A stretch of DNA of 64,000 nt from a virus, in the IMG/VR virus record IMGVR_UViG_3300022666_000353, positions 29,840 to 93,839 of that record; one strand, 5' to 3'. The notes below the pieces were generated by a model. The model saw nothing but the letters and a program-made list of their open reading frames with translations. It had not been told where the DNA came from and did not search any database. A program made the position numbers and the translations under genes. Every line of letters starts with the position of its first letter. Within the stretch, counting starts at the first letter, position 1. This document shows, piece by piece, positions 1 through 64,000 of this stretch.

Positions 1-82
1 GGTGACCACGCCCCTACTCTGAATTTGTTCGCTTGCATGTAACGTCAATTCAATCATCTTCCACACTCCTTGCGCTTATATT

Positions 83-110
83 ATTATAGCGTGGATACAC
101 TAAATGTCAA
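83..110 (-). promoter_or_regulatory. sigma70-type promoter
   Basis: Minus strand TTGACA-N16-TATAAT, upstream of an ORF that starts at ~57 and runs off the window edge. Confidence 0.7.
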
Positions 111-657
111 GCATCAGTTGACCACTCCTGCGGGACAAATTTCTGACAACCGACCAGACTACGGCCTGAAAGGCAGCCGGCTCCATACCTACCAGCGCAG
201 CCGCCTCACGATACCCCTGCGCTATCCGGTGATACTTATACCTGGAGCAGTTGACCGGTCCACGCACTCGACCCTCCCAGGCCCGGATGGCCCAGGTGTC
301 AACCACAACCACGCGCTCTGTGTTGTGTGGGTCGTACAGCGACCAGGCAAACCTGGTGACCTTTGGCCCACGCAGGGCCCCCAGGTCGCCGGCCAAAATG
401 CGCCGTGCCTTTTCCTGGTTGGCACTGAAGGCAATGCGGCACCTGCCGTGTCGCACCATCTCCTCAGCGATAGAGATGTTCTGTTCCCAGCGTGTGAGGG
501 GTGACAACACAGCCACCACCCACACAAACGTCTTGAAATCCACACCACAGCGTGTCGCTGCGTATCGGCACTCCTCGTGAGCCTGCCGGTACCAGTCCAC
601 CTGAGACAGCTCCATGTTGGTAGCCATCCCGTAAAACATCAGTAGGTTGTCAATCAC
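100..657 (-). CDS. phage protein, DUF7178-like, HhH-glycosylase-like helical fold
   Basis: WY..A, AVLSP..RW..N, GPKV..F, VVDTWA and FQA..W motifs; SD GGAGGT upstream. Confidence 0.55.
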   Translation of the reverse strand: MIDNLLMFYGMATNMELSQVDWYRQAHEECRYAATRCGVDFKTFVWVVAVLSPLTRWEQNISIAEEMVRHGRCRIAFSANQEKARRILAGDLGALRGPKVTRFAWSLYDPHNTERVVVVDTWAIRAWEGRVRGPVNCSRYKYHRIAQGYREAAALVGMEPAAFQAVVWSVVRNLSRRSGQLMLDI

Positions 658-708
658 TGTACACCTCCAAAATCTAGCGGGGCCGGCTGTTACACCGACC
701 CCGTTCTA

Positions 709-1074
709 TTACGCGAACACCCCTTGCAGTTCGCGCTCCAGTTCGGCCCAGTCCTCGGGACCAAAGACCACGTAGGCGGACCAGCGTCCTCCGCACACAG
801 TCTCAATAGCCACCGACTCTTGCTTGTTCGCAGCTTGCAGCCAGCGGGCCAGCTTGAGCACCTTGCGGATGGTGACCCAGTCGTCGGTCCACACTTCGAC
901 CTTGACGCAGGGCTCCCGGTCGGTCTGCCCATTGTCCTCGCGGATGTAGGTACCGTAGCGCACCGTCTGGGTCGTGTAACCCATCAGCCGCTCGAATAGG
1001 CACACGAAGCGGTCGCGCTCCGCCTGTGTGTGACCACACACCGCCACAGCAACCCCGCAGTTGAACTTCAGCAC
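709..1074 (-). CDS. putative S-adenosylmethionine lyase (T3 SAMase/DUF3574-like)
   Basis: GTY...E-P-C-V-K-V...LA..L....QESV resembles T3 gp0.3 GCY...EKTVRV...EQDCV; small early gene with SD GGAGGT. Confidence 0.55.
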   Translation of the reverse strand: MLKFNCGVAVAVCGHTQAERDRFVCLFERLMGYTTQTVRYGTYIREDNGQTDREPCVKVEVWTDDWVTIRKVLKLARWLQAANKQESVAIETVCGGRWSAYVVFGPEDWAELERELQGVFA

Positions 1075-1162
1075 TATTCACCTCCACGTTCAGACAGGAC
1101 AAACAACAGGATGCCCAGGCAAATACCCAGGCATAACACAACGATTGCCCACGTCCCAAACA

Positions 1163-1360
1163 TCACAGCACCTCCTCGGTCACCTCAAAACATCGGCCAC
1201 CCAGCCCGTTGAAAACGACCCGGCAGGCACCTACGTTCTGACCTGCCGCTAACAACACACCGGTACCCGCCCCTCCACAGGGCCAGCACAGTTGGTACCC
1301 GTTAATCCACAACCAGACGGACAGGTCCGCCTGACACAGAAACCAGCGGATTTTGACCAT
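1163..1360 (-). CDS. hypothetical early protein
   Basis: ORF with SD GGAGGT; CxxC motif. Confidence 0.35.
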   Translation of the reverse strand: MVKIRWFLCQADLSVWLWINGYQLCWPCGGAGTGVLLAAGQNVGACRVVFNGLGGRCFEVTEEVL

Positions 1361-1480
1361 ACCCACCTCCAGGTTCTCTAATCCGGTTACTCCGCTACAG
1401 GGCAGAACCAGTACCCTGTAGCCGAGTGGGGACCCTTGCCGAAGGGGTCCCCTATTCAGTTGGCCGTGCCTACGGGGACG

Positions 1481-1714
1481 TTACGCCTTGCGACCCACGT
1501 AGACGTTGCCCTTCAGGCCCCCCGGCAGTGCCTGGAAGCCACCGGTCGAGGCGATACCAGCCATCTTGCCGCTGCTGCTGGGGCCGATGTCCTTGGTCGT
1601 GTCGGTCACCAGCACCAGCAGGTCGCCTACCTGGACAGCCAGCAGGTTCTCACCAGCGGGGACAGCCTTGCTCAGGTCGATGGTCAGGGTTACAGGGGTG
1701 TTCTTAGTAGCCAT
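1481..1714 (-). CDS. small SxSGK-motif protein
   Basis: SD GGAGG; GPSSSGKMAGIASTGGF motif shared with 2345..2773. Confidence 0.7.
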   Translation of the reverse strand: MATKNTPVTLTIDLSKAVPAGENLLAVQVGDLLVLVTDTTKDIGPSSSGKMAGIASTGGFQALPGGLKGNVYVGRKA

Positions 1715-1837
1715 GTGTATCCTCCAGATACGAGTTGGTTCCTGGCAGAATTACCAGGTGACAGGGGGGAACCTGTGTCCCCTCTCACCTGGCAGGGACC
1801 CCCGGTGCTTCAGGGGTCCCTACAACCGGGTCTATAC

Positions 1838-2023
1838 CTATAGCGGTCCGAATACTAAAACAGTACCTATGATGACAGCACACACCAGGGCAACTTTCAG
1901 GCTGTACGTGGCGAGGTAGGCCACTAAAACCAGGGCAACCCCCGCCCATGTAAACGGGGCGGGTACCGCCAGGGCGACGACAATCAGGGCAATTAGGGTC
2001 AGTACATGCTTGTTCAGTTTCAC
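1838..2023 (-). CDS. small hydrophobic membrane protein
   Basis: SD GGAGGT before GTG; almost entirely hydrophobic. Confidence 0.55.
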   Translation of the reverse strand: MKLNKHVLTLIALIVVALAVPAPFTWAGVALVLVAYLATYSLKVALVCAVIIGTVLVFGPL

Positions 2024-2344
2024 GATAACCTCCAGAGTTACATAACAGGATGCCAAGTAGACACCTCACAGGCGGGCCGGTTGTCGTTCCGTGGCGACCC
2101 TACTGTGTCTTGCTGTGCCCTCCGTCACTAGCTGTGTGTGACGGCATCGCGGCCTTTGACCCACGTTTGCTAAACGGGGTGGGTATCCGCCGATACCCAC
2201 GGGTTCCCTGAGTGCTGATGGAGCATAATTAACCCTTTCTCTTGACCGCCACTGCGGCCTAATGCCTCTCCATCACAGGGCTGGCACAAACCGGCCCTGG
2301 TGATTAGCCAGGGCCTTGTTACCGGTACGCGGGGCTGAGCTGGG

Positions 2345-2773
2345 TTACTTGCGTAACCCTACCCAGATATTCCCTTCGATGCCGTTCGGCAGTTCGCAGA
2401 ACCCGTGGGTATTACCCAGCGCCATGAACTTGCCGGACTTCGAGTCCCCTACGGGGGCGTTCAGGTCGATGGTCAGGATGAGCTTGCCATCCCGGATTTC
2501 AGCGGTGACGTTGTCACCGACCTTCTTGGCCGGGGCGCTCTTGGCACACAGTGCGGCCTTGCGGGATGCGGCGGCCTTACGGGCGGCCTCTTCGGCACTC
2601 CGCTTGAGCTGCTCTAACTCAGCCTGTGCGTTCTTGGCAGCAGCTACAGCCAGCGCCAGGCGCTCTTCGGCCTCTTTGACGGGGTCAATCTTGGACTTGG
2701 CCCACTCAGCTTCGCGCTGGGCACGATACAAACCAGACTGGATAGAATTGGTGGGGTTAGATTTCTTAGACAT
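2345..2773 (-). CDS. coiled-coil + SxSGK-motif domain protein
   Basis: SD AAGGAG; Ala/Lys/Glu coiled coil followed by LTIDL..PVGDSKSGK domain. Confidence 0.7.
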   Translation of the reverse strand: MSKKSNPTNSIQSGLYRAQREAEWAKSKIDPVKEAEERLALAVAAAKNAQAELEQLKRSAEEAARKAAASRKAALCAKSAPAKKVGDNVTAEIRDGKLILTIDLNAPVGDSKSGKFMALGNTHGFCELPNGIEGNIWVGLRK

Positions 2774-3592
2774 TTCGAGCTCTCCTTTTGTTTGCATAGT
2801 TTCGGTCCTGCTGGGACCATCATCAGTCAAGCGACACAGCTTGAGACTATATCCCGCCCATTGGGTTGGTGCGCGGGGGATTATGGCGCAAGGCATACCT
2901 TGCGTTGAATTGGTATAGGGTCAGTGTTTCACTAGCTCATATCGTCACAGAGTCCATCGTTCACGCGAGTTTCCCCGCCGCCGCCCGCCGCGCTCTTGTG
3001 TATCCCTACGGGTGCATACATTACCGCCTTGCGTGCTTTGCGATTTTACGGATTTACGCGATATTCTCAGCGCAATCTATGAGATAGCTAAACTGTCGCC
3101 CATGCTCACACCCTACGATGCAAGCCATATTCAGAATGAGCCGCGTGTCGGGTCAGTCCTTCGAACGCCCCGCTATGAAAGCTCATCACTATGTCAAGGT
3201 TCAGCCGGGAATTTCACCCCGTTCACTGGTATGCCAGTGAGAAAAAATCTGATACGCGCAAAAGATATAAATATGTCAGGCAAGCTCCTCTGTTCTGTGG
3301 TGGTCGGCGGTGGTGTTTCCCGCTCACACTCATAATAGTAGTCATAAACTGCCATATTTTCACTTTTATTTTCGGGTTTATTGCCAGTTTATTTTTATAG
3401 CGCAACTACGTCAAAAAGCGTTTTTTATTTCCGAATCCGACATGTTTTTATTATATTTACGTCGAAAGTTGGGATTTTACCGACCGGACGCTTTGGGGCT
3501 AATTACCTCAACTCCTATCGTACATCCCCCCGTTTTACCCTGTCCTATAAACCTACACACCCCCCACAAATAAAAAGACCCCTCATCGGGGT

Positions 3593-3916
3593 CTAGTCTG
3601 TCTGCGTATAAAAGAAACCTCTGCCTCCCGCCTTTTCGGCCCACCTCCTTGCTGGCGCTGTGACTAACACGTAGGGCATCGTCCCTGGTCGTAGGAGGGG
3701 TTCATCTTCCACAATCCCGTCCTCGATAAACCAGGTCTCTTCCCACTCTCGCTTAAGGAACCTGATTGTCACAGGGGTATCATCTATAGGGTACCGCCCG
3801 ATTTCCAGGTCCGGCAGCTCATCATCCGGTATGTTCAGTTTAAAAATGAAGTAGTTACGGTATTCGTTTTCCGTGCCTATGAAAATACTGAAGTCGTTTT
3901 GAAAAAGAGTGTCCAT
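3593..3916 (-). CDS. hypothetical protein
   Basis: ORF downstream of the MTase, followed by a hairpin terminator at 3570-3594. Confidence 0.5.
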   Translation of the reverse strand: MDTLFQNDFSIFIGTENEYRNYFIFKLNIPDDELPDLEIGRYPIDDTPVTIRFLKREWEETWFIEDGIVEDEPLLRPGTMPYVLVTAPARRWAEKAGGRGFFYTQTD

Positions 3917-3940
3917 AATTTTTTTATTTTATTTTAAATT

Positions 3941-5599
3941 TTAAAACCCAAGGGTACCCTGCTCTGTCTCTGTGTCCTTTTTTACCTTCTGGGCCTTTTT
4001 AAAGGAGCCTGTGGTCGGAGGCATTTTTACTTCTACTCCGCTCAGTATATCTTCAACGGTCAGTATCTGTATACGGGGATAGTCTTTTTGCCAGAGCTCT
4101 GACCGGTAGAAGCCAGCAGTCGCAGCCTCTTTGGTCATCTCACCCGTGGGAGCTTCAAGAGTGACAAATACCCCGATACAGGCGTCAGGTTCCCGTGAAA
4201 GAACGCCTACCAAATCTCGGATGTCTCCGCTCTTTACGTGTCCAGATTTCACCTGGACCAGAACCCGTTTGGCCTTTTTACTGGCGTCATCTATGAAGGT
4301 AATCACGCCGTCGATACCTTTATCTGAACCTTTCTTCCCCTTCTTGTCGCCTTCACTGCCGCCCAACGGCCTGGCCTGTATTAGTGACAGCGCCCACCAC
4401 TGGAACTGGTAGCGGTCTTCCTGGGCCAACTGCCGGGCTGCGCCCAGGTCTTCCGGTTCGCCAATCACATCATAGTCCTTGCATGGCACCAGGTCATACA
4501 TATCTTTGAGCCGGAGTTTGTGCATGGCAATCGCCAGATGGGTGATGTCAATGCCAATCCACTTGCGGCCCAATTTCTGTGCCGCTGCAATTGCGGTTCC
4601 ACAGCCGGAGAATGGGTCGAGCACAATGTCCCCTTCATTGCTCGACGCCTGGATGACGCGCTCCAGGAGCACAAGGGGTTTCTGGGTAGGATAACCTAAA
4701 CGTTCTGCCGCTTGTGCGCCAATAGGAGGTATGTCTAATAGAATATCTTGCAGGGCTATACCTTTAACCTCATCCAAGTACCGCTTGTAAGCAGGGACCC
4801 CCCCTTTCGGAGGCCAATAGATTCTCCCCTTTTTATCCAGTTCTTCGAGGTTTTCAATGGTATATTTCCAGTGGTTACCCTTTGCAGTTACATCAACGCC
4901 TCTCCATGACTCTCCTGAAGACCCGTGTCTAATTCCAGCCGCAGTCAGGTCACTCAGTCGGTAACGCCTTCCTTCGGTGTCAACATGCCGATAGAACTTC
5001 TCTACATAATCCGGGTCATGTGGAGTGAATTGCGGGTTCCATGTAAAGTCGCCCGATTTACTAAAGAACAACAATACATCGTGTACCGGGCCGTATCTTT
5101 TAGCTGAACTGTGGGCACTGGTCCGCTTCCAACAAATCTCATTTTGAAAATTCTGGACGCCAAACACTGTGTCTAGAATTATTTTTAAATAGTGACTCGC
5201 TGTAGGGTCACAGTGCAGGTAAAGACTTCCAGTTGGCTTCAATACCCGATGTAGCTCTACTAAACGAGCAGCCATCATCACCAGGTAGGCCATCATCTGG
5301 TTCGACCCAATAAACTGGCGCATGGCACTTATCATGGTGCTTACCTGAGGGTTGGAACTTTCAATAAGTTCGCTATAAATACTTTCTGCGGATTGGCCCC
5401 AGTGCCAGGAATCATCGAAGGCCGTGATTTGCGACTCGGAATCATGACCGCTTTCATCTTTGAATAAAACATTGTAAGAACGGCTGGAGTTGAAAGGCGG
5501 GTCCAGATAAATTAAATCTATACTTTCGTCAGGGATGTATTCCCGCAGGATACCAAGATTGTCCCCATAGAACAAAGTATTATTTTGTATGTGTTTCAC
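3941..5599 (-). CDS. beta-class N6A/N4C DNA methyltransferase with C-terminal Mrr-like endonuclease domain
   Basis: IYLDPPF (motif IV) precedes YPTQKP and DPFSGCGT (motif I); C-terminal DKGIDG...VQVKSG. Confidence 0.9.
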   Translation of the reverse strand: MKHIQNNTLFYGDNLGILREYIPDESIDLIYLDPPFNSSRSYNVLFKDESGHDSESQITAFDDSWHWGQSAESIYSELIESSNPQVSTMISAMRQFIGSNQMMAYLVMMAARLVELHRVLKPTGSLYLHCDPTASHYLKIILDTVFGVQNFQNEICWKRTSAHSSAKRYGPVHDVLLFFSKSGDFTWNPQFTPHDPDYVEKFYRHVDTEGRRYRLSDLTAAGIRHGSSGESWRGVDVTAKGNHWKYTIENLEELDKKGRIYWPPKGGVPAYKRYLDEVKGIALQDILLDIPPIGAQAAERLGYPTQKPLVLLERVIQASSNEGDIVLDPFSGCGTAIAAAQKLGRKWIGIDITHLAIAMHKLRLKDMYDLVPCKDYDVIGEPEDLGAARQLAQEDRYQFQWWALSLIQARPLGGSEGDKKGKKGSDKGIDGVITFIDDASKKAKRVLVQVKSGHVKSGDIRDLVGVLSREPDACIGVFVTLEAPTGEMTKEAATAGFYRSELWQKDYPRIQILTVEDILSGVEVKMPPTTGSFKKAQKVKKDTETEQGTLGF

Positions 5600-5686
5600 T
5601 GTGGTCTCCGGGTTGTTTGGACGAGTTACGTTATTCTACATCATTTCTACAGTATACATAATAAAACTTGAACCGGATACCCAAAT

Positions 5687-5720
5687 AAAAAAGCCCCTGG
5701 TTTCCCAAGGGCTTCTTGTT
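5687..5720. terminator. intrinsic terminator, near-direct repeat of 6603-6634
   Basis: AAAAAA-GCCCCTGG-TTTC-CCAAGGGC-TTCTT. Confidence 0.7.
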
Positions 5721-5819
5721 GTTTATTTCTAAGAGGACTTCCCGGAGTCTTTTCACATGGAAACACTTCTCCCCACACCATTCTTCCGTTCTGCTATAAT
5801 TACATAAAAGAGGTTTCCC

Positions 5820-6599
5820 ATGTCAAATGAGTTATTTCTACCATCAGGTATTGTCAAACACTACCGCAAGTATTTTACTCTTAATGAGGAAGCTCTCCGC
5901 CGCTTCCAGGCTATTCTCGAACGGGCAGGAAATGAAATATCAGAAGACGCTGTTGTTATATTTTACGTAGAGCGTGAAGATAGCCGTTTTTACAACACAC
6001 AAGATATTCAAGAGGTGCTGTCTGACCCTAACGTCAAGAACCGTCGTGTATCCGAGGTCCATATCGAATTGGTAGACAGAGCCACAAACAATATCATCGT
6101 CGTGTTTATACAATTTATAAGCAAGTATCGAGTGAATGATTTTTTTGGTTACGAAAGTCGCGTGGTTTTCAAGATATACAACGACAATAAAAACTGGGCT
6201 TTGCTTCTTTCGGATGAGTTAGAGCCGCAGCTACAACGCACGTTTAAACCAAAAGGTATCCCAAGTTGGCTGTTATTACTATTTATTGTACCGTTTGGAT
6301 TGACGACTGTAAAATGGATTGTTCTAAATAACGAATATTTACAATTGCCTGTTAGCTTGATTATGCCAATTACCGCCATGTTTGTGGTGTTCGCTACTAC
6401 AACGGTGCTATTGAGCTTAGGTAATATAAAAAACTTATATAAGCAGTTATTTGGGCCAGAATCAAGTTTTCTGTGGGGGGACGCAGCGATAGACTATATA
6501 CAACGAGAGAAAAATCGAAGCAACCTTACCTGGGTGGTTATAGTCGGGTTGTTAGTATCCTTGGTCGCAAGCCTTTTGTATACTTTTTTAGTTGCGTAA
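5820..6599 (+). CDS. low-GC membrane protein (moron-like)
   Basis: 259 aa with about 3 C-terminal TM helices; AT-rich; opposite strand to neighbours; TGcTATAAT upstream. Confidence 0.75.
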   Translation: MSNELFLPSGIVKHYRKYFTLNEEALRRFQAILERAGNEISEDAVVIFYVEREDSRFYNTQDIQEVLSDPNVKNRRVSEVHIELVDRATNNIIVVFIQFISKYRVNDFFGYESRVVFKIYNDNKNWALLLSDELEPQLQRTFKPKGIPSWLLLLFIVPFGLTTVKWIVLNNEYLQLPVSLIMPITAMFVVFATTTVLLSLGNIKNLYKQLFGPESSFLWGDAAIDYIQREKNRSNLTWVVIVGLLVSLVASLLYTFLVA

Positions 6600-6849
6600 A
6601 ACAAAAAAGCCCCCGGTCTCCCAGGGGCTCTTTCTGTTCGTCTTCTACGTGGACATCGCGTCGTCGTTTCTTGTGATTATATTTGTCACTGTGACACATA
6701 TAGCAGGCGTGGCGGTGACCCGACAGATGGCGTTTTTCGTACCACCAGTCGGGGGGTTCTTCATCCCCCCAGTAGCCCACGCGGACGGCTTCCCGCTTTC
6801 TCCGCAGACTAACCCGCTGTGTCCTTCGTCTGCGTTCTCTTCTGTCCAC
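6538..6849 (-). CDS. basic hypothetical protein with HxCxxC
   Basis: SD GGAGGT before GTG at 6849; Arg-rich. Confidence 0.5.
   Translation of the reverse strand: MDRRERRRRTQRVSLRRKREAVRVGYWGDEEPPDWWYEKRHLSGHRHACYMCHSDKYNHKKRRRDVHVEDEQKEPLGDRGLFCFTQLKKYTKGLRPRILTTRL
6603..6634. terminator. bidirectional intrinsic terminator
   Basis: AAAAAA-GCCCCCGG-TCTC-CCAGGGGC-TCTTT between convergent genes. Confidence 0.7.
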
Positions 6850-7210
6850 GTGTAGACCTCCTATTCGGTAATATTGCTCTTTTGGCCTTTCTTCGGGTCG
6901 GGGGTTTGCGTTCTCCCACAAGATGAAGTCCCCCACCTACCGGCTCTGGCAGTACAAGATTTTCTATCAGAGCCTTTCCCAACCGTGCCGCCGCGGTTAC
7001 TTTATTCACAAAGTCCACACTGTCATCTACAGTCGTGGTGTCATCACCCGGGACAACGGGCCCGGATAGTATGTCTATTGTCTCTTGGTAACTTAGTTGC
7101 CCAAGATAGAACATTTGGGACACAGCGAGAAGGCGTGCCACTCTAAGTCGGGGTAAATCAGCGTTCACAGTTTCTTTATTGTCCACCCAATACTGTGCCC
7201 GTCTACCCAC
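6809..7210 (-). CDS. hypothetical protein
   Basis: ORF within the leftward gene string. Confidence 0.45.
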   Translation of the reverse strand: MGRRAQYWVDNKETVNADLPRLRVARLLAVSQMFYLGQLSYQETIDILSGPVVPGDDTTTVDDSVDFVNKVTAAARLGKALIENLVLPEPVGGGLHLVGERKPPTRRKAKRAILPNRRSTRGQKRTQTKDTAG

Positions 7211-7410
7211 TGTCGGCTCTCCAGAACAGGCACGTTGTCAAACTGAAACACGACAACACCATCCCACGGCCTGCGCTCGAAGCTGACCATCCGCTGTGAC
7301 CATTCTTGCATTGAGCCACATTGTTCAAAGTACGGTTTAAGCGCCTCCTCAATTGCCTGGTAGTGCGCGGCCCGATGCTCGTATACCTGTTCCAAGAAGC
7401 TGTCAAACAT
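7165..7410 (-). CDS. hypothetical protein
   Basis: ATG overlaps the stop codon of the upstream gene. Confidence 0.5.
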   Translation of the reverse strand: MFDSFLEQVYEHRAAHYQAIEEALKPYFEQCGSMQEWSQRMVSFERRPWDGVVVFQFDNVPVLESRQWVDGHSIGWTIKKL

Positions 7411-8477
7411 TATACCTTCCGCATGTAATTCCAGGTGACAGACAGGGCCGTCCAACCACGCTCATGGCGGCCCCAGGTGTACACGTAACCTCTGGCGTCT
7501 GTAACGTTTTTGGTCTCCAGCATTTCAACCCGTTCGTCTTCCTTCAACTTACCTACGACTTCCCCATTAATGTCTGGGGTCTTGCGAATACGCAGGTCGT
7601 CCACATTGCTGGCGTAAACACCAAGATTTGACACAGGGGGCTCCGGCGTGATAACTGCTGGCGTGAACCGTAACCAGTCTACCAGGGCCGTGGGTGTACC
7701 ATTAAAGAAGTGCAGCGCAGGAGGGTACTGTGTCCCTTCCATGCCGGTGTAACGCTTCGCCCATTGTACCATTTTCCAGGTGGCATGTCCCGGCGTAGGA
7801 ATAGGAAAGTTCAATGCTGGGATGTGGGTGTTCTTCAGTGTGTCCCAGGTTGCCGGAGTGTTCGACATGGGCACAGGCTGTACCATCACCAGGTCCTTCG
7901 ACCGTCCCTGACTGGCAAGCCAGGTCACCAATTCTGTACTGGCTTCAATCAGGCTGATAGGCATCATAAACAGAATAGGGACCGGAGTGCCCTGGTAGCT
8001 GAACTGCGGGTCTTTCAGTATCCAGGCATAGAAGGTCTCCAGCTTGCCCTTCACGAACACATTACTCTCGCGGTATCCGTCGCGCCCGGTGTCGTACAGT
8101 CGCAGGACGATACCGTGGAACGATTTGCCTGCCACCTTATTCCGCATGGCGTGTTTAAAGCCTTTGTACTGCCAGTCGGACTCCGGGCTACCTGCCTGGT
8201 AGATGTCCGTGTCAGGCCGGAAGTTGTGCACCGCAAACAGCGGAACCCCGGCGCGGTACGCCTTGTCTACATTGGCTGAAAACTGGTCGTCCACGTAGGT
8301 GCCCATATCATATTGACCACCAGTGGTATCCAGTTGGTAGCCGTCACTGGCGCGGGCCAGGACAAAATCTACACCACCGGCGACCATCTTTCCGATGTCT
8401 ACACTACCGTTATTTTTATTGACCTCTACGCCCAGAGCCAACTTTGTGGGGTCAATCCCACTTCCAATACTACCCAT
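7410..8477 (-). CDS. GH25-like (lysozyme) barrel + C-terminal SH3b; catalytic acids appear degenerate
   Basis: GVDFVLARASDG, D.QFSANVDKA..AG, WKMVQW; SH3b LRIRKTP..GEVVGKL...GW. Confidence 0.75.
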   Translation of the reverse strand: MGSIGSGIDPTKLALGVEVNKNNGSVDIGKMVAGGVDFVLARASDGYQLDTTGGQYDMGTYVDDQFSANVDKAYRAGVPLFAVHNFRPDTDIYQAGSPESDWQYKGFKHAMRNKVAGKSFHGIVLRLYDTGRDGYRESNVFVKGKLETFYAWILKDPQFSYQGTPVPILFMMPISLIEASTELVTWLASQGRSKDLVMVQPVPMSNTPATWDTLKNTHIPALNFPIPTPGHATWKMVQWAKRYTGMEGTQYPPALHFFNGTPTALVDWLRFTPAVITPEPPVSNLGVYASNVDDLRIRKTPDINGEVVGKLKEDERVEMLETKNVTDARGYVYTWGRHERGWTALSVTWNYMRKV

Positions 8478-8498
8478 AGTTACTCCTTTCATAGTTAG

Positions 8499-8705
8499 TT
8501 ACCAATTCATTACTACCCGTATCAAGGCGGCAGCAGTTATTAGCGTACCCAAGATAACGCCCACTACCCAGAACAACAGTCGAATAGCGTCCGCTAATGG
8601 CATTCCCATACCAACAGACGCCGCAGTCGCTAAACCCAATAACACCGCGAGTACCGAAAAGAACAACGAACGTATTACAACCCACCCCCACTTAATGCTT
8701 TTCAT
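8499..8705 (-). CDS. small 2-TM membrane protein
   Basis: Two hydrophobic helices; lies directly upstream of the GH25-like gene. Confidence 0.6.
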   Translation of the reverse strand: MKSIKWGWVVIRSLFFSVLAVLLGLATAASVGMGMPLADAIRLLFWVVGVILGTLITAAALIRVVMNW

Positions 8706-9292
8706 TTAGTCTCTCCTGGCAAAAACAACCCGCCGGATTTTTGTAACAAAGTTTGCATCGCCTCTGGTTCGCCCATGAAAGCAGCCACCCGCAGTCGTGC
8801 GCTCTCAATAACTGCGACCAGGTCCAATGCCCCCTGCCAGGTGGCTTCGTCGTACGGCAAATACGTGGTGTCGTTGATGGTCTGCGGCGGGTTAAACTCC
8901 CCTGACCAGCGATAGTCCCCTGGGTAGAACACATCAGCACGGTCGGCCCGCTCTTCCTGGCCCCAATTAATTTTGTACAGCTTCCCGTTTGCGGCCTTGG
9001 CCCACTTAAACCGGTCTACGTATAACCCAACAAAAGATAACTGGGCCCAAGTTGGCCTAGATAACAAAGCCTGTTTCGCAAGCAGCATCGCCGGCTGAAA
9101 CTTAAGTGCGTAGACTTCGTCCAGCAACTTCTCAGCCTTGATAAATACTTCATTGGCCGTGTCCCCGCCTACCACTGTTCCCGCCAACACGCTACTCTTG
9201 AATTTGTTGTCAGGGGTCAACAGAACTTGGTACACAATACCACTCTCACGATGCCGGTGTTCATCCACCACGATGTCTTTACGTCTCGCCAT
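8702..9292 (-). CDS. hypothetical protein
   Basis: SD GAGGAG; 196 aa. Confidence 0.65.
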   Translation of the reverse strand: MARRKDIVVDEHRHRESGIVYQVLLTPDNKFKSSVLAGTVVGGDTANEVFIKAEKLLDEVYALKFQPAMLLAKQALLSRPTWAQLSFVGLYVDRFKWAKAANGKLYKINWGQEERADRADVFYPGDYRWSGEFNPPQTINDTTYLPYDEATWQGALDLVAVIESARLRVAAFMGEPEAMQTLLQKSGGLFLPGETK

Positions 9293-9311
9293 TCTATTGT
9301 CTCCTCTATTC

Positions 9312-9779
9312 CTATGGCATAGGAGAAGTCCAACGAGTTGCGCCCTTACGGATGAGCCAGTTCTCTACTTCAGCCCAAACCTTCGTCCCATCTTTTACCG
9401 GAAATGACGTGATTTCCGTTCGCTTGCCGTTGATGACCTCCACGACCATATCCAAGAACGACCCCGTCAACGGGTCCAGACAGAACAGGTGCCAGCGAAA
9501 ACCAGAGCCAGATTTCTCACGATACACACGATAGGTTCCGTTGTCCCGCAGGCACCCCCGCACCCAATTCACATCGGACGCGCTGTGCGCCAGGAATGGG
9601 TGAGACGCATTGAGCTCAATGCTCCCTACGCCAGGGACTTCGAGTGTTCCTTCCTGCACCCTACCCGGTGCGTCGGCAACCACCCGAAGAACCGCAAACG
9701 CCGTGGCTGCGATAATACCCAAAAGAAGGATTAACGTAGGAAGACCATTGTTTCTGTGGCAGCACTCAGTTGCATTCAT
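9312..9779 (-). CDS. membrane-anchored hypothetical protein
   Basis: N-terminal TM helix followed by a soluble domain ending EITSF. Confidence 0.6.
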   Translation of the reverse strand: MNATECCHRNNGLPTLILLLGIIAATAFAVLRVVADAPGRVQEGTLEVPGVGSIELNASHPFLAHSASDVNWVRGCLRDNGTYRVYREKSGSGFRWHLFCLDPLTGSFLDMVVEVINGKRTEITSFPVKDGTKVWAEVENWLIRKGATRWTSPMP

Positions 9780-10029
9780 CCAACACCTCCGAAAGCTCGG
9801 ATACTAGAAGTTCTATCGACGCTTTACGCGTTTCTTCAGTTGATAGATTGGCACCGATGAGCATATCCAGCCACTGCCGTTCGTCACAGCTCAGTGTTTC
9901 CCACACCGGGCCGGCTTTCACATCGCCGGCCAAAGTTACGTCCTCAACCGCTAACCTGTTGCTCAACACAGACCAGGCCAGCGCAGACAATACAGGTTTA
10001 AGTTTGGTCAGACGTTCCAGGTTTTCCAT
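9766..10029 (-). CDS. hypothetical protein
   Basis: SD GGAGG; downstream of a promoter. Confidence 0.6.
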   Translation of the reverse strand: MENLERLTKLKPVLSALAWSVLSNRLAVEDVTLAGDVKAGPVWETLSCDERQWLDMLIGANLSTEETRKASIELLVSELSEVLDECN

Positions 10030-10064
10030 GCTTTCCTCCAGGTCACTTAACTAATTACACTATA

Positions 10065-10094
10065 ATTATAGCATAAAAACCTATGAGAAGTCAA
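10065..10094 (-). promoter_or_regulatory. sigma70-type promoter
   Basis: TTGACT-N18-TATAAT with TGn extension and TATAATTATA palindrome. Confidence 0.7.
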
Positions 10095-10905
10095 CCCAGT
10101 CTTCACCAATTTCCAGCTTTGAACGCATTGTGTCCCACACATACCCCGAGTTAGACGTGTCCTCTGGCTTACAATTCAGAGCGGACAGCCCCGCATCATC
10201 TTCTGATACGAACCAGGCGATGTGTTCGAACGGACTCATGTGCCCGTTATATAGAAGACGTTGGGCCAGTTCAAAGTTATCTCCGTCGTTCTTACCGGAG
10301 TACGTCACACGGGCAATGCGCCCAGCAGCTTCCATAGGGTGCCCGCCGAACGGGACGTGTACCCCGCTATACTGCCAGTTGATGGTGTCAATAACATGCT
10401 TGACGGAACGTGCAAATATTTGCATGGCTGTGTCCGCGTTAGTCGTCAGGCGAAGTTCCAGAAACTTTTCCCAGGCGTGTTCGGTTCCGGTGATAATCCC
10501 TGTAACCATTTTAATTGTCGGCAACAGCCGATTAGCCTGTTCACGAGAAACCCCAAGCTCGGTCAACAGGTTTACGTAGGATACTGCGTCTTCCCAGGCT
10601 TGTTCCCACACACGCGATGCTAAGATTTGTGTGTCCTCTGGTAGTGCGGCTCCCACGCTCATTCCCGGGCGGTCCTCATAAAACGTTTCCGGCGTGTAAT
10701 GTCCCATGCCAACATGGCGGTCAGGTCGCTGTGCGCGTGAGCTAGAAGCGTTGCGGGCAAAACGTCGATGCGTCAAAATCTCGGTCCAGATGTAGACCGG
10801 CAAGTGAACCTGTAACGTAATTAAACCGTTATACGCGTACGGTTCGCCCCGCGTGGCAAGCACAGGTAGCACCGTCATTGCATTATTAGTTTCCGTCATC
10901 GTCAC
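10081..10905 (-). CDS. thyX: FAD-dependent thymidylate synthase
   Basis: EILTHRRFARNASSSRA signature, EQANRLLP, ARVTY, GHMSPFEH. Confidence 0.85.
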   Translation of the reverse strand: MTMTETNNAMTVLPVLATRGEPYAYNGLITLQVHLPVYIWTEILTHRRFARNASSSRAQRPDRHVGMGHYTPETFYEDRPGMSVGAALPEDTQILASRVWEQAWEDAVSYVNLLTELGVSREQANRLLPTIKMVTGIITGTEHAWEKFLELRLTTNADTAMQIFARSVKHVIDTINWQYSGVHVPFGGHPMEAAGRIARVTYSGKNDGDNFELAQRLLYNGHMSPFEHIAWFVSEDDAGLSALNCKPEDTSNSGYVWDTMRSKLEIGEDWVDFS

Positions 10906-11233
10906 TCCCGTTTAGTTTTACACGTGAAAATAAAATGTCCGCCAGGCTGACTTCAGACTTACCACAAGTCCACACATTCGTATACTTCGTGTCGCCGCAG
11001 CTCGGACACTGAATTGGGTTTACCCTGTTAATCTGGTCGTATTGAGTACCGTTTATCAGCACGTGCTCCCCAACAACCCCAAACACACTCGGGTCATACA
11101 CGTCAGACCCGCACACGGCACACCTGGTGTAAGGGTGGTCGGGTACATAAACAATCACCTGGTCAACGACGGCCCTATCTAAAATACACGCGTCTGGTCC
11201 GATATGATAAACGTTGTTAATCTCCTCAGACAT
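10886..11233 (-). CDS. Zn-binding hypothetical protein
   Basis: Two CxxC motifs. Confidence 0.55.
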   Translation of the reverse strand: MSEEINNVYHIGPDACILDRAVVDQVIVYVPDHPYTRCAVCGSDVYDPSVFGVVGEHVLINGTQYDQINRVNPIQCPSCGDTKYTNVWTCGKSEVSLADILFSRVKLNGSDDDGN

Positions 11234-11241
11234 TGTCTCAC

Positions 11242-11715
11242 CTATACCACGTCACCTACAAAGTGCAATGTGTCAGCCAGGGACAAGCCAAAGAACGCAC
11301 CAACAAGTCCCGTAAAAACCAGAGGATGCACAGCCACATTGAAATACCACACAGACACGGCAGGGATAAACAATAACCACACTATCCGAATCGCCGTGCT
11401 AACAAACGGGAAGTGTGAGAAAAAATTTCTGTGCCCCTTTCTGCCAAACCCTACGAAACGCATAACCCACGCGTATATAACGAACCATGCCACCAGGACC
11501 GCCCCAACAATCTTTAACTCACGCATCATGCGCCCCTCTGAGTTGGTCAAGCCAAGCAGGTCAAGGTCGGGGTCGAACCACCTGCCTGACAGGTACCCAG
11601 CAACGACTCCAACAGAATAAACCGGCTCACCAGACACAACCCCCACGACCAGGGCTGCGCCGGCTGCCGGTATAATCCCATATTTCCATACCTTTAAATG
11701 TCCTTTTCCGTCCAC
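11242..11715 (-). CDS. DUF2227-like membrane metal-binding protein
   Basis: H, PDLD, HR..FSH and DTLH motifs with TM helices. Confidence 0.75.
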   Translation of the reverse strand: MDGKGHLKVWKYGIIPAAGAALVVGVVSGEPVYSVGVVAGYLSGRWFDPDLDLLGLTNSEGRMMRELKIVGAVLVAWFVIYAWVMRFVGFGRKGHRNFFSHFPFVSTAIRIVWLLFIPAVSVWYFNVAVHPLVFTGLVGAFFGLSLADTLHFVGDVV

Positions 11716-11963
11716 TTGTTTTTACCTATAAACGGCGGCTCCTCTCCAATAAAATCGTCCCCGTCGAAAATCAGAACCGGTTTGTAAAGTGCCTCAGCAT
11801 ACATATCTGCGGACGACTTAAACTCTTCCCGGTTGTCTCCTCCCGGACCTATACCGCGAACGGTCAACCCATTCGGTTTACCGGCGTCGTCGTAGTAAAC
11901 TTCGTGGATTTCGTAATAGCTGCGCGGGTGCTGCTTAACTACTCGGTAATTCCATCCGGCCAC
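11694..11963 (-). CDS. conserved phage protein (WNYRV family)
   Basis: WNYRVV...IHEVYYD..G.P motif. Confidence 0.65.
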   Translation of the reverse strand: MAGWNYRVVKQHPRSYYEIHEVYYDDAGKPNGLTVRGIGPGGDNREEFKSSADMYAEALYKPVLIFDGDDFIGEEPPFIGKNKWTEKDI

Positions 11964-12196
11964 GTACCCTCCGTTTCCAACGTTATTAAAGACTCCAGGT
12001 CATTAACGAGTCCGCGCAACTGCTCTACTGATAACCAAATAGCTCCGCTGCTGTCCCCGACGTCCACGGATAACATAAAAGTTCTTTCTCCGTTATCCCC
12101 TTTATCTGGCTGTATCGCGGCTGACCCGGAACAATAACGAGAACCACACCCGCACGGGACGTAAATCATTGGACGGCCCAATTCATTTCTTTCCAT
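11939..12196 (-). CDS. hypothetical protein
   Basis: SD GGAGGA; CxCxxxxC. Confidence 0.5.
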   Translation of the reverse strand: MERNELGRPMIYVPCGCGSRYCSGSAAIQPDKGDNGERTFMLSVDVGDSSGAIWLSVEQLRGLVNDLESLITLETEGTWPDGITE

Positions 12197-12434
12197 CGTC
12201 CTCCTCCTTTGCCATTCGGATGATGTCAGCCAGGGTCTCAATTATTTCTCTGCGAATGTCTGGGTCTATTTCTTCAAACCCATGCTTAATACCGCGCCGG
12301 TCACAAAGGTTTGCTACAACACCACGGGCCGCCCGGTAAGCCCAGTCTCCCTCAACTACAAACCCTTCTCCATCCGGGGCATCATACGGCCACTGTGTCC
12401 CTGCCTCAAGGTTCCATTTTGCGTAATCGGTCAC
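12183..12434 (-). CDS. hypothetical protein
   Basis: SD AAGGAGG; DRRGIK motif. Confidence 0.6.
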   Translation of the reverse strand: MTDYAKWNLEAGTQWPYDAPDGEGFVVEGDWAYRAARGVVANLCDRRGIKHGFEEIDPDIRREIIETLADIIRMAKEEDDGKK

Positions 12435-12462
12435 TATGTCCTCCTTAAATCAAAACGACCCG

Positions 12463-12705
12463 TTATTCTTTCGGGGCGTTAAAGATGGAAACAGGCATTG
12501 AGGCCGCACTTACTGACGGTATTTCTACCCAACAATACAACGTGCCATGGTAATACCACAGCCTGCCAGGTTGCACGCGGGCCAGGTCTTGTAAGCATTC
12601 CTCAGAAATCACATCGCCGCTTCCGTCTACGTCACCAACTTTTGCAATAATCCCCCGAACAAATACTTTTGGGTCGTTATCGCTGCTAAGAATAACATTG
12701 TTCAA
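12463..12705 (-). CDS. small protein resembling a prohead-protease/XkdF N-terminus
   Basis: VRGII..VGDVDGSGDVIS resembles VRGFF..DNKDETGDIIT of the protease at 34235. Confidence 0.4.
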   Translation of the reverse strand: MNNVILSSDNDPKVFVRGIIAKVGDVDGSGDVISEECLQDLARVQPGRLWYYHGTLYCWVEIPSVSAASMPVSIFNAPKE

Positions 12706-12733
12706 AACGCACCATCCTTTAAATTAAAAAAGA

Positions 12734-12805
12734 AGCCCCCACCCAGACGTGCGCTGGGTTCTCCTGATTACAGGTCAGGTGCGTCACTATATACGCTTTA
12801 GGGGC
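12734..12805 (-). tRNA. tRNA-Thr(UGU), atypical (C33, T-loop CGCACGU)
   Basis: Cloverleaf: GCCCCTA/TGGGGGC, GCGT/ACGC, CCTGA-CCTGTAA-TCAGG, CCCAG/CTGGG. Confidence 0.75.
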
Positions 12806-12811
12806 AGTCAA

Positions 12812-12883
12812 AGCCGAAGGAGAGATTTGAACTCTCAACCTACCCGATACGAACGGGCTGCTCTACCGTTGGGCTACTTCGGC
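12812..12883 (-). tRNA. tRNA-Thr(CGU)
   Basis: GCCGAAG/CTTCGGC, GCCCG-TTCGTAT-CGGGT, GAGAG-TTCAAAT-CTCTC. Confidence 0.9.
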
Positions 12884-13024
12884 GTACGGGTACGGGCATT
12901 GCGACAGAGGCTCGTTAGGTAGTGGCCCTAGATTTGTTATGCGCTTCCTGCTGCGGCAAGGGGAACCACTCGCGCTTCCACCCACTCCGGCTTGTATCCC
13001 GGTTTGTACGTCCTTGACCCGTTA
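12884..13024 (-). ncRNA. unassigned structured RNA A
   Basis: Closing stem ACGGGT/ACCCGT; AGTGGTTC/GGGCCACT; CTTGC-CGCA-GCAGG; no plausible ORF. Confidence 0.45.
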
Positions 13025-13060
13025 GTTTTAAAAATAGGACACAGCGACCTGTGTCCTTCT

Positions 13061-13172
13061 GCACCAGGTTTACTACCACCTCACGGATACTGTTTAGCTA
13101 TTCGACTATCCGCGGTTCATCGAACGTGCTTTAGCAAGGTCTTCTTTGTACTTGAGAAGACGAGCCTGGTAC
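13061..13172 (-). ncRNA. unassigned structured RNA B
   Basis: GTACCAGG/CCTGGTGC closes arms GTCTTCT/AGAAGAC and CGCGGATA/TATCCGTG. Confidence 0.55.
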
Positions 13173-13176
13173 ATAG

Positions 13177-13244
13177 TAGCGGGGGAGAGGGTCGAACTCT
13201 CTTAAGGAAGGTTATGGGCCTGCCGGGTTCCGAACCACCCCGCT
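13177..13244 (-). tRNA. tRNA-Met(CAU)-like with collapsed D-arm
   Basis: AGCGGGG/CCCCGCT-A, AGG-CCCATAA-CCT, GAGAG-TTCGACC-CTCTC; D region only GTTCGGAAC; 68 nt. Confidence 0.65.
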
Positions 13245-13249
13245 TCAAA

Positions 13250-13453
13250 TCAACTAACTTTTACGTACCTAATTTCTTTTGCTTGTCGTTCTTCCGTCTG
13301 TCCTACGTAGTACGCAGCCACAATCAAAGCATCCACATTGGACATGTCCACGGCCTTACCATACAACTGACCTGCGGCAATCTTTTCCTTAATGGTCCGT
13401 GCCATGAACTCAATCGAAAGTTTCTCTACATCCTGATACGGGCCCATAATCAT
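13250..13453 (-). CDS. hypothetical protein inside the RNA operon
   Basis: SD AGGAG; 67 aa. Confidence 0.55.
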   Translation of the reverse strand: MIMGPYQDVEKLSIEFMARTIKEKIAAGQLYGKAVDMSNVDALIVAAYYVGQTEERQAKEIRYVKVS

Positions 13454-13477
13454 TCTCCTGGTTTTGCTGGCCTAGAG

Positions 13478-13612
13478 TGGTCATCCAGCGCGGGGTCAGT
13501 GCTCGAACCCTTTGTACGGTGCTTCTTCCGTCAGTAGGATTGAACAGCGGGCCTGTTCTCCCCAGCAAGTCCAGTTGCAACGACTGTCGGCTATCACTGT
13601 GTGCCGAATGAC
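13478..13612 (-). ncRNA. unassigned structured RNA C
   Basis: 10-bp closing stem GTCATTCGGC/GCTGGATGAC then CA; arms GAACAG/CTGTTC, ACGG/CCGT, GGGTT/GACCC. Confidence 0.6.
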
Positions 13613-13616
13613 TAGG

Positions 13617-13688
13617 CGGGCTGGGAGCGTCTCGAACGCTCACTTCCCGTTTAAACGGCGGGTGTTCTGCCTAATGAACTTCCAACCC
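13617..13688 (-). tRNA. tRNA-Lys(UUU)-like, atypical anticodon loop
   Basis: GGGTTGG/CCAGCCC-G, GTTC/GAAC, CCCGC-CGTTTAA-ACGGG (G33, C31.A39), GAGCG-TTCGAGA-CGCTC. Confidence 0.7.
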
Positions 13689-13722
13689 GTGTGGACACAG
13701 TCGCCGCTGTGTCCGTTTCGTG

Positions 13723-14082
13723 CTAGTTAATTTCGTGGTACTCCAGCACCGCCACATCGGGGAACCGGACGTAGCCTTCGTCCGCGTCAAAGTAATACAG
13801 TTCTGCCGCGTTCAGCGGGGCAGGCCAACGCTCTTTCCACATCACCACCATTGCGCCCGCCTCTTCTTCCGTCACCGTGCCGGTGGACGCCAGGTAATTC
13901 GCCAGGTTGCGAACCGCACTCAACGCGGCCTCATACTTTTTCTGCGCCCGTTCGAACGTGCCGATTGCGGTGTTCTGCCACTCCTGCCAGGGGCCGTCAT
14001 CGGACAGCACCCGCACACCATCTTCAACCACACGGGCCGTGATTTTCTCCGAACACCAATCTTTCACTACTTCGATATACAC
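13723..14082 (-). CDS. hypothetical protein inside the RNA operon
   Basis: SD AGGAGG before GTG at 14082. Confidence 0.65.
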   Translation of the reverse strand: MYIEVVKDWCSEKITARVVEDGVRVLSDDGPWQEWQNTAIGTFERAQKKYEAALSAVRNLANYLASTGTVTEEEAGAMVVMWKERWPAPLNAAELYYFDADEGYVRFPDVAVLEYHEIN

Positions 14083-14118
14083 GTGTAATCCTCCTAAACT
14101 AGTAGAATAAAGGACCAG

Positions 14119-14212
14119 AGCGGGAGAGTGGACTTGAACCACTACCTCCTCCACTGCCTGTTTAAGCTACCAGTCACAGTGGCGTGCTGTACCGCACTAT
14201 ACACCACCCCGC
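14119..14212 (-). tRNA. tRNA-like RNA with Gly-type acceptor and extended anticodon arm
   Basis: GCGGGG/CTCCCGC-U, D arm GTGT/GCAC, T arm AGTGG-TTCAAGT-CCACT; anticodon arm is 32 nt. Confidence 0.65.
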
Positions 14213-14258
14213 ATAATAGGGACACGGGCAATCCTTAGTCATGCCGCTGTGTCCCATA

Positions 14259-14353
14259 CCGCCCATCCGTCTTTCCCCGTCCTTCCCCGGTCTGGTTTCC
14301 CCTAATCCCTGTTTCCAGGGGAATGGTAGAACTCTCAGTCACGTGATGGGCAG
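14259..14353 (-). ncRNA. unassigned structured RNA D (G-run rich)
   Basis: CTGCCCATC/GATGGGCGG closing stem; CCCTG-GAAA-CAGGG; three GGGGAA repeats. Confidence 0.5.
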
Positions 14354-14357
14354 TGAG

Positions 14358-14443
14358 TGGTGACGGCTGGATTTGAACCAGCATTACCCATGTGGGAACC
14401 TGTTTTACAGACAAGCGCGACTAACCGTATTCGCATCGTCACC
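14358..14443 (-). tRNA. tRNA-Tyr(GUA)
   Basis: GGTGACG/CGTCACC-A, CTTGT-CTGTAAA-ACAGG, long variable arm, TTCAAAT loop. Confidence 0.9.
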
Positions 14444-14479
14444 GTAAATAAACTAAATTTTTGTGGTACACCAAAAGAC

Positions 14480-14560
14480 CAATCTCCGGGGGACTAAGGC
14501 GGTCAGACCCTAGTCCCCCTTTACCTGGAGGTTGAAAATGAAGGGGCGGTCAGACCCCTA
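14480..14560 (-). ncRNA. twin-hairpin RNA E with identical UCUGACCG loops
   Basis: AGGGG-TCTGACCG-CCCCT and GGGGGACTAGGG-TCTGACCG-CCTTAGTCCCCC. Confidence 0.55.
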
Positions 14561-14561
14561 G

Positions 14562-14636
14562 AGAGCGGGGCAGGGGTTGAACCTGCTACCTCCTGGTTGT
14601 CTTACCCAGGGCTCCTACCGCGGAGCTTCCCACTCT
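14562..14636 (-). tRNA. tRNA-like RNA with 9-nt anticodon loop (identity undetermined)
   Basis: GAGTGGG/CCCGCTC, GCTC/GAGC, CCTGG-GTAAGACAA-CCAGG, GCAGG-TTCAACC-CCTGC. Confidence 0.7.
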
Positions 14637-14747
14637 GGTCGAGCGTCCCAGCGTCGTCTGGGTTAGCCGGTCACGTTGGTGGCCTCCCGCTGAACCCGGC
14701 GCGGTACACCTGCCATACCGCTGGCGTCCGTTCACCACATCACTCGA
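14636..14747 (-). ncRNA. enlarged tRNA-like RNA F ending in ACCA
   Basis: TCGAGTG/CGCTCGA followed by CCA; CCCAG/CTGGG arm next to the acceptor; long TGAAC..GCGGTA/TACCGC..GTTCA arm. Confidence 0.55.
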
Positions 14748-14768
14748 AGTAAATGTCCCAGTCCACAA

Positions 14769-14843
14769 AGCCCCGTCAGGGTCGGGTATCTAACCTGGAT
14801 ACCACCACTCTATATTTCAAGAGTTTCGATGGGTGGGCGGGCT
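14769..14843 (-). ncRNA. tRNA-sized structured RNA G
   Basis: AGCCC/GGGCT closing stem; ACTCT/AGAGT and GGTATC/GATACC arms. Confidence 0.4.
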
Positions 14844-14972
14844 TATCACTGGTTTGTCCCTGTCGCTGCCGGTCTGCTTGCCGACTGTCATCACCACTCC
14901 GCGCTAAATCCAGGTGACGGAAAGGAGAGATGGTTACTCCTCTGGCGGGCTGTCTTTTCCAGCGGTCATTGT

Positions 14973-15106
14973 CCGACTGAATTGTGTCCGGCTACCGAGT
15001 TTTTTGATGTGTTGGTAAATGGATTGGGTATGCGCCAAAGAGCCTATCCTCTGTAATAGCTCCTGATAAGTCACCAACACGTCTCTGACCCGTTCCAGTC
15101 AGTCGC
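14973..15106 (-). ncRNA. rod-shaped RNA H with central bubble
   Basis: CGACTGA/TCAGTCG closing stem, A-rich internal loop, GTGTTGGTGA/TTACCAACAC stem. Confidence 0.5.
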
Positions 15107-15113
15107 AACCAAA

Positions 15114-15185
15114 AGGCACTTGAGTGATTCGAACACTCGTCTGCGCCGTACAACCGGCGCGTTTTCCCAATTAAACTAAAGTGCC
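15114..15185 (-). tRNA. tRNA-like RNA with Cys-type acceptor and 6-nt anticodon loop
   Basis: GGCACTT/AAGTGCC-U, GTTT/AAAC, CGCCG-GTTGTA-CGGCG, GAGTG-TTCGAAT-CACTC. Confidence 0.7.
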
Positions 15186-15274
15186 GTCGTCCCTACGTTC
15201 CCGTCATTACGGGTCTATGGGTTGCCTCAGTCCCAACTCTGGAGGTGAACATGACTGGCCACACCTGGCCAAGG

Positions 15275-15348
15275 CGGTGCCGGGGGGGAGTTGAACCCAC
15301 AACCTCCTGTTTTGGAGACAGGTGCTCTGCCAATTGAGCCTCCGGCCC
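15275..15348 (-). tRNA. tRNA-Trp(CCA)
   Basis: GCTC/GAGC D arm, CCTGT-CTCCAAA-ACAGG, TTCAACT loop; acceptor stem imperfect. Confidence 0.85.
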
Positions 15349-15350
15349 GT

Positions 15351-15562
15351 AAGATTGGGACACGGTGAGGTGCCTGAGAATAGCGCCGCGCCAGTTATTC
15401 TTCGTTCGTTTATCGGCCATCTCCTGGACCCTCCTGGTACTGGATGCGCCCCCGCAGTGCCACGTACTACCAGGATTAGAGCATTCCGACTACCCACGAC
15501 ACCGAGGCCACTCACCTAACTTACAGGTCGGTGCGGCTGACACAACCCGTGTCCCAAATCTT
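15351..15562 (-). ncRNA. unassigned ~210-nt structured RNA I
   Basis: ~15-bp closing stem AAGATT(T)GGGACACGG/CCGTGTCCCAATCTT; TCCTGGTA/TACCAGGA and AGAATA/TATTCT arms. Confidence 0.6.
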
Positions 15563-15638
15563 TAAATTAAGTTTTCTTCCCAACGCACCTCCCACGGGTT
15601 CTATGGGTTGCCTCTGTCCCTTCTTGTCCAACTCGCAG

Positions 15639-15901
15639 TGGACCCGGTGGCATCGAAGCCACGTCACTCAGCGCCTTTAGTTCTCCTGATGTAGAGTCAT
15701 TCCCGTTATATCCTGCGGGTCAGGTCTTACCACCCCCACCACCTGGTTACTTACGCGAAGGCCAGGACTTCGTCAGACACAGGTGCTACGATAACTTTGC
15801 ACCCAAACAACTGTTCAGCTAAAGAGACTTCGTCTTTATTGGCTTTTGTTTTTTGTGACTCTCGGATTAGTTTGACACCAAGCTCGAAACCTTGCGGGCC
15901 C
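15639..15901 (-). ncRNA. ssrA: tmRNA, compact (263 nt)
   Basis: 5' GGGCCCG..GGTTTCGA; 3' GAC-GTGGC-TTCGAT-GCCAC-CGGGTCC-A with G3.U70; tag frame ANKDEVSLAEQLFGCKVIVAPVSDEVLAFA*. Confidence 0.9.
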
Positions 15902-15902
15902 T

Positions 15903-16456
15903 TAGTTGCCGGTCTCTGCCGGCTGTCACGGTGTCTGGTTGGCACATTTCCTTGACGCGTTGTGGCATACGATTAACGCCTTCACTCGACCGCCTCATGC
16001 TCTGTGTGTCACCGTTTACACGTTTAGGTTTAACAGTTCCGGCTATGACGGCGTCGCTCTCGCGCAAAGGCTCTGAGGGCGTTACACGGGCGTCCAGGAA
16101 TACTCTCGGACAGTCTCACCCTATCCTGTCAAACCCGCAGTTCCTCTCGTTGTGCGGGCAAACCCGTGCACTAGCACTGTTGTAAAGTCTCGAACCACAC
16201 AGTTCTTTGGAACTCCACCTGTTACCAGGTATAGAAGAAGACCGCGTAGTCGTCTAACAGCAGCGATTGTTTCCCTGTGGTTCTTACCAACTCCTCGCGT
16301 GTCCCGCTGTGTTAGGCTTGATTTCAGGTTGCGCCTCCCTACTCTCTTCCACTCGCCACTCTTTAAAGGATGACGTGCTAAGTCAACCTCCCGTCAGTCT
16401 CAGCCGGATGTGACCACCTGGTGTGTTATTACTACAAACACCACCAGGCTCATCCA
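15903..16456 (-). ncRNA. candidate large (~550 nt) ornate ncRNA
   Basis: No SD-led ORF; nested helices CCTGGTG/ACCAGG, AGGTTG/CAACCT, CTAACA-CAGCG/CGCTG-TGTTAG, AACAGT/ACTGTT, TGCACGGGT/GCCCGTGTA, GCCCGCA/TGCGGGT; GUAA and GAGA tetraloops. Confidence 0.65.
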
Positions 16457-16510
16457 AATAATATACGGTTGTTAATGTGCTATTAAAAACATTTTATATT
16501 TCTATGTATA

Positions 16511-16539
16511 ATTATAGCGCGTTAACCACCAGAAGTCAA
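16511..16539 (-). promoter_or_regulatory. sigma70 promoter of the RNA operon
   Basis: TTGACT-N17-TATAAT. Confidence 0.85.
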
Positions 16540-16544
16540 GCAGT

Positions 16545-16775
16545 TTATTCACTTTCTTTTGCAATTCTTATAAACTCTTGCTGCGCTACCCTCAACCACA
16601 GTCGTTCAAACGCGGCGTTGCCGCTGTGTCCATCCGCCAAAATACCCCAGTCTTTACGAACTGCATCCAGGTCACGGATGTTTTTAATCATCCTACGGTA
16701 CTGAAGCAGGTTCGCAGTTTCCAAACCAATAAGAATTACCAATAATAAACAAACCATAACCGTAATCATAGCCAT
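16545..16775 (-). CDS. small membrane-anchored protein
   Basis: N-terminal TM helix. Confidence 0.45.
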   Translation of the reverse strand: MAMITVMVCLLLVILIGLETANLLQYRRMIKNIRDLDAVRKDWGILADGHSGNAAFERLWLRVAQQEFIRIAKESE

Positions 16776-16799
16776 TTCCTATATGTTATAATTCGGCCT

Positions 16800-17189
16800 A
16801 TGAGCGACACACCTCTTATCCATTTCCGTCACCGCGTGGGCGACGGAGTTCACTATATTACCGAACACCCCCGCACCTTCAAAAAAGACGGAGAAACCCA
16901 GAGGGGAGACACATCCGAGCTTTGTATATTGCTAAACCTTGAAATCGTGTTGTCCTGTTTCGGACTACCAGGGCTGGACGAGCTGTGGAACTCCGTATAC
17001 CCAAACGATTTCATGTCTGTGGAAGATGTGTCATATATCATGTCCACTGCCATCGCGTTCTCGGACGAGTTCAATCCTAGAATACCGGATAATGTGGCTG
17101 ACGTTCTGCGCGACGTGCAAGCTATGCACTGCGACGAACTGGCAGACGCGGCAGAAGAGTTATTAAAATCACAGGGGGCTGTTGTTTAA
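16800..17189 (+). CDS. hypothetical protein, probably leaderless
   Basis: TGtTATAAT ends 7 nt before the ATG; no SD. Confidence 0.55.
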   Translation: MSDTPLIHFRHRVGDGVHYITEHPRTFKKDGETQRGDTSELCILLNLEIVLSCFGLPGLDELWNSVYPNDFMSVEDVSYIMSTAIAFSDEFNPRIPDNVADVLRDVQAMHCDELADAAEELLKSQGAVV

Positions 17190-17489
17190 CGCCGCCAGTT
17201 TACGCTCCATCTTTTCGATAAGAGCTTCCACTGGGTCCACACCCTCGGCAATACCCGCTACAATCGCCATGAGAATAACATCCCCAAGTTCTTCGGCGTA
17301 GTGCGTTGTATCCCATGTTGGTTTGTTCTGCGGGTTGTTGCGCACCCAGCCACCTTTTCTTTGAAGCAAAAGTTCCCACACCTCGGCCTGCTCCGTTGTG
17401 AGAAACCCGAGGGCCTCCATAGCTTCTGGGTACTTCAATCCCCTGCGGTCATAATAGTGCTTAACCATCTCCGTTAATTTGTTATCCAC
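17169..17489 (-). CDS. MazG-like nucleotide pyrophosphohydrolase
   Basis: E..EV.E and EELGDV motifs. Confidence 0.8.
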   Translation of the reverse strand: MDNKLTEMVKHYYDRRGLKYPEAMEALGFLTTEQAEVWELLLQRKGGWVRNNPQNKPTWDTTHYAEELGDVILMAIVAGIAEGVDPVEALIEKMERKLAALNNSPL

Positions 17490-18240
17490 CGTTCTGCTCC
17501 TTTTTAAACGCGTCTATCCACGTCCACCCAGTACGTGGTGTTACTCTATATATCTCTGCTACAGTGTCCGCTGAAAAAGACAGACCCCGCGACTGTAACT
17601 CTTGCTGCAAGCGACCCGACCGTGCGTCGTCAAAGAACTTAGCGCGGCGGTATTTCAGGCGTTCTAATTTCTCTTCCCTGGTTGGCACACTAGACGTCTG
17701 GTTCTGTCCACGTGTGGACTGCCCGCGCTGCTCCCTACGCGCCGCCTTGGCCATCTCTAACCCATCCAGCAACTCATTGTGCTGTGTACGGATAGCCAGT
17801 AGTATAGCTGCCGGAACGGTTAACAAGGTCAACATTGCGCGGGCTGCAATCAAACTGGTGTCTTTGTCTACGGTCCACGACGGCACACTAGCAGCATCCA
17901 GCAACACATTCATAGACAGGATTACAGCCAGGTAAAATAGGAACGTTCCGATGGCAATTCCTACCGGAGCTTTTAGCTTGTCGTCGCGGTACTTCCTGTT
18001 GTGACTCCAGAACGATATGATAGTAGACACAGACGCCATACCCATGACCTCGACCACAAACGCAATAGCCCCCGCAATTATTTTGTCAAACGCTAAACTG
18101 TTGACCATGTGCGCCCACGACATCGCCGCTGGTGCAAGTGGTGCCAGCCAGGGAGCAACGGCGGTCAGTGCGTTAACAATAGAGCCTTCCGTGTCACGAA
18201 TAAAATTGTTAATTTTGTCAAAAAAGTTTTCTTCTTTCAC
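17482..18240 (-). CDS. multi-TM + coiled coil + C-terminal HTH protein (DUF2637/Spd-like architecture)
   Basis: 4 TM helices, then SADTVAEIYRVTPRTGWTW HTH. Confidence 0.6.
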   Translation of the reverse strand: MKEENFFDKINNFIRDTEGSIVNALTAVAPWLAPLAPAAMSWAHMVNSLAFDKIIAGAIAFVVEVMGMASVSTIISFWSHNRKYRDDKLKAPVGIAIGTFLFYLAVILSMNVLLDAASVPSWTVDKDTSLIAARAMLTLLTVPAAILLAIRTQHNELLDGLEMAKAARREQRGQSTRGQNQTSSVPTREEKLERLKYRRAKFFDDARSGRLQQELQSRGLSFSADTVAEIYRVTPRTGWTWIDAFKKEQNGG

Positions 18241-18286
18241 CGGTAAACCCTCCTGTTAAGGGTAATGAGGCTGTCTTTCAACAGCC

Positions 18287-18544
18287 TCATTCGAACGATA
18301 TTTCAACTTCGTTTTTAATTCGGTCTTCCGGTATTACCCGGAGGACCCCTGGATATTTGTACGGAATGACCGCACCCCCATGACCCGCCAGTCCGCGCAC
18401 CTGTCCTGGTTTTAATTCCTCCAGGTAGTGGTGCGTGCCATCCCGTCGTACTCTAAAGTAAAACCACTCCTGTTCCCCGTGTTTACGTACTGCGACTAAT
18501 TCACCATCTAAACCGGGTTCACCCTCCCACAGTGAAGCTAACAT
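18287..18544 (-). CDS. hypothetical protein
   Basis: SD AGGAG. Confidence 0.55.
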   Translation of the reverse strand: MLASLWEGEPGLDGELVAVRKHGEQEWFYFRVRRDGTHHYLEELKPGQVRGLAGHGGAVIPYKYPGVLRVIPEDRIKNEVEISFE

Positions 18545-18546
18545 GC

Positions 18547-19197
18547 CTATCTCCTAAAACTGTGGAAGTCTTCTTCTACACGCGCCTTTTGTTGTGTCTG
18601 CTGTTGCTTAGGGCGGTTTCCCTGTAGCGTTGGATACGACGGTTGTTCTGTTCTTCGCCCGTGGCCCTGTTCTTGTTTACCACCGCGGTGCGAAGACTGC
18701 TGCTGGGGGTACCCGTTGAACTGTTCCTGCCGGTTATTCTGCTGTTGCGGCTGGTTATTACGAGCAGTGCCGAAAATATTTGAAAGGAAGTCTCCGCCCC
18801 CGGTCATACCCACCAAGCCCCAAACAAGAAGAGGTTCTGGAACCACTTCCAGGAAAATACCCAACACAGCGGGAAAAGCAACGGAGAACGGGTTTTCACC
18901 AACGGTTGCCCAGCTATATCCCTGGGCGTTAAGAATGCCGGAGACGTTCGTAAATATACCGTACCCGTAGCACATTAACCCTGCGACAGCCAACGTCAAG
19001 TTGTCACCCATACCCTGCTTGTTCCAAATTAATTGCACCACCGTGACCCCGACGGCTAAAACAATACCCACCCAGGCCATGTTCGGCACGTTGATGTTGA
19101 AGCCGTCGTATGAGAAGTTCATACTAACCACCCAAAACACGACAGCCATAATAGTGCCCAAAACACGAAGCATTTTGTTATACACTTCGAGCGTCAT
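18547..19197 (-). CDS. multi-TM protein with Gln-rich tail
   Basis: SD GGAGGT; 4 TM helices; Q/N-rich C-terminus. Confidence 0.7.
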   Translation of the reverse strand: MTLEVYNKMLRVLGTIMAVVFWVVSMNFSYDGFNINVPNMAWVGIVLAVGVTVVQLIWNKQGMGDNLTLAVAGLMCYGYGIFTNVSGILNAQGYSWATVGENPFSVAFPAVLGIFLEVVPEPLLVWGLVGMTGGGDFLSNIFGTARNNQPQQQNNRQEQFNGYPQQQSSHRGGKQEQGHGRRTEQPSYPTLQGNRPKQQQTQQKARVEEDFHSFRR

Positions 19198-19239
19198 AAC
19201 ACACCTCCAAAACAAACCCCCCGAATATTCTGCTATATT

Positions 19240-19269
19240 ATTATAGCATAGTATCCAGGGGCAAGTCAA
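19240..19269 (-). promoter_or_regulatory. sigma70-type promoter
   Basis: TTGACT-N18-TATAAT with TGn extension. Confidence 0.7.
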
Positions 19270-19293
19270 TACCTAGTTTATTTTTATAGCGTA

Positions 19294-20976
19294 CTAACCA
19301 ATCTCACACAACGAAAAGTCACAGTTCTCACAGTGTGTGCAGCCGCCCTCCTTCACCAGGTTACCATCACAAACAGGGCACTTGTCCTTCTTTATATTTT
19401 TCGGTTGCAGAACCTCGACCTGCCGCGAACCGTTGCGATATACAGTCAGGCCCTTAATGTACGGCGTCTTCCACGCTTCCATAAACATCTTAGCCACAGT
19501 CTCACGGCGAGTGCCGTTCGCGCAGTTAATAGTCTTTGACACGCCGCTGTCCACAAACCTCTGAGCAGCGTTCTGTACCGCGATGTGTTCCTCCCAGGTG
19601 ACCTCCTTTGCGCCGTTAGCAGACACAGCGCAGCGGAAGTGTTCCTGCTCAAACATGGGGTGGTGGATATTATACGTTCCTGTGTTATCTGTGCGCACCA
19701 TCAGCTCCGAAAAAATAGGTTCGATGCCACTTGAGCACCCAGCCAGTAACGAGATGGTGCCTGTCGGCGCGATGGATAATAAAGTCACGTTGCGACGCTT
19801 TACGGGCAAAACCTGGCAGGCTTCTGGAACGCCCAACTCCTTGCCGAGTTTTACAGACTCATCTTCAGCAACCGTGTAAATGAACCCCATGATACTTTCC
19901 AACTCGACCAAGGATTTCTGAGAACCGTAGGCAATCCCACGTTTAAGCAAATAATCCGCGTACCCCATAATGCCTGTTCCCACGGGTCGGTTGGCAGCAG
20001 CCCAATCTGTGATTTCCTTTGTGGGGAATGTGTTAACGGTGATGACTTTGTCCAAAAAACGAACAGACAGTCGCACCGCCTTTTCCATAAGTTCCCAATC
20101 CATACGGTTGTCCGGCGTAATAAACTTCGACACGTCCAATGAACCTAAGTTGCACACACCATAAGGAGGAAGTCCCTGCTCACCGCACGGGTTGGTGGCA
20201 TAAATGGTCTGCCCAGAATACTTATACGGGCTGTTATTCGTCTTTTCGAAGAACAACATGCCGGGCTCCCCATTTCGCCAGGCTCCCTCAACAATGGTAT
20301 TGAACACATCCCGAGCGCGAAGCTCCTCATATTTAACGCCGTTAAACTCAGTCCAGTACGTGCCGTCGTTCTCGACTGCCTGCATGAACGCGTTGTCCAC
20401 CATGACGGAGATGTTCGTGGTGGTCATCACGCCTTCTTTTTCCTTGGCATTGATGAACTTCATAATGTCTGGATGGTATACCGTCATTACACCCATCATA
20501 GCCATCGGTCGGAAACCACTTTGTGTCAAAGCGGACATGTCTCCGCAGACGGTGTCATAGAATTTAATCGGACCCCCAGCGTATCCGTGTGCAGAACCAG
20601 CCACAGGGCTGCCCTCGGGACGAATAAACGATAACGTAGTTCCACACCCGCCGCCTTTACGGGCAATTAAAGCGTAGTCGAGTTTGGTCTTATAAATATC
20701 TTCAATGGTGTCCTCGAACGGCAGTACAAAACACGCAGATAGACCACCATTCGGTTTACCAGCGTTAACGAGTGTCGGGGAGTTGGGGATGAAGTAAGCG
20801 TTTTCCAACATCGCCAGGGTCTCGTCATAATCCGGGTCGTCCCTTCCTAATACGTAGTCAACCACGCGGACGGCCACATCATGCCAGGTAGTTTCTCCTG
20901 GATGAAAATAACGCTTCTCCAAAATATTCTGACCAACGGGGTCAATATCACGAACGTGTATAAATTGTTTACTCAT
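19294..20976 (-). CDS. nrdJ: class II (adenosylcobalamin-dependent) ribonucleotide reductase with C-terminal Zn ribbon
   Basis: PNSPTLVNAG, SACFV, TNPCGEQ, CNLGS, APTGTIS, KGLTVYR; no nrdB nearby. Confidence 0.9.
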   Translation of the reverse strand: MSKQFIHVRDIDPVGQNILEKRYFHPGETTWHDVAVRVVDYVLGRDDPDYDETLAMLENAYFIPNSPTLVNAGKPNGGLSACFVLPFEDTIEDIYKTKLDYALIARKGGGCGTTLSFIRPEGSPVAGSAHGYAGGPIKFYDTVCGDMSALTQSGFRPMAMMGVMTVYHPDIMKFINAKEKEGVMTTTNISVMVDNAFMQAVENDGTYWTEFNGVKYEELRARDVFNTIVEGAWRNGEPGMLFFEKTNNSPYKYSGQTIYATNPCGEQGLPPYGVCNLGSLDVSKFITPDNRMDWELMEKAVRLSVRFLDKVITVNTFPTKEITDWAAANRPVGTGIMGYADYLLKRGIAYGSQKSLVELESIMGFIYTVAEDESVKLGKELGVPEACQVLPVKRRNVTLLSIAPTGTISLLAGCSSGIEPIFSELMVRTDNTGTYNIHHPMFEQEHFRCAVSANGAKEVTWEEHIAVQNAAQRFVDSGVSKTINCANGTRRETVAKMFMEAWKTPYIKGLTVYRNGSRQVEVLQPKNIKKDKCPVCDGNLVKEGGCTHCENCDFSLCEIG

Positions 20977-20999
20977 CCTTGCCTCCTAGAGAGAAAAAT

Positions 21000-21024
21000 G
21001 TGCGGGTCGTATGATGACCCGCAC
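21000..21024. terminator. GC-rich hairpin
   Basis: GTGCGGGTC-GTATGAT-GACCCGCAC. Confidence 0.5.
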
Positions 21025-21053
21025 GGGAATATAAAGTTGTTTCGTATGTGTTG

Positions 21054-21365
21054 TTAGTTGGGTTTTTCAACCTGCCAGAAAATGAGGGGCAGCGCGATTT
21101 GTGCTCCGAAGCCACGGTCGATTTCTATACCGCTTGTCATAACCTTCTGAATAGAGGCGCGATACACATCACCCGTGTCTTTGTCACGGACCTCAATCAT
21201 CTCCGCTCCCAGTTCCTGAGCTTGTTCCAATACCAGCGCATCCGTAGCGATAGCCAGGGGTTTGCGCAAAAAATGCCGCTTACCCGACAAGGTCTTACGA
21301 AACACAATACCGTCTACCGCTCCAACAATGTGACCGTCTGACGAAAACATAGGTGTAGATGCCAC
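21054..21365 (-). CDS. conserved phage hypothetical protein
   Basis: K...KRHFLRKP.AIA.D...DRGFG.Q..LPL..W. Confidence 0.65.
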   Translation of the reverse strand: MASTPMFSSDGHIVGAVDGIVFRKTLSGKRHFLRKPLAIATDALVLEQAQELGAEMIEVRDKDTGDVYRASIQKVMTSGIEIDRGFGAQIALPLIFWQVEKPN

Positions 21366-21366
21366 G

Positions 21367-21705
21367 TCACTCCTCCTCTTTAGTCTCGTTGATAAAGTAA
21401 CGGGAAAACTCTCGAAGACTCATCACAACCAGGCTGTCCTCATACCTCGCACCCTCTGGATGAATAACCGCAACTGGAATATCACCCGGCTGGTCCCTGT
21501 TATTTTCCGCCTGCGCTACAGCGCCTGTCATTAATCCCCAGGTCGGCCTGCGAGAATGCTTGACTTCTATACTCCAACCTGACGTAAGAATATCGTTCTT
21601 CCCCCCGTTCTTATCCCCATAGTCAGCACCACGCCGTTTTGCCCCAGGCCAGAACCGTGCAATCTCTGCTTCAACATGCTTCCAGGTCTTCGGTGGTTTC
21701 GTCAT
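21367..21705 (-). CDS. PD-(D/E)xK Holliday-junction resolvase-like protein
   Basis: E..IA, D...SIEVK motifs. Confidence 0.75.
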   Translation of the reverse strand: MTKPPKTWKHVEAEIARFWPGAKRRGADYGDKNGGKNDILTSGWSIEVKHSRRPTWGLMTGAVAQAENNRDQPGDIPVAVIHPEGARYEDSLVVMSLREFSRYFINETKEEE

Positions 21706-21745
21706 AATAACCTCTTCAAACGCGTACCAATAAAAAACACTAACA

Positions 21746-21970
21746 CTAATTTAGTGCAATCTCAGCTTCGTCACAGAACGCATCCACCGAACTGGAAGTC
21801 AAAACGAGAAAATAGTTTTCACGTGCAAAACGAATAGCGGCCATCCAGTCTTTAACCACGTCTCCTGAATACCACACACGGGGTTGTGGTTCATCTTTCG
21901 AACTCACAACGACGCCGCGATACGTTTCAGGTTTACCTTCGTCGTAGTCAATACGAATAATACAAATCAT
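21746..21970 (-). CDS. hypothetical protein
   Basis: ATGA overlap with the upstream gene. Confidence 0.5.
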   Translation of the reverse strand: MICIIRIDYDEGKPETYRGVVVSSKDEPQPRVWYSGDVVKDWMAAIRFARENYFLVLTSSSVDAFCDEAEIALN

Positions 21971-22197
21971 TCCATGTTCTCCAGTTCTGGTAACCATTCT
22001 GTTGGGCAGCCCCAACCAAACCGGTCAAGGTTTTCATCCACAGTGTCAACTATCACGCGAAAGTCGTCTGCATCAGACAGCAGTAAAGGAATACAGTCCT
22101 CCAACCGCAGTGAGTGGGATTCCATAACCAATTCTCCATCTATATAAAGACCCTGCCAGTCCCCACTCTGTGCTTTCAATATGCGGATTGATTTCAT
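21967..22197 (-). CDS. hypothetical protein
   Basis: DW.GLYIDG.L..E.HS motif. Confidence 0.6.
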   Translation of the reverse strand: MKSIRILKAQSGDWQGLYIDGELVMESHSLRLEDCIPLLLSDADDFRVIVDTVDENLDRFGWGCPTEWLPELENME

Positions 22198-22553
22198 TGT
22201 CCAAACCTCCTGTTGATAGGTGTTTCATTTGCCTGCTTACGTACGCGCTCGATGTAATCCAACTCTGGGCTCCCCCCAGTAATGATTGGCGGCGGGTGGC
22301 ATTCTCGGCAAACGCAGAGAAGGTTAGTGTAGTGTTCTCGTGGGTCGCCCGCTGTGTCCCCCCGCCCAAATGTGTGGTGGACATCAGAACGTGGAGTTCT
22401 TTTTCCATGTAGGAAGAAACAAAAGACGCATAGGCTTCCATCACGCTCGATTGCAAGAGCCGATTGAACCCGCCTGTATTCCTGTAGGTCTTTTTTCCTC
22501 TGTTCTTCTTCACGGCGTTTATCCTTCTTCTGTGTTTTTGGCGCTGCTGGCAT
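22194..22553 (-). CDS. HNH-family nuclease-like protein
   Basis: RD..CxxC...HH...NL..VCxxCH. Confidence 0.75.
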   Translation of the reverse strand: MPAAPKTQKKDKRREEEQRKKDLQEYRRVQSALAIERDGSLCVFCFFLHGKRTPRSDVHHTFGRGDTAGDPREHYTNLLCVCRECHPPPIITGGSPELDYIERVRKQANETPINRRFGQ

Positions 22554-22767
22554 GTTTATCCTTCACCATCCACAAAAAACGTCGGCCTTCTTTTTGTGTG
22601 TACACAGGCCACCCATTCAGGTTCATCTCACGAATAACATAGGAGACCTGGCTCGTTGTCGAGTTGGACACAGCGGCTACATCGGCAGTTGTGAACCACA
22701 CATTCAGGTGCGCTCTAATCCAGCGTTCAATACGAAACCGTGCTGTTCTTCCTGTTGCTACTGGCAT
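22519..22767 (-). CDS. winged-helix DNA-binding protein
   Basis: FTTADVA...SQVSYVIREM...GWPV. Confidence 0.55.
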   Translation of the reverse strand: MPVATGRTARFRIERWIRAHLNVWFTTADVAAVSNSTTSQVSYVIREMNLNGWPVYTQKEGRRFLWMVKDKHASSAKNTEEG

Positions 22768-22770
22768 GGG

Positions 22771-23160
22771 TTATTTATCCTTACATGCTGGGCACAGAAT
22801 ACGGATACCTGGTTCGACCACCCAGCCGTACTCTTGGAACAGCTTGACCACGACATCATCTGGCAGGTCGGTCCGTGACACGTCATAATCGAACTTTATT
22901 CCAATAGACAGGTCGCACGACACACAATCAACGAAGATGTGTGCCCAGTGAATGGACCAGCGCATGGCGTAGGACGCCTGAAAAGCAACCCGCCTGTGCC
23001 CCTGCTTCAGGTAAAACGTACGACCGTCTTCTGTCTGGAGTTTAATAGGGTCTGCCATATTTACCTCGGCGTCCAATCTAGTTCGCTTCTCGGACCACCA
23101 CAGCCTGCACAATGACCCCGCTGGTCGTTCTTGGTCCACCCAATACCCAGGCGTCTCCAC
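22771..23160 (-). CDS. Zn-binding hypothetical protein
   Basis: CxxC ... GW...CPAC. Confidence 0.5.
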   Translation of the reverse strand: METPGYWVDQERPAGSLCRLWWSEKRTRLDAEVNMADPIKLQTEDGRTFYLKQGHRRVAFQASYAMRWSIHWAHIFVDCVSCDLSIGIKFDYDVSRTDLPDDVVVKLFQEYGWVVEPGIRILCPACKDK

Positions 23161-23197
23161 AAATCATTTGGTTGGATAAGGTCAGACAGTTTACTCA

Positions 23198-24157
23198 TTA
23201 CTTCTCCACAGGCAGCCACGGTACGTCACCAGGATTAAGGTGCAGAGATAAAGCAAACATCAGGCGGGTGAACGCGTGCGCCAGGTGGTCGTCTGATTTG
23301 TCTTGCGCCAGGTATCCGTAGATGTGAGAGAGTGCGTGATTTAAATGGTCGTTGATTGAGATGCGTCTCCAGTTGTTAGGCGCATAACGACGTGCCCCGT
23401 AGTCTAACACGTTCGCTAGTGCGAACATGGTCACAGGGTCAATCAGGTCAAACCGGTAGTCCAGCTTTGACTGCATACCACCGCTGGCGCTGACCGCAAT
23501 GGGCGCATCTTTTCCGATGCCCGAAATTTTATACGCCGTGACATCTGGGTAGGCACCAACCTTGCCTTCCTCCAACAAACTACGCATCTGGTCCAAGTTA
23601 TTTGCGATGGTGAACACAGCGGCGATGTTTTCAATGAACTCCACTACCTCGTCCCAAGTGTCCGCCCGAAACGCGTCAACGGTTGAGCCCTGATTATGGG
23701 TTCGGGTAAACAGCACCCGCTTTCCTGGGTGGTTGCGTAAGTTCTCCGGGTTGTCGTCAATAATTACGTCCGCAGGAATAAGGTCCTTGCGGTGGGTCAC
23801 CACGTACTGGGCTCTGTCCGGGTTGCCGTTATTCGCTGGAATAAACCCATACTCCACCAACCAACTAAATTTGTTAGGATGGTCGCGCACGGTCACAAAC
23901 AAGAGCTCGTGGCCTGCCTCCCGTAGAGCGTCTACCCCATCTTTGGCGGTGTATACCGGTGGTACAAAGCGGTACAAATTAAGGTCTTCCAGGTAGTCAT
24001 AAATTTTGGACCCGCACTCCGGCTTCACAAACTTCGTCAGGTCCCACTCTGTAATATCAAACGGCTCTACGGTGTCATCGTAGTCGCGGTTGTACAAATC
24101 CAACCAGGTCGGAAGCAGGTCGGCCACCACGTCGTCCACGTCAACTAGGATTTTCAT
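23198..24157 (-). CDS. 5'(3')-deoxyribonucleotidase (HAD/NT5C) fused to a DUF5664 dNTP diphosphohydrolase-like domain
   Basis: DVDDV, IIDD.P.N, HN; C-terminal RFDLI...VL.YGA..Y...NW...H...DHLAHA. Confidence 0.8.
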   Translation of the reverse strand: MKILVDVDDVVADLLPTWLDLYNRDYDDTVEPFDITEWDLTKFVKPECGSKIYDYLEDLNLYRFVPPVYTAKDGVDALREAGHELLFVTVRDHPNKFSWLVEYGFIPANNGNPDRAQYVVTHRKDLIPADVIIDDNPENLRNHPGKRVLFTRTHNQGSTVDAFRADTWDEVVEFIENIAAVFTIANNLDQMRSLLEEGKVGAYPDVTAYKISGIGKDAPIAVSASGGMQSKLDYRFDLIDPVTMFALANVLDYGARRYAPNNWRRISINDHLNHALSHIYGYLAQDKSDDHLAHAFTRLMFALSLHLNPGDVPWLPVEK

Positions 24158-24621
24158 TTTTGCACCCAAACTGTACGATACTCAGGAGCTTTAAGGTTTT
24201 CTTTGTAAACTTCTGACTGACTGTCCGCGCAGTACCCGGCAACCTGGTCAGCCATGTTGTTGTACCTATTCGGACCATGGGCTTTAATGTGTTCCGCAGA
24301 AATCCGATGACCGCCTTTATTAAGTGTATAAATAAGACGGGCCCAGATAGGTGTGTTTGTAGCCGGAGTAATTCCTAGCAGGACTTTGTTAATCCCACTG
24401 ATAACATACGTACTGTCCGTCATAATTTTTACGTCACACGGCTCGGGTAGTTTGGCCAGGCCGCCAATAACCGCCTCAGTTTCCATGGCGTTATTCGTAA
24501 CCAGACGGGCGTGACCACCCACAATAATGTGCCCGTCGTCTGAGACAATCACGGCAGCCCAGCCACCTTTACCTGGGTTACCCCTACTCGACCCGTCAGT
24601 CCAAATTTGTACTGATTTCAT
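24154..24621 (-). CDS. rnhA: ribonuclease HI
   Basis: TDGS..GNPG.GGWA, TNN.ME, TDS.YV, KAH, N..AD. Confidence 0.92.
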   Translation of the reverse strand: MKSVQIWTDGSSRGNPGKGGWAAVIVSDDGHIIVGGHARLVTNNAMETEAVIGGLAKLPEPCDVKIMTDSTYVISGINKVLLGITPATNTPIWARLIYTLNKGGHRISAEHIKAHGPNRYNNMADQVAGYCADSQSEVYKENLKAPEYRTVWVQK

Positions 24622-24813
24622 TTACACCTCGTCGGAGTTGCCCATCGTGGCCAAAATAAACTGAAGGGTCTGACCCAGAAGATTTTCTAACTGTTCGTCC
24701 GTAATTCCCATAGACTCAGCTAACATCCTCTGCTGTGCTGGGACTTTCAAATCAACGGTCAACACGGCGTACACAGGGTCTTTAAGTACAACCTTTAGCT
24801 TTGCTGGTTTCAT
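24622..24813 (-). CDS. hypothetical protein
   Basis: Translationally coupled ORF. Confidence 0.5.
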   Translation of the reverse strand: MKPAKLKVVLKDPVYAVLTVDLKVPAQQRMLAESMGITDEQLENLLGQTLQFILATMGNSDEV

Positions 24814-25103
24814 ACAACTAACCGTCCTAATCTTGTGATAACCGACACGTCCAAACTTTCTGGAGGAAGTTTCATACGTACGTACAGGGCCTCACGATAA
24901 GCTCGTTCTAATGCAGGTGTGACAAGGGGCTTTCCTGCCAACTCTCCCAGGTCGGCCCCCTGTCCTTTCAAGCGCATTGCAGCACCGTACGCGGCAGCGA
25001 TGTATATCAAAAGGTCGTACGACGGGTCGTCACTTTCTACCGTTAAAAAACCGTCAGTAACCGCCTTAGCGACCTCTTGAATACTCGCGCCGTAAGCTGC
25101 CAT
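24810..25103 (-). CDS. hypothetical protein
   Basis: Translationally coupled ORF. Confidence 0.55.
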   Translation of the reverse strand: MAAYGASIQEVAKAVTDGFLTVESDDPSYDLLIYIAAAYGAAMRLKGQGADLGELAGKPLVTPALERAYREALYVRMKLPPESLDVSVITRLGRLVV

Positions 25104-25504
25104 TAGAACGCGTATTCCTCGTCGTCGTCATCTTTTGAAGGCTTCGACTGGCCGGAGCCGCTCTTACCAGAAAGTTTCTTAAAGTCTTGCAGGGTGAACG
25201 TGGGGTACTCGCGTTCTTCCCCATCTTCAGTCTTGCCTTTCTGGAGGGAAAACTCCGTGGTTACGATGACCTTGTCACCTTTCTTCAGCAGCTTGTTAAC
25301 GGTCTCAGCCTGCGGACCCCAAGACGTTACGCGTATCCACGTCGTCTCCTCACGACCCTCGGCCCCATCCTTTCCGGGAATCCACTTCGTAACCGCGATT
25401 GAAAAATTTGTAACCGCCCGGCCAGACGCCAGATAACGCATCTCCGGGTCCCGGCCTAAGTTTCCAATAAACTGACACTGGTTTGCTAAATTAGCGAACG
25501 CCAT
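25103..25504 (-). CDS. ssb: single-stranded DNA-binding protein
   Basis: IGNLGRDPE.RY..SG.AV.NFSIAV; acidic C-terminal tail. Confidence 0.93.
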   Translation of the reverse strand: MAFANLANQCQFIGNLGRDPEMRYLASGRAVTNFSIAVTKWIPGKDGAEGREETTWIRVTSWGPQAETVNKLLKKGDKVIVTTEFSLQKGKTEDGEEREYPTFTLQDFKKLSGKSGSGQSKPSKDDDDEEYAF

Positions 25505-25531
25505 TACAACACTCTCCTTTCGGGACGCATC

Positions 25532-25588
25532 TTTACATAAGTTATGTTTCTGTGCTATAATTATATAATGGTTTTAATAATTTGTAAA
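25532..25588. promoter_or_regulatory. overlapping divergent sigma70 promoters
   Basis: TTTACA-N18-TATAAT on + and TTTACA-N17-TATAAT on -, sharing the palindrome TATAATTATA. Confidence 0.75.
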
Positions 25589-25601
25589 GAGGGAAAAATT
25601 T

Positions 25602-25847
25602 ATGGGTGTAGACTACAAACTAGAAAGCACGTTGTTAGACCGTCTGTTGTTGATAAACCTGATTAAGCAGCTAACGGCGAAACAACAGGCCACTGTTGCC
25701 CTACGAGCAGCCGGCTACAAACACAAAGAGATTGGTGCGATTTTTGGAATGACGCCTGCGTCAATCGGGTTCATTGAACGCCACGCCTTGCTCAGACTCC
25801 AACAACTTATACGGGAACAAAGCAATGACACAATCACACTTTCATAG
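25602..25847 (+). CDS. stand-alone sigma70 region-4 HTH protein
   Basis: LTAKQQATVALRAAGYKHKEIGAIFGMTPASI...RHALLRL. Confidence 0.8.
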   Translation: MGVDYKLESTLLDRLLLINLIKQLTAKQQATVALRAAGYKHKEIGAIFGMTPASIGFIERHALLRLQQLIREQSNDTITLS

Positions 25848-26097
25848 TTGCATGGCTTGTGGGAAAACAATCACGTGGGCATTCGCAATATGCGAAGACT
25901 GTGAGCGTATTTACGGAACGCGTACCCCACAGTGGCCGGAGTGGTTAAAGTTTCTGTGGCGTGACGAAGCGCGTAAACGCAGGCAAGCAAAACGTCGTAG
26001 CCAGTTCGAAGTTGCAGTAGACGCAGAGGTTCTCGACAACTTACGGGAAGAGGAATCAGGACGCAAAATTGCCGCACTCTTCGAAGAAATGAAATAA
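25825..26097 (+). CDS. Zn-finger protein coupled to the sigma4 gene
   Basis: CMAC-x10-CEDC, then helix WPEWLKFLWRDEARKRR. Confidence 0.7.
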   Translation: MTQSHFHSCMACGKTITWAFAICEDCERIYGTRTPQWPEWLKFLWRDEARKRRQAKRRSQFEVAVDAEVLDNLREEESGRKIAALFEEMK

Positions 26098-26244
26098 CAA
26101 ATTTGCGTGGAAATTTTCACGCAAATTGCAGTGCCGCACGTGAAGGTAGTTTAGATTTTTCATGCAATTCTATGAAAAAACAAAATTGCAATATCTGCCC
26201 ACAAAAAACCAGTGTATTTGCACAGTTTTTTGCAAAGGAGTGTT

Positions 26245-27060
26245 ATGAGTAACGACATCGTTCCAAAAGGGGAACCTATTACAAGCGACGAGGAGTGGCA
26301 GTCGATTGTTGAAAAGTTAGTTAACGAACTAAGGCCGTCAGAACTACCTGACAAAGTGGTTCGTGCAACAGAATATCTTCTTTCAGGCTGGCCGCGTTAT
26401 AAGGTGGCTCGTCAACTGCACGTTGACACAGCGACGATACGCAACTGGATTACGGAGTACCCCAGTGTGGCAGCTACGCTGGCGCTTAGAGACAAGCTGC
26501 TCACTAAGTGGAGACTGGGAAAACTAGAACAGCAGTTCCAGCTTGCCATGGAGCGGTCGGAAGAAATTCTCAACATGGAGTTGGACGGAACCTACGTCAA
26601 CAGGGACGGAGAAAAGAGCTACGCAAATCCGAAGGTTCTACCGGTTCTTGCAGCGCAGGTGCGTTACATGATTGGCCTGGCGGTAGGACAGAAACTGGAT
26701 ATTCGCGTAACACACGAGATGGGGGAGACTGTGCTTAAGGCGCGACAGGATGCGCTTGATTACCTGGCGGACAGGCTGTCTGAAAAAGACGAACCGGTAG
26801 AAGTTACGTACCGCGTTATTGACGAGAGAAGAGACACAGTGGGACCGGTGTTAAACGAACACGGTGAGCCGCCATTCGGGAAGATGGGTGAACTCGACAC
26901 CAACGAAGAGGGCACACAGTGCCACGTGTGCGGAAAACGGTTTAACGGTACAGGGCTTGTCAAACACATATCAGCCGCGCACGACACGACCGTAGAGGAT
27001 TACGAACTGCTCTACATGCTTCCTGAAGGAGCCGTTCGTAGCCTGGGCAGGGACATTTAG
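26245..27060 (+). CDS. probable terminase small subunit (HTH; C-terminal C2H2/Ros-like finger)
   Basis: HTH KVARQLHVDTATIRNW; CHVC...H...H; directly upstream of TerL. Confidence 0.65.
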   Translation: MSNDIVPKGEPITSDEEWQSIVEKLVNELRPSELPDKVVRATEYLLSGWPRYKVARQLHVDTATIRNWITEYPSVAATLALRDKLLTKWRLGKLEQQFQLAMERSEEILNMELDGTYVNRDGEKSYANPKVLPVLAAQVRYMIGLAVGQKLDIRVTHEMGETVLKARQDALDYLADRLSEKDEPVEVTYRVIDERRDTVGPVLNEHGEPPFGKMGELDTNEEGTQCHVCGKRFNGTGLVKHISAAHDTTVEDYELLYMLPEGAVRSLGRDI

Positions 27061-27074
27061 CACAAACTGTGTCC

Positions 27075-27090
27075 AAATCGTTTGGAGGGT
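27075..27090 (+). promoter_or_regulatory. late-promoter motif (degenerate copy)
   Basis: AAATCGTTTGGAGGGT upstream of terL. Confidence 0.5.
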
Positions 27091-27121
27091 GCAGTGACAT
27101 TTTTCTTGTGGAAAACATAAT

Positions 27122-29050
27122 ATGAGAGCTGAACAATTACAAAGCCTAACAAAACGCGACCCGCTGGCCTTCGGAGTAGCTTACGTAGATTTACTGGAAG
27201 ACCGACACTGGGAAGTATCAACCAGGGCGTGGGCTACAGAAATATACCAGGCAGTCAACCCGTGGTATATAGAGCGTGACCCAATTGGACGCGCCCGGCG
27301 CTTGGTGGTTACGAAATCAACGCAGGCCGGTATCAGTACAATGGCACTTACGAAGATGCTGCACTTTGCCACCAACTGGCCTGTCCGTATTTTCTACACA
27401 CTGCCGCGCCAGCAAGATGTGCTGGACATGGTAACCACACGTATGGACCCGATGATTGCAGCGTCACCGTACCTGCGGTCCAAACTTGGACAACCAGACA
27501 GCGCACATGCCAAGAGAATAGGTGATAGCTATGTATTCTTTATGGAGCTCAGTGTAGAGCCCCGTATGATGCCGGCTGATTCGTTGTTCGTGGACGAGGT
27601 TGACCTGAGTAACCCGGACTTTATGAGCACGGCGCTCAACCGCCTGGATGCTTCCAGATGGAAACTATCAACCTATCTATCCACGCCTACTGTACCCAAT
27701 TATGGCATCCACGGTCTATACAATGCGTCTGATATGCGCCAGTGGTTCGTTAAGTGCCCGGCATGTAATCACGAACAGACGCTTGACTGGGAACAGAACC
27801 TCCGAGTTGTGGGTGCACAAAACAATCCTACGCGTGTGTACTACGCATGTACTCAGTGCGGGGAAGAGTTGACGGTTCCGCACATACAGACCGGGCGTTG
27901 GGTAGCCGAACATCCAGAACGCTCTGACGACGTTGTTGGGTACCATGTCCACCAGATGCTCACTACACCCGCATGGGACATGTACAAAATATACAGAGAC
28001 CCCCAGACTAAATTGGTGGAGTTCTACCGCAAGCGATTAGGCAAACCGTATGAAATTGGCGGAGGGTCTCTCGAGCGGGACGACATCCTGGCTACCTGCT
28101 TTGATGCACCATACGACCCGGAGCCGGGATGGGACGGTAAGTCTACGTACTACCTCGGGGCTGACCAGGGAAACGAACTTCAGGTGCTGGTGTCCAAAGT
28201 CGATAAAAATAGTCGCAGACCGAAGATTGTGCATATCGAACTCATTCCGATGAACAAAGGGTTTGATAGGCTTGCGCAACTTATTGACCTGTACCACGTT
28301 CGAAAGGCTGTTGTAGATGGAAGTCCAAACCGGCATGAATCTATACGGTTGGTAAAACGCTTCCCGGGACGGGTGTTGATTGCAGACTACATTGAACAGA
28401 AAGAACCTTACATTGCCAAACGCGGAATGAAAGAGTTCCCCGACGTTCTTACAAATGTAACCATCAACCGAACAACAGGGTTCGATGGACTGATGGCGTC
28501 TATTAAAGACGGGCAGTGGCAACTTCCAGGAACACCACCCAACCTAAGCCCAGACGTTGAGTTAGTGATTGACCATCTCACCGCGCTTAAACGCGACATC
28601 GAAACCAGGCGCACACAATCCGGCGAAACCCAGGTGGCCGTGTGGCGTAAGCTACGAGCAGAGCACCTCGCGCACGCCTGGTTATACATGAAAACCGCGA
28701 TGGAAGTAGAGAAGGGTCGCACCATGCGTGTCGCAGTTATTGGTAGCCATACTGCATCCGAACCCACGCCTGATACGGGAGACGTGTACAGACCAAAAGA
28801 CGAAACCATCGTGGGTATAACAGAGTTCCTGGCTGAAGTTCCCAAAGAGCAGCTATCAGAGTTTTTGGGGCACTACGCAGCAGGAGAACAATACGACCTG
28901 CCGTTCCCGTTATCCTATAAACTTAAGCGTGTTCTGGACCAGGGTTACGAAGACCAGGACATTGCTTGGGTCATGGAACTTTTAATAAACCAGAAGAAAA
29001 GCGCACCGAAGGTATTGACAGTTGATAGAAACGATGCTATAATTATATAG
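27122..29050 (+). CDS. terL: terminase large subunit (lambda GpA-like)
   Basis: KSTQAGIS Walker A, VDEVD Walker B, STP motif, CxxC insert, GADQG nuclease. Confidence 0.9.
   Translation: MRAEQLQSLTKRDPLAFGVAYVDLLEDRHWEVSTRAWATEIYQAVNPWYIERDPIGRARRLVVTKSTQAGISTMALTKMLHFATNWPVRIFYTLPRQQDVLDMVTTRMDPMIAASPYLRSKLGQPDSAHAKRIGDSYVFFMELSVEPRMMPADSLFVDEVDLSNPDFMSTALNRLDASRWKLSTYLSTPTVPNYGIHGLYNASDMRQWFVKCPACNHEQTLDWEQNLRVVGAQNNPTRVYYACTQCGEELTVPHIQTGRWVAEHPERSDDVVGYHVHQMLTTPAWDMYKIYRDPQTKLVEFYRKRLGKPYEIGGGSLERDDILATCFDAPYDPEPGWDGKSTYYLGADQGNELQVLVSKVDKNSRRPKIVHIELIPMNKGFDRLAQLIDLYHVRKAVVDGSPNRHESIRLVKRFPGRVLIADYIEQKEPYIAKRGMKEFPDVLTNVTINRTTGFDGLMASIKDGQWQLPGTPPNLSPDVELVIDHLTALKRDIETRRTQSGETQVAVWRKLRAEHLAHAWLYMKTAMEVEKGRTMRVAVIGSHTASEPTPDTGDVYRPKDETIVGITEFLAEVPKEQLSEFLGHYAAGEQYDLPFPLSYKLKRVLDQGYEDQDIAWVMELLINQKKSAPKVLTVDRNDAIII
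29015..29043 (+). promoter_or_regulatory. consensus sigma70 promoter inside the end of terL
   Basis: TTGACA-N17-TATAAT with TGn extension. Confidence 0.85.
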
Positions 29051-29735
29051 CATTATTTAAAATTGTTAGGTTGGTCAGTAAACCTAACGCACATACAGCA
29101 ACACACCTCGCTGGGTGGGCCAAGTTTCTGCGGAAGCGCGTAGGCTCCCCCCGGGAAGCGGCTGACGCGGCACCGGTTCCTGTACTTCCTCGTTATCACG
29201 ATAGTGCAGAGACAAACTGGCGGTACGTTGACTGGGCTTTGCCGCCCGCTCAACATCACAGGCTCACCCCAGAGTGAGCGAAACGAGTCTGTGTCCAACT
29301 TAAAGCTCACAAACCACCCGAACCCCCCGTCCTGCTTGGGGGCGTAGCGAAGACCCGATGACACAACGTCGGTCACCTGATAACGGCAGACCTGGGCAGG
29401 TCAATATAAGCTACGCTTTGAATGCAAACATTCTTAACCTCCCCCGGATAGGGGGATTCTACCTACCTGCCGAGGTGACGAGTACGTTATACCCGACGCA
29501 GTACGTCATATCTGTATAAAGGAACTAACAGATATAAGACACAGGGCGGCAGGTGTGAAGATACCCATACTGCGCTGTGACTATCTTATACAGTTAGTTT
29601 CATTAGCACATTTATTCTAAGATAGTACGAATGAATAATAGGCCGCTGTGTAATCTTATTATTATTTTTATGTACCGTCAGGTAGATTGTTACACAGTCA
29701 ACCCCTGTGACTAAGGGATAGTTATACCTATTTTT
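29050..29735 (+). ncRNA. candidate large structured ncRNA (or structured origin)
   Basis: No SD-led ORF; at least 12 helices including GTTAGGTT/AACCTAAC, GCGTAGC/GCTACGC, ACCTGCCG/CGGCAGGT. Confidence 0.55.
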
Positions 29736-29746
29736 ATGGAGGTGGT

Positions 29747-30031
29747 ATGTTTTTAGTGACGAACAAACAGGTTGAGACGTTTGTACGAAAACTCCTGGAG
29801 GAAGAACGCGGCGCTTTTGGCGACGTGGTAGAGGCGGCTATTCAGCACATGCTTAAGGACAGATTGCCAGATTATGTGCATGAGCTGGACCCAAAGAAAT
29901 CTTACATCCTTGTTTTGCCGGAGAGCCTGCCATCGGATGATGTGCAGACGCTGTTGAAATCGCTGCGCGATGTGGATGTTAACCTTTTTGTAGTTCAGTC
30001 CGACAGTGTGAAAATCGTGGAGTTTAACTAA
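29747..30031 (+). CDS. hypothetical protein
   Basis: SD GGAGGT. Confidence 0.65.
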   Translation: MFLVTNKQVETFVRKLLEEERGAFGDVVEAAIQHMLKDRLPDYVHELDPKKSYILVLPESLPSDDVQTLLKSLRDVDVNLFVVQSDSVKIVEFN

Positions 30032-30657
30032 TGGCGGATAAAAGTATTTGTTACCTGGATATTGAGACCAGCGGTTTGTACCCGAACTCCGGGCATGTTA
30101 TTCTGTCTATTGGAGCTGTGGTTGACCGCGGCACCAAGAAGAACCCTATCGCTGAGTTTTACGTAGAGATTGCACCAACGGCTGCGCAGTGGCAGCACGC
30201 TGCTGATGCAGCCTTACGTGTTAACGGCATGACTTGGGAGCGGCTTCAGCAGAATGGTAAGCCTTTTAACCAGGCGTCCGACGAGTTCTCTGCGTTCCTC
30301 GTAGAGAACAAAGTAAAAACAGGTAAGGCCGTCATTGTTGGGCACTACCCTGCGTTCGATATGGGTTTTCTCGAACACTATATGCGCGGAGCACTGGACT
30401 TCATTGACTTCCCAACCTCGGCTGAGGACGTTATTGATGTGTTCGACCTCTATTCCATTCTTATGAACCGGCGTGTTGTTCCCTTCTTGAACCGCAGGCG
30501 TGGTGAAATGACGGCTAAAACTGTGGCGCGAAACCTAGGGGTTCAGGAGGAGCCGGAAGTTCACAATGCTCTTGAAGGTGCCCGCCTTGCGCAGAGGAAC
30601 TACGAACGTGCGATGTCGTTGATAAACACAGGTGGTCAAGATGGTACAACGGGGTAA
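30031..30657 (+). CDS. DEDDh 3'-5' exonuclease
   Basis: DIETSG, GH..FD..FL, HNAL. Confidence 0.85.
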   Translation: MADKSICYLDIETSGLYPNSGHVILSIGAVVDRGTKKNPIAEFYVEIAPTAAQWQHAADAALRVNGMTWERLQQNGKPFNQASDEFSAFLVENKVKTGKAVIVGHYPAFDMGFLEHYMRGALDFIDFPTSAEDVIDVFDLYSILMNRRVVPFLNRRRGEMTAKTVARNLGVQEEPEVHNALEGARLAQRNYERAMSLINTGGQDGTTG

Positions 30658-30985
30658 TAAAAATATGGCGATACTAACAGGAGAACCCGTTCGTGTTTAT
30701 ATAGAGACGAAGGACGGTGCTGTACGAGAAATAACCGGGCACGTTATTTCCGTTAGCATATCCCCGTCTTACAGCGATATGGTAGAAGCAACGTTTTCTG
30801 TTCTGAGCGACAACATTAGCTTTCTTGAGCCAGCACAGATGAGCGACGTTGTCAACGACGCCCGTACTGCAAAAGAGTGGAGGTGCCCACATTGTGGGAA
30901 TGTTAACCCACGTTCGGCAAGGTACTGTGGTGCCGCGGACTCCAGCATGGGCTGCCGCGCCGCCAGGCCGTTCTTATATAGTTAA
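30641..30985 (+). CDS. hypothetical protein with C-terminal zinc ribbon
   Basis: WRCPHCG..N.....C. Confidence 0.6.
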   Translation: MVQRGNKNMAILTGEPVRVYIETKDGAVREITGHVISVSISPSYSDMVEATFSVLSDNISFLEPAQMSDVVNDARTAKEWRCPHCGNVNPRSARYCGAADSSMGCRAARPFLYS

Positions 30986-31029
30986 GGTACGCTGGCTAAC
31001 AAACTAAATTAAGGTACCCCTGTAGCACA

Positions 31030-31058
31030 AAAAAGACCTCATAATCGGGGTCTTTTTT
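31030..31058 (+). terminator. intrinsic terminator
   Basis: AAAAAGACCTC...GGGGTCTTTTTT. Confidence 0.7.
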
Positions 31059-31060
31059 AT

Positions 31061-31087
31061 TTTCCTTGTGAAAACCGTTTGAAGAGT
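31061..31087 (+). promoter_or_regulatory. late-promoter motif
   Basis: TTTCC-N10-CGTTTGAAGAGT before the portal gene. Confidence 0.75.
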
Positions 31088-31128
31088 GCAGGGAAAAACT
31101 ATGTGTAGACCAATAGGGGAGGCATAAG

Positions 31129-32745
31129 GTGCCGTCGATTTATAGTGTCCGTAAGAAGAAACAGAATAGTGTAGCAATCACACGGTCACCTAGCCCTGTT
31201 ATGGTCGGCGGTCAGTCGTTCTTAAGTCGTGACCTAAACCCAACCATTCTCCGCTTCGTAGAGTTCTGGGAACTGATTGACGTTGTAGAAAAGCATGGAT
31301 ACCTACGGGCGGCCATGTCCGTTGTTGGTCGTTCTACGGTGGGGACCTGGTGGACACTTCGCAGACATGCGGAGTACGGAAAACGTGCGCCAGACAGGCA
31401 CCGTCGCCGGCTGATTAATTTTTATATGCCGAATAAAAAGGAATGGAACAACATCAAGGATTTCCAGACCTTTGCGTATAAGCTGATGATTGGCGCGATG
31501 TATTTAAAATTAGTGGGGCAGGTTGCGTATCACATTATACGTGACGCCAACAATCAGGCGGTTGGTCTTGACCACCTGCCAGGATTAGTTATCCCTAACG
31601 TTGACAGCAGCGGCTATTTTAAAACCCCCGCGTTTGTTCAGTACCCAACCAAAAATCCCAAAGACGCTGTATTCTTCAACAACCCCCGTGACATTGTTTT
31701 TATTACAACGCCAGACTGGCGCGGTTCTCCTATGGGTGGTTCAGACATCGAGGCGCTGACAGAGTATATACTCCCGCTGGATATTTACCTGCAAGTGGCT
31801 GCCCGCGATTACATGAAGAACCGTGACAAGCCAGAGGTGGTGTACGAGTTAGCTCCTGATATTAGTGAAGAGGGGTTCAACAATTTTGTAGAGGAGCTCA
31901 ATGCCCGTCACTCTGGTCCTGCGAACATGGGTCGTAACCCCATTGCGGTACAGGGCGAATTTAAAGTACACGAGCTGCGACCGTACCCCAACTCACTGCC
32001 GTACCAGGATTCTCGTAAGGCTGCTCGGGAGGAAGAGCTGGCTGTGGCCGGCGTCAGCGGTGCCAAAATGGGCATCTCTGACCAGATGGCCAGTGCCAAC
32101 ATTCGTGAGTTGCGCCGCGAGTTCCATGAAACTTCGATGCGCCCGTTATTCCGGCTTATCGAAATCGCGTTTTACGAACAGATACACGTGCGTGAGTTTG
32201 GGTTTATGGGGTGGGAGTTCACATTCAGCAACCCAGATTTCCTGAGCGCCGTTGAGCGTGCCACTGTGGACATGCGGTATCACGATATGGGTGTTCTTAC
32301 TCCAAACGAAATTCGTCACGACAGCTTGGATAAAGAGCCGCGCAAGGACGAACAGGGTGATATGTACGTAGACCAGGGGTCGGACGCGGAAGACTCAGAA
32401 CCGACAGATTACCCAGGCAGTCCTCCAGAAGGCAGACCGGTAGAACCTGACGACCCATCGCAAACCGGTGAACCCACGCTGGACGACCAAGACCCACCGA
32501 GAGGGGACGGTCACGATGAAACGACACGTGACAACGTTCTGCGCGAACTACGTCAGTGGCGTACTTTTGTTATTCGACGTATGCGTTATGGACGTAAGAC
32601 ACGAGATTTCAATACTCGGGAAATTCGCCCAGAATTGCGTGACTTAATTAAAGAATACGTGGGCAGGGCTGTGTCTCCGTCGGAGGTGACGCAGATATTC
32701 AATGAGGTTATCGAAGCAGTAGAGGAGGCTTACGATGCAAGCTAA
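31129..32745 (+). CDS. portal protein (HK97-like)
   Basis: G.S.IEA, HSGPANMG, GVLTPNEIR; position after terminase. Confidence 0.85.
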   Translation: MPSIYSVRKKKQNSVAITRSPSPVMVGGQSFLSRDLNPTILRFVEFWELIDVVEKHGYLRAAMSVVGRSTVGTWWTLRRHAEYGKRAPDRHRRRLINFYMPNKKEWNNIKDFQTFAYKLMIGAMYLKLVGQVAYHIIRDANNQAVGLDHLPGLVIPNVDSSGYFKTPAFVQYPTKNPKDAVFFNNPRDIVFITTPDWRGSPMGGSDIEALTEYILPLDIYLQVAARDYMKNRDKPEVVYELAPDISEEGFNNFVEELNARHSGPANMGRNPIAVQGEFKVHELRPYPNSLPYQDSRKAAREEELAVAGVSGAKMGISDQMASANIRELRREFHETSMRPLFRLIEIAFYEQIHVREFGFMGWEFTFSNPDFLSAVERATVDMRYHDMGVLTPNEIRHDSLDKEPRKDEQGDMYVDQGSDAEDSEPTDYPGSPPEGRPVEPDDPSQTGEPTLDDQDPPRGDGHDETTRDNVLRELRQWRTFVIRRMRYGRKTRDFNTREIRPELRDLIKEYVGRAVSPSEVTQIFNEVIEAVEEAYDAS

Positions 32746-33046
32746 TAATGGCTGGTTGTGCCCAAAGTGTGGGCACGTGCTAGGCAAGATGTTGGGTGGG
32801 GAATTATACCCGTCATCTGACGCGGTGGATGTACACACTGCGGGTCCCAATCTGAACGTTACTTGTCCAGATTGTGGGAACGTAAAAGTGTTCTACACCA
32901 GTGACCCTGTTGTTCGTGCTGTTTATCAGTTGACTGGTGCAGTGGCTGACGTTGCAGCGCGGAGCATGATTGCGCAGGTAGGTCGGTCTCTTCATACCGA
33001 CGTTCCTGAAATTTTACAGGGTCTAAAGGACAAAACAAATTCGTGA
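32735..33046 (+). CDS. Zn-ribbon protein (Com-like)
   Basis: CPKCG..LG...CPDCG. Confidence 0.6.
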   Translation: MQANNGWLCPKCGHVLGKMLGGELYPSSDAVDVHTAGPNLNVTCPDCGNVKVFYTSDPVVRAVYQLTGAVADVAARSMIAQVGRSLHTDVPEILQGLKDKTNS

Positions 33047-33054
33047 TTTTGTTT

Positions 33055-33080
33055 TTTCCACGTGAAATCGTTTGAAGAGT
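33055..33080 (+). promoter_or_regulatory. late-promoter motif
   Basis: TTTCC-N9-CGTTTGAAGAGT. Confidence 0.75.
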
Positions 33081-33092
33081 TTAGGAGTTTAG

Positions 33093-33359
33093 ATGGCGAA
33101 AAACATCACAGTCAAGTATCGGGCCGGAACTGCGTACGCCAGGGGAACAACCATTGACCCTTATTTGACGGACGAGGACCGCGAGGTACTTTATGAAAAG
33201 TGGGACAATGCCTGGGGTTATCCACAGGAGTTTCATGGTGGGGACACAGCCATTACGTGTGAAATGGTCATTGAAGTTAGTGAGGGTAACCTCGCTAAGG
33301 TCTTTGGAAAATCACGCGCCGGAAGAATTTTAACTGCGGCACGTAGCAACGCTGGATAA
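33093..33359 (+). CDS. hypothetical protein
   Basis: SD AGGAG. Confidence 0.6.
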   Translation: MAKNITVKYRAGTAYARGTTIDPYLTDEDREVLYEKWDNAWGYPQEFHGGDTAITCEMVIEVSEGNLAKVFGKSRAGRILTAARSNAG

Positions 33360-33370
33360 GGGGATAACAA

Positions 33371-34231
33371 ATGACTGACATTAATTACACGTTAGGGCAG
33401 CCGTTTTCATTTATGCAATCATCGAGCGTTTCCATGCTCGACGGGCGCTTCGAAGCCACCATTAGTATTTTCGACGCAGGTGTGCGCGTTCTTCGCATTT
33501 CAGAGGCCAACAGCAATGTTTTGATTTCGCGGCAGGAGGACAGTATCACGTTTTTAACTGCGGCCAACGTCATGTCTGGACTTACAGCAAAAACGTATAC
33601 ATACAGTGTTCGCCTGATGAAGCCTGACCTGGCCGAGATTGAGTTAGCGTCAGGAAACCTCGTCGTTTACGGAACGCCTTCAGTTACGCGGCCCGCTGCG
33701 GGTACGCTTACGTTTGCTTATCCTATGCACTACCGGATTACTCCGGTCAATGCGGGCAACACGACGGTACACGCTGCGATTACGCTGCCTGACGCAGATA
33801 CTTTGGACGTAGCTACAGCTATTACTAACCCTGATTATCCCCGCGTGCTGTCCATTACTGGAAGCGCGTCGGGCATTACGGGTAATGTAGTTATTACCGG
33901 AACCAACATTAACGACGAGGCCATTACAGACACCATTGCCCTGAGTGGGGCGTCCACGGTTAATGGTACCAAGGCTTTTAAGACGGTCACAAACATCAAC
34001 GTGCCGGCCAAGACCAACGCTTCTGGAGACACGGTTGCTGTAGGCGTCACCAAACTTATCGGCTTGCCTCATGTGGTAGCGTCCGTAGCTCAGGTATTCC
34101 TGAAGATTTTTGATGGCACCGCTGAAACCGGCACGGTCGCAAGGGATAATGCCGTTGAGAAAAACCTGTACACCATTGCTGGAACCCCCAACGGCGCGAA
34201 GATTGTGGATATTTATTACTACCAGGGGTAA
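33371..34231 (+). CDS. virion structural/decoration-like beta protein
   Basis: Thr/Gly/Val-rich; ITGT...D.I.L.G...G.KAFKTVT motif; located in the head module. Confidence 0.55.
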   Translation: MTDINYTLGQPFSFMQSSSVSMLDGRFEATISIFDAGVRVLRISEANSNVLISRQEDSITFLTAANVMSGLTAKTYTYSVRLMKPDLAEIELASGNLVVYGTPSVTRPAAGTLTFAYPMHYRITPVNAGNTTVHAAITLPDADTLDVATAITNPDYPRVLSITGSASGITGNVVITGTNINDEAITDTIALSGASTVNGTKAFKTVTNINVPAKTNASGDTVAVGVTKLIGLPHVVASVAQVFLKIFDGTAETGTVARDNAVEKNLYTIAGTPNGAKIVDIYYYQG

Positions 34232-34234
34232 ACG

Positions 34235-35365
34235 ATGCGATTAGAAAAGTGGACACAGCCGCGCACTAAGTTTTTTGGTGTCTCCCTCCAGAAGGATATG
34301 ACCGAGGGGGATGACGGAACCCTGCTCGTTCGTGGGTTCTTCACCAGTGACAACAAAGACGAAACCGGTGACATCATTACCCGCTCTGCCACGGAACGTG
34401 CCATTCCCAAGTACCGGCAGTGGGGCAATATCCGATATATGCACCAACCGCGCCCAGTGGCCGTGGTCACGGGCATTGGTGTGGAGGATGGCCTGGCGTG
34501 GAATGAAGTTGAAATTAAAGTCATCGACCCGCAGGCTGTGTTTGAGGTAAAGAACCGGCTTCTGAAGGCTTTGTCTGTTGGCATCCTAATTAAATATGAG
34601 GATGTGGATTTTCTGGAAGACGGTGGTTTGATTATCAACGACTACACGTTGGCAGAGATTTCTCTAGTGGACCACCCTGCCAACTATGACGCAGCACTGC
34701 GGACCTCTAGTGTTTCTGACGGTATCCGTACACTGGCACGTAGCTTTGGGATGGACGCGGTGGCCCAGTCATTCCAAGAAATTTTAGAAAAGGAGATTGA
34801 CGCAATGAAGACTAACACGCTTGTTGCCGGTGACGCTAACGAAATTAACAAAGATATAGAACCGGTTGAAGAACAGGTTAAAGAACAACCTGAAGAAACT
34901 TCGGTGGAAGCGGTTGTAGAGACAGAGGTCCCTGCTCCCAATGAAGAACCCGCTGTGGAAGCACCACAGGATGGAGACGCTCCTGCTGAACAGCCGGTGG
35001 ACGAAGACCCCGCTGTGTCTGCTGAGGCAGATGCGCCCGCACAAGAAGAGGACGAGACGAAGGTTTTACTTCGTTCCATGATGGACCAGTTGGCCGCGCT
35101 CACTGAAGCGGTTAAAGCCTTGCGCCCGTCTCAGGAGGCCCCGGCAGTGGAGGTTCAGGTCGAACCGAAGTCTGTGGGCGGAGACGATGCTGTTGAGAAG
35201 GCGGTTTCCGGTGTTTCGGACGAGCCCCAACTTGGTGCGCCTGTAAATCGTGGCGGCGGCATTCCGGCTACGGAGCTGCCCGACACAGCGTCAGTGGAAG
35301 GTACCCGGCGTGACTACACTCTGCGGGAAGCCCTCCAAAAAATCTTAGAGTATCGGAATCAATAA
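34235..35365 (+). CDS. prohead protease with acidic scaffold-like C-terminus
   Basis: D..GDII, YMH, ALSVG, LAEISLVDHPAN. Confidence 0.88.
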   Translation: MRLEKWTQPRTKFFGVSLQKDMTEGDDGTLLVRGFFTSDNKDETGDIITRSATERAIPKYRQWGNIRYMHQPRPVAVVTGIGVEDGLAWNEVEIKVIDPQAVFEVKNRLLKALSVGILIKYEDVDFLEDGGLIINDYTLAEISLVDHPANYDAALRTSSVSDGIRTLARSFGMDAVAQSFQEILEKEIDAMKTNTLVAGDANEINKDIEPVEEQVKEQPEETSVEAVVETEVPAPNEEPAVEAPQDGDAPAEQPVDEDPAVSAEADAPAQEEDETKVLLRSMMDQLAALTEAVKALRPSQEAPAVEVQVEPKSVGGDDAVEKAVSGVSDEPQLGAPVNRGGGIPATELPDTASVEGTRRDYTLREALQKILEYRNQ

Positions 35366-35385
35366 CTCATTTAGAGGTAACAACA

Positions 35386-36711
35386 ATGTTTAAGAACTTC
35401 GCTTCTCAATTAAGTAAGGCATTAACCAGCGCGGGGGATGGCGCTAACCTGGCTGACATCCCTGACTTCGACATGGTTCTGCACGAAGAGCTGCTTAGGA
35501 TGCAGCCCCTCGCCCAGATGTTAAGTGTCATTCAGGCCGAAGGAAAAACCCATGAGTACCGTTCGAAGACCAGCCACCCGATGGGTTGGTTTGAAGGCGA
35601 GACCACGGGGGCTAACAACCAGAACGGCGTCTATGGCCGTAACTCGGTACAGCTCAAAATCATGCGGCAGTGGGGTTCGGTGACCGGTTTTAGTCGCGCC
35701 GTTGACGCCAAGTTTATTGACGCCCTGGCCGAAGAACTGACCGGTTCTCTGGAAGGCATGTCTAACCTGCTGGAGTTCGGCACGTTGTTCGGAACGTCCA
35801 ACGATATTGGTTTTACCGGCGACGCTTACCAGTTCACCGGTATTCTGCCGCTTGTCTACAAATACGCCCCGTCAAACGTTATTGACGCAGGTGGTGACAA
35901 AATCGCTCTGGCCGATTTGGACAACGCCCTGGCGAAAGTTCAGGGGGCCGGACGCCAGGTCCGCAATGACCCCAAGCTGTGGATGATGGGCCTCCAGATG
36001 AAGCAGGTTGTAGACGGTCTCCAGACCAAGGTCTCCCTGCCCCTTGCTACCGCCACGCTGGCGGACGGTAAAATCGAGATGGACGCCTACGGCAAAGCCC
36101 CCATCTATGAGACCGACTACTTGGTCCCGGCTTCGACCACCACGTCCCCCGCTGTGACTGCGGCTCAGGGAGACAACACCGGTAACCTGTCCGCTGGTAC
36201 CTACACCTACATCATCTCATCGGTGACTGCGTACGGTGAGCAGGTCGGCGGGACCGCGTCCAGCGGAATCGTTGCTGACGCTTCTCACAAGAACATTGAC
36301 CTGACCTGGACAGCCGACAGCAACGCCAAGTCTTACATGATTTTCCGCAAAGAAGGTTCGGGCGCTTACGGCCTGCTGGACATCATCGCCGCCAAGACCT
36401 ATGACGCGGACGGCGCTGTGAACGGCTCGGTAGAATCCTATGAGGACGCCGGAGCCAAAACTCCGATTACCGGGGTCAAGCCACTGGCTACTGGTGAACA
36501 GGTTATCACCCTGTTAGACATCAACCCCGCACGTGGTGCTGCTTTTGTCGGCCTGGTGGACGATATGGGTTCACGCACCGACGGCCTGGTTTCGTATGTT
36601 GAGCTGGCCCGGGTGAAGGACACCTACGACTACATGCTCAAGAGCTACGTGACCCTGCGGATGATTTACCGAAATCTGAGCGCAGTGATTCGTCACGCGA
36701 AACTCAGCTAA
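35386..36711 (+). CDS. major capsid protein with inserted Ig/FN3-like domain
   Basis: Follows the protease; GE.....G.Y....V.LK, F.GI, ELAR..D...Y motifs. Confidence 0.85.
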   Translation: MFKNFASQLSKALTSAGDGANLADIPDFDMVLHEELLRMQPLAQMLSVIQAEGKTHEYRSKTSHPMGWFEGETTGANNQNGVYGRNSVQLKIMRQWGSVTGFSRAVDAKFIDALAEELTGSLEGMSNLLEFGTLFGTSNDIGFTGDAYQFTGILPLVYKYAPSNVIDAGGDKIALADLDNALAKVQGAGRQVRNDPKLWMMGLQMKQVVDGLQTKVSLPLATATLADGKIEMDAYGKAPIYETDYLVPASTTTSPAVTAAQGDNTGNLSAGTYTYIISSVTAYGEQVGGTASSGIVADASHKNIDLTWTADSNAKSYMIFRKEGSGAYGLLDIIAAKTYDADGAVNGSVESYEDAGAKTPITGVKPLATGEQVITLLDINPARGAAFVGLVDDMGSRTDGLVSYVELARVKDTYDYMLKSYVTLRMIYRNLSAVIRHAKLS

Positions 36712-36749
36712 CCCTGAACATTTATCGGTACATTATCTTAATTGGTATA

Positions 36750-36779
36750 GAAAAAGCCCCAGTAAACCTGGGGTTTTTT
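36750..36779 (+). terminator. intrinsic terminator after the capsid gene
   Basis: GCCCCAG-TAAAC-CTGGGGT-TTTTT. Confidence 0.8.
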
Positions 36780-36781
36780 CT

Positions 36782-36808
36782 TTTCCTTGTGGAAATCGTT
36801 TGAAGAAT
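36782..36808 (+). promoter_or_regulatory. late-promoter motif
   Basis: TTTCC-N10-CGTTTGAAGAAT. Confidence 0.7.
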
Positions 36809-36855
36809 TTAAGGCGGTGTATGTTCCGTGATTATTGCTGATTTTAGGAGACCCT

Positions 36856-37419
36856 ATGCCCTGGACTCTGTGTACAAAAGACGACATTATGGCCTTTCAC
36901 CCGATACCCGTGGCTGAAATACGCGACGAGTGGTCGGATATGGTGGAGGGTCTTATTCGTGAGCACCTGGGCCAGGAGTATCTGGGGCTAAACCAGGTCA
37001 TTACAGACGAGTGGCACAGCGGTGACGGCACGAACATTCTGAAGGTGCGTCACTCCCCAATTGTGTCTGTGGAATCTGTGTCGGTGAACGACGCGGTATT
37101 AACTGCCAGTGATTACGTAGTGTTTACCGGGTTTATCCAGCTTAAAGCACAGACGTTTCCTGTGGGCACGTTGAACGTTAAAGTGTCGTACACCTCCGGT
37201 TCGTCTGACATGGACCCAATTGTGCGGCTGGCTGCAACAACGATGGTAATTGCAATTATCAATTATCGCAAGCGGGCAGGCGCGGATAGCAGCCTTCGCT
37301 GGTCATCCACAGACCAGAAGACAGGAGAAGAAAGCCCGAACTCTACACTGGGGTTGGTTGGTCATTTGAAATCTATTATGAAGGGTGTGTTGAAGCGCCC
37401 TGGATTGAAGGTACGGTAA
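36856..37419 (+). CDS. head-tail adaptor
   Basis: PIVSVESV, FP.G..NVKVSYTSG; position after capsid. Confidence 0.75.
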   Translation: MPWTLCTKDDIMAFHPIPVAEIRDEWSDMVEGLIREHLGQEYLGLNQVITDEWHSGDGTNILKVRHSPIVSVESVSVNDAVLTASDYVVFTGFIQLKAQTFPVGTLNVKVSYTSGSSDMDPIVRLAATTMVIAIINYRKRAGADSSLRWSSTDQKTGEESPNSTLGLVGHLKSIMKGVLKRPGLKVR

Positions 37420-38333
37420 TGCCTAATAACGGCACCCCTCTAGTAAAAATACGAATATCCCCACAAAGTGCCCTTTTTAAAGGGTATACGTCTGAAATAC
37501 GCAGTGAGGACCGTATTAAATCGGGGCCATCATCGTACAAGTCTATCCAAGAATCTTCTCGTGGTGATTTTGTTAGGCAGCTAACAAGGGTATGGGGGAG
37601 ACTACTCGCGGATGCAGTAAGAAACAAAATGGCAGCTTCCCTGTCTATTGGTGGTGGATTTAATATCGGAGCCACCGATACGGCTTCCAGTAATATTAGC
37701 GTTGCGTTGTCCGGTGAAGACGTGCGTGTTGTGGAAGGAAATTTAACTGACGCTAACCAAGCTATTCGTACCGGGGTAAAACCAGGTCGAATGCGTAAAG
37801 GAGACCTTACGCGACTTCGACAATGGGCGGGCGTTAAGGGAGTAGACCTGAACGACCGTAGTCGTAAGGATTTTGTTACGTTAAAACGGCGTACGCGTAA
37901 AAATAAAACTGTTTTTGGTGCTGCTAGGGGTGAGGGTAAACGAGCCAACGAAGCATTGTGGCGTGTTTGGTGGGCGTTACAGAAATACGGTTCAGACCGC
38001 GCCCCCTCACCGACACGCGGTAAGTACGGTTCAAACTGGTGGGATGCGCCGCCCGTCGGTCAAGGCCGGTTTGATTACCCTAAGTTCGCGGTTGAGAGTC
38101 AGTGGAGTGCGCTGAACACCATGATTAAAAAATCCGCAGAGGTGGTTGGTGAGGTTGTTGTGGAAACCGTATTCAGCGGGCAGAAATATCCTGGAGAGTA
38201 CGGACTTAAATCTATAGTGAACGCTGTGGTTAAGACCGAGTATTACACGTCCGCCGAAATGGAAGCTAGAAGCAAGTTTAAGGTCAAGAACCCCATACTT
38301 GGGTTGGTGGGTTGGCGGAAAGGGAGAATGTAA
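37419..38333 (+). CDS. basic neck/tail-completion protein
   Basis: G.KPG, LRQWA..KG; position. Confidence 0.5.
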   Translation: MPNNGTPLVKIRISPQSALFKGYTSEIRSEDRIKSGPSSYKSIQESSRGDFVRQLTRVWGRLLADAVRNKMAASLSIGGGFNIGATDTASSNISVALSGEDVRVVEGNLTDANQAIRTGVKPGRMRKGDLTRLRQWAGVKGVDLNDRSRKDFVTLKRRTRKNKTVFGAARGEGKRANEALWRVWWALQKYGSDRAPSPTRGKYGSNWWDAPPVGQGRFDYPKFAVESQWSALNTMIKKSAEVVGEVVVETVFSGQKYPGEYGLKSIVNAVVKTEYYTSAEMEARSKFKVKNPILGLVGWRKGRM

Positions 38334-38335
38334 CC

Positions 38336-38785
38336 ATGTCGTTTTCTTCAATTACGGACGGGCTGGTAACGCGCTTTAGAAACCACTTCAGTGATGAGCT
38401 GAATGAAACTCGTTGTCAATTTGACAACATTGACGGGGTGTTTGAGGCGGTGTTGTCCGAGGGGGCGAACTACGCGTGTACTATTCATTTCAACGGCGGG
38501 GGTCCGCAGCACCGACAATCAATGGAGGCGCGGGGCTCAGGGCCGGTTGATTGGTCATGGTCCTACGTTGGTGTTTTTCTTATTCGCTATCGTGGTGACG
38601 TAGACATGCGCGAGGAGCAGAAGCGCGTTGTTGAGAAATTGTCACAGGTGCTTCGTGAAGACTTCCGCCTTGGAGGTGTGACGCCTTTAGCCAGGTTCAC
38701 GGAAATTGGTGCACCCGAACCCAGCCAGATAGGCGACGTGTATTTTGACTGGATACCTTTTATTGTAGAGGTTTTAGAAAAATAG
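38336..38785 (+). CDS. tail terminator-like protein
   Basis: LR.D..LGG motif; position. Confidence 0.6.
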   Translation: MSFSSITDGLVTRFRNHFSDELNETRCQFDNIDGVFEAVLSEGANYACTIHFNGGGPQHRQSMEARGSGPVDWSWSYVGVFLIRYRGDVDMREEQKRVVEKLSQVLREDFRLGGVTPLARFTEIGAPEPSQIGDVYFDWIPFIVEVLEK

Positions 38786-38793
38786 GAGACCGT

Positions 38794-39165
38794 ATGAAAG
38801 AACCCGAGATTGTTGAAGAGAAAAAGGAAGTATCTGCGCCTGTGAAGGTGGTAGAAGAACTGCCCGCGGCAGACCTGGTGATGAACGCTGAAGTTGCGCA
38901 GCTCTGGCTTACCGATGGTAATGCCCGTCTGAGAGGCGTGTATCGTAGCGTTCGGTTTGAACCGGCTGGTATTCCTGCGCACCACATTACATTTCTACTC
39001 AGTTTAGCTTCCGAAGCGATTCGCGGTGAGTACGAGTATGACTGGGATAATAAAAAGGCTAGAGGGGTGCTCTATGTCCCCGTGTCGTTCGCCAATACGC
39101 CGGTACTGGCGGACATGGTTAAAGGTAAACCCGTGGCCGGGTACGTCCCCATGCAGAGAAAGTAG
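38794..39165 (+). CDS. hypothetical protein
   Basis: SD AGGAG. Confidence 0.55.
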   Translation: MKEPEIVEEKKEVSAPVKVVEELPAADLVMNAEVAQLWLTDGNARLRGVYRSVRFEPAGIPAHHITFLLSLASEAIRGEYEYDWDNKKARGVLYVPVSFANTPVLADMVKGKPVAGYVPMQRK

Positions 39166-39178
39166 CTGTATTTTGTTT

Positions 39179-39204
39179 TTTCCACGTGAAATCGTTTGAA
39201 GAGT
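39179..39204 (+). promoter_or_regulatory. late-promoter motif
   Basis: TTTCC-N9-CGTTTGAAGAGT, identical to the 33055 copy. Confidence 0.75.
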
Positions 39205-39298
39205 TCGATGAATTAAATATGTGAATTGTCTGGTTGTGAAAACCCTGTGTGAAGCGGAGGTGCTTATCGAACCAATTTGACTAGGAGGGTAATTACCC

Positions 39299-39709
39299 AT
39301 GGCAGCTATTGTTGGGCTTGATGCAAAAATTCAATATTCGAGTGACGGTGTTAGCTGGACGGACTTTACAGAACGTAACGAGTTCTCCATCAGCATCAAC
39401 GTGGATGTGGCAGAGCGCAAAGTATTCGTTGCCAATTTTGCCGCCGCGTGGACCTCGAAATCTCGAACCTGGATGTCCTGGTCGGGTAGTCTGGCCGGTT
39501 ATTACGACGATGCGGACAACGCCATTTTCAACACCGTGGTCGCCGGTCAGGTTATTTACCTGCGTTTCTACGACAGCCGGAACACTTCAACGAAATACTG
39601 GCAGGGGCAGGCGCTGCTAACTTCGGTGGAACACTCCACCAATACCGACGACTTCTCTACACTGAGTGTGGACTTTGAAGGGTCGGGTGCGCTGACCCGC
39701 GTGTCGTAG
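39299..39709 (+). CDS. major tail tube protein
   Basis: WSGSL.G.YD, G.ALLTS, SVDFEGSGAL. Confidence 0.85.
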   Translation: MAAIVGLDAKIQYSSDGVSWTDFTERNEFSISINVDVAERKVFVANFAAAWTSKSRTWMSWSGSLAGYYDDADNAIFNTVVAGQVIYLRFYDSRNTSTKYWQGQALLTSVEHSTNTDDFSTLSVDFEGSGALTRVS

Positions 39710-39733
39710 TAATTTGCTTATCGCTTTGGATTA

Positions 39734-39770
39734 CCCCAGGTTCCCCGCACAAGCGGGGTTCTTGGGGTTT
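39734..39770 (+). terminator. intrinsic terminator
   Basis: CCCCAGG..CCCCGC-ACAA-GCGGGG..CTTGGGG-TTTT. Confidence 0.6.
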
Positions 39771-39795
39771 TGTGTTTAAAGGGAGTGACGATTAA

Positions 39796-40245
39796 ATGTC
39801 TGAAACAGAATTTGTGACCGTGACCGTAGGCGAAAAACAATATGCCGTGATTAAAACGGGTAGAGCACAGGCGCGACAGGTTCTCCAGCTCACCCGCTGG
39901 ATTGGCAAGCATGGTTCAAAAGCATTTGGCGCGTTCCGTAACGACGATGAATTTAAGATTGACAACGCAACGGGACTGGATTTTATCCAGCGGTTTGCCG
40001 AAGCCCTGGATGAAGACGCGCTTATCGACCTGTTCCAGTTATTGGTTGGGTGCTCGATGGAAGAGGCGGAGACGTACTTTGACGTCGCAACACTCATCGA
40101 GGTTGTGATTGCTGTGTACAACGGACAGCCGGCAGTAGGACGGCTCATTGACCGTTTTTTCTCTCCTTCCAACTCGAACAACTCCACGGACGCGCCCTCC
40201 ACGACGTCCGAGTCGCCTACGGATGGACCAACGACCAAATCGTAG
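39796..40245 (+). CDS. tail assembly chaperone (G)
   Basis: Lies between tail tube and tape measure genes. Confidence 0.8.
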   Translation: MSETEFVTVTVGEKQYAVIKTGRAQARQVLQLTRWIGKHGSKAFGAFRNDDEFKIDNATGLDFIQRFAEALDEDALIDLFQLLVGCSMEEAETYFDVATLIEVVIAVYNGQPAVGRLIDRFFSPSNSNNSTDAPSTTSESPTDGPTTKS

Positions 40246-40580
40246 ACCACGTTGAACAGTTTGGTTTTGGGTGGTTACTCAAGACCTGGAGGTACATTGT
40301 TGAAGATAAGGTGGAGGCGTACCGCGTACAGATGGTACTCCTCCCCATAGCAAGAACACCGATGGACGAGAAGTCGGGACGCGCCGCGCAAAACCACGTG
40401 AAAGAAGTGGAGAAGATGTTGAGCGACCTTGTCCCATGGCAAACAAAGGAGACCGGCAGGAAATTAAGAAGAAGCCTGCTTAGGAAGAACGTGCAGCCTG
40501 GTGAGGTGGTGGTCATGTTAGACGGAGATGAGTTAGCAGACAACCCCTTATACGCAGACGCAAAGGTAACCAGGGAGTAG
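39796..40580 (+). CDS. tail assembly chaperone GT via -1 frameshift at T-TTT-TTC (40155-40161)
   Basis: The -1 frame is open from the slippery site (LSFQLEQLHG...YGWT) to the stop at 40580. Confidence 0.8.
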
Positions 40581-40581
40581 T

Positions 40582-43500
40582 ATGGCGGGCTATAAAATTC
40601 TTCTGTCGTTTCTAGGCAACTCAAGCAGCTTGGTGGGGGCTACTAGCAAAGCTGGCGCTGCGATTAGTAGCCTCTCCAGCAATTTTAAGAACGCCTCCAA
40701 TATGGCAAACAACCTGTCTGCGCGAATTAATAGTGCAGGCGGGTCTATTTCACAGGCCGCCACAAAAGCGGCCAGTTTTGGTTCCCGGTTACAGGGGGCG
40801 TTTAAGTCCGTCAATGTTTCCGCAAGTAGTAAACAACTCGATATATTAAAACAGAAGCTAAGTTTAGCTGACCGGACTGTCGCGCAGTTTCAGAAAAAGA
40901 TGCAAGACGTGAACAGTCCAAATGTGGACACAGCGCGTGTAGATGTTTTGAAAAAGAAACTTACCGAAGCGACGACCCGTGTTACTCTTCTATCCCAGAA
41001 ACTTCAGGAAGTACAACAACCGCCTGTTGACACGCGAAGAGTTTCGGCTCTCACCGGGGCGTTACAGCAAACCGAAAAGTCCATTGATTTGATTAGAACC
41101 AAACTAAGTGCGGCGTTATCCCCCGCGCCTGATACGCGCCGTGTGTCAGAGTTAAAGGGGCAGCTTAAACTTGTAGAAAATCAGGCCACCTCCCTTAAGC
41201 AAAAACTAATTCAACTAAACACCCCCGCAACAGCAAATCCTCAAGATGTTAAATTACTTGAGGACCGGCTTGCCGTGTTACAAAAACAAAAGGCAGCGGT
41301 GCAGGCTGCGCAAAAGCAGGCGGGAGCAGGTGCCACGGATGCACAAAAGCTGGGGTTTGAAAAGGCCCTCTCTACGGTAGATATTCAGATTGACCGTACA
41401 GTTAAACAACTTAGTAAATTAAAGTTTCCTCCGCTAAACACCTCCGCGATTAAGCAGGTCGAGGACGAACTTGCTCGGGTTACCCAACGGGCGAAGGACC
41501 TAAAGGCGCGTCTTAAAGACGCGCAAAATCCACAAGCCAACCCAGTCGTAGTTACAGAACTACAGAATCGACTGGACGCCGCTATTGGAAAGTCAAGGCG
41601 CTTACAAGCGGAGTTAAGCCGCGCAATGCGCCCTAGTGCTAATCCCGAAAAAGTGGCTGAGTTGCAGCAACGTTTAGACAAAGCAAGGGGTAACGCGGAG
41701 AGCTTACAAAAACAACTTGATGCCGCACTGAACCCAAGCGCCGACCCTAACGAAATTCTTAAAGTTGAGAAGCAGTTACTGGCCGCTACGGAACAGGCAG
41801 ATAAACTACGTGCCGCTGTGGCCGCTGCCGGAGACGCTGGTAAAGGTAGTGGTAGCAAAGGTCCGGGAGTGTTCTCCGGGCTAATCAGCGGGTACAAGAG
41901 TTTCTATAACAGCCTGAGTAGTATGGATGTTAGGAAACGGTTTCAGGGCATATTTCAGGGCGCGAGTAAGGCCATCGACACCTTTCGTGCGCAAGTTATT
42001 AATCTGACTGATTCTATCCGTCTATCTGCTCAGGGTCTTACTAACTTTGGGCGTAGTATGATGTTCTTCATTAGCATACCCCTGGCGGGTGCCATGGGCA
42101 TGGCGGCCAACCAGGCGATTAGTTTTGAGGACGCCATGATTCGCGTGGGCAAGACGTCGAACATGGATGGCGCGTCTCTGACTAAACTGTCCGGGAACAT
42201 CAGCAAGTTAGCAAACAACACAGCCACGAGTACCGTTGAACTGGCACAACTAGCTGAAGTGTTGGGTCAGCAAGGTATGGGCCGTGTGTTTGACAAAGCC
42301 ACACAGCAGTGGGTCGATTTGCCCAATACCATGTTTAGCATGATTCGGACTGTGGACATGTTCGCTGTTGCGACGGCGCAGTCTGGAGAAGAAGCCGGCC
42401 TGGCGTTAGGAAAAATAGCTGCGGCGTTTGGTAAGAATTTAAATACAGCCGGCGACGACGTGTACAGACTGGCAAACGTTATTAACTACCTCGAAAATAC
42501 AACCGCCGCCAGTGCTCAAGATATTCAAAACGCGTTACTTGAGTTTGCTTCGTTCTCCGCCACAATCGGCATTCGGATGCAGGACGCCGCTGGATTTGCT
42601 GCTACCCTGGTGAGCCTGGGTTTGTCCGCACAGGAAGCCGGAACGTCATTAAAGAACATGACGGTCAACGTCCCACGTCACGCGCAAGAATTGGCCGACG
42701 CGATGCAAGGCGTAAACGATAAATACACCTCGGCAGATGCCGTGATTAAGGCGATGAACGAGGACGCCGTGGGGTTCTTCAAGGACCTTATCACAGCGGC
42801 GGCAGGTGGTAACGATAAAGTTTCCACACTGCTTACGTTGATGGAAGTGGCCGACATCCGAGGTGGCCGTGGTATCGCGGCTATGGCAAATAACCTCACT
42901 GTGTTTAACGACAACATGGATGCCGCCAATCGTGAGTGGGTTGAGGCACTGTCTCTGGCAGCAGAGTATGAAAAGGCGATGAGCTCAACCAAGTCGCAGT
43001 TAGCAATGTTGAAAAATAATCTCACTGACGCCGCGAACACAGCGGGGGCTGCGTTCTTACCCGCGATTAACCAGCTCATCCAGATTGCTGTTCCTGCGAT
43101 TCGGATGTTGTCTGATGCGTTTAAATCCCTGAGTAAAAATCAGCAGTTGATGGTAATTGGTGGCGTGCTTGTTATAGCAGTGCTCGGCCCGATGCTGATG
43201 TTCTTTGGGCAGTTGGTCCACTCTGTGTCACTCCTTGTCATGGGTTTCGGTCAAGCCGTACGTGTTGTTGCGTTCTTTATTGGGTCGTTAAGTAACCTGG
43301 TACCTGCCATCCTGAGCATCGGACGGTTCTTGTTGGGATGGCCTGGTATGGTATTGCTGGCGGGTGCTGGGATTCTTAAAGTTCTACAGGCGCTGGGTGT
43401 GGACATAGCTGGATTTTTTAGCGGCATCGCTAAGAAAGCACTGGATTGGGGACAGAACCTTGCGGCTAACCTGGCGGACGGTTTGTTGGGTGGTGCAGTT

Positions 43501-46383
43501 CGTTACATCACACAGGCTATCAATTTTATCGCTAACCTGATTTCAAGTTTCTTTGAGAGCCACTCCCCTCCTGACGCTGGTCCTCTTAAGACTATTGACA
43601 TGTGGGGTATCGGCTTAATGAAAACCTTCCTCAAAGGTTTCAAGAATGCCGACTTCTCAATTCTGAGCGACATCAGTTCTATTGTCGAGCGTGAGCTTAC
43701 TCGCGGTGTGACTGACGAAGGAATGCCCGGGGCTCTAAAAGCCCTTGCGAACGCACGGTTGAGTATTACTGAACTTGTTAGTAAGTTCAACGCCACCGGA
43801 GTAATTGATGAGGGCATACTAGACAACATTACCCGGGGTCTAGGAGAAGTGTCGGACGAGACAAAGGAAATCATCCGACTATCCATTAAGTATAACGGCC
43901 TTCAAGAACGTCTGGCGGAAATCGAGGCGCGACGTAAGGGTGTTGTTAAGTCGTACAACGACGAAGTCTCAGCGATTGCTCGGTCTAACCGCTCACTTAC
44001 GGATAAGATTGCGGCAATTCGTGCGCTGCAACGCAACCGTGATGACGGACTGCGGGGGCTTGATAAAGAGGAAGAGGCTCTGAAAGAACAGTCCGACCAG
44101 GTGAAAGAGCAGCTCGACTACCAGAAAAACCTGGTGGGGGCTATTCAGGACCAGGAGGATTTGTTCGCACGAATTGCTGACGCAATTGAAAACCTGGCGA
44201 ATAAATTAAAGAACGCGGGCGGCGGCGGTGCCGACACCAACCTCGGCGGTCTTGGCGGCGGCGGGTTACCAGAAGACCCGGGTAAGGGTTTGCAGGACCT
44301 GGCTGACCAGGCCATTGAAATAAAGGACCGTTTTGAAAACGGCAAGTTGATGTTGCAGGGACTCTTTGACGCGTGGAACGGCGTTAAGGCTCCTGACGAT
44401 ATATTCCCAGACGACGCCACCAAGTCCGGGTATGACACCATGTACAAGATTGGTGAACTAGCTGGGAACGTTAGAGATAAGTTCTTCGAATTACGCGACG
44501 GCGCAGTTTCCACGTGGGAAACCATTACCGGTAAGGTATCGGAGTTCAGAAAAAACTTCGAAAGTATGAAGGGCGGTCTAAGTATAGACTGGAAAGAAGT
44601 GCCGGTTATCGGTGAGTTCATAAAGGGCTTTGAAACCGGTTTTGACCCTACTGCCATAGAGATGGTAAAGAAGGCGCTCGATGAAGTAAAAAAAGCGTGG
44701 GACGAGCTGATGGTTGTCGTAGGACGCCCTGAGTTTAAAGAGGCGTCGTTAACGCTGCTCGGTGTAATTGGTGCGATTGCTGGCGGATTGGCCTGGGTTA
44801 TCGGGTTTGTGGTCGGGCGGGTTGCCGCTGTGCTTACTTTTGTTGTTGGGTTCATCACATGGTACAAGGCAAGGATTGCTCAAAACTACATCTTCTTATT
44901 GAACATTGTTCTGAGTATTATCGAATGGTTCAATGGTATGAAGGACGCTGTTGGGCGTGTGTGGGAAGATGTAAAAACAGCGGCTGCCGGCGTGTGGGAA
45001 AACATAAAAACAACGGTCACCACCAAAATCAACGAGTTGTTGGCAGCCTTCGGAATTACGGAAGAAATAAAGACGAAGTGGCAGAAGATTTGGGATGACG
45101 TCGTTCTTATAGCCTCAGCCGTCTGGGAGAACATTAAGACTTCGGTGTCCAACGGGCTGTCCGTTGCGGAAGGTGCCGTGTCTGATGGTCTAGCCAACGT
45201 GAGAGGCGTGGTTGAAGCGGGTAACACCTTGATGAAGACCGCTGCTGACAAGGTATGGCAAGCAGTTATAGACGCTGCTGTGGCGGTACTTGCCGGACCT
45301 GAAACCTGGTTTGGTGGCGCGTTAAAACCCACGTGGGACTGGCTGGAAAAACAGCGCGACACTGCGTACGCTATCGCCGGTAATATAATCCAGGGGCTCA
45401 TTGATGGGTGGGTTAAACGCAATCAAGAGTTTGTTGATATAGTGACGGGCGGTGTTCAAAATGCTCTGGACGCGGTCAAGAAACTGCTCGGCATTAACTC
45501 ACCCTCCACTGTGTTTTCAGACATCGGCGTCAACATTATCCAGGGCCTAATCGACGGGTTGAACAGCTTGCTGAAGACGTTGCTGTCCACCGTGGGGGAT
45601 ATTGCGGGCAGTGTACTGGAAGGGTTCACCAGTATATTTAGCGGCAAGGACAGTGAAGACAACACAGCGGATATGGCGTTCATCACCAACTTCTCCACTG
45701 TGACGGTCCCTTCAATGAAAACGACGTGGGCGGAGTTCACAAACTTCTTGTTGGAGTCTTGGGCGACAATGTGGGTGTCGGCTAAGGTTACATTGGACAC
45801 GTACGTGCCGATGTTTACAGGAATGATAAACGGTTTGTTTTCTCTACTTACCGTAGCAATGACGTCTGCCAAAACCAGTATTGACCAGGCTAAGACATCT
45901 ATTGACACACTGATTGCAACAATTGGGACAATTGTTACAGACCCGATAACCGCGATAGGTACCGCGTTTGGTGAAGTAGAGTCAGCCGTTTTGGGCGCAC
46001 AGGGTGCTATTGATGGCTTTGTCGCCGGCCTCGACAAGTTGGATGGCAAGGTGATTACCATTACCCTGCAAGCCGTCGAGGCTGGTCAAAAAGAAGTAGC
46101 CCACGCCAGTGGTGGTCTCGTTGTTGCTGGCAACCCGTACCATATTAACGAAATCGGCGGTGAGGGATTCATTCCTAACACGAACGGACGCATCGTACCC
46201 GCACACGTTATGCGCGGTATAGAAACAGTGGCAAGTGCCGGTGGCGGAAACGTGAGTGTAGAGGTAAACATTCATAATCCGCAAGTACGGGACGACCGCG
46301 ACATCGACAAGATTATTAAACAAACCAAGGACGAGATTGTAAAGGCCATTTCGCAGAGGAACCGGCTAGGAGGGACTATTTAA
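40582..46383 (+). CDS. tape measure protein
   Basis: 1933 aa, helical; TP901-type core (FEDAM..V.K, AGTSLKN); TM region; HASGG..EIGGE C-terminus. Confidence 0.93.
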   Translation: MAGYKILLSFLGNSSSLVGATSKAGAAISSLSSNFKNASNMANNLSARINSAGGSISQAATKAASFGSRLQGAFKSVNVSASSKQLDILKQKLSLADRTVAQFQKKMQDVNSPNVDTARVDVLKKKLTEATTRVTLLSQKLQEVQQPPVDTRRVSALTGALQQTEKSIDLIRTKLSAALSPAPDTRRVSELKGQLKLVENQATSLKQKLIQLNTPATANPQDVKLLEDRLAVLQKQKAAVQAAQKQAGAGATDAQKLGFEKALSTVDIQIDRTVKQLSKLKFPPLNTSAIKQVEDELARVTQRAKDLKARLKDAQNPQANPVVVTELQNRLDAAIGKSRRLQAELSRAMRPSANPEKVAELQQRLDKARGNAESLQKQLDAALNPSADPNEILKVEKQLLAATEQADKLRAAVAAAGDAGKGSGSKGPGVFSGLISGYKSFYNSLSSMDVRKRFQGIFQGASKAIDTFRAQVINLTDSIRLSAQGLTNFGRSMMFFISIPLAGAMGMAANQAISFEDAMIRVGKTSNMDGASLTKLSGNISKLANNTATSTVELAQLAEVLGQQGMGRVFDKATQQWVDLPNTMFSMIRTVDMFAVATAQSGEEAGLALGKIAAAFGKNLNTAGDDVYRLANVINYLENTTAASAQDIQNALLEFASFSATIGIRMQDAAGFAATLVSLGLSAQEAGTSLKNMTVNVPRHAQELADAMQGVNDKYTSADAVIKAMNEDAVGFFKDLITAAAGGNDKVSTLLTLMEVADIRGGRGIAAMANNLTVFNDNMDAANREWVEALSLAAEYEKAMSSTKSQLAMLKNNLTDAANTAGAAFLPAINQLIQIAVPAIRMLSDAFKSLSKNQQLMVIGGVLVIAVLGPMLMFFGQLVHSVSLLVMGFGQAVRVVAFFIGSLSNLVPAILSIGRFLLGWPGMVLLAGAGILKVLQALGVDIAGFFSGIAKKALDWGQNLAANLADGLLGGAVRYITQAINFIANLISSFFESHSPPDAGPLKTIDMWGIGLMKTFLKGFKNADFSILSDISSIVERELTRGVTDEGMPGALKALANARLSITELVSKFNATGVIDEGILDNITRGLGEVSDETKEIIRLSIKYNGLQERLAEIEARRKGVVKSYNDEVSAIARSNRSLTDKIAAIRALQRNRDDGLRGLDKEEEALKEQSDQVKEQLDYQKNLVGAIQDQEDLFARIADAIENLANKLKNAGGGGADTNLGGLGGGGLPEDPGKGLQDLADQAIEIKDRFENGKLMLQGLFDAWNGVKAPDDIFPDDATKSGYDTMYKIGELAGNVRDKFFELRDGAVSTWETITGKVSEFRKNFESMKGGLSIDWKEVPVIGEFIKGFETGFDPTAIEMVKKALDEVKKAWDELMVVVGRPEFKEASLTLLGVIGAIAGGLAWVIGFVVGRVAAVLTFVVGFITWYKARIAQNYIFLLNIVLSIIEWFNGMKDAVGRVWEDVKTAAAGVWENIKTTVTTKINELLAAFGITEEIKTKWQKIWDDVVLIASAVWENIKTSVSNGLSVAEGAVSDGLANVRGVVEAGNTLMKTAADKVWQAVIDAAVAVLAGPETWFGGALKPTWDWLEKQRDTAYAIAGNIIQGLIDGWVKRNQEFVDIVTGGVQNALDAVKKLLGINSPSTVFSDIGVNIIQGLIDGLNSLLKTLLSTVGDIAGSVLEGFTSIFSGKDSEDNTADMAFITNFSTVTVPSMKTTWAEFTNFLLESWATMWVSAKVTLDTYVPMFTGMINGLFSLLTVAMTSAKTSIDQAKTSIDTLIATIGTIVTDPITAIGTAFGEVESAVLGAQGAIDGFVAGLDKLDGKVITITLQAVEAGQKEVAHASGGLVVAGNPYHINEIGGEGFIPNTNGRIVPAHVMRGIETVASAGGGNVSVEVNIHNPQVRDDRDIDKIIKQTKDEIVKAISQRNRLGGTI

Positions 46384-47843
46384 TGGCGCAGTTGTGGAAA
46401 CTTACGCTGACCGACAACGTAGAGACGGTTAATTTTATTTCCGACCCTGTCTACTTTGTCGAGGACGGAGAATTTAACATTGGTATGCCGTCAGTACGCA
46501 GGGAGCTTGCACCGATTCGTTCGGGATTTTATATTCCGGTGTTGCACGAAATCGAGTATCGAGAAGCGTCAATTAAGTTCCAGGTCCGTGGGGCTACTCG
46601 CACCGCTGTGTTGTCTTCCATACAGAAAATTGAGCGTATTCTACGGAACATCGCCGCCCAGGTTCGTCTATCAGCCGGTCGCCGCGGCGAACTCTCCTAT
46701 TCCTGGGAAGGGTCTATCAACGTCACATATTTTGAGGTGTACGGAGGAACCGTAAAACTCCCTGACGACGCACTGTCGGTGGAAAAGATGTACGCCACCG
46801 AAAATGGTTCGATAGTTTTACCAGAGGTAGAACTCACTTTGTACATGAGCGGTATGGGCTACGGCCTGTCGTTATTCTCTGAGCCCACCCTGGAAATCCC
46901 CCTGTTAAACCCGTCCGTGGGAGCCAAGCAGACAGGGGGTGTGCGGGTACAGAATGCGTGGACTTCTGGGCAGAATAACTATGTTGAATTAAACGCCGTT
47001 GACCTGCCTGGCAGCCTGCCGTTAATTACCAAAATCCAACTGGCGTCCGATACCCCGTATTCAGCCTGGCGCAGCCTGTTCATGGGGTTACAGCAGTCAC
47101 CTTACCCAACGGGGTTGTTTTTTGACAGCGCCAATACCGCCCAAAACCTATTGAGTGGCACAGAACCAGCAAACGCCAATGCCAGCGGCGGCAGTTACAA
47201 GAGTTTCAGTTGGGGGTCTCCGTTATCAAGCTCGGCACTCTCTAAGTTTGGCTGGTCTTTGGGTAACAGTTCAGTCGGAACTTTCTTTGCCTTCTACAAT
47301 GCGTTCAACGCAATACCCCAGGATGTGCAATTGGCGGTGGGTATTGAAGACTACAGCTACTACGGCATTCGCCAACTCGATGAGTTCACGGGTCCCGTTA
47401 CCACGGGAATTTACAGCCTGCCCCTGGGTGTTGTTAATTTCCCGCCTGGTGGAGCCGCTGTGTCCAATGCTGGTACGCTGATGAGTAACATCCTGCTGAG
47501 TATATGGGTAACCTCTGGGCAAGCCAGCAGCCTGACCTTAGACCACGTTACCCTGCTGCCCATGGCAAATGGCCTACGGGTGTGGAACTCTCGTTCGCCC
47601 ATCAATGCTTCCACTGGTTCGTTTATTGACGACGGGTGGCGCGGGATTGAATACGTGAAGAACGTGTCTAACCAAATCCTGACCCCGTTCTACGGTCTGA
47701 TGGAGCCATTAAAACTGGAGCCCAACGTTACGCAGCGTATTTACTTTAATTCGGTTGGGTTGTCCTATGGAACTACGGAGGCCAGCCGCGCATTTGTTGT
47801 AAGGGTGTACGCAGTACCAACTTATTCCACCCTGGCACTGTAG
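46383..47843 (+). CDS. distal tail protein (Dit-like)
   Basis: Directly follows the TMP; beta-rich. Confidence 0.6.
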   Translation: MAQLWKLTLTDNVETVNFISDPVYFVEDGEFNIGMPSVRRELAPIRSGFYIPVLHEIEYREASIKFQVRGATRTAVLSSIQKIERILRNIAAQVRLSAGRRGELSYSWEGSINVTYFEVYGGTVKLPDDALSVEKMYATENGSIVLPEVELTLYMSGMGYGLSLFSEPTLEIPLLNPSVGAKQTGGVRVQNAWTSGQNNYVELNAVDLPGSLPLITKIQLASDTPYSAWRSLFMGLQQSPYPTGLFFDSANTAQNLLSGTEPANANASGGSYKSFSWGSPLSSSALSKFGWSLGNSSVGTFFAFYNAFNAIPQDVQLAVGIEDYSYYGIRQLDEFTGPVTTGIYSLPLGVVNFPPGGAAVSNAGTLMSNILLSIWVTSGQASSLTLDHVTLLPMANGLRVWNSRSPINASTGSFIDDGWRGIEYVKNVSNQILTPFYGLMEPLKLEPNVTQRIYFNSVGLSYGTTEASRAFVVRVYAVPTYSTLAL

Positions 47844-47851
47844 GAGACGCC

Positions 47852-49018
47852 ATGAAATTTTATGCAGGTGTGTGGAGCTTCTTTAACGGACAATTAGAAA
47901 ACAGCAACCAGTTTATTACCACACTGGATGTGAGTAGCAGTCTTAAGTTTGGTACTCAGTTTCATGGTGGGTACGGCACGGCCAGTTTTACCGTGTACGC
48001 AGCAGAAGACCGCCTCATGTCTTGGGCCCGCCTGTTCCTGAATGCGCATGTCGTGGTGTTTGATGGATTAGGCCGGCGTACGTATGAGGGATTTATTAAT
48101 AACGCCGTGTTACAGGACACAGGGCTCTCCGTGTCGTGTGTCGGGTACTACGCGAAAGCGACAGACGTCACGTTTGAAAGCCTGTATGCGCCGGGTGCAA
48201 GCCTGACTGTCTCCCAGGTTATTCAGGACTGCGTTGCTTTAATACCAGAGTGGCGGCAAGTCACAGCGTTTTTACGAGACGCGACTACGGTGATTACAAC
48301 AGAAGAACTTGGCGACCTGTCCCGTCGTAAGGTGAAGGATGTGATTGAGACCGTCACCAAGTTTGGTTATTCGGATGCTGACGCCAGGCCCGTGTATTTT
48401 GGTATATGGAATAACCAGGTGCCTAAACTAATGACGGAACTTGCGACAAACAACGTGGCCTATGTAGATTGGTTTATTCGGGCCAGGTTAGGGTCAAACC
48501 AGGGCCGGTTAGATGGGTACGGGTACAGCACAGACGGAGTGTACAACAAAATTTACGCCACGTATGATGACCAGGGTCAAGGACCGTCTGCTACATTACC
48601 CGCAGAGGATGCTGTGTCCCAATTACGCTTTGGTGTGCGCGAAGGATTTGTAGAGAACGGCAGTACACCAGAAGGATTGACCCTGGCAAACAGTTTAAGA
48701 GATGCGGCGTTAGCTGCCTATAAATACCCAAGGCAGACACTACCCTTAGAGGTGTTCGGCGTAGCCCAAAATGGGGCAGGACAATTGGATTACCCACACA
48801 GAATACGTGCCGGGCATACCATTCGGGTGCTAGATGTTGACCCGATGATTGGCGTGAACGGCGTATCCGGTGGTTTGAGGGCCCACGGGTTTACTGGTCT
48901 GGTTTTGGGAACCGAGTTCGACGCCAGCACCATGACCTGTCGTGTAGACGTGGGAACGACTGACACTAAATTAGAGGTGTTGTTAGGACGAGCAGGCTTG
49001 AGTGGAGGACTTTCTTAA
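47852..49018 (+). CDS. baseplate hub/Tal-like tail protein
   Basis: GGYG.ASF, D..SQ.RFG.RE, IRAG..I motifs. Confidence 0.65.
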   Translation: MKFYAGVWSFFNGQLENSNQFITTLDVSSSLKFGTQFHGGYGTASFTVYAAEDRLMSWARLFLNAHVVVFDGLGRRTYEGFINNAVLQDTGLSVSCVGYYAKATDVTFESLYAPGASLTVSQVIQDCVALIPEWRQVTAFLRDATTVITTEELGDLSRRKVKDVIETVTKFGYSDADARPVYFGIWNNQVPKLMTELATNNVAYVDWFIRARLGSNQGRLDGYGYSTDGVYNKIYATYDDQGQGPSATLPAEDAVSQLRFGVREGFVENGSTPEGLTLANSLRDAALAAYKYPRQTLPLEVFGVAQNGAGQLDYPHRIRAGHTIRVLDVDPMIGVNGVSGGLRAHGFTGLVLGTEFDASTMTCRVDVGTTDTKLEVLLGRAGLSGGLS

Positions 49019-52000
49019 TGGGACTGACTGCTTCAGATATTAATCAAATGGTACTGCGGTTTCTTCCGCGTGTTGGCGACAGCACGGTAGGCGGAACCAT
49101 CATACCTAACGCAACCAACACGCATAACCTGGGGTCAGCCGCGAACCGGTTTGACACCATCTACGCACGCCAGATTGTAGCGGATTCATTGTCGGGTACG
49201 GGTGGCAGCGCGGACACAGTTGACGGCTTTCACGCGTATTCCACCCCCAATGCTTCGGCGCTGCTGGCCCTGGATGCCTCCAGTGTCTTTCCAACATCGG
49301 TATACCCGAACGCATTATTGCGTGATGGCTCCCGGTCTCTGACCGGCAATCTCGCTGTGTCCGCTGGCGTTACCATCGACGGCGTAGACATCAGTGCCCA
49401 CGCAGTAGACGGCACAATCCACCATACCGGTGGAATGAGCGCAGACGACCACAGCCAGTACGTACACACGTCTTTGTCCCGCACCATCACGGCATCACAC
49501 CAGTTTGCACCTGGTTCGGCGGCGGCTCCATTTACCCTGGGGGTAAACGCGCAAGGTCAAACGGTTACTGGTTTTAAGGCTGACCAACTAAATAAGTCGG
49601 TTATTGCGGGAAGCGGTCTAACAGGCGGCGGAGCTTTGACTGCCAGTGTTACGCTTAACGTTGGAGCAGGAAACGGTATTACGGTTAACGCCGATGATGT
49701 GGCTGTTAATTTGAAGTCCACATCTGGACTCGAAGTAGACGGGACCGGCCTGGCTCTGGCCGATACGGTGGCTGGTTCAGGTCTTACGGTTGCCAGCAAG
49801 GTGCTGTCGGTTGGCGCGGGTACGTTAATTTCTGTTGCTGCTGACACGGTTAGTTTATCCAACGGCAGCGCACAGTATCAGGTCCCCATGACAGGGGCTA
49901 CTCCGTTTACTCCGGCGTGGACCAACCTGTCTACGCTGGCGGGTAACGGCCTGGTGTTCTCCAGCGGAACATTCGCAGTCGGAGCAGGCACGGGTATTAC
50001 GGTCAATGCTGACGACATCCAGGTAAAATTAAAAACACTGTCTGGTTTAGAGGCAGACAGCGCGGGCCTGGCCGTGCAAGACGCAATTGCTGGTAATGGT
50101 TTGTCAATTACCAATAAGGTCCTGGCAGTTAACGTGGCGTCCCCTCTTGCCATCGTGAGTGATACCGTTACTCTGTCTGGTGGTACGGCTCAGTACCAAA
50201 CCCTGGTGACTGGCGCAGGCCCTAACTATACTGGGACCTGGACGGATTTAAACACCATGGCTGGTGCGGGTATTGCGTTCAATACTGGCGTGTTTGACAT
50301 CGGAGCAGGCAATGGTATTCAGGTCAATGCTGACAGTATCCAGGTAAAACTTCAGTCACCGTCTGGGCTAACTGCGGACAGTTCTGGCCTGGCGATTGCG
50401 GACACAGTGGCGGGTGCCGGGTTAACTATTGCCAGCAAGGTGTTGGCTGTTGGGGCCGGTGCGCTTATCACTGTAGCCGCTGACACGGTGGGTGTTGCGA
50501 ACGGCTCCGCGCAGTGGCAGGTTCCGGTCACCGGGGCCTCCCCGTTTACGCCTGCGTACACTTCATTATCCAGTTTGGCTGGAGACGGCCTGACCTTCTC
50601 GACCAATTTCACAGTAGCACTTTCGGCCACGTCGGGGCTCCAGTTGGTGGGTACGTCCCCCAACAAGACCCTGGAAATTAATGACACCGTCGCAGGGAAC
50701 GGCCTGACAATCTCAAGCAAAGTTCTGGCGGTCGGAGCGGGCACATTGATTACAGTCGGCTCAACCGCTGTGTCCCTCTCGAACGGCACCGCACAATACC
50801 AGGTCCCTGTTACCGGAGCCAACCCGTATACACCTGCTTATACAGCATTAAGCACATTTGCCGGAGTCGGTTTAAATTTCACGGGCGGCCAGTTTGTTCT
50901 TGGCACCCCTTCTACCCTGACTGCTGGAACCACCAACAGTTCGTCAGGTACGACGCACAGTCACGCAATTACCGCCAGTGCAAACCCAGGGGCGGCAGAG
51001 TTCATCCTCAAGACTACTCCTGCGGGCGGATTAACCCTGGCAAGTGCGGCCATTACTGGCGCACTAACAGTAGGACAAGACCTCACGGTTGGGACAAACG
51101 TTTTGTTTGTTGACCAGAGTGAGGGGTTGGTGGGTATCAACTGTGTTCCTGACCCGCAGTTCCAATTGGATGTGAACTCGAACATCCGCGCTCGTGGTTA
51201 CATTGTGGGTAAGCACGCCATCCAGCTTAAAGACGCCAAACTGATTGCTCACTTCGATGGTCCTGAACCCTTTGAAACGAACTTTACTGGTGAGGCTACT
51301 GGACACATGGGCCAGGTGGCTACTCTGTCTGGTGGGTATGCCTTCCGGCCTGGTAAATTCCAGAAGGGCCTACAGGTGGCAGAGGCTACCACCAACGAAA
51401 TCACCAACCCGTCGTTTGAGTACGGAGCAAACGGAGCCAGTGTTACGTCGGATGGTTGGACGCTGTCGCAAAGTGGAACCGGGGCAACGGCCACGTATGA
51501 TACCTCTCGTGCGTACATTGGTAGCCAGTCCTGTAAATTGGTTGCGTCTACCGTAAGTAATTCAAACGTTTACCGGGCTGTTTCGGTAGCAGACGGTGAG
51601 ACCATTACTGTACAGGCGCGAGTATATCGCACCGGTGCGGTTAGTTCAAAGCTCCGCATTTTTGACGCCACAAACTCTGTGGAACGGGCTACGGCTTCCA
51701 CAACGGCTACCGACACCTGGGAATACTTGACCTGCACTTGGACGAATAACCTGGGCTCAACCGTTAATGCTGCTCTCATGGTTACCAACTCAGCAGCGGA
51801 CGGTACATCGGCTATCTGGGTGGACGCCTGCCAGTTAGAGCGCAAGGCATATTCCACGCCATACTGCGATGGCTCTATGGGCAGCGGGCATACCTGGGCG
51901 GGCACGGCGCACCTGTCTGCCTCCAGCCGCACTAACGCCGTTGTGTCCTACTCCGGTGTAAACAACATCAACCTTAACGCGGGTACGGTGTCCCTGTGGT

Positions 52001-55000
52001 ACTACAATGACGGAACACACAAACGGGGCTACGCCCGTGCTTTCCAGTATCGCATTGACGCCAACAACTACATTGGTATTAATGTAAGCTCTACAACCAA
52101 TAATCCGTATGCTATTGATATGTCAGGTGGAGTATCCGTTCAGACTTCTTCGGGTGCGACGGCTGCTGTAGTTGGATGGAACTACCTGGTTGCCACGTGG
52201 AAAACAGGTGGACAGTTTAAGTTGTATTTGAACGGTCAGCTAACTGGTACTACGCCTTCCTACACGGCTCCTGTGGGTTCAGGGGGTACGATTGCCATCG
52301 GTCGTGACGTGACCGGTGTGTCGCAGCACCTCAATGATGTCATAGACGACGTGGTTATTGTGGGTCGAGAACTAACCGTAGATGAAATTCGGGCCATTTA
52401 CGAAAGTGATGCCCCTGTTTTTGCGGAGAGTTCAACCTGGGCCTTTAAATCTGCTTCTCAAATTGTATGGGCGGATGAAGAAGGTTTGTGGGCCATTGAT
52501 ACAAGCGGGAATCCAGCCTTCGGCGTCTCTGGCGTAGACGGCAAGAGTTGGGGTGGGAACACCCTGGACAAGGGCGACATTCTCATGGGGCGCTCGTCAA
52601 ACTATTTGAAGTGGGACGCTTCCGCTGGGCTTATCAGCCTGTATTCTCCGGGGTCGTCACTGACGAAAGAGGAATATTTCGACGGCACCACGGAAGAAGT
52701 CAATAACCGCTGGACTCCCTACCTGGGCAGCACGTCACTTCTCTCGGTCACTTCTGGCGGTTATGCTGGCGGCAACGTTTTACGCATCGGTGACAACTCC
52801 GGCAATGATGAGTGTCGGATAATCAGCAACCAATCTATCCCGTTTGACCCGAACAAGCTATATCGGGTATTCTTCCGCGTTCGCCTGGTGGCGTCTAGCA
52901 GTCCGGGCACCGTTTATCTTGGGGTAGCGGGGCGCAATGCCACAGATACAGCCTGGGTAAACGTGACGGGAAGCGATGTCAATACATCACAGCACTATTT
53001 TGCAGCCAGCAATCAGGTACTAACCGCGGTGGGCGAGGGTGGCGCATGGTCTGAATTTACTGGTTATTTCCGAGGGGTAAACACGACAGGTAATGGCGGC
53101 GTTCATGCTCTGGCCTCTGCCCCTGGCACGCTGCACGAAAGCAGCAGGTATTTCAGGCTATTCTTGTGGGTAAACTGGTTGGCTAAACCGGGCATCGTTG
53201 AGGTTGACGAAATCCGTGTAGACATCATGCCCAATTATTCGGACAGTCCGTTCGCGCACTCGTCTGACACCACGACCATTGATGGTGGAAAGATTTTTAC
53301 CGGGTCTATCACGGCTGATAAAATCACCACCGCCACCCTGAGTGCAATTGTGGCTGACCTGGGTACGGTTACAGCCGGGTCAATTGTGGTAGGGACCACC
53401 AATAAACTCTGGCTCAATGACGCCGCGGACGGTGCACTAGCCATCGGTGGTACAGTAAAGGGAAGTGCGCCGTTTCGGGTTACTGCGGCAGGGGTGTTGA
53501 CTGCTACTTCGGGAACGATTGGTGGCTGGTCCATTACTTCCACGCAAATCAATAGCTCTGGCATCACAATGATTGCCGATGCTACCGCAGCCAGTAATAA
53601 AATCTACGTGGGAACCGGGACGTACAACAGTTCGGACACAGCGTTCTACGTGGATGGGTCGGGCAGGTTCTCTCTGAAGAACAAACTGGTGTGGGACGGG
53701 TCCTCCCTGACCATTGATGGCGGGGTTACTGCGACCACGGGTTCAATTGGTGGTTGGACGATTGCTACCAACACCCTGTCCGCTACCAACATCCTTCTTG
53801 ACTCGAACAGCAAATACTTCCGTATCGGGGCTACACCTGCCTCCATGACCTTCGGGTCTACAGACGGGGTGCAGATTGAGTACAACGGTGGGGACCCCAG
53901 GGTCTACTTCGGTAATGGAACAAACCGGTACTTTAGTTTTGACGGAACCAACATTTCCTGGCAGGGAGCCAGCACCAGCTTAACCACGGGTGGTTTGTTC
54001 ACGGCCAACAACGCCAGCATCACCGGCGCAATCACCGCCAACTCTGGTTCAATCGCGGGCAGTTTCACAGTGGGCGCGAACCTGTCTGTGTCTACGTCGG
54101 GCAGTTTCTCCTCTGGTGCGACGGCGTACAACACAGGAACAGGCTGGTGGATGGAGTACAACGCGGGAACACCCCGGTTTTTCTTAGGTAACGCAGCCGG
54201 CAACAAACTTACCTGGAATGGTAGCAGCCTGGACATCACAGGCAATATTACAGCTAACGGAACCGGTCAGATTGGTGGCTGGACCATTGCTTCGACGGGT
54301 CTGTCAAGTGGTGGTATCAACCTGGTGTCTAGTGGCACTGCCGTCAACAATAAAATTTATGTGGGTACCGGCAACTACGCCAACGGGGACACAGCGTTCC
54401 TGGTGGATGGTTCGGGACGTATGTCCCTCAAGGATAAGCTGGTGTGGGACGGCACAAAGCTCAGTGTGAGCGGAGCCGTGGTTTTGGGTGCTGGTGTTGG
54501 GTTCACAGTTTCTAATCCTAACCTGCATCTGCCGTTTGATGGCCCCGCACCGTATGAAACTGACTACCAGGTAACGCTCACTGGTCACCTGGGGCAGCGC
54601 CCTGTGTCCACTTCGGGGGGTCTGATTGGTCGCCCAGGTAAATACGGCAAAGGCTTACAGGTGGCAGAAGCCACAACCAACGAATTGACGAACCCCTCAT
54701 TCGAGGCTGGAAACGTGGGAGACGCTGTTACATCCTACGGGTGGTCTTATTCACAAACGGGTACGGGTGGGACAGCCACAAATGACAACTTACGGGCATA
54801 CGTGGGGGTGCGTTCGTGCAAAATTCTGGCATCCAGCACTGGAGTCAGCAGTATCTACAAGACCGTGTCTGTAACAAACGGCGACACCATCACGGTACAA
54901 GCGCGGGTATGGAGAGGCAGTGCAATTGCCACACGTTTGCGCGTCTACGACCATACGAACAACACCACCAGGGTCACAACAAACGCTGCGGAAACAAATA

Positions 55001-56895
55001 CGTGGGAACTGTTGACGGCGACGTGGACAAACAACACCGGTGGAACCGTTAATGCCTCTATCATGGTGACCAACGACGGAGCCGACAGTGCATCCATGAT
55101 TTGGGTGGACGCCTGCCAGGTAGAACGTAAGACCCGGCCTACTCCGTACTGCGATGGTTCGTTGGGTGCGGGTCACAGTTGGTCCGGTACTGCACATGCG
55201 TCAACCAGTTCTCGCACGGCTGCCGCTGTGTCCTATAACAACAGTAACATTATCGACAGCACACCTGGAACATTCGCTGCCTGGGTATATATGTATGGAT
55301 ACCCCGTCAGCGGTGAGACGTCTTATCTGTTCGACAGTCGGGATATATCAAACACCAACAGCCCGTCATTGTTAATCGGAGCATCTGGTGGTGTAGTGTG
55401 GCAGTATAACGGCGCGAGTGTAATCTCCACCGCGGCGTCGTCTGTTGGCGTAAGAGCCTGGTATCACGTAGCCGTAACGTACGACTACACCAGCGGCTCG
55501 CAAGTGCTTTATGTTAATGGTACTCAGATTGGCACGTCTAGTTCTACCACACCCCCGTCGAATTTCGGCGCAAAGCTGTTTATTGGAAGCCGCTATACCA
55601 GCGTCTTTATGTTGAACGGAGTAATTGATGACGCAGTGTTTGTTGACCGGGTTCTATCAGCCGACGAGGTGTACGCCCTCTACAATTCTGGGCAGGCCAT
55701 TCAAGCCACGACCAGCCCGTTCCAGCTTATGCTCACTGGCTCCGGCCTGGGAAAAGTATGGGGTGATTCATCCGGTTTGTTCGGGCAGACTTCTAGTGGA
55801 ACAGCGTCGTTTGCCTTAGTCAACGAGAACGGTATATCCTGGGCAGGCGGGACCCTGGACGCGGGCGATGTGATGATTGGTACGTCAACGACGTACTTGA
55901 AGTGGGACACCAGCCTGGCGGAGCTCGAAGTAAAGGGCAAGATTTCTGCTACCAGCGGGTCTATTACCAACACATTGTCCGTCCTGGGTACGCTGGATGT
56001 GGGGTCAAGTGGTGTTATCAAGTCAGGTGCTACGGGGTACGACAGCGGGACTGGCTGGTGGTTGGATTATAACGCTGGTTCTCCGCGGTTCTTCATCGGC
56101 AACAGCGCCGGGAATAAACTGACGTACAGCGCCGGGACACTGTCTTTGTCAGGAACAGTAAGTGCGGCCACCATCACAGGGGACGCAGCGGTTACTACTG
56201 GTAAAATCACCGCAGCCAGCGGCGCGGTGCGGCTGGATTCGAACGGCGTGTCCGTCAACATGGCAGGTCTCACGAACGGCGTCCGGTGGTACACGTCATC
56301 CGCGTTCAGTACACAGGCCGGCGAAATTTACGTGTCCTCCGACACATCTGGCGAACCGATGATTGACCTTCGTACCGGAAGCAGCCCAACAACCGGTGTT
56401 AAAATTAACGGTAACTATTCTGGCATACGTGCGCCCAATGTGTACGTTGACAACGCGGGTGCTGGCGGGGGTGGGTATTTTATTGGGTCCACTGCGGGAG
56501 GGTTTTCACGTGGAAACTTGTTTATCCCGATTGTCCCAGGAAACACCAGCACGTCGTTTGATGGGGACGCGTTCTCCACTACGTCTGCTACGAACTATAC
56601 CGTGAACACTTACTTTTCGAGTGTACCAAACATAGCTAAGGCAATTTTAGTACGTGTGTCTTGCCGAGACAGTGGAAGTGCGTCAAACAACAGTTTGTAC
56701 GTAGCCTTGGGAACCAGTGACGACACGACGAACTACCCGCTGATTGTGCGCCCGGCTGGGTTGCCAAATGACTACTTCGCGGAGGGCCAAGGAATCGTTC
56801 CCCTCAACTCAAGTGGTCAGTTCCGGTTTCAGTGTGTGGCGTCGGGCACGGGTACGCTGGATGTGTATATCCAAGTATGGGGGTACTTCCTGTAA
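49018..56895 (+). CDS. giant tail fibre/receptor-binding protein with two CBM-LamG modules
   Basis: G/T/S-rich repeats; TN.ITNPSFE...D..Q.E carbohydrate-binding modules; LamG W.H.A.T..LY.NG..IDD. Confidence 0.85.
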   Translation: MGLTASDINQMVLRFLPRVGDSTVGGTIIPNATNTHNLGSAANRFDTIYARQIVADSLSGTGGSADTVDGFHAYSTPNASALLALDASSVFPTSVYPNALLRDGSRSLTGNLAVSAGVTIDGVDISAHAVDGTIHHTGGMSADDHSQYVHTSLSRTITASHQFAPGSAAAPFTLGVNAQGQTVTGFKADQLNKSVIAGSGLTGGGALTASVTLNVGAGNGITVNADDVAVNLKSTSGLEVDGTGLALADTVAGSGLTVASKVLSVGAGTLISVAADTVSLSNGSAQYQVPMTGATPFTPAWTNLSTLAGNGLVFSSGTFAVGAGTGITVNADDIQVKLKTLSGLEADSAGLAVQDAIAGNGLSITNKVLAVNVASPLAIVSDTVTLSGGTAQYQTLVTGAGPNYTGTWTDLNTMAGAGIAFNTGVFDIGAGNGIQVNADSIQVKLQSPSGLTADSSGLAIADTVAGAGLTIASKVLAVGAGALITVAADTVGVANGSAQWQVPVTGASPFTPAYTSLSSLAGDGLTFSTNFTVALSATSGLQLVGTSPNKTLEINDTVAGNGLTISSKVLAVGAGTLITVGSTAVSLSNGTAQYQVPVTGANPYTPAYTALSTFAGVGLNFTGGQFVLGTPSTLTAGTTNSSSGTTHSHAITASANPGAAEFILKTTPAGGLTLASAAITGALTVGQDLTVGTNVLFVDQSEGLVGINCVPDPQFQLDVNSNIRARGYIVGKHAIQLKDAKLIAHFDGPEPFETNFTGEATGHMGQVATLSGGYAFRPGKFQKGLQVAEATTNEITNPSFEYGANGASVTSDGWTLSQSGTGATATYDTSRAYIGSQSCKLVASTVSNSNVYRAVSVADGETITVQARVYRTGAVSSKLRIFDATNSVERATASTTATDTWEYLTCTWTNNLGSTVNAALMVTNSAADGTSAIWVDACQLERKAYSTPYCDGSMGSGHTWAGTAHLSASSRTNAVVSYSGVNNINLNAGTVSLWYYNDGTHKRGYARAFQYRIDANNYIGINVSSTTNNPYAIDMSGGVSVQTSSGATAAVVGWNYLVATWKTGGQFKLYLNGQLTGTTPSYTAPVGSGGTIAIGRDVTGVSQHLNDVIDDVVIVGRELTVDEIRAIYESDAPVFAESSTWAFKSASQIVWADEEGLWAIDTSGNPAFGVSGVDGKSWGGNTLDKGDILMGRSSNYLKWDASAGLISLYSPGSSLTKEEYFDGTTEEVNNRWTPYLGSTSLLSVTSGGYAGGNVLRIGDNSGNDECRIISNQSIPFDPNKLYRVFFRVRLVASSSPGTVYLGVAGRNATDTAWVNVTGSDVNTSQHYFAASNQVLTAVGEGGAWSEFTGYFRGVNTTGNGGVHALASAPGTLHESSRYFRLFLWVNWLAKPGIVEVDEIRVDIMPNYSDSPFAHSSDTTTIDGGKIFTGSITADKITTATLSAIVADLGTVTAGSIVVGTTNKLWLNDAADGALAIGGTVKGSAPFRVTAAGVLTATSGTIGGWSITSTQINSSGITMIADATAASNKIYVGTGTYNSSDTAFYVDGSGRFSLKNKLVWDGSSLTIDGGVTATTGSIGGWTIATNTLSATNILLDSNSKYFRIGATPASMTFGSTDGVQIEYNGGDPRVYFGNGTNRYFSFDGTNISWQGASTSLTTGGLFTANNASITGAITANSGSIAGSFTVGANLSVSTSGSFSSGATAYNTGTGWWMEYNAGTPRFFLGNAAGNKLTWNGSSLDITGNITANGTGQIGGWTIASTGLSSGGINLVSSGTAVNNKIYVGTGNYANGDTAFLVDGSGRMSLKDKLVWDGTKLSVSGAVVLGAGVGFTVSNPNLHLPFDGPAPYETDYQVTLTGHLGQRPVSTSGGLIGRPGKYGKGLQVAEATTNELTNPSFEAGNVGDAVTSYGWSYSQTGTGGTATNDNLRAYVGVRSCKILASSTGVSSIYKTVSVTNGDTITVQARVWRGSAIATRLRVYDHTNNTTRVTTNAAETNTWELLTATWTNNTGGTVNASIMVTNDGADSASMIWVDACQVERKTRPTPYCDGSLGAGHSWSGTAHASTSSRTAAAVSYNNSNIIDSTPGTFAAWVYMYGYPVSGETSYLFDSRDISNTNSPSLLIGASGGVVWQYNGASVISTAASSVGVRAWYHVAVTYDYTSGSQVLYVNGTQIGTSSSTTPPSNFGAKLFIGSRYTSVFMLNGVIDDAVFVDRVLSADEVYALYNSGQAIQATTSPFQLMLTGSGLGKVWGDSSGLFGQTSSGTASFALVNENGISWAGGTLDAGDVMIGTSTTYLKWDTSLAELEVKGKISATSGSITNTLSVLGTLDVGSSGVIKSGATGYDSGTGWWLDYNAGSPRFFIGNSAGNKLTYSAGTLSLSGTVSAATITGDAAVTTGKITAASGAVRLDSNGVSVNMAGLTNGVRWYTSSAFSTQAGEIYVSSDTSGEPMIDLRTGSSPTTGVKINGNYSGIRAPNVYVDNAGAGGGGYFIGSTAGGFSRGNLFIPIVPGNTSTSFDGDAFSTTSATNYTVNTYFSSVPNIAKAILVRVSCRDSGSASNNSLYVALGTSDDTTNYPLIVRPAGLPNDYFAEGQGIVPLNSSGQFRFQCVASGTGTLDVYIQVWGYFL

Positions 56896-56899
56896 ATCC

Positions 56900-56928
56900 T
56901 TGACAGGAACGTGTTTTGTCGCTATAAT
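56900..56928 (+). promoter_or_regulatory. consensus sigma70 promoter
   Basis: TTGACA-N17-TATAAT. Confidence 0.8.
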
Positions 56929-56972
56929 TATAGTCTATAATGTAGTAGTGAAAATAGGAGGATTTAAAATCA

Positions 56973-57350
56973 ATGCGTAATCGTAACAACAATCCTGTCG
57001 CTGTCGCGTCCCGTGGATTGTACAGCGTAGAACTTACCAAGAGTGAGCGATTAATCGTATCCTGGGTGCTCGGGTCAATTGAAGGTATGGGCCGGGACGA
57101 CTCACGTAAGGCTGCCGCGGTCATCGAAGAACTTGACCTGGAGAATCTGGGGGATGTTACGCCGGAACAGCTCAACGACGCGGAGAGCTACAAACTCTCT
57201 GGCTACGAAATCCGCTTTGTTGCGGACGAGCTTGACAAAATGTGGGACCAGAAGAAAGTCCGGGCCAGCCAGGCGAAGCCTGCTGTGTCGCTGTATGACA
57301 AACTCAAAGCAGCGATGGAGACCAAGGAAACCGATAACGCGGCTGAATAA
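56973..57350 (+). CDS. hypothetical protein with its own promoter and terminator
   Basis: SD AGGAGG; terminator at 57370-57399. Confidence 0.7.
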   Translation: MRNRNNNPVAVASRGLYSVELTKSERLIVSWVLGSIEGMGRDDSRKAAAVIEELDLENLGDVTPEQLNDAESYKLSGYEIRFVADELDKMWDQKKVRASQAKPAVSLYDKLKAAMETKETDNAAE

Positions 57351-57402
57351 CTTATCGGTATGTCGTGTGAAAAAGACCGTCAAATTTGATGGTCTTTTTC
57401 TT

Positions 57403-57428
57403 TTTCCACACTTATTCGTTTGAAGAGT
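57403..57428 (+). promoter_or_regulatory. late-promoter motif before the lysis module
   Basis: TTTCC-N9-CGTTTGAAGAGT. Confidence 0.7.
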
Positions 57429-57461
57429 GTAGGTTGGATTCCTTTTATTGGAGTTGTTTTT

Positions 57462-57857
57462 ATGGGTGACATTGACACGTTGAACGAGCGGCTCATGGAT
57501 GTTCAGAGATTATTGGTTCGTATGGAAGCCGCACAGCAGGCGCAAGATAGACACTTGATTTCATTAGACGCGTCGGTAGAGGAGTTAAATCGTACGGTGC
57601 GTGGACACAACGGCACTCCGGGTCTGGTCACGGATGTTGCCCTTGTTAGAGAGGCTGTACAGAAGATGCAGGTAGTTCCTGCTGCCATCCCAGCCAGCCC
57701 CAAGACACAGAATGACGAAGACGAGAGTAATAACGGGTCGCGTATGTGGGTTATTGAAAAACTTTTTCTTCCTGTAGTGGTGCCCGCGATTACTGCCGCA
57801 ATTATCTATCTTATTTTTAGTGTGATTCCCCACGTATCGCAGGTCCCTGTCCCGTAG
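57462..57857 (+). CDS. coiled-coil protein with C-terminal TM (lysis accessory)
   Basis: G.NG.PGL motif; C-terminal TM; precedes the endolysin. Confidence 0.6.
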   Translation: MGDIDTLNERLMDVQRLLVRMEAAQQAQDRHLISLDASVEELNRTVRGHNGTPGLVTDVALVREAVQKMQVVPAAIPASPKTQNDEDESNNGSRMWVIEKLFLPVVVPAITAAIIYLIFSVIPHVSQVPVP

Positions 57858-57867
57858 AAGGCGGCGT

Positions 57868-58920
57868 ATGAAAGAACTGGGTTTTTTAATCTGGCGTTTA
57901 AATAACATCCGGCCCATTGACGACACGATTGAGAAGTTGCTGGCTGTCGGGGCTAGGTGGGTGAGTATTAAAGTTAGGGACGGTTCATCTAATTTTAATT
58001 ACTACGACGCTGATGGCCGGTGGACTGGAAACCCAGACTATCTTAGTCAGGTTATTCAGAAAATGAAAGCTGCCGGCCTTGAAGTAGGCGGATGGCAGTT
58101 TGTGTACACCGACCGCATGAAACAGCAAGCCGAAGCTGCCCGCGCCGCTGTGTCCACATTTGGACTCAGCCACTGGCTGATAGACGCTGAGGAATACGCT
58201 CCCCTGGGCGCGATGTGGAAGCAAGACCCGGCTGCTGCCAGCAAGGCGCAGCAGTATATGGACAACTTACAGCTTCCAGCGGGTGTTGAAGTAGGGCTGT
58301 GTTCATACCGGTTCCCATCTGTTCACCGACCCTTCCCGTTTGGGACATTTATGCGCCATCGTGCCAGTACCATCACGGCCCCCCAAGTGTACTGGATGTT
58401 AGCAAACAATCCCGGGGCCCAACTAGAGCGGTCAAAGAGGGAACACGATGCTATTCACGTCTTACCCATGGTTCCCATTGGCGCTTCATTTCGTGAGCAC
58501 GGTTGGGAGCCAGGACCAGGAGAGATTAGAGAGTTTATTACCACTGCCAGGCGGCTGGGTATGCCGGCGTGGGGGTTCTGGGACCTGGACGAGGCGCTCT
58601 ATCGAGAAGATTGGTTAACAGAAATGGCGGGTGTACCGCTTCCACCCCCACCCCCGGCAAAGGAGCCTGAAATGGGTCAACATACGATTTACCACGTGGA
58701 AACTTCGGGACTGAATGTTAGAGACAACATCATTCCGAGTAGAGTTTTTGGTAAGGTACCCGGCAAGGTGTACCGTTCCAGTAAGGTGTGGTTCACCTTA
58801 AGTGAAGGTTCACAAGTAGAAGCATTGGAAGAAGTTACGGACGGACCCAACGTTTGGGTTCGCGTCGGACAGCGACAGTTTGTCGCAAAGATTTACGATA
58901 ATACAGTTTTCCTAAAGTAG
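57868..58920 (+). CDS. endolysin (glycoside-hydrolase barrel + SH3-like domain)
   Basis: IK..DG, GGWQF.Y, IDAE, PQVYW, Pro linker, LNVR. Confidence 0.8.
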   Translation: MKELGFLIWRLNNIRPIDDTIEKLLAVGARWVSIKVRDGSSNFNYYDADGRWTGNPDYLSQVIQKMKAAGLEVGGWQFVYTDRMKQQAEAARAAVSTFGLSHWLIDAEEYAPLGAMWKQDPAAASKAQQYMDNLQLPAGVEVGLCSYRFPSVHRPFPFGTFMRHRASTITAPQVYWMLANNPGAQLERSKREHDAIHVLPMVPIGASFREHGWEPGPGEIREFITTARRLGMPAWGFWDLDEALYREDWLTEMAGVPLPPPPPAKEPEMGQHTIYHVETSGLNVRDNIIPSRVFGKVPGKVYRSSKVWFTLSEGSQVEALEEVTDGPNVWVRVGQRQFVAKIYDNTVFLK

Positions 58921-58930
58921 GAGGAAGTAA

Positions 58931-59305
58931 ATGGCTCGTGGCATTCTCACACCCAAAGTTACTAACCGCACGCCCGCACAGGCGGCCATCTCGTTTACAG
59001 CGGCGGACGCAACAAACAACCATGTGTTCGATAACACAACGCCGGACAAGGTGCTGCTCATCAAGAACGCCCACTCGTCCGACCATATCGTTACGATTAA
59101 GCGTCCCGCTACCGTTGACGGTGCGACCCTGGGAGACCTGACTGTGACGGTGGCCGCTGGAGCAACGGCTGTTGTCGGCCCATTCCCGACCACGTTATAC
59201 AACCAGGCAGACGCCCCGAACAGCCTGACACAGGCTGTGTTGATTGACCCGCCTGCTACGCCTACAGCGTTGTCGTTTGCTCTGATTAAGGTAGGCAGTC
59301 TGTAA
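58931..59305 (+). CDS. small beta-rich virion-type protein
   Basis: LLIKN...VTI...VTVAAGA...GPFP..YNQ. Confidence 0.55.
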   Translation: MARGILTPKVTNRTPAQAAISFTAADATNNHVFDNTTPDKVLLIKNAHSSDHIVTIKRPATVDGATLGDLTVTVAAGATAVVGPFPTTLYNQADAPNSLTQAVLIDPPATPTALSFALIKVGSL

Positions 59306-59327
59306 ATCTGTTTAGGAGGAAGTAGTA

Positions 59328-59687
59328 ATGGAAGAATTATTGGTTAAAGTAGCCGAGGTTGTTATCCCGCTTGTGGTGACCGCCATCTTGGCTTTCGTTT
59401 CCAAGAAACTTAATGAGTTTATCAACGCCAAATTGTCGGCGCAGCAGCTTGCGATGGCGAAAGACTTTGCAGCCCGCGCTGTGTTGGCCGCTGAACAGAG
59501 TGGCCTGGCTGGGTATATCGCCCAGGAGGGGCAGGCCAAGAAAGAGTTTGCTGTAAACCTGGTGGAGACCTGGTTGCTGGATAATGGGGTCAGTTTGCCG
59601 GTTGACACGATTGTCAATCTGATTGAAGCCGCAGTTTTTGAGTACCTTACCGCAAGCAAACCGCAACAGATTGCTCCTAAAGGCTAG
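59328..59687 (+). CDS. holin, LL-H family
   Basis: N-terminal TM; AV.AAEQ, G..KK..A, IEAAV. Confidence 0.85.
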   Translation: MEELLVKVAEVVIPLVVTAILAFVSKKLNEFINAKLSAQQLAMAKDFAARAVLAAEQSGLAGYIAQEGQAKKEFAVNLVETWLLDNGVSLPVDTIVNLIEAAVFEYLTASKPQQIAPKG

Positions 59688-59710
59688 TAGTACATAGGGG
59701 GACATTGATT

Positions 59711-59743
59711 AGAGGGTAGCTGAATTAACGCTGCCCTCTTTTT
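59711..59743 (+). terminator. intrinsic terminator
   Basis: AGAGGGTAGC...GCTGCCCTCT-TTT. Confidence 0.7.
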
Positions 59744-59745
59744 AA

Positions 59746-59774
59746 TTGACATGCTTAGGTATTCATGCTATAAT
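59746..59774 (+). promoter_or_regulatory. consensus sigma70 promoter
   Basis: TTGACA-N17-TATAAT with TGn extension. Confidence 0.85.
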
Positions 59775-59803
59775 TATATAACAAAATATAATAGGAGATA
59801 ATT

Positions 59804-60586
59804 ATGGGTAGTAAGTGGTCGTCCATATCTGACGATAAACGGATGGATTTGTTACGCAGAAAGCTGGCTGGTGAGGATGTAGGGGTGCTGGCTACGGAAG
59901 TTGGTATGAACACAACAACGCTTAACCGGAGACTTCAAGAGTTCCGGTCGGACAACCCAATAGAGATTAAAGAGCCGGTTGACGGCGCATCGCAACCATC
60001 TCGTACGGTTGCGTACCCAGAAGTTAAGATGAACGCCGCTGTATTCGACATCGAAACGACCGACTTTAACACGTCTGGCATCAACGGGCACCTTGTTTGC
60101 ACGGTGGTTCTACCGCTCGGAGCTAAGAAAGCCACGGTGCACCAAATTGAGTTCTCGGATAACCGCGACGACCGCCGCCTGTTGCAAGAAGTGCTGGATG
60201 ACTTGTCCAAATACGACATCCTAATCGGGCACAACATCAAGGCATTTGACCTGAACTGGCTTTATAGCCGAAACATGTATTTTGGTGGGGGTAAGCTCCC
60301 TGCGTGGAACGTATACGACACTTATCAGGCTGCCAGGGGTATTGCTATCAAGATTGAGAGTAAGAGTCTAGGGGCGCTGGGTTCGTACTTCGGTGTCAAG
60401 GGCAATAAGACCAGGATTTTTAGAACGGATTGGTCGATGGTAGACAGCCCTAACGAAGAAGAATTTAATCGGGCCATCCAAGAAATCGTTGACCACTGTG
60501 TTGCGGATGTTCAGTTGAACCGGGGCGTGTTCAACGCACTGTGGGCATACGACCCGAAGCGGCAGCTATCAAAGACGAAGTGGTAG
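59804..60586 (+). CDS. HTH + DnaQ/RNase H-like 3'-5' exonuclease
   Basis: FDIET, GHN..FD, HC.ADV. Confidence 0.85.
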   Translation: MGSKWSSISDDKRMDLLRRKLAGEDVGVLATEVGMNTTTLNRRLQEFRSDNPIEIKEPVDGASQPSRTVAYPEVKMNAAVFDIETTDFNTSGINGHLVCTVVLPLGAKKATVHQIEFSDNRDDRRLLQEVLDDLSKYDILIGHNIKAFDLNWLYSRNMYFGGGKLPAWNVYDTYQAARGIAIKIESKSLGALGSYFGVKGNKTRIFRTDWSMVDSPNEEEFNRAIQEIVDHCVADVQLNRGVFNALWAYDPKRQLSKTKW

Positions 60587-60595
60587 GAGGCGCGT

Positions 60596-60904
60596 GTGAA
60601 AGCTAAGGAATACGCAGAACAGTACCAAAAGGATATTGACGCAGGCGTGTCAATTGAGCAGGCTGGGTGGAATGTGCTACGGTCTATGTACGCTGAATCA
60701 GTTGACCTGGCGAAAGAAAGAAGTCACGGCGACACTCCTTCGAACGAGTGTGTTGTCGGTGTGTTGAACGAACAGGCACTAAAGTGGCGGGCGTTTGTAC
60801 GCCGGTCAGGTGCACCTCTTCAAAACACCGCGTTCTTTACCATCATCCGCCATTTTATGAAGGAAAGCTGGGCGGAATTGGTACAGGCCGGCTTCCGGGG
60901 GTAG
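60596..60904 (+). CDS. hypothetical protein
   Basis: SD AGGAGG. Confidence 0.6.
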   Translation: MKAKEYAEQYQKDIDAGVSIEQAGWNVLRSMYAESVDLAKERSHGDTPSNECVVGVLNEQALKWRAFVRRSGAPLQNTAFFTIIRHFMKESWAELVQAGFRG

Positions 60905-60905
60905 C

Positions 60906-61277
60906 GTGGGAATCCAGGTTGTGAAAAAGTCGGACGACGGCCCCACGGGATGCCACATTGGCCCTGCCTTTACTGGGGTAGTGATATTCAGTAACCCGTT
61001 TGCACCAGAGATTACTGGCATGGCCCGCGACGAAGCCGTGCGCAAATACGCAGAGTGGTTGCCCGGCGCGTACGCAAACGGCGTGAACTCTTTTCGTTTT
61101 TCATTTAACGAAATGGCCCGACTGAGTATGCGCGGTACGGTATATCTGGTGGACGACGTTGAACCAGAAGAGTCACACGGGCGTGTGTTGAAAGAGTTCA
61201 TTGAGAACCTTATTAGTTACGGGGTCGTGACTGAGCAGCCACAGACGTACGAGGAACGTAGGTTATGGAGTCTTTAG
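60906..61277 (+). CDS. DUF4326-like protein (degenerate)
   Basis: IG...F.NPF...RDEAV.KY..WL...HG.VL. Confidence 0.6.
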   Translation: MGIQVVKKSDDGPTGCHIGPAFTGVVIFSNPFAPEITGMARDEAVRKYAEWLPGAYANGVNSFRFSFNEMARLSMRGTVYLVDDVEPEESHGRVLKEFIENLISYGVVTEQPQTYEERRLWSL

Positions 61278-61780
61278 AAGTGGTTGGGGTCGTTGGGTCA
61301 CGCCGTTTCAAGGATTACCCGTTCCTCAGTAAGACGCTCAACACGCTACGTGAGTGGGTGTTTGGTGACTTTATTGTCGTTAGTGGCGGTGCGTCTGGAG
61401 CAGACACCATGGCATGGCGTTGGGCCGTGGACGAGATGGGCATTCCACCCATTACGTACCCAGCTTACTGGGACGACCTGAGCCATCCAGACGCCGTGAT
61501 TAAGCGCAGGAAGGACGGCACACTGTATGATGCACTGGCAGGGTTTCGTCGTAACCAGGAGATTGTGTCTGCGGCAGACCGTGTTATTGTGGCGTTTTGG
61601 GATGGGTGGTCGCCCGGAACAAAGAACACCGTTGAATTAGCTGTAACGGCTGGCCTGGCTGTGTACGTATTTTGGCCGGGCAAAGAGTCAGTTGTACTGG
61701 ACGCTGCAACGTCAGGCATAAAGCAGAAGGACCAGGACGTTCGTAAAAAGAAGAGAAAGGGGCCACGCAGACATGTCTAA
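61265..61780 (+). CDS. SLOG-family (DUF2493/YspA-like) protein
   Basis: GSR.F.DY, VSGGA.GAD, AG..RN, AFWDG.S.GT. Confidence 0.85.
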   Translation: MESLEVVGVVGSRRFKDYPFLSKTLNTLREWVFGDFIVVSGGASGADTMAWRWAVDEMGIPPITYPAYWDDLSHPDAVIKRRKDGTLYDALAGFRRNQEIVSAADRVIVAFWDGWSPGTKNTVELAVTAGLAVYVFWPGKESVVLDAATSGIKQKDQDVRKKKRKGPRRHV

Positions 61781-62753
61781 TATTATTGCACCTCATTGGA
61801 ACCGTGTAGTAAGAGAGACCAAGGACGTTAAAGTGCGTGATTATATCTACGCGTCTGAGCTTGGAAAACCGATGTTGGACCGTTGGTTGTCCATGAAGGG
61901 TACGCCGGTGACCAACCCGTTCTCTGATAGGGCACTGCGTATATTTGGCGCTGGGAATGTCATTGAGTTCATCGTCTTGCGTGCATTGACGATGGCAGGG
62001 GTGCTCAATCGTAAGCAGGCTCCCGTTGAGTTGGCTGCGGGACCAGACAACCTCCGTGTGACAGGTAGGCTCGACGCAACTATTGGCGGGTTTGTGGACT
62101 GGGAACAGGCAAAGGCGCGTATTCTGGATAACCTTGGACAGTACCGTCTGGACCTGGACGAAGAACTACTGGAGAGCAAGGCCATGAGTCTGCTTGATGG
62201 GTTAAAGGAGCAGTACCCTGACGGCTGGTCAGAAGAGATGGTAGTCGAGGTGAAGTCTATCAACTCGATGGCGTTCTGGAAGAAGGGGAATAGGGATGCA
62301 CAGGGGAGGTTTAAGGGGTATGACCACAACAAGTTGCAGTTATACGCCTACCTCAAGATGACCGGTCTGCGGCAAGGGGTCCTTCTGTATTTGAGCAAGG
62401 ATGACTTTACCCTGGCCGAGGTCGGGGTTACCCTGGGCGATGAGGAAATGGAACAAGTCTTCTGGGACGACGTGCACAAGATGACACAGTTCTATCGGTG
62501 GGACACGCAGCCGCCCAAAGAACCAGAGGTTGTTTACAATGACGGTCGCGGTGTGTTTGAAGTTAACTGGGCTGTCGGTCGAAGCCTCTATCTAACACAT
62601 GCGTACGGGTATGAAGACGAAGACGCGTTCGAGCGGCTGCACCACCAGGAACTACTGGACGTTAACAGAGCTTTAAAACATCTTCGAGAAAACAAAGTAA
62701 AACCCGAAGACTTACCGGTAATTGATAGTTGGAACTTAAAGGAGTTCGTATGA
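61773..62753 (+). CDS. PD-(D/E)xK RecB-like exonuclease
   Basis: ASELG, GRLD, EVKS, QL.AY. Confidence 0.8.
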   Translation: MSNIIAPHWNRVVRETKDVKVRDYIYASELGKPMLDRWLSMKGTPVTNPFSDRALRIFGAGNVIEFIVLRALTMAGVLNRKQAPVELAAGPDNLRVTGRLDATIGGFVDWEQAKARILDNLGQYRLDLDEELLESKAMSLLDGLKEQYPDGWSEEMVVEVKSINSMAFWKKGNRDAQGRFKGYDHNKLQLYAYLKMTGLRQGVLLYLSKDDFTLAEVGVTLGDEEMEQVFWDDVHKMTQFYRWDTQPPKEPEVVYNDGRGVFEVNWAVGRSLYLTHAYGYEDEDAFERLHHQELLDVNRALKHLRENKVKPEDLPVIDSWNLKEFV

Positions 62754-62938
62754 CACTGGCAAAGACGGTCGCCCTGTTTGGGTGGATTTCTACGTTTACA
62801 CTTTCGTGGCTTATGGTTTTGAAGAACCTGGACACGGGTTTGTTGACTTGGTTTTTCTGGGTGTTCTTTTTTGTGGTGGCCCTATTCGGGTCCATCATGG
62901 CAAATGACAAGGTTAGGAATGTTGGCCGAACTGTATAA
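62750..62938 (+). CDS. small 2-TM membrane protein
   Basis: Hydrophobic; ATGA-coupled to the upstream gene. Confidence 0.55.
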   Translation: MTLAKTVALFGWISTFTLSWLMVLKNLDTGLLTWFFWVFFFVVALFGSIMANDKVRNVGRTV

Positions 62939-62949
62939 CGGAGGGAGCA

Positions 62950-63837
62950 ATGACCGGAGTTGTCGAACTGGTGAATGCGTATCGCAGTCACGGTTTCACG
63001 CCCTTTCCTCTCAAGAACATGTCGAAGGAACCTGCTGCCCGCAGCCTGGCCTATGCAGAACGAGAGCGTTTCAGACCCGATAACAATATCGGGCTGTTCA
63101 CCGGCAGTCCAAACCGTCTGCTGGTGGTTGATGCTGACGAGCCGTCTGCCCGGGTATTTGTGGAGAACCGGTTGAGGGCTATCGGCCTGTTGGATTGGAC
63201 CACCCTGGTACTGACACCTAAGAGAAAGTCCTTTCACTTCTGGTTGCGTGTTGCTGATGTTCCTTCCAATGCACAGTCTTACTACAAGCTCCCAAAGTTT
63301 ATTGGTGGGGGAGAAATCAGAATACACAGGCCGGCTTACGTTGTGGCTCCGGGGAGTACATTGGTTGAAGGGCAGTACGTGTTTTATCAGGGGGGTATCG
63401 AGTTTTTCCTGAACCAGCCGCTTCTTCATTACGAAGACCTCAAGTGGTTGTTGCCAGACCATGCTATGTACGGGAGTACAGGTGTACCGGATGAACAGAA
63501 CAGTGTACGGTTTAATTTTGAGCATGTTGATAGACCTCCAATTCTGGCATTGTTCGATTATCTTCAGCGCGGGAAGGGTTCTAAAATACCGAAGGTGGAC
63601 TATAAGACCGGAGAGCGCACAGGAGACGTGTATCATTCTCGTTCTGAAGCAGAGGCCGGCTTGGTTGTTGGGTTGGTGATGGCCGGATGGTCGTTTGAAG
63701 AAATAGAGCTGGCGTTTAAACTTAGGAAGCCAGGCCATTATATGGAAGCTCCGTTGCGGCATAATTACCTGGCAGGTACGTACGCCAAAGCAACAAGGTT
63801 TGTGGCGGGTAGGAGTGGGAGTGAGCGACGAGGATAA
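62950..63837 (+). CDS. bifunctional DNA primase/polymerase (prim-pol)
   Basis: FPL...K.P, NIGL.TG, VVDAD, TP...H.W, YVVAPGS, SRSE. Confidence 0.85.
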   Translation: MTGVVELVNAYRSHGFTPFPLKNMSKEPAARSLAYAERERFRPDNNIGLFTGSPNRLLVVDADEPSARVFVENRLRAIGLLDWTTLVLTPKRKSFHFWLRVADVPSNAQSYYKLPKFIGGGEIRIHRPAYVVAPGSTLVEGQYVFYQGGIEFFLNQPLLHYEDLKWLLPDHAMYGSTGVPDEQNSVRFNFEHVDRPPILALFDYLQRGKGSKIPKVDYKTGERTGDVYHSRSEAEAGLVVGLVMAGWSFEEIELAFKLRKPGHYMEAPLRHNYLAGTYAKATRFVAGRSGSERRG

Positions 63838-64000
63838 TTTAGAGAAGCAGTTGTGGGACCTGGTGGAAGACGCTGAAACATTACTTAATGGCGGCGCGAT
63901 AGACTACGACATTTGGGTTATTGGTCTTGACGGGTGGCTCGACCGGTATCGTAGACTGTTAAAACAGCGTCAACATGAGCCTGTTGACAAGGAGTCCTAA
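63821..64000 (+). CDS. hypothetical protein
   Basis: SD GGAG before GTG; stop at the window end. Confidence 0.4.
   Translation: MSDEDNLEKQLWDLVEDAETLLNGGAIDYDIWVIGLDGWLDRYRRLLKQRQHEPVDKES

Follow-up and report, generated by a model that had tools for sequence, protein, structure and literature searches.

What keeps a short non-palindromic word at about 50 times its chance frequency in the genes of one phage? The word, (GC)CGCTGTGTCC, is 10 to 12 letters long and was noticed in a 64-kb window, the whole stretch of DNA analyzed here, which belongs to a 93,839-bp provirus record. The phage is temperate, with a genome of 94 kb and a complete tyrosine integrase at the edge of the record, and its host probably belongs to the phylum Chloroflexota, judging from two related prophages. 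There are 16 copies of the 10-mer CGCTGTGTCC in the window, where 0.16 are expected (100 dinucleotide shuffles: mean, 0.16; maximum, 2), and 17 in the record, where an order-3 Markov model predicts 0.32. Similarly, the 8-mer core CTGTGTCC was counted 32 times in the window (2.5 expected) and 40 times in the whole record (4.65 expected, order-3 Markov). All 16 exact 10-mers listed in the preliminary description were found where it had placed them, and its four 9-mers (10427, 33242, 34251, and 48611) and 12 further 8-mers complete the 32 core copies (16 + 4 + 12). The consensus reads G-C-C-G-CTGTGTCC, with CTGTGT as the invariant core. Conservation is confined to 12 nt and does not reach into the flanks. 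One-off variants are also in excess (29 observed versus 8.4 expected) and are tolerated at positions 1, 2, 9, and 10 only; the exact consensus is the dominant form, and both strands are used.

Within the record, 33 of the 40 copies (82%) lie in coding sequence, and the differing reading frames reported earlier (A-V-S, D-T-x, G-H-S, and x-T-Q) are all correct. A 133-aa gene holds two exact 10-mers, one antisense at 6815-6824 (+), 8 nt from the stop and read as K-D-T-A, and one sense at 7118-7127 (-; A-V-S). Antisense copies are also found in a 76-aa gene (16622-16631, +; G-H-S) and a 146-aa gene (22350-22359, +; G-T-Q), and sense copies in an 82-aa gene (22666-22675, -; A-V-S) and a 486-aa tail gene (47456-47465, +; A-V-S, with other residues in homologues). 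The tape-measure gene carries a 10-mer at 40926-40935 (-; V-D-T-A) that adjoins the quasi-palindrome GTCCACATTTGGAC, as does the last copy in the genome, at 58146-58155 (+), in a 350-aa gene directly before the holin. Five 10-mers are located in the 2625-aa fibre gene, at 49353-49362 (+; A-V-S, replaced by V-V-G in the G003 homologue), 50766-50775 (+; A-V-S), 53634-53643 (-; S-D-T-A), 54387-54396 (-; G-D-T-A), and 55224-55233 (+; A-V-S); because their flanks are alike, the copies at 53634 and 54387 may represent one duplicated domain. The same gene harbors 8-mer cores at 49212-49219 and 50400-50407 (both -; A-D-T-V) and the core variant CCCTGTGTCC at 54602-54609 (+; P-V-S).

The 9-mers are likewise coding. 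The form GCTGTGTCC lies in a ThyX-like gene (10427-10435, +; A-D-T-A), and others are found in an 88-aa head-module gene (33242-33250, -; G-D-T-A, but G-Q-T-A in the closest homologue), 16 nt into a 376-aa gene (34251-34259, -; W-T-Q), and in a 388-aa tail gene (48611-48619, +; A-V-S, with K-D-S or L-E-S in homologues), which also carries the variant CCCTGTGTCC at 48115-48122 (-). Further 8-mer cores were found in a 360-aa gene (7728-7735, +; G-T-Q), in an 83-aa gene (12393-12400, +), and 29 nt from the 3' end of the methylase-Mrr gene (3970-3977, +). Outside genes, one core is intergenic within a 10+5-bp hairpin (1773-1780, +), one is intergenic and closely upstream of the large terminase gene (27067-27074, +), and one is non-coding, 15 nt before an Rfam EGFOA match (29289-29296, +).

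Non-coding hairpin stems serve to house two copies of the word. The inverted pairs announced at 13037-13056, 13693-13714, and 14219-14255 are real, the last one being imperfect. The first (13036-13057, -), inside the RNA operon, combines a 10-mer at 13037-13046 (-) with an 8-mer at 13049-13056 (+) in a 9-bp stem with a 4-nt GUCG loop and a U-run (a T-run on the minus strand; -15.6 kcal/mol, z = -3.5), and it was called as an intrinsic terminator. The second (13693-13714) pairs an 8-mer at 13693-13700 (-) with a 10-mer at 13705-13714 (+) in an 8-bp stem directly past the stop of a 143-aa gene, with no U-run (-18.6 kcal/mol, z = -3.4). The imperfect pair (14219-14255; z = -1.9) contains the 10-mer at 14245-14254 (+) and lies between tRNA-Tyr and the 143-aa gene.

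The preliminary description had placed the selective pressure on DNA rather than on protein and proposed a shuffle preserving amino acids and codons as the test that could refute the enrichment. The enrichment survives this test. Shuffling synonymous codons within genes lowered the number of 10-mers from 17 to 3.5, including 3 untouched intergenic copies, and that of 8-mers from 40 to 12.6, and whole-codon shuffles gave the same drop. Of the places at which the proteins would permit synonymous encoding of the word, 14 of 36 carry the 10-mer and 33 of 132 the 8-mer, an overall occupancy of 25 to 40% of the allowed places. Furthermore, aligned homologues have different residues at the word sites. 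Survival of the shuffles, the 14/36 occupancy, and the differing residues of homologues therefore all indicate that the pressure is on DNA, as had been claimed. The word is upheld against coding constraints, and the phage changed amino acids to fit it into coding places.

The word is not genome-wide, as first described, because 30% of the genome is without it; one 28-kb arc is empty. The word-rich arc spans 66 kb and comprises the nucleotide-metabolism genes, the RNA operon, and the virion and lysis genes, and its right-hand edge falls at the lysis cassette, marked by the holin and the promoter word that comes next. The word-free arc holds the integrase, the replication and recombination genes, and early open reading frames. 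Its part within the window (58156-64000) includes the holin, its own promoter word, an exonuclease-like gene, DprA/SLOG, a Cas4-like exonuclease, and prim-pol; from there the arc extends over the integrase and across the record's first 22 kb. Positions 58156 to 64000 and these 22 kb together contain 0 of the 17 ten-mers and 2 of the 40 eight-mers (P = 0.011 and 0.002, respectively, by a binomial test; scan-corrected P of about 0.006). Of the GCTGTGT heptamers, 22 of the 47 in the word-rich arc are followed by CC, versus 0 of the 17 elsewhere. In composition, the word-free arc matches the rest, with the same tetranucleotide signature (r = 0.85 to 0.89) and the same GC3. It is dotted instead with a separate 16-bp palindrome, which would fit the ParB/KorB-like protein of the phage.

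Spacing of the word is random, at about one copy per 1.7 kb on both strands, with a strand ratio of 26 to 14 in the record. In the minus arm, 16 plus-strand copies face 5 minus-strand ones (16/21, 76%), versus 9 to 8 in the plus arm, so that orientation tracks transcription in the minus arm only. No copy was found in the divergent switch region (genome positions 55343 to 55613), the nearest being at 52505 and 56906, and none stands at a fixed distance from any of the nine TATAATTATAGC promoter words.

We then compared relatives and candidate hosts. Three whole related records (G001 to G003) contain 0 to 3 eight-mers each, and 309 kb of MCP/TerL-related loci contain 3. Scanning IMG/VR for the hairpin form of the word revealed no other carrier and no other contig with extra copies. 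Chloroflexota genomes were sampled evenly, 401 for the 10-mer and 201 for the 11-mer, and in both sets the word was at background, equal to the reversed-word control; the two metagenome-assembled genomes (MAGs) with related prophages were at background as well. The density in all these genomes is 1 to 5 per Mb, versus 181 per Mb in the phage. This host negative holds for the sampled Chloroflexota genomes only. The likeness to DUS and USS drawn in the preliminary description, which had also suggested primase recognition or self-marking, thus stands for the formal features and fails for the reading as a host signal. A host-wide DUS/USS or Chi function is unlikely because the word is at background in the relatives, in phages with the methylase-Mrr gene, and in 600 Chloroflexota genomes. 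Its absence from relatives and candidate hosts therefore suggests a private recognition site rather than a host uptake or Chi signal.

Overall, the word looks like a site that is recognized at the level of DNA and belongs to this phage lineage alone. Our leading explanation, to which we assign a probability of roughly 40%, is that the phage encodes a factor that binds this dispersed site sequence-specifically and so marks or silences the middle and late domains. Such a reader would probably bind duplex DNA as a monomer, because an asymmetric site of 10 to 12 bp fits such a footprint. The many dispersed copies would let it mark these prophage domains and, most likely, silence transcription or block its passage there, by analogy with mycobacteriophage stoperators and the P1 C1 operators, while the integrase, replication, and early arc would stay unmarked. 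Among about 60 phage proteins scanned, most of them ORFans, no match to a helix-turn-helix or repressor family was found and no candidate reader was identified.

A possible but doubtful alternative is that a phage-encoded reader (prim-pol, a recombination nuclease, or a packaging or silencing factor) favors GCCGCTGTGTCC DNA and that the word spreads by selection or drive as a virus-private "self-word." It would spread like Neisseria uptake sequences, but in a single viral lineage and only where the reader acts.

We consider it unlikely that the word is a Chi-like nuclease-control site, halting a processive exonuclease or helicase (host RecBCD/AddAB, or the Cas4-like or other exonucleases of the phage) and protecting linear or rolling-circle phage DNA with an effect that grows with each copy. 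Random spacing of one per 2 to 4 kb, additive build-up in coding DNA, the shared orientation of 16 of the 21 minus-arm copies, and the several exonucleases encoded by the phage would suit such a site, as would the rough symmetry of the word-rich arc (about 33 kb each way) around the terminase/switch region, where the virion DNA may have its ends. However, the Chi of a host enzyme should be enriched in hosts, and 0 of 600 sampled genomes show enrichment; moreover, the plus arm lacks polarity, and 10 to 12 specified bases exceed any known Chi (5 to 8).

The odds are poor that the word is a priming site, on which the phage prim-pol (window positions 62950 to 63837) would exclusively start DNA synthesis, with copies on both strands serving as lagging-strand starts and replication limited to phage DNA. 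G001 to G003 have neither prim-pol nor the word, a co-occurrence that rests on one genome, and the IMG/VR scan found no prim-pol homologue at all. The spacing of 1 to 3 kb per strand is close to the size of Okazaki fragments. Additionally, the word read 3' to 5' has GTC after the flanking C and includes the pentamer GTGTC, a T7 primase site; the T7 primase belongs to an enzyme class unrelated to prim-pol, and the NrS-1 prim-pol reportedly initiates at a specific template sequence. Against priming, a 28-kb arc without sites would stay unprimed, the strand pattern fits no single fork geometry, and 10 to 12 specified bases are long for a primase site.

We also give little credence to a signal used throughout the genomes of an unsampled host lineage (for uptake, as Chi, or as some other architecture word) that entered the prophage by amelioration or drive. 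The form of the word would fit, with both strands used, the exact word dominant, reading frames permissive, and a terminator containing inverted pairs, but neither the evenly drawn set of 600 Chloroflexota genomes nor either MAG with a related prophage rises above background, and extra copies are absent from every other IMG/VR contig that has the hairpin form. Furthermore, the word-free arc shares the oligonucleotide signature of the rest; a same-host donor should therefore also have carried the word.

That the word is the target of the beta-class methylase-Mrr fusion of the phage (window positions 3941 to 5599), as a self-mark for modification or restriction, is very improbable. The enzyme is Type II/III-like, Type III Mod enzymes recognize short asymmetric sites, and the bottom strand, GGACACAGCG, has adenines available. 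However, 80 viral loci (1.25 Mb) with full-length homologues 42 to 68% identical showed no enrichment (22 eight-mers versus about 38 expected and 2 ten-mers versus 2.4), although specificity may differ between homologues; such sites are usually avoided or neutral rather than enriched, and known Type II/III sites are shorter than this one. There is likewise only a slim chance of an RNA-level element, with word and complement acting as hairpin halves or as sRNA or processing targets in transcripts: three inverted pairs have a stable fold inside the tRNA/ncRNA operon and GGACACAG is in the mRNA for 76% of the minus-arm copies, but there are lone copies without a nearby partner, either strand occurs in mRNAs across both arms (about 22 to 12), and the flanks are not conserved.

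Short genome-saturating words such as DUS, USS, Chi, and KOPS are known for cells, and those known from phages are chiefly repressor sites that are promoter-linked or intergenic. Here, a word has been pushed into a quarter to two-fifths of the coding places able to hold it, in one functional domain only, in a phage whose host phylum is poorly studied, and it is common to neither relatives nor sampled hosts. The reader, once found, would reveal a new system of prophage silencing or marking, or of sequence-gated replication or nuclease action, and the word would make it possible to follow this phage lineage through metagenomes. If the "self-word" explanation were true, this would be the first uptake-sequence-like genomic signature belonging to a virus rather than a cell.

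Among known systems, DUS and USS occur about once per kb throughout the host chromosome in whole bacterial families and are bound by a competence receptor. Like the Neisseria DUS and Pasteurellaceae USS, the word is a randomly spaced, non-palindromic 10- to 12-nt sequence on both strands, with the exact form dominant, permissive frames, and inverted pairs as terminator stems; unlike them, it is not enriched in the 600 sampled Chloroflexota genomes or in related phages and is shut out of 30% of the very genome that carries it. Chi sites of RecBCD/AddAB are enriched in phages without nuclease inhibitors, and the word is similarly asymmetric, dense, additive, and partly co-oriented (76% in the minus arm), but it is longer than any known Chi and lacks host enrichment and plus-arm polarity. 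The sequence-specific nick sites of T5, tf, and phiKMV-like phages are few and lie on one strand only; the word shares with them a short phage-private consensus repeated along the genome, but it occupies both strands (26 to 14). The C1 operators of phage P1 are asymmetric 17-bp sites, more than 14 of which are dispersed across a 94-kb temperate genome. Genome size and lifestyle are similar, and both sites are dispersed and asymmetric with occasional inverted "bivalent" pairs, but the P1 operators overlap promoters and the word copies do not.

Stoperators occupy short intergenic gaps, and their systems include a genuine operator within the early lytic promoter and a cognate monomeric two-domain repressor of the L5 gp71 type encoded by the phage. 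In contrast, 82% of the word copies are in coding sequence, their orientation tracks transcription in one arm only, none is in a promoter or in the switch region (genome positions 55343 to 55613), no repressor homologue was found among the roughly 60, mostly ORFan, proteins scanned, and the word has inverted pairs. Sites of the stoperator type are asymmetric, 12 to 13 bp long, present in 20 to 35 copies, and specific to the phage in their consensus, and the word agrees with them in this. In cluster A mycobacteriophages, 20 to 30 asymmetric 13-bp repressor sites are bound by a monomer, each phage having its own consensus (PMC6550527, PMC9283540). The likeness lies in a temperate phage with tens of copies of an asymmetric site of such length in both arms at about one per 2 kb, a consensus private to the lineage, and an integrase region free of sites (PMC6550527, PMC9283540). 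Although it fails two defining stoperator features, the word resembles both stoperators and the P1 C1 operators.

All 16 copies of the 10-mer CGCTGTGTCC listed in the preliminary description were confirmed in the window, whose dinucleotide shuffles averaged 0.16 copies and never exceeded 2, and the core of this word, the 8-mer CTGTGTCC, occurred 32 times versus 2.5 expected. The window covers the final 64 kb of an IMG/VR provirus record of 93,839 bp, and a Markov-corrected count (order-3) on the whole record gave 17 ten-mers versus 0.32 expected and 40 eight-mers versus 4.65. The commonest 7-, 8- and 9-mers of the genome were parts of the word. After calling 137 genes in the record (87% coding), we randomised codons in two ways, among synonyms inside each gene or as whole codons. 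The preliminary description had itself named such a codon- and amino-acid-preserving shuffle, or a high-order Markov model, as able to refute its claim; the shuffled sequences do not reproduce the excess, so the claim was not refuted. The 10-mer fell from 17 to 3.5 copies, 3 of which are untouched intergenic copies, and the 8-mer from 40 to 12.6. Because the codon shuffles remove the excess, the enrichment does not come from amino acid or codon usage, and together with the Markov expectations they rule out a codon, amino acid or composition artefact. A protein-repeat origin was also rejected, as flanks were common only to the pair at 53634 and 54387; in two related phages, G001 and G002, by contrast, tail-fibre peptide repeats make up the top k-mers. 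The word filled 33 of the 132 places where the 8-mer is synonymously encodable; for the 10-mer the figure was 14 of 36. A literature search for it returned PCR primers only.

The logo read G-C-C-G-CTGTGTCC without conservation further out; since no position past 12 nt is conserved, an extended or bipartite motif was ruled out. One-off variants were 3.5-fold enriched (29 versus 8.4), their variation being confined to positions 1, 2, 9 and 10, with CTGTGT invariant. Sense copies were read almost exclusively as GCT-GTG-TCC (A/P-V-S) because the remaining sense frames require cysteine, and antisense copies used three frames. Where alignable, homologues differ at word sites (GGQTA versus GGDTA here, NLVVG versus NLAVS, ENKDS versus EDAVS), and the word was therefore made partly through amino acid replacement. 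In line with the initial observation of copies on both strands, copies split 26 to 14 between the strands over the whole record; within the minus-strand arm the ratio was 16 to 5, and within the plus-strand arm 9 to 8. Regular spacing was ruled out, gaps in the occupied arc being random-like (CV 0.94 observed versus 0.96 simulated).

Seven to nine copies are non-coding. The three inverted pairs all lie within a tRNA/ncRNA operon, one of them (13036-13057) as a terminator with a U-run. This minus-strand operon (12734-16504) has very few ORFs. It carries tRNAs for Thr, Met, Tyr and Trp together with one odd tRNA and a tmRNA called by ARAGORN, and the word is most densely clustered here, with 6 copies in 1.9 kb. 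Another 8-mer copy lies 15 nt upstream of a match to the Rfam EGFOA sRNA in non-coding DNA after the terminase gene (29311-29416; 40.8 bits, gathering score 37.7). Two copies (40926-40946 and 58146-58166) share the 21-nt context CGCTGTGTCCACATTTGGACT, in which the word is joined to a GTCCA-N4-TGGAC quasi-palindrome that also recurs in the related phage G003.

The word had been described as genome-wide, but we found it restricted to 22.0-88.1 kb of the genome. This arc carries SSB, RNase H, an NT5C/MazZ-like gene, class II RNR, ThyX, the methylase-Mrr gene, the RNA operon, terminase, head, tail and fibre genes, and a 350-aa gene before the holin. From 88.1 kb to the record end and on through 22.0 kb the word is missing; here lie the holin, an exonuclease-like gene, DprA/SLOG, a Cas4-like exonuclease, prim-pol, a tyrosine integrase, an exonuclease, PolA, a ParB-like protein, NADAR and about 30 small ORFs. 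GCTGTGT was followed by CC in 22/47 cases inside the word-bearing arc versus 0/17 outside, and the chance of an empty arc this large was P ~0.006 after scanning. The empty arc is not compositionally foreign, since its tetranucleotide signature (r = 0.85-0.89) and GC3 match the rest of the genome and the family's conserved replication genes lie inside it. Circular closure through the integrase was ruled out: the record opens at the integrase ATG and closes on a stop codon.

The right-hand edge of the word arc coincides with the end of the late/lysis operon and the next promoter word. The latter, TATAATTATAGC, is the second most frequent word of the genome and contains a -10 hexamer. Its nine sites lie at window positions 10061, 16507, 25556, 29038, 56923 and 59769 (genome 39900, 46346, 55395, 58877, 86762 and 89608) and at genome positions 4673, 16090 and 27047; at 16511-16539 it stands within a TTGACT-N17-TATAAT promoter. 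TATAATTATAGC probably represents a strong promoter core used repeatedly to delimit the transcription units. Elsewhere in the word-bearing arc, an NT5C deoxynucleotidase is fused to the N-terminal domain of MazZ-type dATP/dGTP diphosphohydrolases (23198-24169, minus strand), with class II RNR and a ThyX-like gene next to it, which may be a sign of nucleotide-pool editing or base modification.

Megablast gave no matches and no cultured relatives were found; TerL is ~26% identical to that of Bacillus and Staphylococcus myoviruses. MCP and TerL scans of IMG/VR and JGI metagenomes recovered relatives at 53-74% identity, and none of IMG/VR, the JGI metagenomes and the GTDB genomes yielded anything closer (TerL 74% at best, a partial match; MCP 63% at best). 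We retrieved three whole related records (G001 to G003) and made the comparison suggested earlier: they held 0-3 eight-mers each (n = 3), 309 kb of related loci held 3, and none carries the word. The words that recur in them come from fibre peptide repeats or are palindromic, and CCAGGCCA in G003 reached a mere 4-fold enrichment. With no comparable dispersed asymmetric word in these records, a family-wide feature with lineage-specific words was ruled out.

Scanning 185,579 species genomes with an MCP profile identified two related prophages, L045 on a 256-kb contig of a Chloroflexia MAG (G006) and L046 in an Anaerolineales MAG (G007), with major capsid proteins 59-61% identical to that of the phage. 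The host phylum is thus probably Chloroflexota, the first host-phylum assignment for this phage family. The word count in candidate hosts, expected at first to yield a host prediction, did not rise above background in either MAG, in an even sample of 401 genomes across the phylum (among them G180, G279, G351, G045, G152 and G234, all with background counts only) or in 201 drawn from the class. The only outliers were G101, with a weak 3-4-fold excess (~6 per Mb versus 181 per Mb in the phage), and G533, a Chloroflexota MAG in which CCGCTGTGTCC occurs 17 times, almost always at a distance of 15-134 nt from the end of a contig. This repeat is probably an insertion-sequence terminus and contains the word by coincidence; it is not a dispersed signal. 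When IMG/VR was scanned for the word in its hairpin form, the 83 hits, near a rough chance estimate, were all lone terminators with no additional word copies.

The word is unlikely to be a host-wide signal for uptake or of the Chi type, because the sampled host phylum shows no enrichment, and because the word-free arc has the genome's oligonucleotide style, so that a same-host donor should have brought the word along. Chi-like control of a nuclease by the word is doubtful, and a signal belonging to an unsampled host is improbable. We give equally little credit to the word as a priming site of prim-pol. No prim-pol homologue occurs in the three whole related records or in the IMG/VR scan, so the co-occurrence of enzyme and word is seen in this one genome.

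Even less probable is the word as target of the phage methylase. The methylase-Mrr protein (3941-5599, minus strand) combines a beta-class Type II/III-like adenine methylase, which has a ~110-aa insertion, with an Mrr-type nuclease domain at its C-terminus. Its family is widespread in phages (107 full-length relatives in IMG/VR, 42-68% identity), and the architecture is common though apparently uncharacterised. The 80 loci with homologues (1.25 Mb) showed no enrichment of the word. An unrelated methylase-Mrr-bearing phage (L161, 3783-17079, and L160) has 31 copies of GACGATGGAC, at many sites as pairs 7 nt apart, a clustered repeat system of another kind that resembles operators or iterons. 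A role of the word at the RNA level is just as hard to credit.

Of ~60 phage proteins scanned, none matched an HTH or repressor family. A plus-strand gene of 259 aa next to the methylase was rejected as a repressor, since its product resembles DUF2812-type proteins and not a DNA binder. The ParB/Noc/KorB-like protein (genome 11873-12715), for which the phage has no accompanying ParA, was ruled out as the protein recognising the word, its likely sites being a separate palindrome family. It fits the 16-bp palindromes AGTCCACATGTGGACT better than the word. These, AGTC(C/T)A(C/T)ATGTGGACT, occur at gene junctions of the early region (genome 11652, 16157, 21660, 23593, 25973 and 29568, before or at the window start), with variants at window 6844 and 17706 and looser GTCCA-N4-TGGAC sites elsewhere. 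The relative G003 has a ParB 44% identical and ten copies of a parS-like TTTTCACGTGAAA. Protein and dispersed palindromes together suggest KorB-style global regulation.

Overall, these data establish a strong, additive pressure on the word at the DNA level and show that it is largely orientation-independent, private to its lineage and confined to one domain. The nearest known phage-private system is the stoperator/operator network of cluster A mycobacteriophages, in which a monomeric repressor binds 20-30 asymmetric 13-bp sites of lineage-specific consensus and lysogens express only rep and int (PMC6550527, PMC9283540). Similarly, our phage is temperate and its integrase-containing arc lacks the word. 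Unlike in cluster A, however, orientation tracks transcription in one arm only, no copy lies in a promoter and most copies are intragenic. As these three features do not fit, we do not count the word among the stoperators and tentatively hypothesize, with a probability of about 0.4, that it acts like a dispersed site for a putative DNA-recognising protein.

What the first reader, a model, noticed from the sequence alone, without database searches (positions are those of the whole stretch)
12734..16504. 3.8-kb phage RNA operon mixing tRNAs, deformed tRNA mimics, tmRNA and ~10 unassigned structured RNAs
Seen: one near-consensus promoter (16511-16539) faces ~3.8 kb containing only two small ORFs. 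Almost every gap between tRNAs is itself a self-contained RNA whose 5' and 3' ends pair: 12884-13024, 13061-13172, 13478-13612, 14259-14353, 14480-14560, 14636-14747, 14769-14843, 14973-15106, 15351-15562, 15903-16456. Known: tRNA processing (RNase P, 3' trimming) releases neighbouring RNAs from polycistrons. Inference: the tRNAs act as punctuation releasing a library of small folded RNAs (decoys, protein sponges, anti-defence RNAs). This is my best candidate for an undescribed system here.
Basis: partly seen in the sequence, partly recalled or inferred. Interest (0 to 1): 0.9.

Follow-up and report, generated by a model that had tools for sequence, protein, structure and literature searches.

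The report
Phage tRNA–tmRNA island with rRNA-derived RNA
An uncultured phage carries a 3.8-kb, promoter-driven cluster of RNA genes: normal and misshapen tRNAs, a tmRNA, and a 369-nt RNA from a widespread phage RNA family, apparently undescribed, that copies the ribosome's uL11/GTPase site; most of the other proposed "spacer RNAs" remain unproven.

Summary
The anatomy is real. A near-consensus sigma-70 promoter (16539-16511, minus strand) faces about 3.77 kb. That stretch holds three canonical tRNAs, one atypical tRNA-Met, five tRNA-like genes with non-decoding anticodon arms or an odd T loop, a compact tmRNA, two small ORFs with ribosome-binding sites, and about 1.9 kb of unassigned RNA.

The main result is the head RNA, re-bounded to 16407-16039. 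It belongs to a phage RNA family embedded in tRNA arrays that rebuilds the 23S rRNA GTPase-associated centre (H42 top, H43, H44) around a variable insert. The family shows strong covariation, is absent from Rfam 15 and from the searchable literature, and occurs unannotated in cultured phages such as Pseudomonas phage Astolliot. This scan had already found the family on other DNA. The window's copy keeps every core helix through compensatory changes, but both rRNA-identical loops are replaced.

Of the nine other proposed RNAs, one (212 nt) has a very strong terminal helix and four have moderate ones. The rest fold no better than shuffles. None has a homologue, so covariation could not be tested. 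DNA contigs from the same samples suggest that two spacers behave as discrete, shuffled modules.

Verdict: tRNA punctuation is plausible; a "library of functional RNAs" is only partly supported.

The parts
16511..16539 (-). Sigma-70-type promoter: TTGACT, 17-nt spacer, TATAAT. The transcription start is expected near 16504.
   Evidence: 11 of 12 consensus matches.
16417..16448 (-). 5' leader hairpin (CCUGGUGGUGU...ACACACCAGG) ahead of the rRNA-derived RNA.
   Evidence: Sequence; fold.
16039..16407 (-). 369-nt RNA derived from the 23S GTPase-associated centre. Its parts are: outer helix 16407-16402 with 16044-16039; P1 16396-16391 with 16051-16046; H43-like hairpin 16389-16367; junction UUUAAAGAGU 16367-16358; insert-closing helix GGC 16357-16355 with GCC 16071-16069; a roughly 285-nt insert; H44-equivalent hairpin 16064-16055.
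   Evidence: Covariance model R1 scores 28.8 bits, E 3e-6. blastn to L019 gives E 1e-9. The unconstrained MFE gives the family architecture. Subfamily covariation is shown.
15902..16038 (-). 137-nt unassigned stretch. It holds a partial repeat of the 3' closing strands (GCGUCA 15958-15953; CAGCCGG 15925-15919).
   Evidence: No family match.
15638..15901 (-). Compact tmRNA. It has a G3-U70 acceptor, a T arm, and a 30-codon tag ending LAFA.
   Evidence: ARAGORN. A relative with an identical 29-nt 3' end occurs in L175. Rfam tmRNA models stay below threshold.
15351..15562 (-). 212-nt candidate RNA closed by a 15-16-bp helix (GGGACACGG / CCGUGUCCC). It ends a few nt before tRNA-Trp.
   Evidence: End-duplex z -4.75; fold; no Rfam match.
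15276..15348 (-). tRNA-Trp(CCA), canonical.
   Evidence: 52.8 bits.
15114..15185 (-). tRNA-like gene: a perfect cloverleaf with a 6-nt anticodon loop. It is a homologue of a canonical phage tRNA-Thr(UGU) and differs from it mainly in the anticodon arm and T arm (the D arm is near-identical).
   Evidence: (49.7 bits).
14973..15106 (-). 134-nt candidate structured RNA.
   Evidence: MFE z -2.82; end-duplex z -2.47. No relatives.
14636..14747 (-). 112-nt cloverleaf-like element: a 7-bp terminal helix, a T-arm-like hairpin CCCAG...CUGGG, and a 3' CCA. It does not fold better than shuffles.
14561..14635 (-). tRNA-like gene with intact acceptor, D and T arms. The anticodon stem is 4 bp plus a G.A mismatch, and A replaces U33.
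   Evidence: No Rfam tRNA match at E<=5.
14444..14560 (-). Two local hairpins sharing GGGUCUGACCGCC. The first is terminator-like; the second has a 13-bp stem.
   Evidence: z -3.08; repeat family D9.
14357..14443 (-). tRNA-Tyr(GUA), canonical, with a long variable arm.
   Evidence: 47.4 bits.
14259..14353 (-). 95-nt candidate RNA with a 9-bp terminal helix and a G-tract-rich 3' half. It is nearly identical in a second co-occurring contig whose flanks differ.
   Evidence: z -2.94; z -2.74.
14220..14254 (-). GGGACAC...GUGUCCC hairpin ending 7 nt before the next tRNA-like gene.
14118..14212 (-). 95-nt tRNA-like gene with normal acceptor, D and T arms and an over-long anticodon arm (about 10 bp, 10-nt loop).
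13723..14082 (-). ORF of 119 aa (AGGAGG ribosome-binding site, GTG start). No known family.
13693..13714 (-). GGACACAG...CUGUGUCC hairpin between the ORF stop codon and the next tRNA-like gene (4-nt gap).
13615..13688 (-). tRNA-like gene with intact acceptor and T arms. The anticodon stem is 4 bp plus a C.A mismatch, and G replaces U33.
   Evidence: No Rfam tRNA match at E<=5.
13478..13612 (-). 135-nt stretch with a 10-bp terminal helix. It lies directly upstream of the 67-aa ORF's ribosome-binding site and is probably that ORF's 5' UTR.
   Evidence: z -2.57; sequence.
13250..13453 (-). ORF of 67 aa with a ribosome-binding site. No known family.
13176..13244 (-). Atypical 69-nt tRNA-Met(CAU) with a tiny D arm and a 6-bp anticodon stem containing a mismatch.
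   Evidence: ARAGORN only. No Rfam match at E<=5.
13061..13172 (-). 112-nt candidate structured RNA with an 8-bp terminal helix. The matching interval (13020-13170) does not align to the co-occurring variant contig.
   Evidence: z -2.54; z -2.61.
13036..13057 (-). GGACACAGG...CUGUGUCC hairpin followed by AUUUUU, a terminator-like site inside the island.
12884..13024 (-). 141-nt spacer with no fold signal. A copy about 88% identical lies in a co-occurring contig with different neighbours.
   Evidence: (z +0.39).
12812..12883 (-). tRNA-Thr(CGU), canonical.
   Evidence: 62.5 bits.
12734..12805 (-). tRNA-like gene (UGU) with C in place of U33 and a non-consensus T loop. A U run follows, which is probably the end of the island.
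   Evidence: (39.4 bits); sequence.

Best explanation
This is a phage island of translation-related RNA genes, expressed from one strong sigma-70 promoter as polycistronic precursors.

Inferred from established RNase P and tRNA 3'-end processing: host RNase P cuts at the 5' end of each tRNA, tRNA-like element and the tmRNA, and 3' trimming completes them.

The expected products are:
- decoding tRNAs Trp, Tyr and Thr(CGU), plus an atypical Met;
- a compact tmRNA;
- a 369-nt RNA descended from the phage family that copies the 23S GTPase-associated centre;
- two small mRNAs;
- intervening fragments.

Three GGACAC...GUGUCC helices end 4-9 nt before a tRNA or tRNA-like 5' end. They would cap the upstream fragment's new 3' end against exonucleases.

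Five tRNA-like genes keep the acceptor/T-arm minihelix but lack a decoding-competent anticodon loop. They most likely serve as processing punctuation.

A few fragments are probably stable structured RNAs of unknown role: 212 nt, 95 nt, 112 nt and 134 nt. The rest may be mere spacer or UTR.

Shown here: the gene content, the family membership and helices of the head RNA, and the pattern of tRNA deformation. Inferred: transcription as one unit, the processing, the stability and all functions.
For: - Promoter.
- Uniform strand and tight packing of tRNA, tRNA-like and tmRNA genes.
- Head RNA: covariance model R1 hit with E 3e-6, and blastn E 1e-9 to family member L019.
- The unconstrained MFE of 16400-16042 reproduces P1, H43 and H44.
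- In a six-sequence subfamily alignment, the core is 87.5% paired, with 12 pairs changed on both sides. The covariation score is 0.49, against 0.14 for shuffles and at most 0.16 for slid partners.
- RNAalifold finds the same helices independently.
- Family level: 92% of cells paired and covariation 0.57 against 0.15. No opposite-strand tRNA occurs in 45 loci. Members are tightly flanked by tRNAs.
- All four GGACAC/GUGUCC helices with a short or enclosing loop that lie outside coding sequence are inside the island, and three abut tRNA or tRNA-like 5' ends; three more long-range GGACAC/GUGUCC pairs lie within large ORFs.
- In four of the five tRNA-like genes the deviation is confined to the anticodon arm, while the acceptor and T arms stay perfect.
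- Co-occurring contigs have breakpoints at 13019/12889 and 14354/14253, close to the predicted RNA ends.
- Precedent: the T4 tRNA region yields the small RNAs RNAC and RNAD, of unknown role (PMC3014915).
Against: - No expression or end-mapping data were available.
- A terminator-like hairpin with a U run sits inside the island (13057-13036), and another lies at 14559-14542. There may therefore be more than one transcription unit, or attenuation.
- Sliding-window folding of the spacers is not significantly better than in coding DNA (p 0.12).
- Five of the ten proposed RNAs lack significant end pairing.
- No spacer other than the head RNA has a homologue in 45 phage tRNA-array loci, in cultured phages, or in pattern scans of viral and metagenome contigs.
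- The head RNA has lost both rRNA-identical loops, so it could be a decaying copy.
Confidence: 0.6

Rival explanations
1. Decaying tRNA array. Only the canonical tRNAs and the tmRNA are functional. The deformed tRNAs, the cloverleaf-like 112-nt element, the loop-altered rRNA-derived RNA and the orphan spacers are pseudogenes and debris, carried along in a recombination-prone region.
For: - The spacers have no homologues.
- Half fold no better than shuffles.
- The head RNA scores lowest of all family hits: 28.8 bits, against 51-140.
- It lacks the conserved H43 and H44 loop sequences (with the positive control).
- Contig joints indicate rearrangement.
Against: - The head RNA's changes are compensatory, not random. 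Both H44 base pairs are flipped, G-C becomes A-U in H43, U-A becomes G-C in the insert-closing helix, and the 10-nt hairpin length and spacing are exact.
- Four tRNA-likes keep flawless acceptor and T arms while only the anticodon arm deviates.
- The island sits directly behind an 11-of-12 consensus promoter.
- A 95-nt spacer is nearly identical in a second genomic context.
Confidence: 0.25
2. Decoy toolkit. The loop-altered copies of translation RNAs are made on purpose. The tRNA bodies lack U33 or have resized anticodon loops, and the GAC scaffold has replaced loops. They would act as uncleavable competitors or inhibitors of host anticodon nucleases or of other factors that bind tRNA or the GTPase centre.
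For: - The pattern 'scaffold kept, functional loop changed' recurs in five tRNA-likes and in the head RNA.
- Phage tRNAs are known to counter tRNA-targeting defences, in part through anticodon-loop changes (PMC10264068; PMC11555353).
- Canonical family members copy the rRNA loops exactly, which implies that they bind some GAC ligand.
Against: - No defence or counter-defence gene was identified next to the island.
- The published cases involve base substitutions in tRNAs that still decode, not loss of U33 or resized loops.
- A decoy that has lost the recognised loop may no longer bind its target.
- Nothing here tests binding.
Confidence: 0.15
3. Several independent units rather than one operon. 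Internal hairpin and U-run sites and weak internal promoters split the region into about three transcripts. The GGACAC hairpins would then be terminators or attenuators, not 3'-end caps.
For: Terminator-like sites lie at 14559-14542 and 13057-13036. A weak promoter-like site lies at 14242-14213.
Against: - Only one strong promoter is found.
- The count of terminator-like sites (5) equals the shuffle expectation (4.9).
- Two of the four GGACAC hairpins lack a U run.
Confidence: 0.3

Closest known systems
Phage RNA family rebuilding the 23S GTPase-associated centre. It is not in Rfam 15 and no paper was found. Here it is defined by alignment A1 and model R1. This scan had noted it earlier on other genomes.
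   Same: - Same-strand position at a phage tRNA array.
- Closing helix.
- H43 hairpin with the covarying 1058-1080 pair.
- Junction UUUAAAGAGU.
- Insert between U1090 and G1091, closed by a covarying helix.
- A 10-nt H44 hairpin, then AC-N-C and the 3' closing strand.
- Subfamily motifs GAGU-NNC-GAGUG and CCCUYAGAG, shared with L019, L009, L011, L021 and the upstream copy in Pseudomonas phage Astolliot.
   Different: - The H43 loop is 7 nt (UUAGCAC) rather than UUAGAAGCA.
- The H44 hairpin is CGC-GAGA-GCG rather than GC-GUAAUA-GC.
- The score of 28.8 bits is the lowest of all hits.
- No other viral contig matched the pattern with a shortened loop.
GTPase-associated centre of 23S rRNA (E. coli 1051-1108, which binds uL11 and thiostrepton)
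   Same: The window aligns to 23S 1041-1088 at 35 of 48 positions, above all 50 shuffles. It has the same three-way junction topology.
   Different: It is free-standing and carries a roughly 285-nt insert. The loop nucleotides that form the uL11/thiostrepton pocket in rRNA are not conserved here: the 1065-1073 loop is shortened, and the 1093-1098 loop is replaced by GAGA.
T4 tRNA gene cluster with small RNAs RNAC and RNAD
   Same: It is a phage tRNA region that also yields extra small RNAs of unknown role (PMC3014915).
   Different: No sequence relation was tested or expected. Here the extra RNA far exceeds the tRNA content, and there are also a tmRNA and an rRNA-derived RNA.
GOLLD and ROOL large ornate RNAs
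   Same: They are large structured RNAs, often next to tRNAs and in prophages (PMC5737381).
   Different: There is no match to either Rfam model, even at E<=10. The core here is an rRNA-domain copy.
Phage-encoded tmRNAs
   Same: It has a tRNA-like domain with G3-U70, a tag reading frame and a position in a tRNA array. A relative in another viral contig (L175) has an identical 29-nt 3' end and a tag frame ending in ...DEAIAA.
   Different: It is only 264 nt, has a 30-codon tag ending LAFA, and stays below every Rfam tmRNA threshold.
Phage tRNAs with anticodon-loop changes that evade tRNA-targeting defences (PMC10264068; PMC11555353)
   Same: They are phage tRNA genes that deviate specifically in the anticodon loop.
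   Different: The published tRNAs still decode. Here U33 is lost in three genes, and the loop is 6 or about 10 nt in two others, so decoding is unlikely.

Membership tests
Phage GAC-copy RNA family (A1/R1) | 5' module: closing strand, H43 stem and junction UUUAAAGAGU | tested here: met
   R1 scores 28.8 bits, E 3.3e-6 in the window and E 2.3e-5 over 454 kb. blastn to L019 gives 86.5% over 52 nt, E 1e-9. The H43 stem pairs 7 of 7, with one compensatory G-C to A-U change.
Phage GAC-copy RNA family (A1/R1) | H43 loop identical to rRNA (UUAGAAGCA, 9 nt) | tested here: not met
   The loop is UUAGCAC, 7 nt. All 47 pattern hits in viral contigs had the 9-nt form.
Phage GAC-copy RNA family (A1/R1) | H44 hairpin at a fixed position after UUUG and before AC-N-C plus the closing strand | tested here: met
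   A 10-nt hairpin at 16064-16055 has the same length and spacing. Both base pairs are flipped compensatorily.
Phage GAC-copy RNA family (A1/R1) | H44 sequence GCGUAAUAGC (rRNA-identical loop) | tested here: not met
   R1 finds no 3' module in 15880-16290. The same isolated search finds it in L019 at 12.2 bits, E 5e-4. The window has CGCGAGAGCG.
Phage GAC-copy RNA family (A1/R1) | Closing helix and insert-closing helix that covary | tested here: met
   P1 pairs 6 of 6, and the insert-closing helix 3 of 3, with G-C where four relatives have U-A.
Phage GAC-copy RNA family (A1/R1) | Lies on the same strand as, and beside, phage tRNA genes | tested here: met
   The window's copy heads the array and is followed by the tmRNA. 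At family level, no opposite-strand tRNA occurs in 45 loci.
tmRNA | tRNA-like domain: 7-bp acceptor with G3-U70, T arm and discriminator A | tested here: met
   ARAGORN at its default threshold; pairing read from the sequence.
tmRNA | Tag reading frame with an Ala resume codon and a stop codon | tested here: met
   ARAGORN reports the tag ANKDEV...LAFA*. L175 carries a related frame.
tmRNA | Match to a curated tmRNA covariance model | tested here: not met
   The best matches are tmRNA_permuted at 16.6 bits (cut-off 47) and beta_tmRNA at 7.9 bits (cut-off 84).
tRNA (RF00005) | Covariance-model score above the gathering threshold | tested here: met
   Met for 12812-12883, 15276-15348, 15114-15185, 14358-14443 and 12734-12805. 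Not met at E<=5 for 13176-13244, 13615-13688, 14118-14212 and 14561-14635.
tRNA (decoding-competent) | 7-nt anticodon loop with U33 | tested here: not met
   Not met in five genes: a 6-nt loop (15114-15185); C33 (12734-12805); G33 (13615-13688); A33 (14561-14635); a loop of about 10 nt on an extended arm (14118-14212). Met in Trp, Tyr, Thr(CGU) and Met.
GOLLD / ROOL | Match to the Rfam model | tested here: not met
   No hit at the gathering threshold or at E<=10.
T4-type tRNA-cluster small RNAs (RNAC/RNAD) | Discrete stable RNAs processed from the tRNA precursor | not testable with these tools
   No RNA run holds this sequence.

The most novel reading that the evidence does not exclude
The island is a coordinated set of scaffold-preserving, loop-altered copies of translation RNAs. 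These are an rRNA GTPase-centre domain whose helices are kept by compensatory change while both factor- and uL11-contacting loops are replaced, and five tRNA bodies without decoding loops. tRNA-like punctuation releases them. They would act off the ribosome as uncleavable decoys or inhibitors of host factors or defence nucleases that recognise these RNAs. In this reading the orphan spacer RNAs are further members of the same toolkit.
Probability: 0.15. Interest if true: 0.85.

Novelty: new variant of a known kind. Interest (0 to 1): 0.62.

Why it matters
Phage tRNA arrays are usually annotated as tRNAs plus empty gaps. Here one gap holds a member of a large phage RNA family, apparently undescribed, that copies the ribosome's uL11/GTPase-associated centre. 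The family also sits unannotated in cultured phages such as Pseudomonas phage Astolliot, so it can be tested at the bench.

The window's copy is informative for the family. Every core helix is kept by compensatory change, but both rRNA-identical loops are gone. Either the scaffold has a function that does not need rRNA mimicry, or this shows how such a mimic decays.

The repeated 'intact body, disabled anticodon loop' tRNA-likes suggest that tRNA shapes are kept as processing signals or decoys. This is directly testable with RNase P assays and small-RNA sequencing.

Tried and rejected
1. Close relatives of the island were not found.
   - Cultured phages gave no match in near mode, and only tRNA-Trp in distant mode.
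   - The search for related loci with the 119-aa and 252-aa proteins found nothing.
   - The terminase gave one 65%-identical relative, L002, whose fragment lacks any tRNA or the region.
   - The search for homologous proteins returned only the protein itself.
2. Pattern scans found nothing for:
   - the 24-nt repeat;
   - the window's H43 variant and the L019-like junction in metagenome contigs;
   - the 95-nt module.
3. The genome-contig scan with ...AAAGAGU returned only true 23S genes. This showed that GAGU is the ordinary non-proteobacterial rRNA sequence.
4. No RNA holder was listed among public runs; the three holders are DNA runs from one biofilm study.
5. My first 3' boundary for the head RNA (15980-15953, with outer pairing to 15925-15919) was wrong. 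Alignment with Astolliot and L019 moved it to 16071-16039.
6. A sarcin-ricin-loop copy in the insert was not convincing in the window. L019 has an SRL-like hairpin.
7. The other spacers show no likeness to 16S, 23S or 5S rRNA above shuffles.
8. A weak GAC-like stretch after the tmRNA is not significant.
9. Rfam at E<=10 gave nothing for the 212-nt RNA.
10. PHROGs and Pfam gave nothing for any spacer ORF. The protein atlas gave nothing for the 119-aa ORF.
11. A two-sequence comparison of 12884-13024 with its 88% variant gave no clear compensatory pattern.
12. A second tRNA cluster in the 93.8-kb record was sought; there is none.

Full report
**Setting.** The window is bases 29840-93839 of a 93.8-kb IMG/VR record classed as a provirus. 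GC content is about 51%. The record encodes a large terminase, a portal protein, ribonucleotide reductase, a thymidylate synthase family protein and a DNA methyltransferase. Its terminase is only about 25% identical to those of cultured phages. The record has a single tRNA cluster.

**Checking the observation.** A TTGACT-17-TATAAT promoter lies at 16539-16511 on the minus strand. ARAGORN finds tRNA-Thr(CGU), Met, Tyr and Trp, a tRNA with a 6-nt anticodon loop, and a 264-nt tmRNA, all on the minus strand.
- Rfam confirms four of these and adds a tRNA at 12734-12805.
- Relaxed ARAGORN adds three more tRNA-shaped genes.
- Only two ORFs have a proper ribosome-binding site: 119 aa and 67 aa.
- Neither these two nor any other ORF in the region matches PHROGs or Pfam.
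- Three DNA runs from one biofilm study carry the same sequence.

About 1.9 kb of the 3.77 kb remains unassigned.

**Do the gaps fold?** The answer is mixed.
- MFE z-scores of the ten proposed intervals range from +0.39 to -3.08.
- Pairing of the two ends is outstanding for 15351-15562 (z -4.75).
- It is nominally significant for four others (z about -2.5 to -2.7) and absent for five. The interval boundaries had been chosen by eye to pair, which biases this test.
- An unbiased 120-nt sliding window shows a mean z of -0.48 in spacers against -0.11 in coding DNA (p 0.12).
- Long-range perfect inverted repeats are mildly enriched: 7 against 2.75 +/- 1.65, with 6 of 200 shuffles reaching 7. Coding controls are not enriched.

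**The head RNA.**
- The minus strand at about 16405-16360 aligns to E. coli 23S 1041-1088 at 35 of 48 positions. This scores above all 50 shuffles, unlike any other spacer.
- A degenerate H43 pattern found 47 viral contigs. Of these, 45 share only about 30-37 nt with 23S, so they are not rRNA.
- In these loci the motif lies inside tRNA arrays and always on the tRNA strand.
- The element has a fixed architecture, in this order: a 5' closing strand; an exact H43 copy; UUUAAAGAGU; a variable insert of 40 to more than 350 nt; UUUGGCGUAAUAGCACAC; a 3' closing strand.
- True 23S genes of many phyla read AAAGAGU-GCGUAAUAGCUCAC. The insert therefore sits between U1090 and G1091.
- On 15 short members, the named structure is 92% paired, with 13 pairs changed on both sides. 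The covariation score is 0.57, against 0.15 for shuffles and 0.07-0.14 for slid partners.
- Rfam 15 finds nothing there except tRNAs.
- Five literature searches and one paper on phage structured RNAs found no description.
- Earlier follow-ups of this scan reached the same view on other genomes.
- A canonical member lies unannotated in cultured Pseudomonas phage Astolliot. It scores 102.5 bits and ends 6 nt before tRNA-Met.

**Is the window's RNA a member?**
- Model R1 hits 16399-16300 at 28.8 bits (E 3e-6). This is the lowest score of all hits: canonical members score 82-140, a true 23S 61.5, and long-insert members 51-53.
- The conserved H44 sequence is not found in the window. The same isolated search does find it in L019.
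- My first guess for the 3' end was wrong.
- Alignment with L019 and with a divergent second copy just upstream of the Astolliot RNA placed the 3' module at 16071-16039.
- For 16400-16042, the unconstrained MFE already gives P1, the H43 hairpin and an H44-position hairpin.
- The window forms all 20 core pairs. The compensatory changes are: A-U where relatives have G1063-C1075; G-C where four relatives have U-A in the insert-closing helix; and both H44 pairs flipped.
- The H44 hairpin CGCGAGAGCG has exactly the 10-nt length and spacing of GCGUAAUAGC.
- On six sequences the core is 87.5% paired, with 12 doubly changed pairs and covariation 0.49 against 0.14. RNAalifold finds the same helices on its own.
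- The subfamily also shares GAGU-NNC-GAGUG, CCCUYAGAG and an insert motif CACAGGGGAAGGAYAAGU.

The conclusion is that the window's RNA is a structural member whose two rRNA-identical loops have been replaced: H43 carries UUAGCAC, and H44 carries a GAGA tetraloop. Whether it still binds what the canonical members bind could not be tested. By established biochemistry of the 58-nt rRNA domain, that ligand is presumably uL11 or another GAC ligand.

**The tmRNA.** ARAGORN calls it at default settings. The acceptor has G3-U70 and the T arm is normal. Rfam tmRNA models stay below threshold. A viral contig (L175) holds an ARAGORN-missed tmRNA with:
- the complementary 5' GGGCCCG;
- an identical 29-nt 3' end;
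- a frame ending ...GCDEAIAA-stop;
- two tRNAs directly after it.

I accept the tmRNA as real.

**The deformed tRNAs.** Five genes keep a 6-7-bp acceptor stem, and four of them also keep a 5-bp T stem with a consensus T loop. All five are disabled elsewhere.
- 15114-15185 has a 6-nt anticodon loop.
- 12734-12805 has C33, 13615-13688 has G33, and 14561-14635 has A33, in place of the universal U33.
- 14118-14212 has an over-long anticodon arm.
- 15114-15185 is a homologue of the canonical tRNA-Thr(UGU) beside L019; the D arm and 5' anticodon stem are 86% identical over 37 nt, the anticodon arm differs at three positions, and the T arm and acceptor also differ.
- tRNA-Met is atypical and is seen only by ARAGORN.

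Damage confined to the decoding loop, repeated four times, argues against random decay. It fits elements retained as RNase P substrates, or as decoys.

**Punctuation and end caps.** Outside coding sequence, helices built from GGACAC...GUGUCC occur in the window only inside the island; three further long-range pairs lie within large ORFs.
- Three of them end 4-9 nt before a tRNA or tRNA-like 5' end. One of these is the terminal helix of the 212-nt RNA.
- The fourth carries a U run.
- After RNase P cleavage, such helices would sit at the new 3' end of the upstream fragment. This step is inferred.

**Modularity.** In the same samples, a 386-nt contig carries 12889-13019 at about 88% identity.
- One end of this contig matches 13171-13200, so the 13020-13170 interval has no aligned counterpart in it; up to about 110 nt of unaligned contig sequence may lie there.
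- Its other end matches 14354-14321; up to about 80 nt of unaligned contig sequence may lie between.
- A second contig shares 14253-14310 almost exactly and then diverges.
- This suggests that the spacers are discrete units that are exchanged or duplicated.
- I could not retrieve those contigs, and the two-sequence comparison was uninformative.

**Verdict.** The island is a phage tRNA/tmRNA array of a known general kind, but unusually rich in extra RNA. One component belongs to a widespread and apparently undescribed rRNA-derived RNA family, which this scan had already met elsewhere. The 'tRNA punctuation' mechanism is plausible. It is supported by the anatomy here and across the family, but it is not shown. 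The 'library of functional small RNAs' is supported for one RNA, is plausible for four or five, and is unsupported for the rest.

Noticed in passing
window, whole (e.g. 16620-16631, 14243-14254, 13703-13714, 47454-47465, 55222-55233): The 12-mer GGACACAGCGGC (up to 2 mismatches allowed) occurs 35 times, against 5.8 expected. It lies on both strands and inside coding regions, so it may be a DNA-level motif.
   Followed up: partly
window 29311-29416 (+): Rfam EGFOA RNA (RF02955) matches just above its gathering score: 40.8 against 37.7 bits.
   Followed up: no
L177:4164-4489 (Pseudomonas phage Astolliot, OM982621.1): A second, divergent GAC-like RNA lies in tandem just upstream of the canonical one. 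Its H44 is altered (GUGUCAUAAC), and it has ACGC as in the window. This suggests a recurrent 'relaxed-loop' subtype.
   Followed up: partly
L175:693-1066: A phage tmRNA that ARAGORN missed. It has a 5' GGGCCCG, a 3' end identical over 29 nt to the window's tmRNA, and a frame ending DEAIAA-stop. tRNA-Arg and tRNA-Gln follow.
   Followed up: partly
window 12889-13019, 13171-13200, 14253-14354: Co-occurring contigs in the same three DNA runs carry these pieces in a different order or with different flanks, at similar depth. The source is either a related phage or a second copy elsewhere on the parent contig.
   Followed up: partly
window 15597-15620 and 15211-15234: A 24-nt direct repeat (GGGAC-N-GAGGCAACCCAUAGA-CC on the RNA strand) lies about 20-40 nt after the tmRNA and after tRNA-Trp. 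A scan of viral contigs found no match.
   Followed up: partly
window 15953-15958 and 15919-15925: A partial repeat of the head RNA's 3' closing strands (GCGUCA, CAGCCGG) lies about 90-120 nt downstream of the real ones. It offers an alternative pairing that costs only about 5 kcal/mol relative to the MFE.
   Followed up: partly
L019 (oriented) about 3154-3176, inside the insert: A sarcin-ricin-loop-like hairpin, UGCAU-AGUAC-GGGA-GGAA-AUGCG, sits in the insert of the window's closest canonical relative.
   Followed up: partly
window 13723-14082 (-): The only database match to the 119-aa protein is a 99%-identical sequence seen on a 363-kb contig. The 93.8-kb 'provirus' may therefore have been cut from a much larger contig, either the host or a jumbo phage.
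   Followed up: no
L030:2334-2589; L012:6756-6842: Other phage tRNA-array loci that hold the GAC-copy RNA also contain a group I intron (72 bits) and a tRNA-Sec-like gene (48.4 bits).
   Followed up: no

Follow-up and report, generated by a model that had tools for sequence, protein, structure and literature searches.

Large structured non-coding RNAs such as GOLLD and ROOL occur in the tRNA arrays of phages and prophages (PMC12286853), and the locus described here raises the question of what heads such an array when neither of these RNAs can be recognised in it. The window (the whole 64,000-nt stretch of DNA that we analysed) comprises bases 29840–93839 of a 93.8-kb IMG/VR virus record, which is classed as a provirus. 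A first-pass annotation had placed a single ~550-nt multi-domain RNA at 15903–16456, at the head of a tRNA/tmRNA operon, with nested helices, GNRA loops and two GAGAGUA segments, and had been unable to assign it to a class. Comparison with relatives indicates that a large structured non-coding RNA does head the operon, as that annotation held, and that it can be assigned: judged from its sequence, the minus-strand segment 16407–16039 is a divergent representative of a large and, it seems, previously undescribed phage RNA family that copies the GTPase-associated centre (GAC) of 23S rRNA, the piece on which uL11 and translational GTPases dock (Table 1).

Every RNA gene near this segment lies on the minus strand. 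A putative sigma-70-type promoter, recognised by consensus match alone (11 of 12 positions, with a 17-nt spacer), is followed by ~4.5 kb that carry a tmRNA-like gene and at least six tRNAs, also on the minus strand; since the promoter faces this operon, the GAC-mimic stretch would be its first transcribed segment, read as the reverse complement. The leader between promoter and RNA (16505–16409) folds with a minimum free energy (MFE) z of −1.26, and no counterpart of its hairpin was found in the relatives. On the other side of the RNA, the 3' spacer folds no better than shuffled sequence (z +0.10), has a best Rfam match of only E 2.6 and is not alignable with that of locus L016. The tmRNA-like gene, predicted by ARAGORN, has a G3–U70 acceptor pair and a 30-aa tag with LAFA at its end; Rfam tmRNA models returned nothing on it even at E ≤ 10. 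Long non-coding gaps (e.g., 13245–14356 and 14444–15113) part the tRNAs of the operon (12734–15348, minus strand), one of which (15114–15185, minus strand) has an abnormal anticodon loop to which ARAGORN assigns no anticodon. Elsewhere in the window, an Rfam EGFOA RNA match at 29311–29416 (plus strand) scores barely above its gathering score (40.8 versus 37.7 bits). A distant-mode blastn search of 15600–16560 against 50,697 phage records gave no match, no close relatives were found in IMG/VR through the neighbouring 252-aa protein and the RNR large subunit, and the sequencing runs that hold the stretch are three DNA runs of one biofilm-metagenome study, possibly its origin, with no RNA run listed.

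Table 1 Features of the GAC-mimic RNA and its surroundings in the window (positions of the 64,000-nt stretch; helices and strands are given 5' to 3' on the minus strand).
Feature	Positions	Strand	Details
Sigma-70-type promoter of the RNA operon (putative)	16511–16539	−	−35 at 16539–16534, −10 at 16516–16511
5' leader hairpin, between promoter and RNA	16416–16451	−	12 bp in the MFE fold of 16505–16409
Whole GAC-mimic RNA, 369 nt, first to last base of P1	16039–16407	−	R1, 3' signature and MFE fold
P1 5' strand, H42-like closing helix	16391–16407	−	16407–16402 and 16396–16391, with a 5-nt internal loop between
Copy of 23S helix 43 (E. coli 1056–1081)	16367–16390	−	R1, high posterior probability
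Junction UUUAAAGAGU (23S 1082–1090 as in many bacteria)	16358–16367	−	identical to family consensus
Inserted domain	16072–16354	−	enclosed by a 3-bp stem, 16357–16355/16071–16069
Three-way junction in insert	16083–16170	−	outer helix 16170–16162/16091–16083, hairpins A and B
Hairpin A, like the sarcin-ricin loop (SRL)	16133–16159	−	7-bp stem, 13-nt loop, GAGA tetraloop closed by C-G
Hairpin B and second GAGAGUA segment	16097–16130	−	hairpin 16130–16109, GAGAGUA 16109–16097
3' half of GAC copy	16046–16071	−	insert-stem 3' strand, UUUG, 10-nt hairpin, ACGC, P1 3' strand
3' spacer, 137 nt, before the tmRNA-like gene	15902–16038	−	hairpin at 15923–15908
tmRNA-like gene, compact, 264 nt	15638–15901	−	ARAGORN only

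Searches with Rfam 15 of the window, of 12000–17000 and of the stretch 15903–16456 alone, at gathering score and at E ≤ 10, returned nothing but noise for the stretch (E 1.9–3.2). The covariance-model search that the first-pass annotation had suggested is included here: the GOLLD, ROOL, OLE and RNase P models were all without a match in 15903–16456, and the same search detected GOLLD (RF02032) at 164.8 bits in another phage tRNA array (L012, 685–1176, minus strand), which served as a positive control. We therefore exclude all four classes, and the view that the RNA is neither GOLLD nor ROOL stands. The open reading frames of the stretch match no protein family in Pfam or PHROG. The MFE fold of the 554 nt is not above chance when compared with dinucleotide shuffles (z −0.95 for the minus strand and −0.79 for the plus strand); since folding energy is no better than that of the shuffles, the case for structure rests on comparison with relatives.

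The GAC (the top of H42, with H43 and H44; E. coli 1051–1108) is the minimal RNA that binds uL11 and thiostrepton, and it touches EF-G and EF-Tu. We defined the phage family from ~60 loci and lined up 36 distinct loci for architecture. A degenerate pattern for 23S H43 matched 50 IMG/VR contigs, just two of which contain real rRNA by blastn against E. coli 23S, the others holding 30–44 nt of 23S. The non-rRNA loci carry ~35 nt of H43 and then, 77–370 nt further downstream, an H44-like decamer. Their parts follow a fixed order: the closing helix P1, the H43 copy, the junction UUUAAAGAGU, the insert stem, the insert, UUUG, the H44 copy, ACAC and the 3' strand of P1. The insert is variable and enclosed by a short stem, and the H44 copy consists of a stem and a GUARYA hexaloop closed by G-C and C-G pairs. 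The family RNA is a GAC with a domain inserted between 1090 and 1091 and closed on itself by P1. It retains H43 nearly base for base, the 1082–1090 junction, the H44 stem with its A1095-type hexaloop and the G1055–C1104 pair, but differs from the rRNA in being free-standing, in having its own covarying helix and in separating 1090 from 1091 by 47–340 nt. A word-7 blastn search of the inserts for other 23S pieces found that H43 and H44 alone recur. The mimics lie on the same strand as adjacent tRNA genes, often immediately after a tRNA.

An alignment of 19 short members (A1) supports this architecture: 95.3% of its cells pair, versus 33–57% when the partner column is slid, both sides have changed in 12 of 21 pairs, and the covariation score is 0.552 versus 0.157 for shuffled alignments. 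Covariation was seen in seven of the eight P1 pairs, in all four pairs of the insert stem and in the 1058–1080 pair. Invariant or nearly so were the H43 loop, A1067, A1095 and the pairs 1091–1100 and 1092–1099, as would be expected if the rRNA's partners are imitated. A covariance model (R1) built from these 19 members, phage only, recovered 18 held-out members end to end at 79–106 bits, with ends identical to those drawn by hand, and scored E. coli's own GAC at 59 bits. The held-out set includes the cultured phages pf16, Aeromonas 4_4572, XacN1 and GAP32, in which the element is intergenic and unannotated, and short H43 matches were found in phages CBB, Milchi, Astolliot and UNO-G1W1 too. A pattern for the 3' half matched 26 genome contigs, mostly metagenome bins from many phyla; R1 confirmed at least 20 of them, which again lie in tRNA arrays, in two cases close to a tmRNA. 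Mimics from gammaproteobacterial phages (pf16, GAP32) differ from the E. coli-type H43/H44 junction of their hosts, which argues that the family is not a set of recent rDNA captures. A model for the family is absent from Rfam 15, and open-access full text and bioRxiv yielded no account of such a phage RNA; it is with reference to these sources that we call the family undescribed.

Members of the family vary in their inserts. A 73-nt member at L027:6152–6224 (plus strand) lacks an insert and is a bare free-standing GAC copy, scored by R1 at 57 bits. One insert subclass ends in CACCCC-GNRA-GGUAAGG (L002, L004, L021, L026, L028, L033, L038, L047, pf16 and Aeromonas 4_4572), and another carries GGGGAAGGACAAG and CCCUUAGAGC before UUUG (XacN1, GAP32, L005, L008 and L018); the second 3' element also occurs in the window's subclass. 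The gene directly upstream of the mimic in XacN1 (L054:828–1478) is annotated as a 2'-5' RNA ligase. As in the window, tmRNA genes lie in the mimic-bearing phage arrays of L059 (1758–2108, minus strand) and L062 (712–1026, plus strand). Suppressor-type tRNAs are found a few kb from the mimic in several loci (anticodon CUA in L005, L019, L022, L032, L048, L059 and L074; UUA in L082). Loss of uL11 lowers RF1-dependent termination, and a link between the GAC mimic and stop-codon recoding is conceivable.

In the window, R1 gave a single match, starting at 16401 (27 bits, E 1.6e-6 for 64 kb), and none elsewhere in the 94-kb record; the other members of its subclass (see below) score 26–57 bits, and typical members 80–106. 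The model aligns only the 5' half of this copy correctly, as it does for L016, so the 3' half was placed by hand; the 3' signature at 16071–16046 is unique in 64 kb and occurred in none of 20,000 shuffles of the 600 nt downstream. Unconstrained MFE folding of exactly 16407–16039 recovers P1, H43 and a hairpin at the H44 position. The 12 pairs of P1 (16407–16402 with 16044–16039 and 16396–16391 with 16051–16046) open with the equivalent of G1055–C1104 and join both ends of the RNA, and three of the changes relative to L016 are compensatory. The two loci share 52 nt at 86.5% identity (E 1.3e-10). Like other members, the copy sits in a tRNA array on the tRNA strand. No LSU rRNA hit was obtained, and blastn-short (word size 7) against E. 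coli 23S, 16S and 5S gave 10–11-nt chance matches only, so that a 23S gene or fragment was not detected.

The H43 copy, which the first-pass annotation had overlooked, keeps the H43 stems and the UUA of the 1065–1067 loop, as well as the junction that follows; its hairpin loop is 2 nt shorter than that of every other member, and alignment within this loop is ambiguous. The 3' half has the segment lengths and order of the family (4 + 10 + 4), with ACGC in place of ACAC. At the H44 position (16064–16055), three base pairs and a GAGA loop replace the family's two base pairs and GUAAUA-type hexaloop at equal length. The decamer differs from the family consensus, in which the hexaloop has an invariant A1095, at nine of ten positions, and we therefore file the window as a divergent variant rather than a typical member. 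The exchange also flips the pairs 1091–1100 and 1092–1099, which we take, from Draper-laboratory work and crystal structures, to be the pairs that dock the H43 loop in rRNA as base-triple partners.

These boundaries revise the view of one ~550-nt molecule, since the unit is 16407–16039 and the rest of 15903–16456 consists of the 5' leader hairpin and the 137-nt 3' spacer. Its nested helices survive in part. The inner ones (16170–16162/16091–16083 and the hairpins 16159–16133 and 16130–16109) are retained; the two outermost (AACAGU 16181–16176/ACUGUU 16037–16032, and GCUA/UAGC) are absent in relatives and clash with P1 (16407–16391/16051–16039). Covariation among homologues, which had been suggested as a check, was analysed, and P1, the insert stem and the inner helices, among them 16170–16162/16091–16083 and hairpin 16159–16133, keep their pairing in relatives through compensatory changes. 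Both GAGAGUA segments (~16345 and ~16106) and the GNRA loops are present, the latter in the minus-strand sequence.

The architecture of the insert is common to the window, L016 and L086, with 21 pairs kept through double changes in L016 (counted with RNAalifold on the window and L016) and 29 when L086 is included. Folded separately, the window and L016 adopt the same three-way-junction layout, and its outer helix has five compensatory pairs between them; the CCGAGAGUA motif of the hairpin B region is found again in L084. Hairpin A resembles the universal SRL (H95, E. coli 2653–2667), from which it retains C-GAGA-G and the following GGAA; 2 nt of the S-turn (the bulged-G turn) are missing, so a true sarcin-ricin motif cannot form in the window. 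A search pattern combining the SRL core with the family 3' half found three further distinct members, L084, L085 and L086 (identical to L087), all confirmed by R1. The hairpin tips of these three match the universal SRL over 12–13 consecutive bases, and in L016 the AGUA/GAA S-turn is preserved together with a GNRA loop. We aligned these four with the window and E. coli 23S 2645–2676 (alignment A4), reading the pairs of the SRL-hairpin stem by hand, as MAFFT had misplaced the window's 2-nt gap into the stem; six of the seven stem positions differ among members with pairing retained, i.e., the stem covaries.

By sequence, then, a subclass of five members (the window, L016, L084, L085 and L086) carries an SRL copy or an SRL-like hairpin at one position of the insert, the hairpin of the window being 2 nt short in the S-turn. 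Among the loci, a 14-mer that matches the SRL with no more than three mismatches turns up roughly every 44 kb; against this background, its presence at a shared position in five RNAs is not chance, though the search pattern did select for the motif. Compared with the rRNA, the phage copies lie in the insert of a GAC copy instead of in domain VI, and their stems bear no relation to H95. Within the subclass the window stands apart: its H43 loop, H44 loop and SRL S-turn are all altered while its helices and junction strands are intact, and its closest relative, L086, has canonical H43, H44 and SRL loops. Two other candidates were rejected. L053, suggested as a subclass member by a motif scan of metagenome contigs, proved to be a chance hit that has no H43 and is not alignable, and a kink-turn considered for the conserved GA...GA segments beside the insert stem failed a hand check.

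To our knowledge, the rplJ/L10 leader is the sole established precedent for mimicry of the GAC region. In leaders of this type, as in the phage family, an RNA off the ribosome imitates a protein-binding site of rRNA in the stalk-base region. L10-type leaders are cis-acting 5' UTRs of bacterial ribosomal-protein genes and resemble rRNA loosely, whereas the phage RNA is its own gene in tRNA arrays, is near-identical to rRNA in sequence and has no Rfam leader match. We found no sign of such a 5' UTR role for the window RNA in its surroundings or in Rfam: a tmRNA-like gene and tRNAs lie downstream, and the Rfam search was without a match. With GOLLD and ROOL the family shares being a large structured RNA inside a phage tRNA array; in L012, GOLLD and a GAC mimic (4484–4600) occur in the same array. 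The mimic differs from both in having no sequence or structure match to them. GOLLD and ROOL form RNA-only cages, and we know of no report that either copies rRNA.

What such an RNA might do can be proposed from these likenesses. We hold, with moderate confidence, that it is a stand-alone copy of the GAC (and of the SRL in one subclass) that mimics the factor-binding site away from the ribosome. Transcription from the promoter at 16539–16511 would produce 16407–16039, probably to be cut out of a tRNA/tmRNA precursor. Its ends would rebuild the top of H42, H43 and H44, to which the inserted middle would, in this subclass, add the SRL copy. In this role the RNA may bind a host component by which the site is ordinarily recognised, and thereby titrate it or recruit it; candidate partners are in the first place uL11 and the uL10–bL12 stalk proteins, and next a translational GTPase or RelA. 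Genes for uL11, bL12 and RelA were not found in the phage record, so any partner among them would be host-derived. We infer both the partner and the benefit to the phage from resemblance alone: at the positions through which rRNA contacts uL11, thiostrepton and factors the family is nearly identical to rRNA, and elsewhere it covaries freely, a combination that speaks for binding-site mimicry. Ribosomes number in the tens of thousands, and a non-catalytic sponge could compete with them only at very high abundance.

For the window itself, the remodelling of three exposed tips (H43 loop, H44 loop and SRL S-turn) has probably changed or weakened binding specificity relative to the relatives. Its copy may not bind the partners of those relatives, given that its departures from the family fall on precisely those bases with which rRNA contacts uL11, factors and thiostrepton, and that its SRL-like loop is without the S-turn. 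Only tentatively do we extend the proposal further: in some phages, one RNA could be a soluble replica of the whole factor-binding site (GAC and SRL), capturing a GTPase, RelA or the uL11 stalk, or shielding the ribosome from toxins, and the window could be a variant that keeps the scaffold with its three tips re-engineered, which would imply that the partner has changed or that a host counter-measure is being evaded.

Among other explanations, the one that survives best, although we consider it unlikely, is that the RNA is an anti-toxin decoy that absorbs or inhibits host or competitor toxins attacking GAC and SRL sites (H44 ADP-ribosyltransferases, SRL nucleases). Toxins with H44 and the SRL as targets do exist: Tre23 ADP-ribosylates 23S H44 at 1095–1098, blocking the GTPase of EF-G, and the SRL is targeted by VapC20/26, which cut it, and by ricin-type enzymes (PMC8661411). 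The family occurs among phage tRNAs and sometimes beside a phage tmRNA, i.e., among RNAs that repair or replace translation components, and one subclass unites both toxin targets, H44 and SRL, on one RNA. Phage tRNA arrays are thought to counter tRNA-targeting defences, a setting that a decoy would fit. However, we know of no toxin directed at the GAC or SRL that acts as an anti-phage defence, and a decoy for a catalytic enzyme would be of little help unless it were a tight inhibitor. The window copy, moreover, has neither the H44 hexaloop nor the SRL S-turn, which are the targets themselves.

The same three alterations could mean that the window phage carries a decaying relic, its scaffold still recognisable but its functional tips lost and the job of the family no longer done. 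The closest relatives, L086 and L016, have canonical H43, H44 and SRL loops, so that against them each of the three lesions is derived, and the R1 score of 27 bits places the window at the bottom of the members. Decay seems rather improbable to us, because the helices are intact (P1 with 12 pairs, and insert stems kept despite heavy divergence) and because at H44 ten bases have been cleanly exchanged for ten that form a stable GNRA hairpin, with UUUG and ACRC still in register, which has the look of remodelling. The gene is also the first in its operon, behind a near-consensus promoter.

The remaining two accounts are very improbable. A single ornate ~550-nt RNA resembling GOLLD or ROOL, spanning 16456–15903 with outer helices of its own, would accord with the 554-nt MFE fold, which closes the whole stretch, and with the occurrence of such RNAs in phage tRNA arrays (PMC12286853; GOLLD in L012), but it is contradicted by the lack of an Rfam match, by a fold equal to that of shuffles, by outer helices that are missing in relatives and incompatible with the covarying P1, and by 137 nt at the 3' end that are without conserved or stable structure. 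A captured piece of host rDNA, or a regulator of the ribosomal-protein-leader type, which in either case would do nothing as a free RNA, might explain the very high identity to 23S H43 throughout the family, yet the 23S content is just ~35 + 10–18 nt, interrupted by an insert and enclosed by a covarying non-rRNA helix, the pf16 and GAP32 mimics are unlike their hosts' H43/H44 junction and hence not recent captures, and the neighbours are tRNAs in place of ribosomal-protein genes, with no hit to L10_leader or any other Rfam family.

We return, then, to an off-ribosome imitation of the factor-binding site. The family is present in cultured phages (pf16, XacN1, GAP32, CBB and Aeromonas 4_4572), which already opens this proposal to bench experiments. 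By the position and stem of its SRL-like hairpin, the window falls in the rare subclass in which one molecule unites copies of the GAC and the SRL, and it adds a tip-remodelled variant that stands at the head of an operon and adjoins a phage tmRNA. With its H43 loop, H44 loop and SRL turn altered and its helices intact, it is a natural triple variant and a ready-made control for binding studies. If the proposal is true, phage tRNA genes are accompanied by a free-standing replica of a functional site that ranks among the ribosome's most conserved, and the family would represent a novel class of viral non-coding RNA, and with it a novel route by which phages manipulate or protect host translation.
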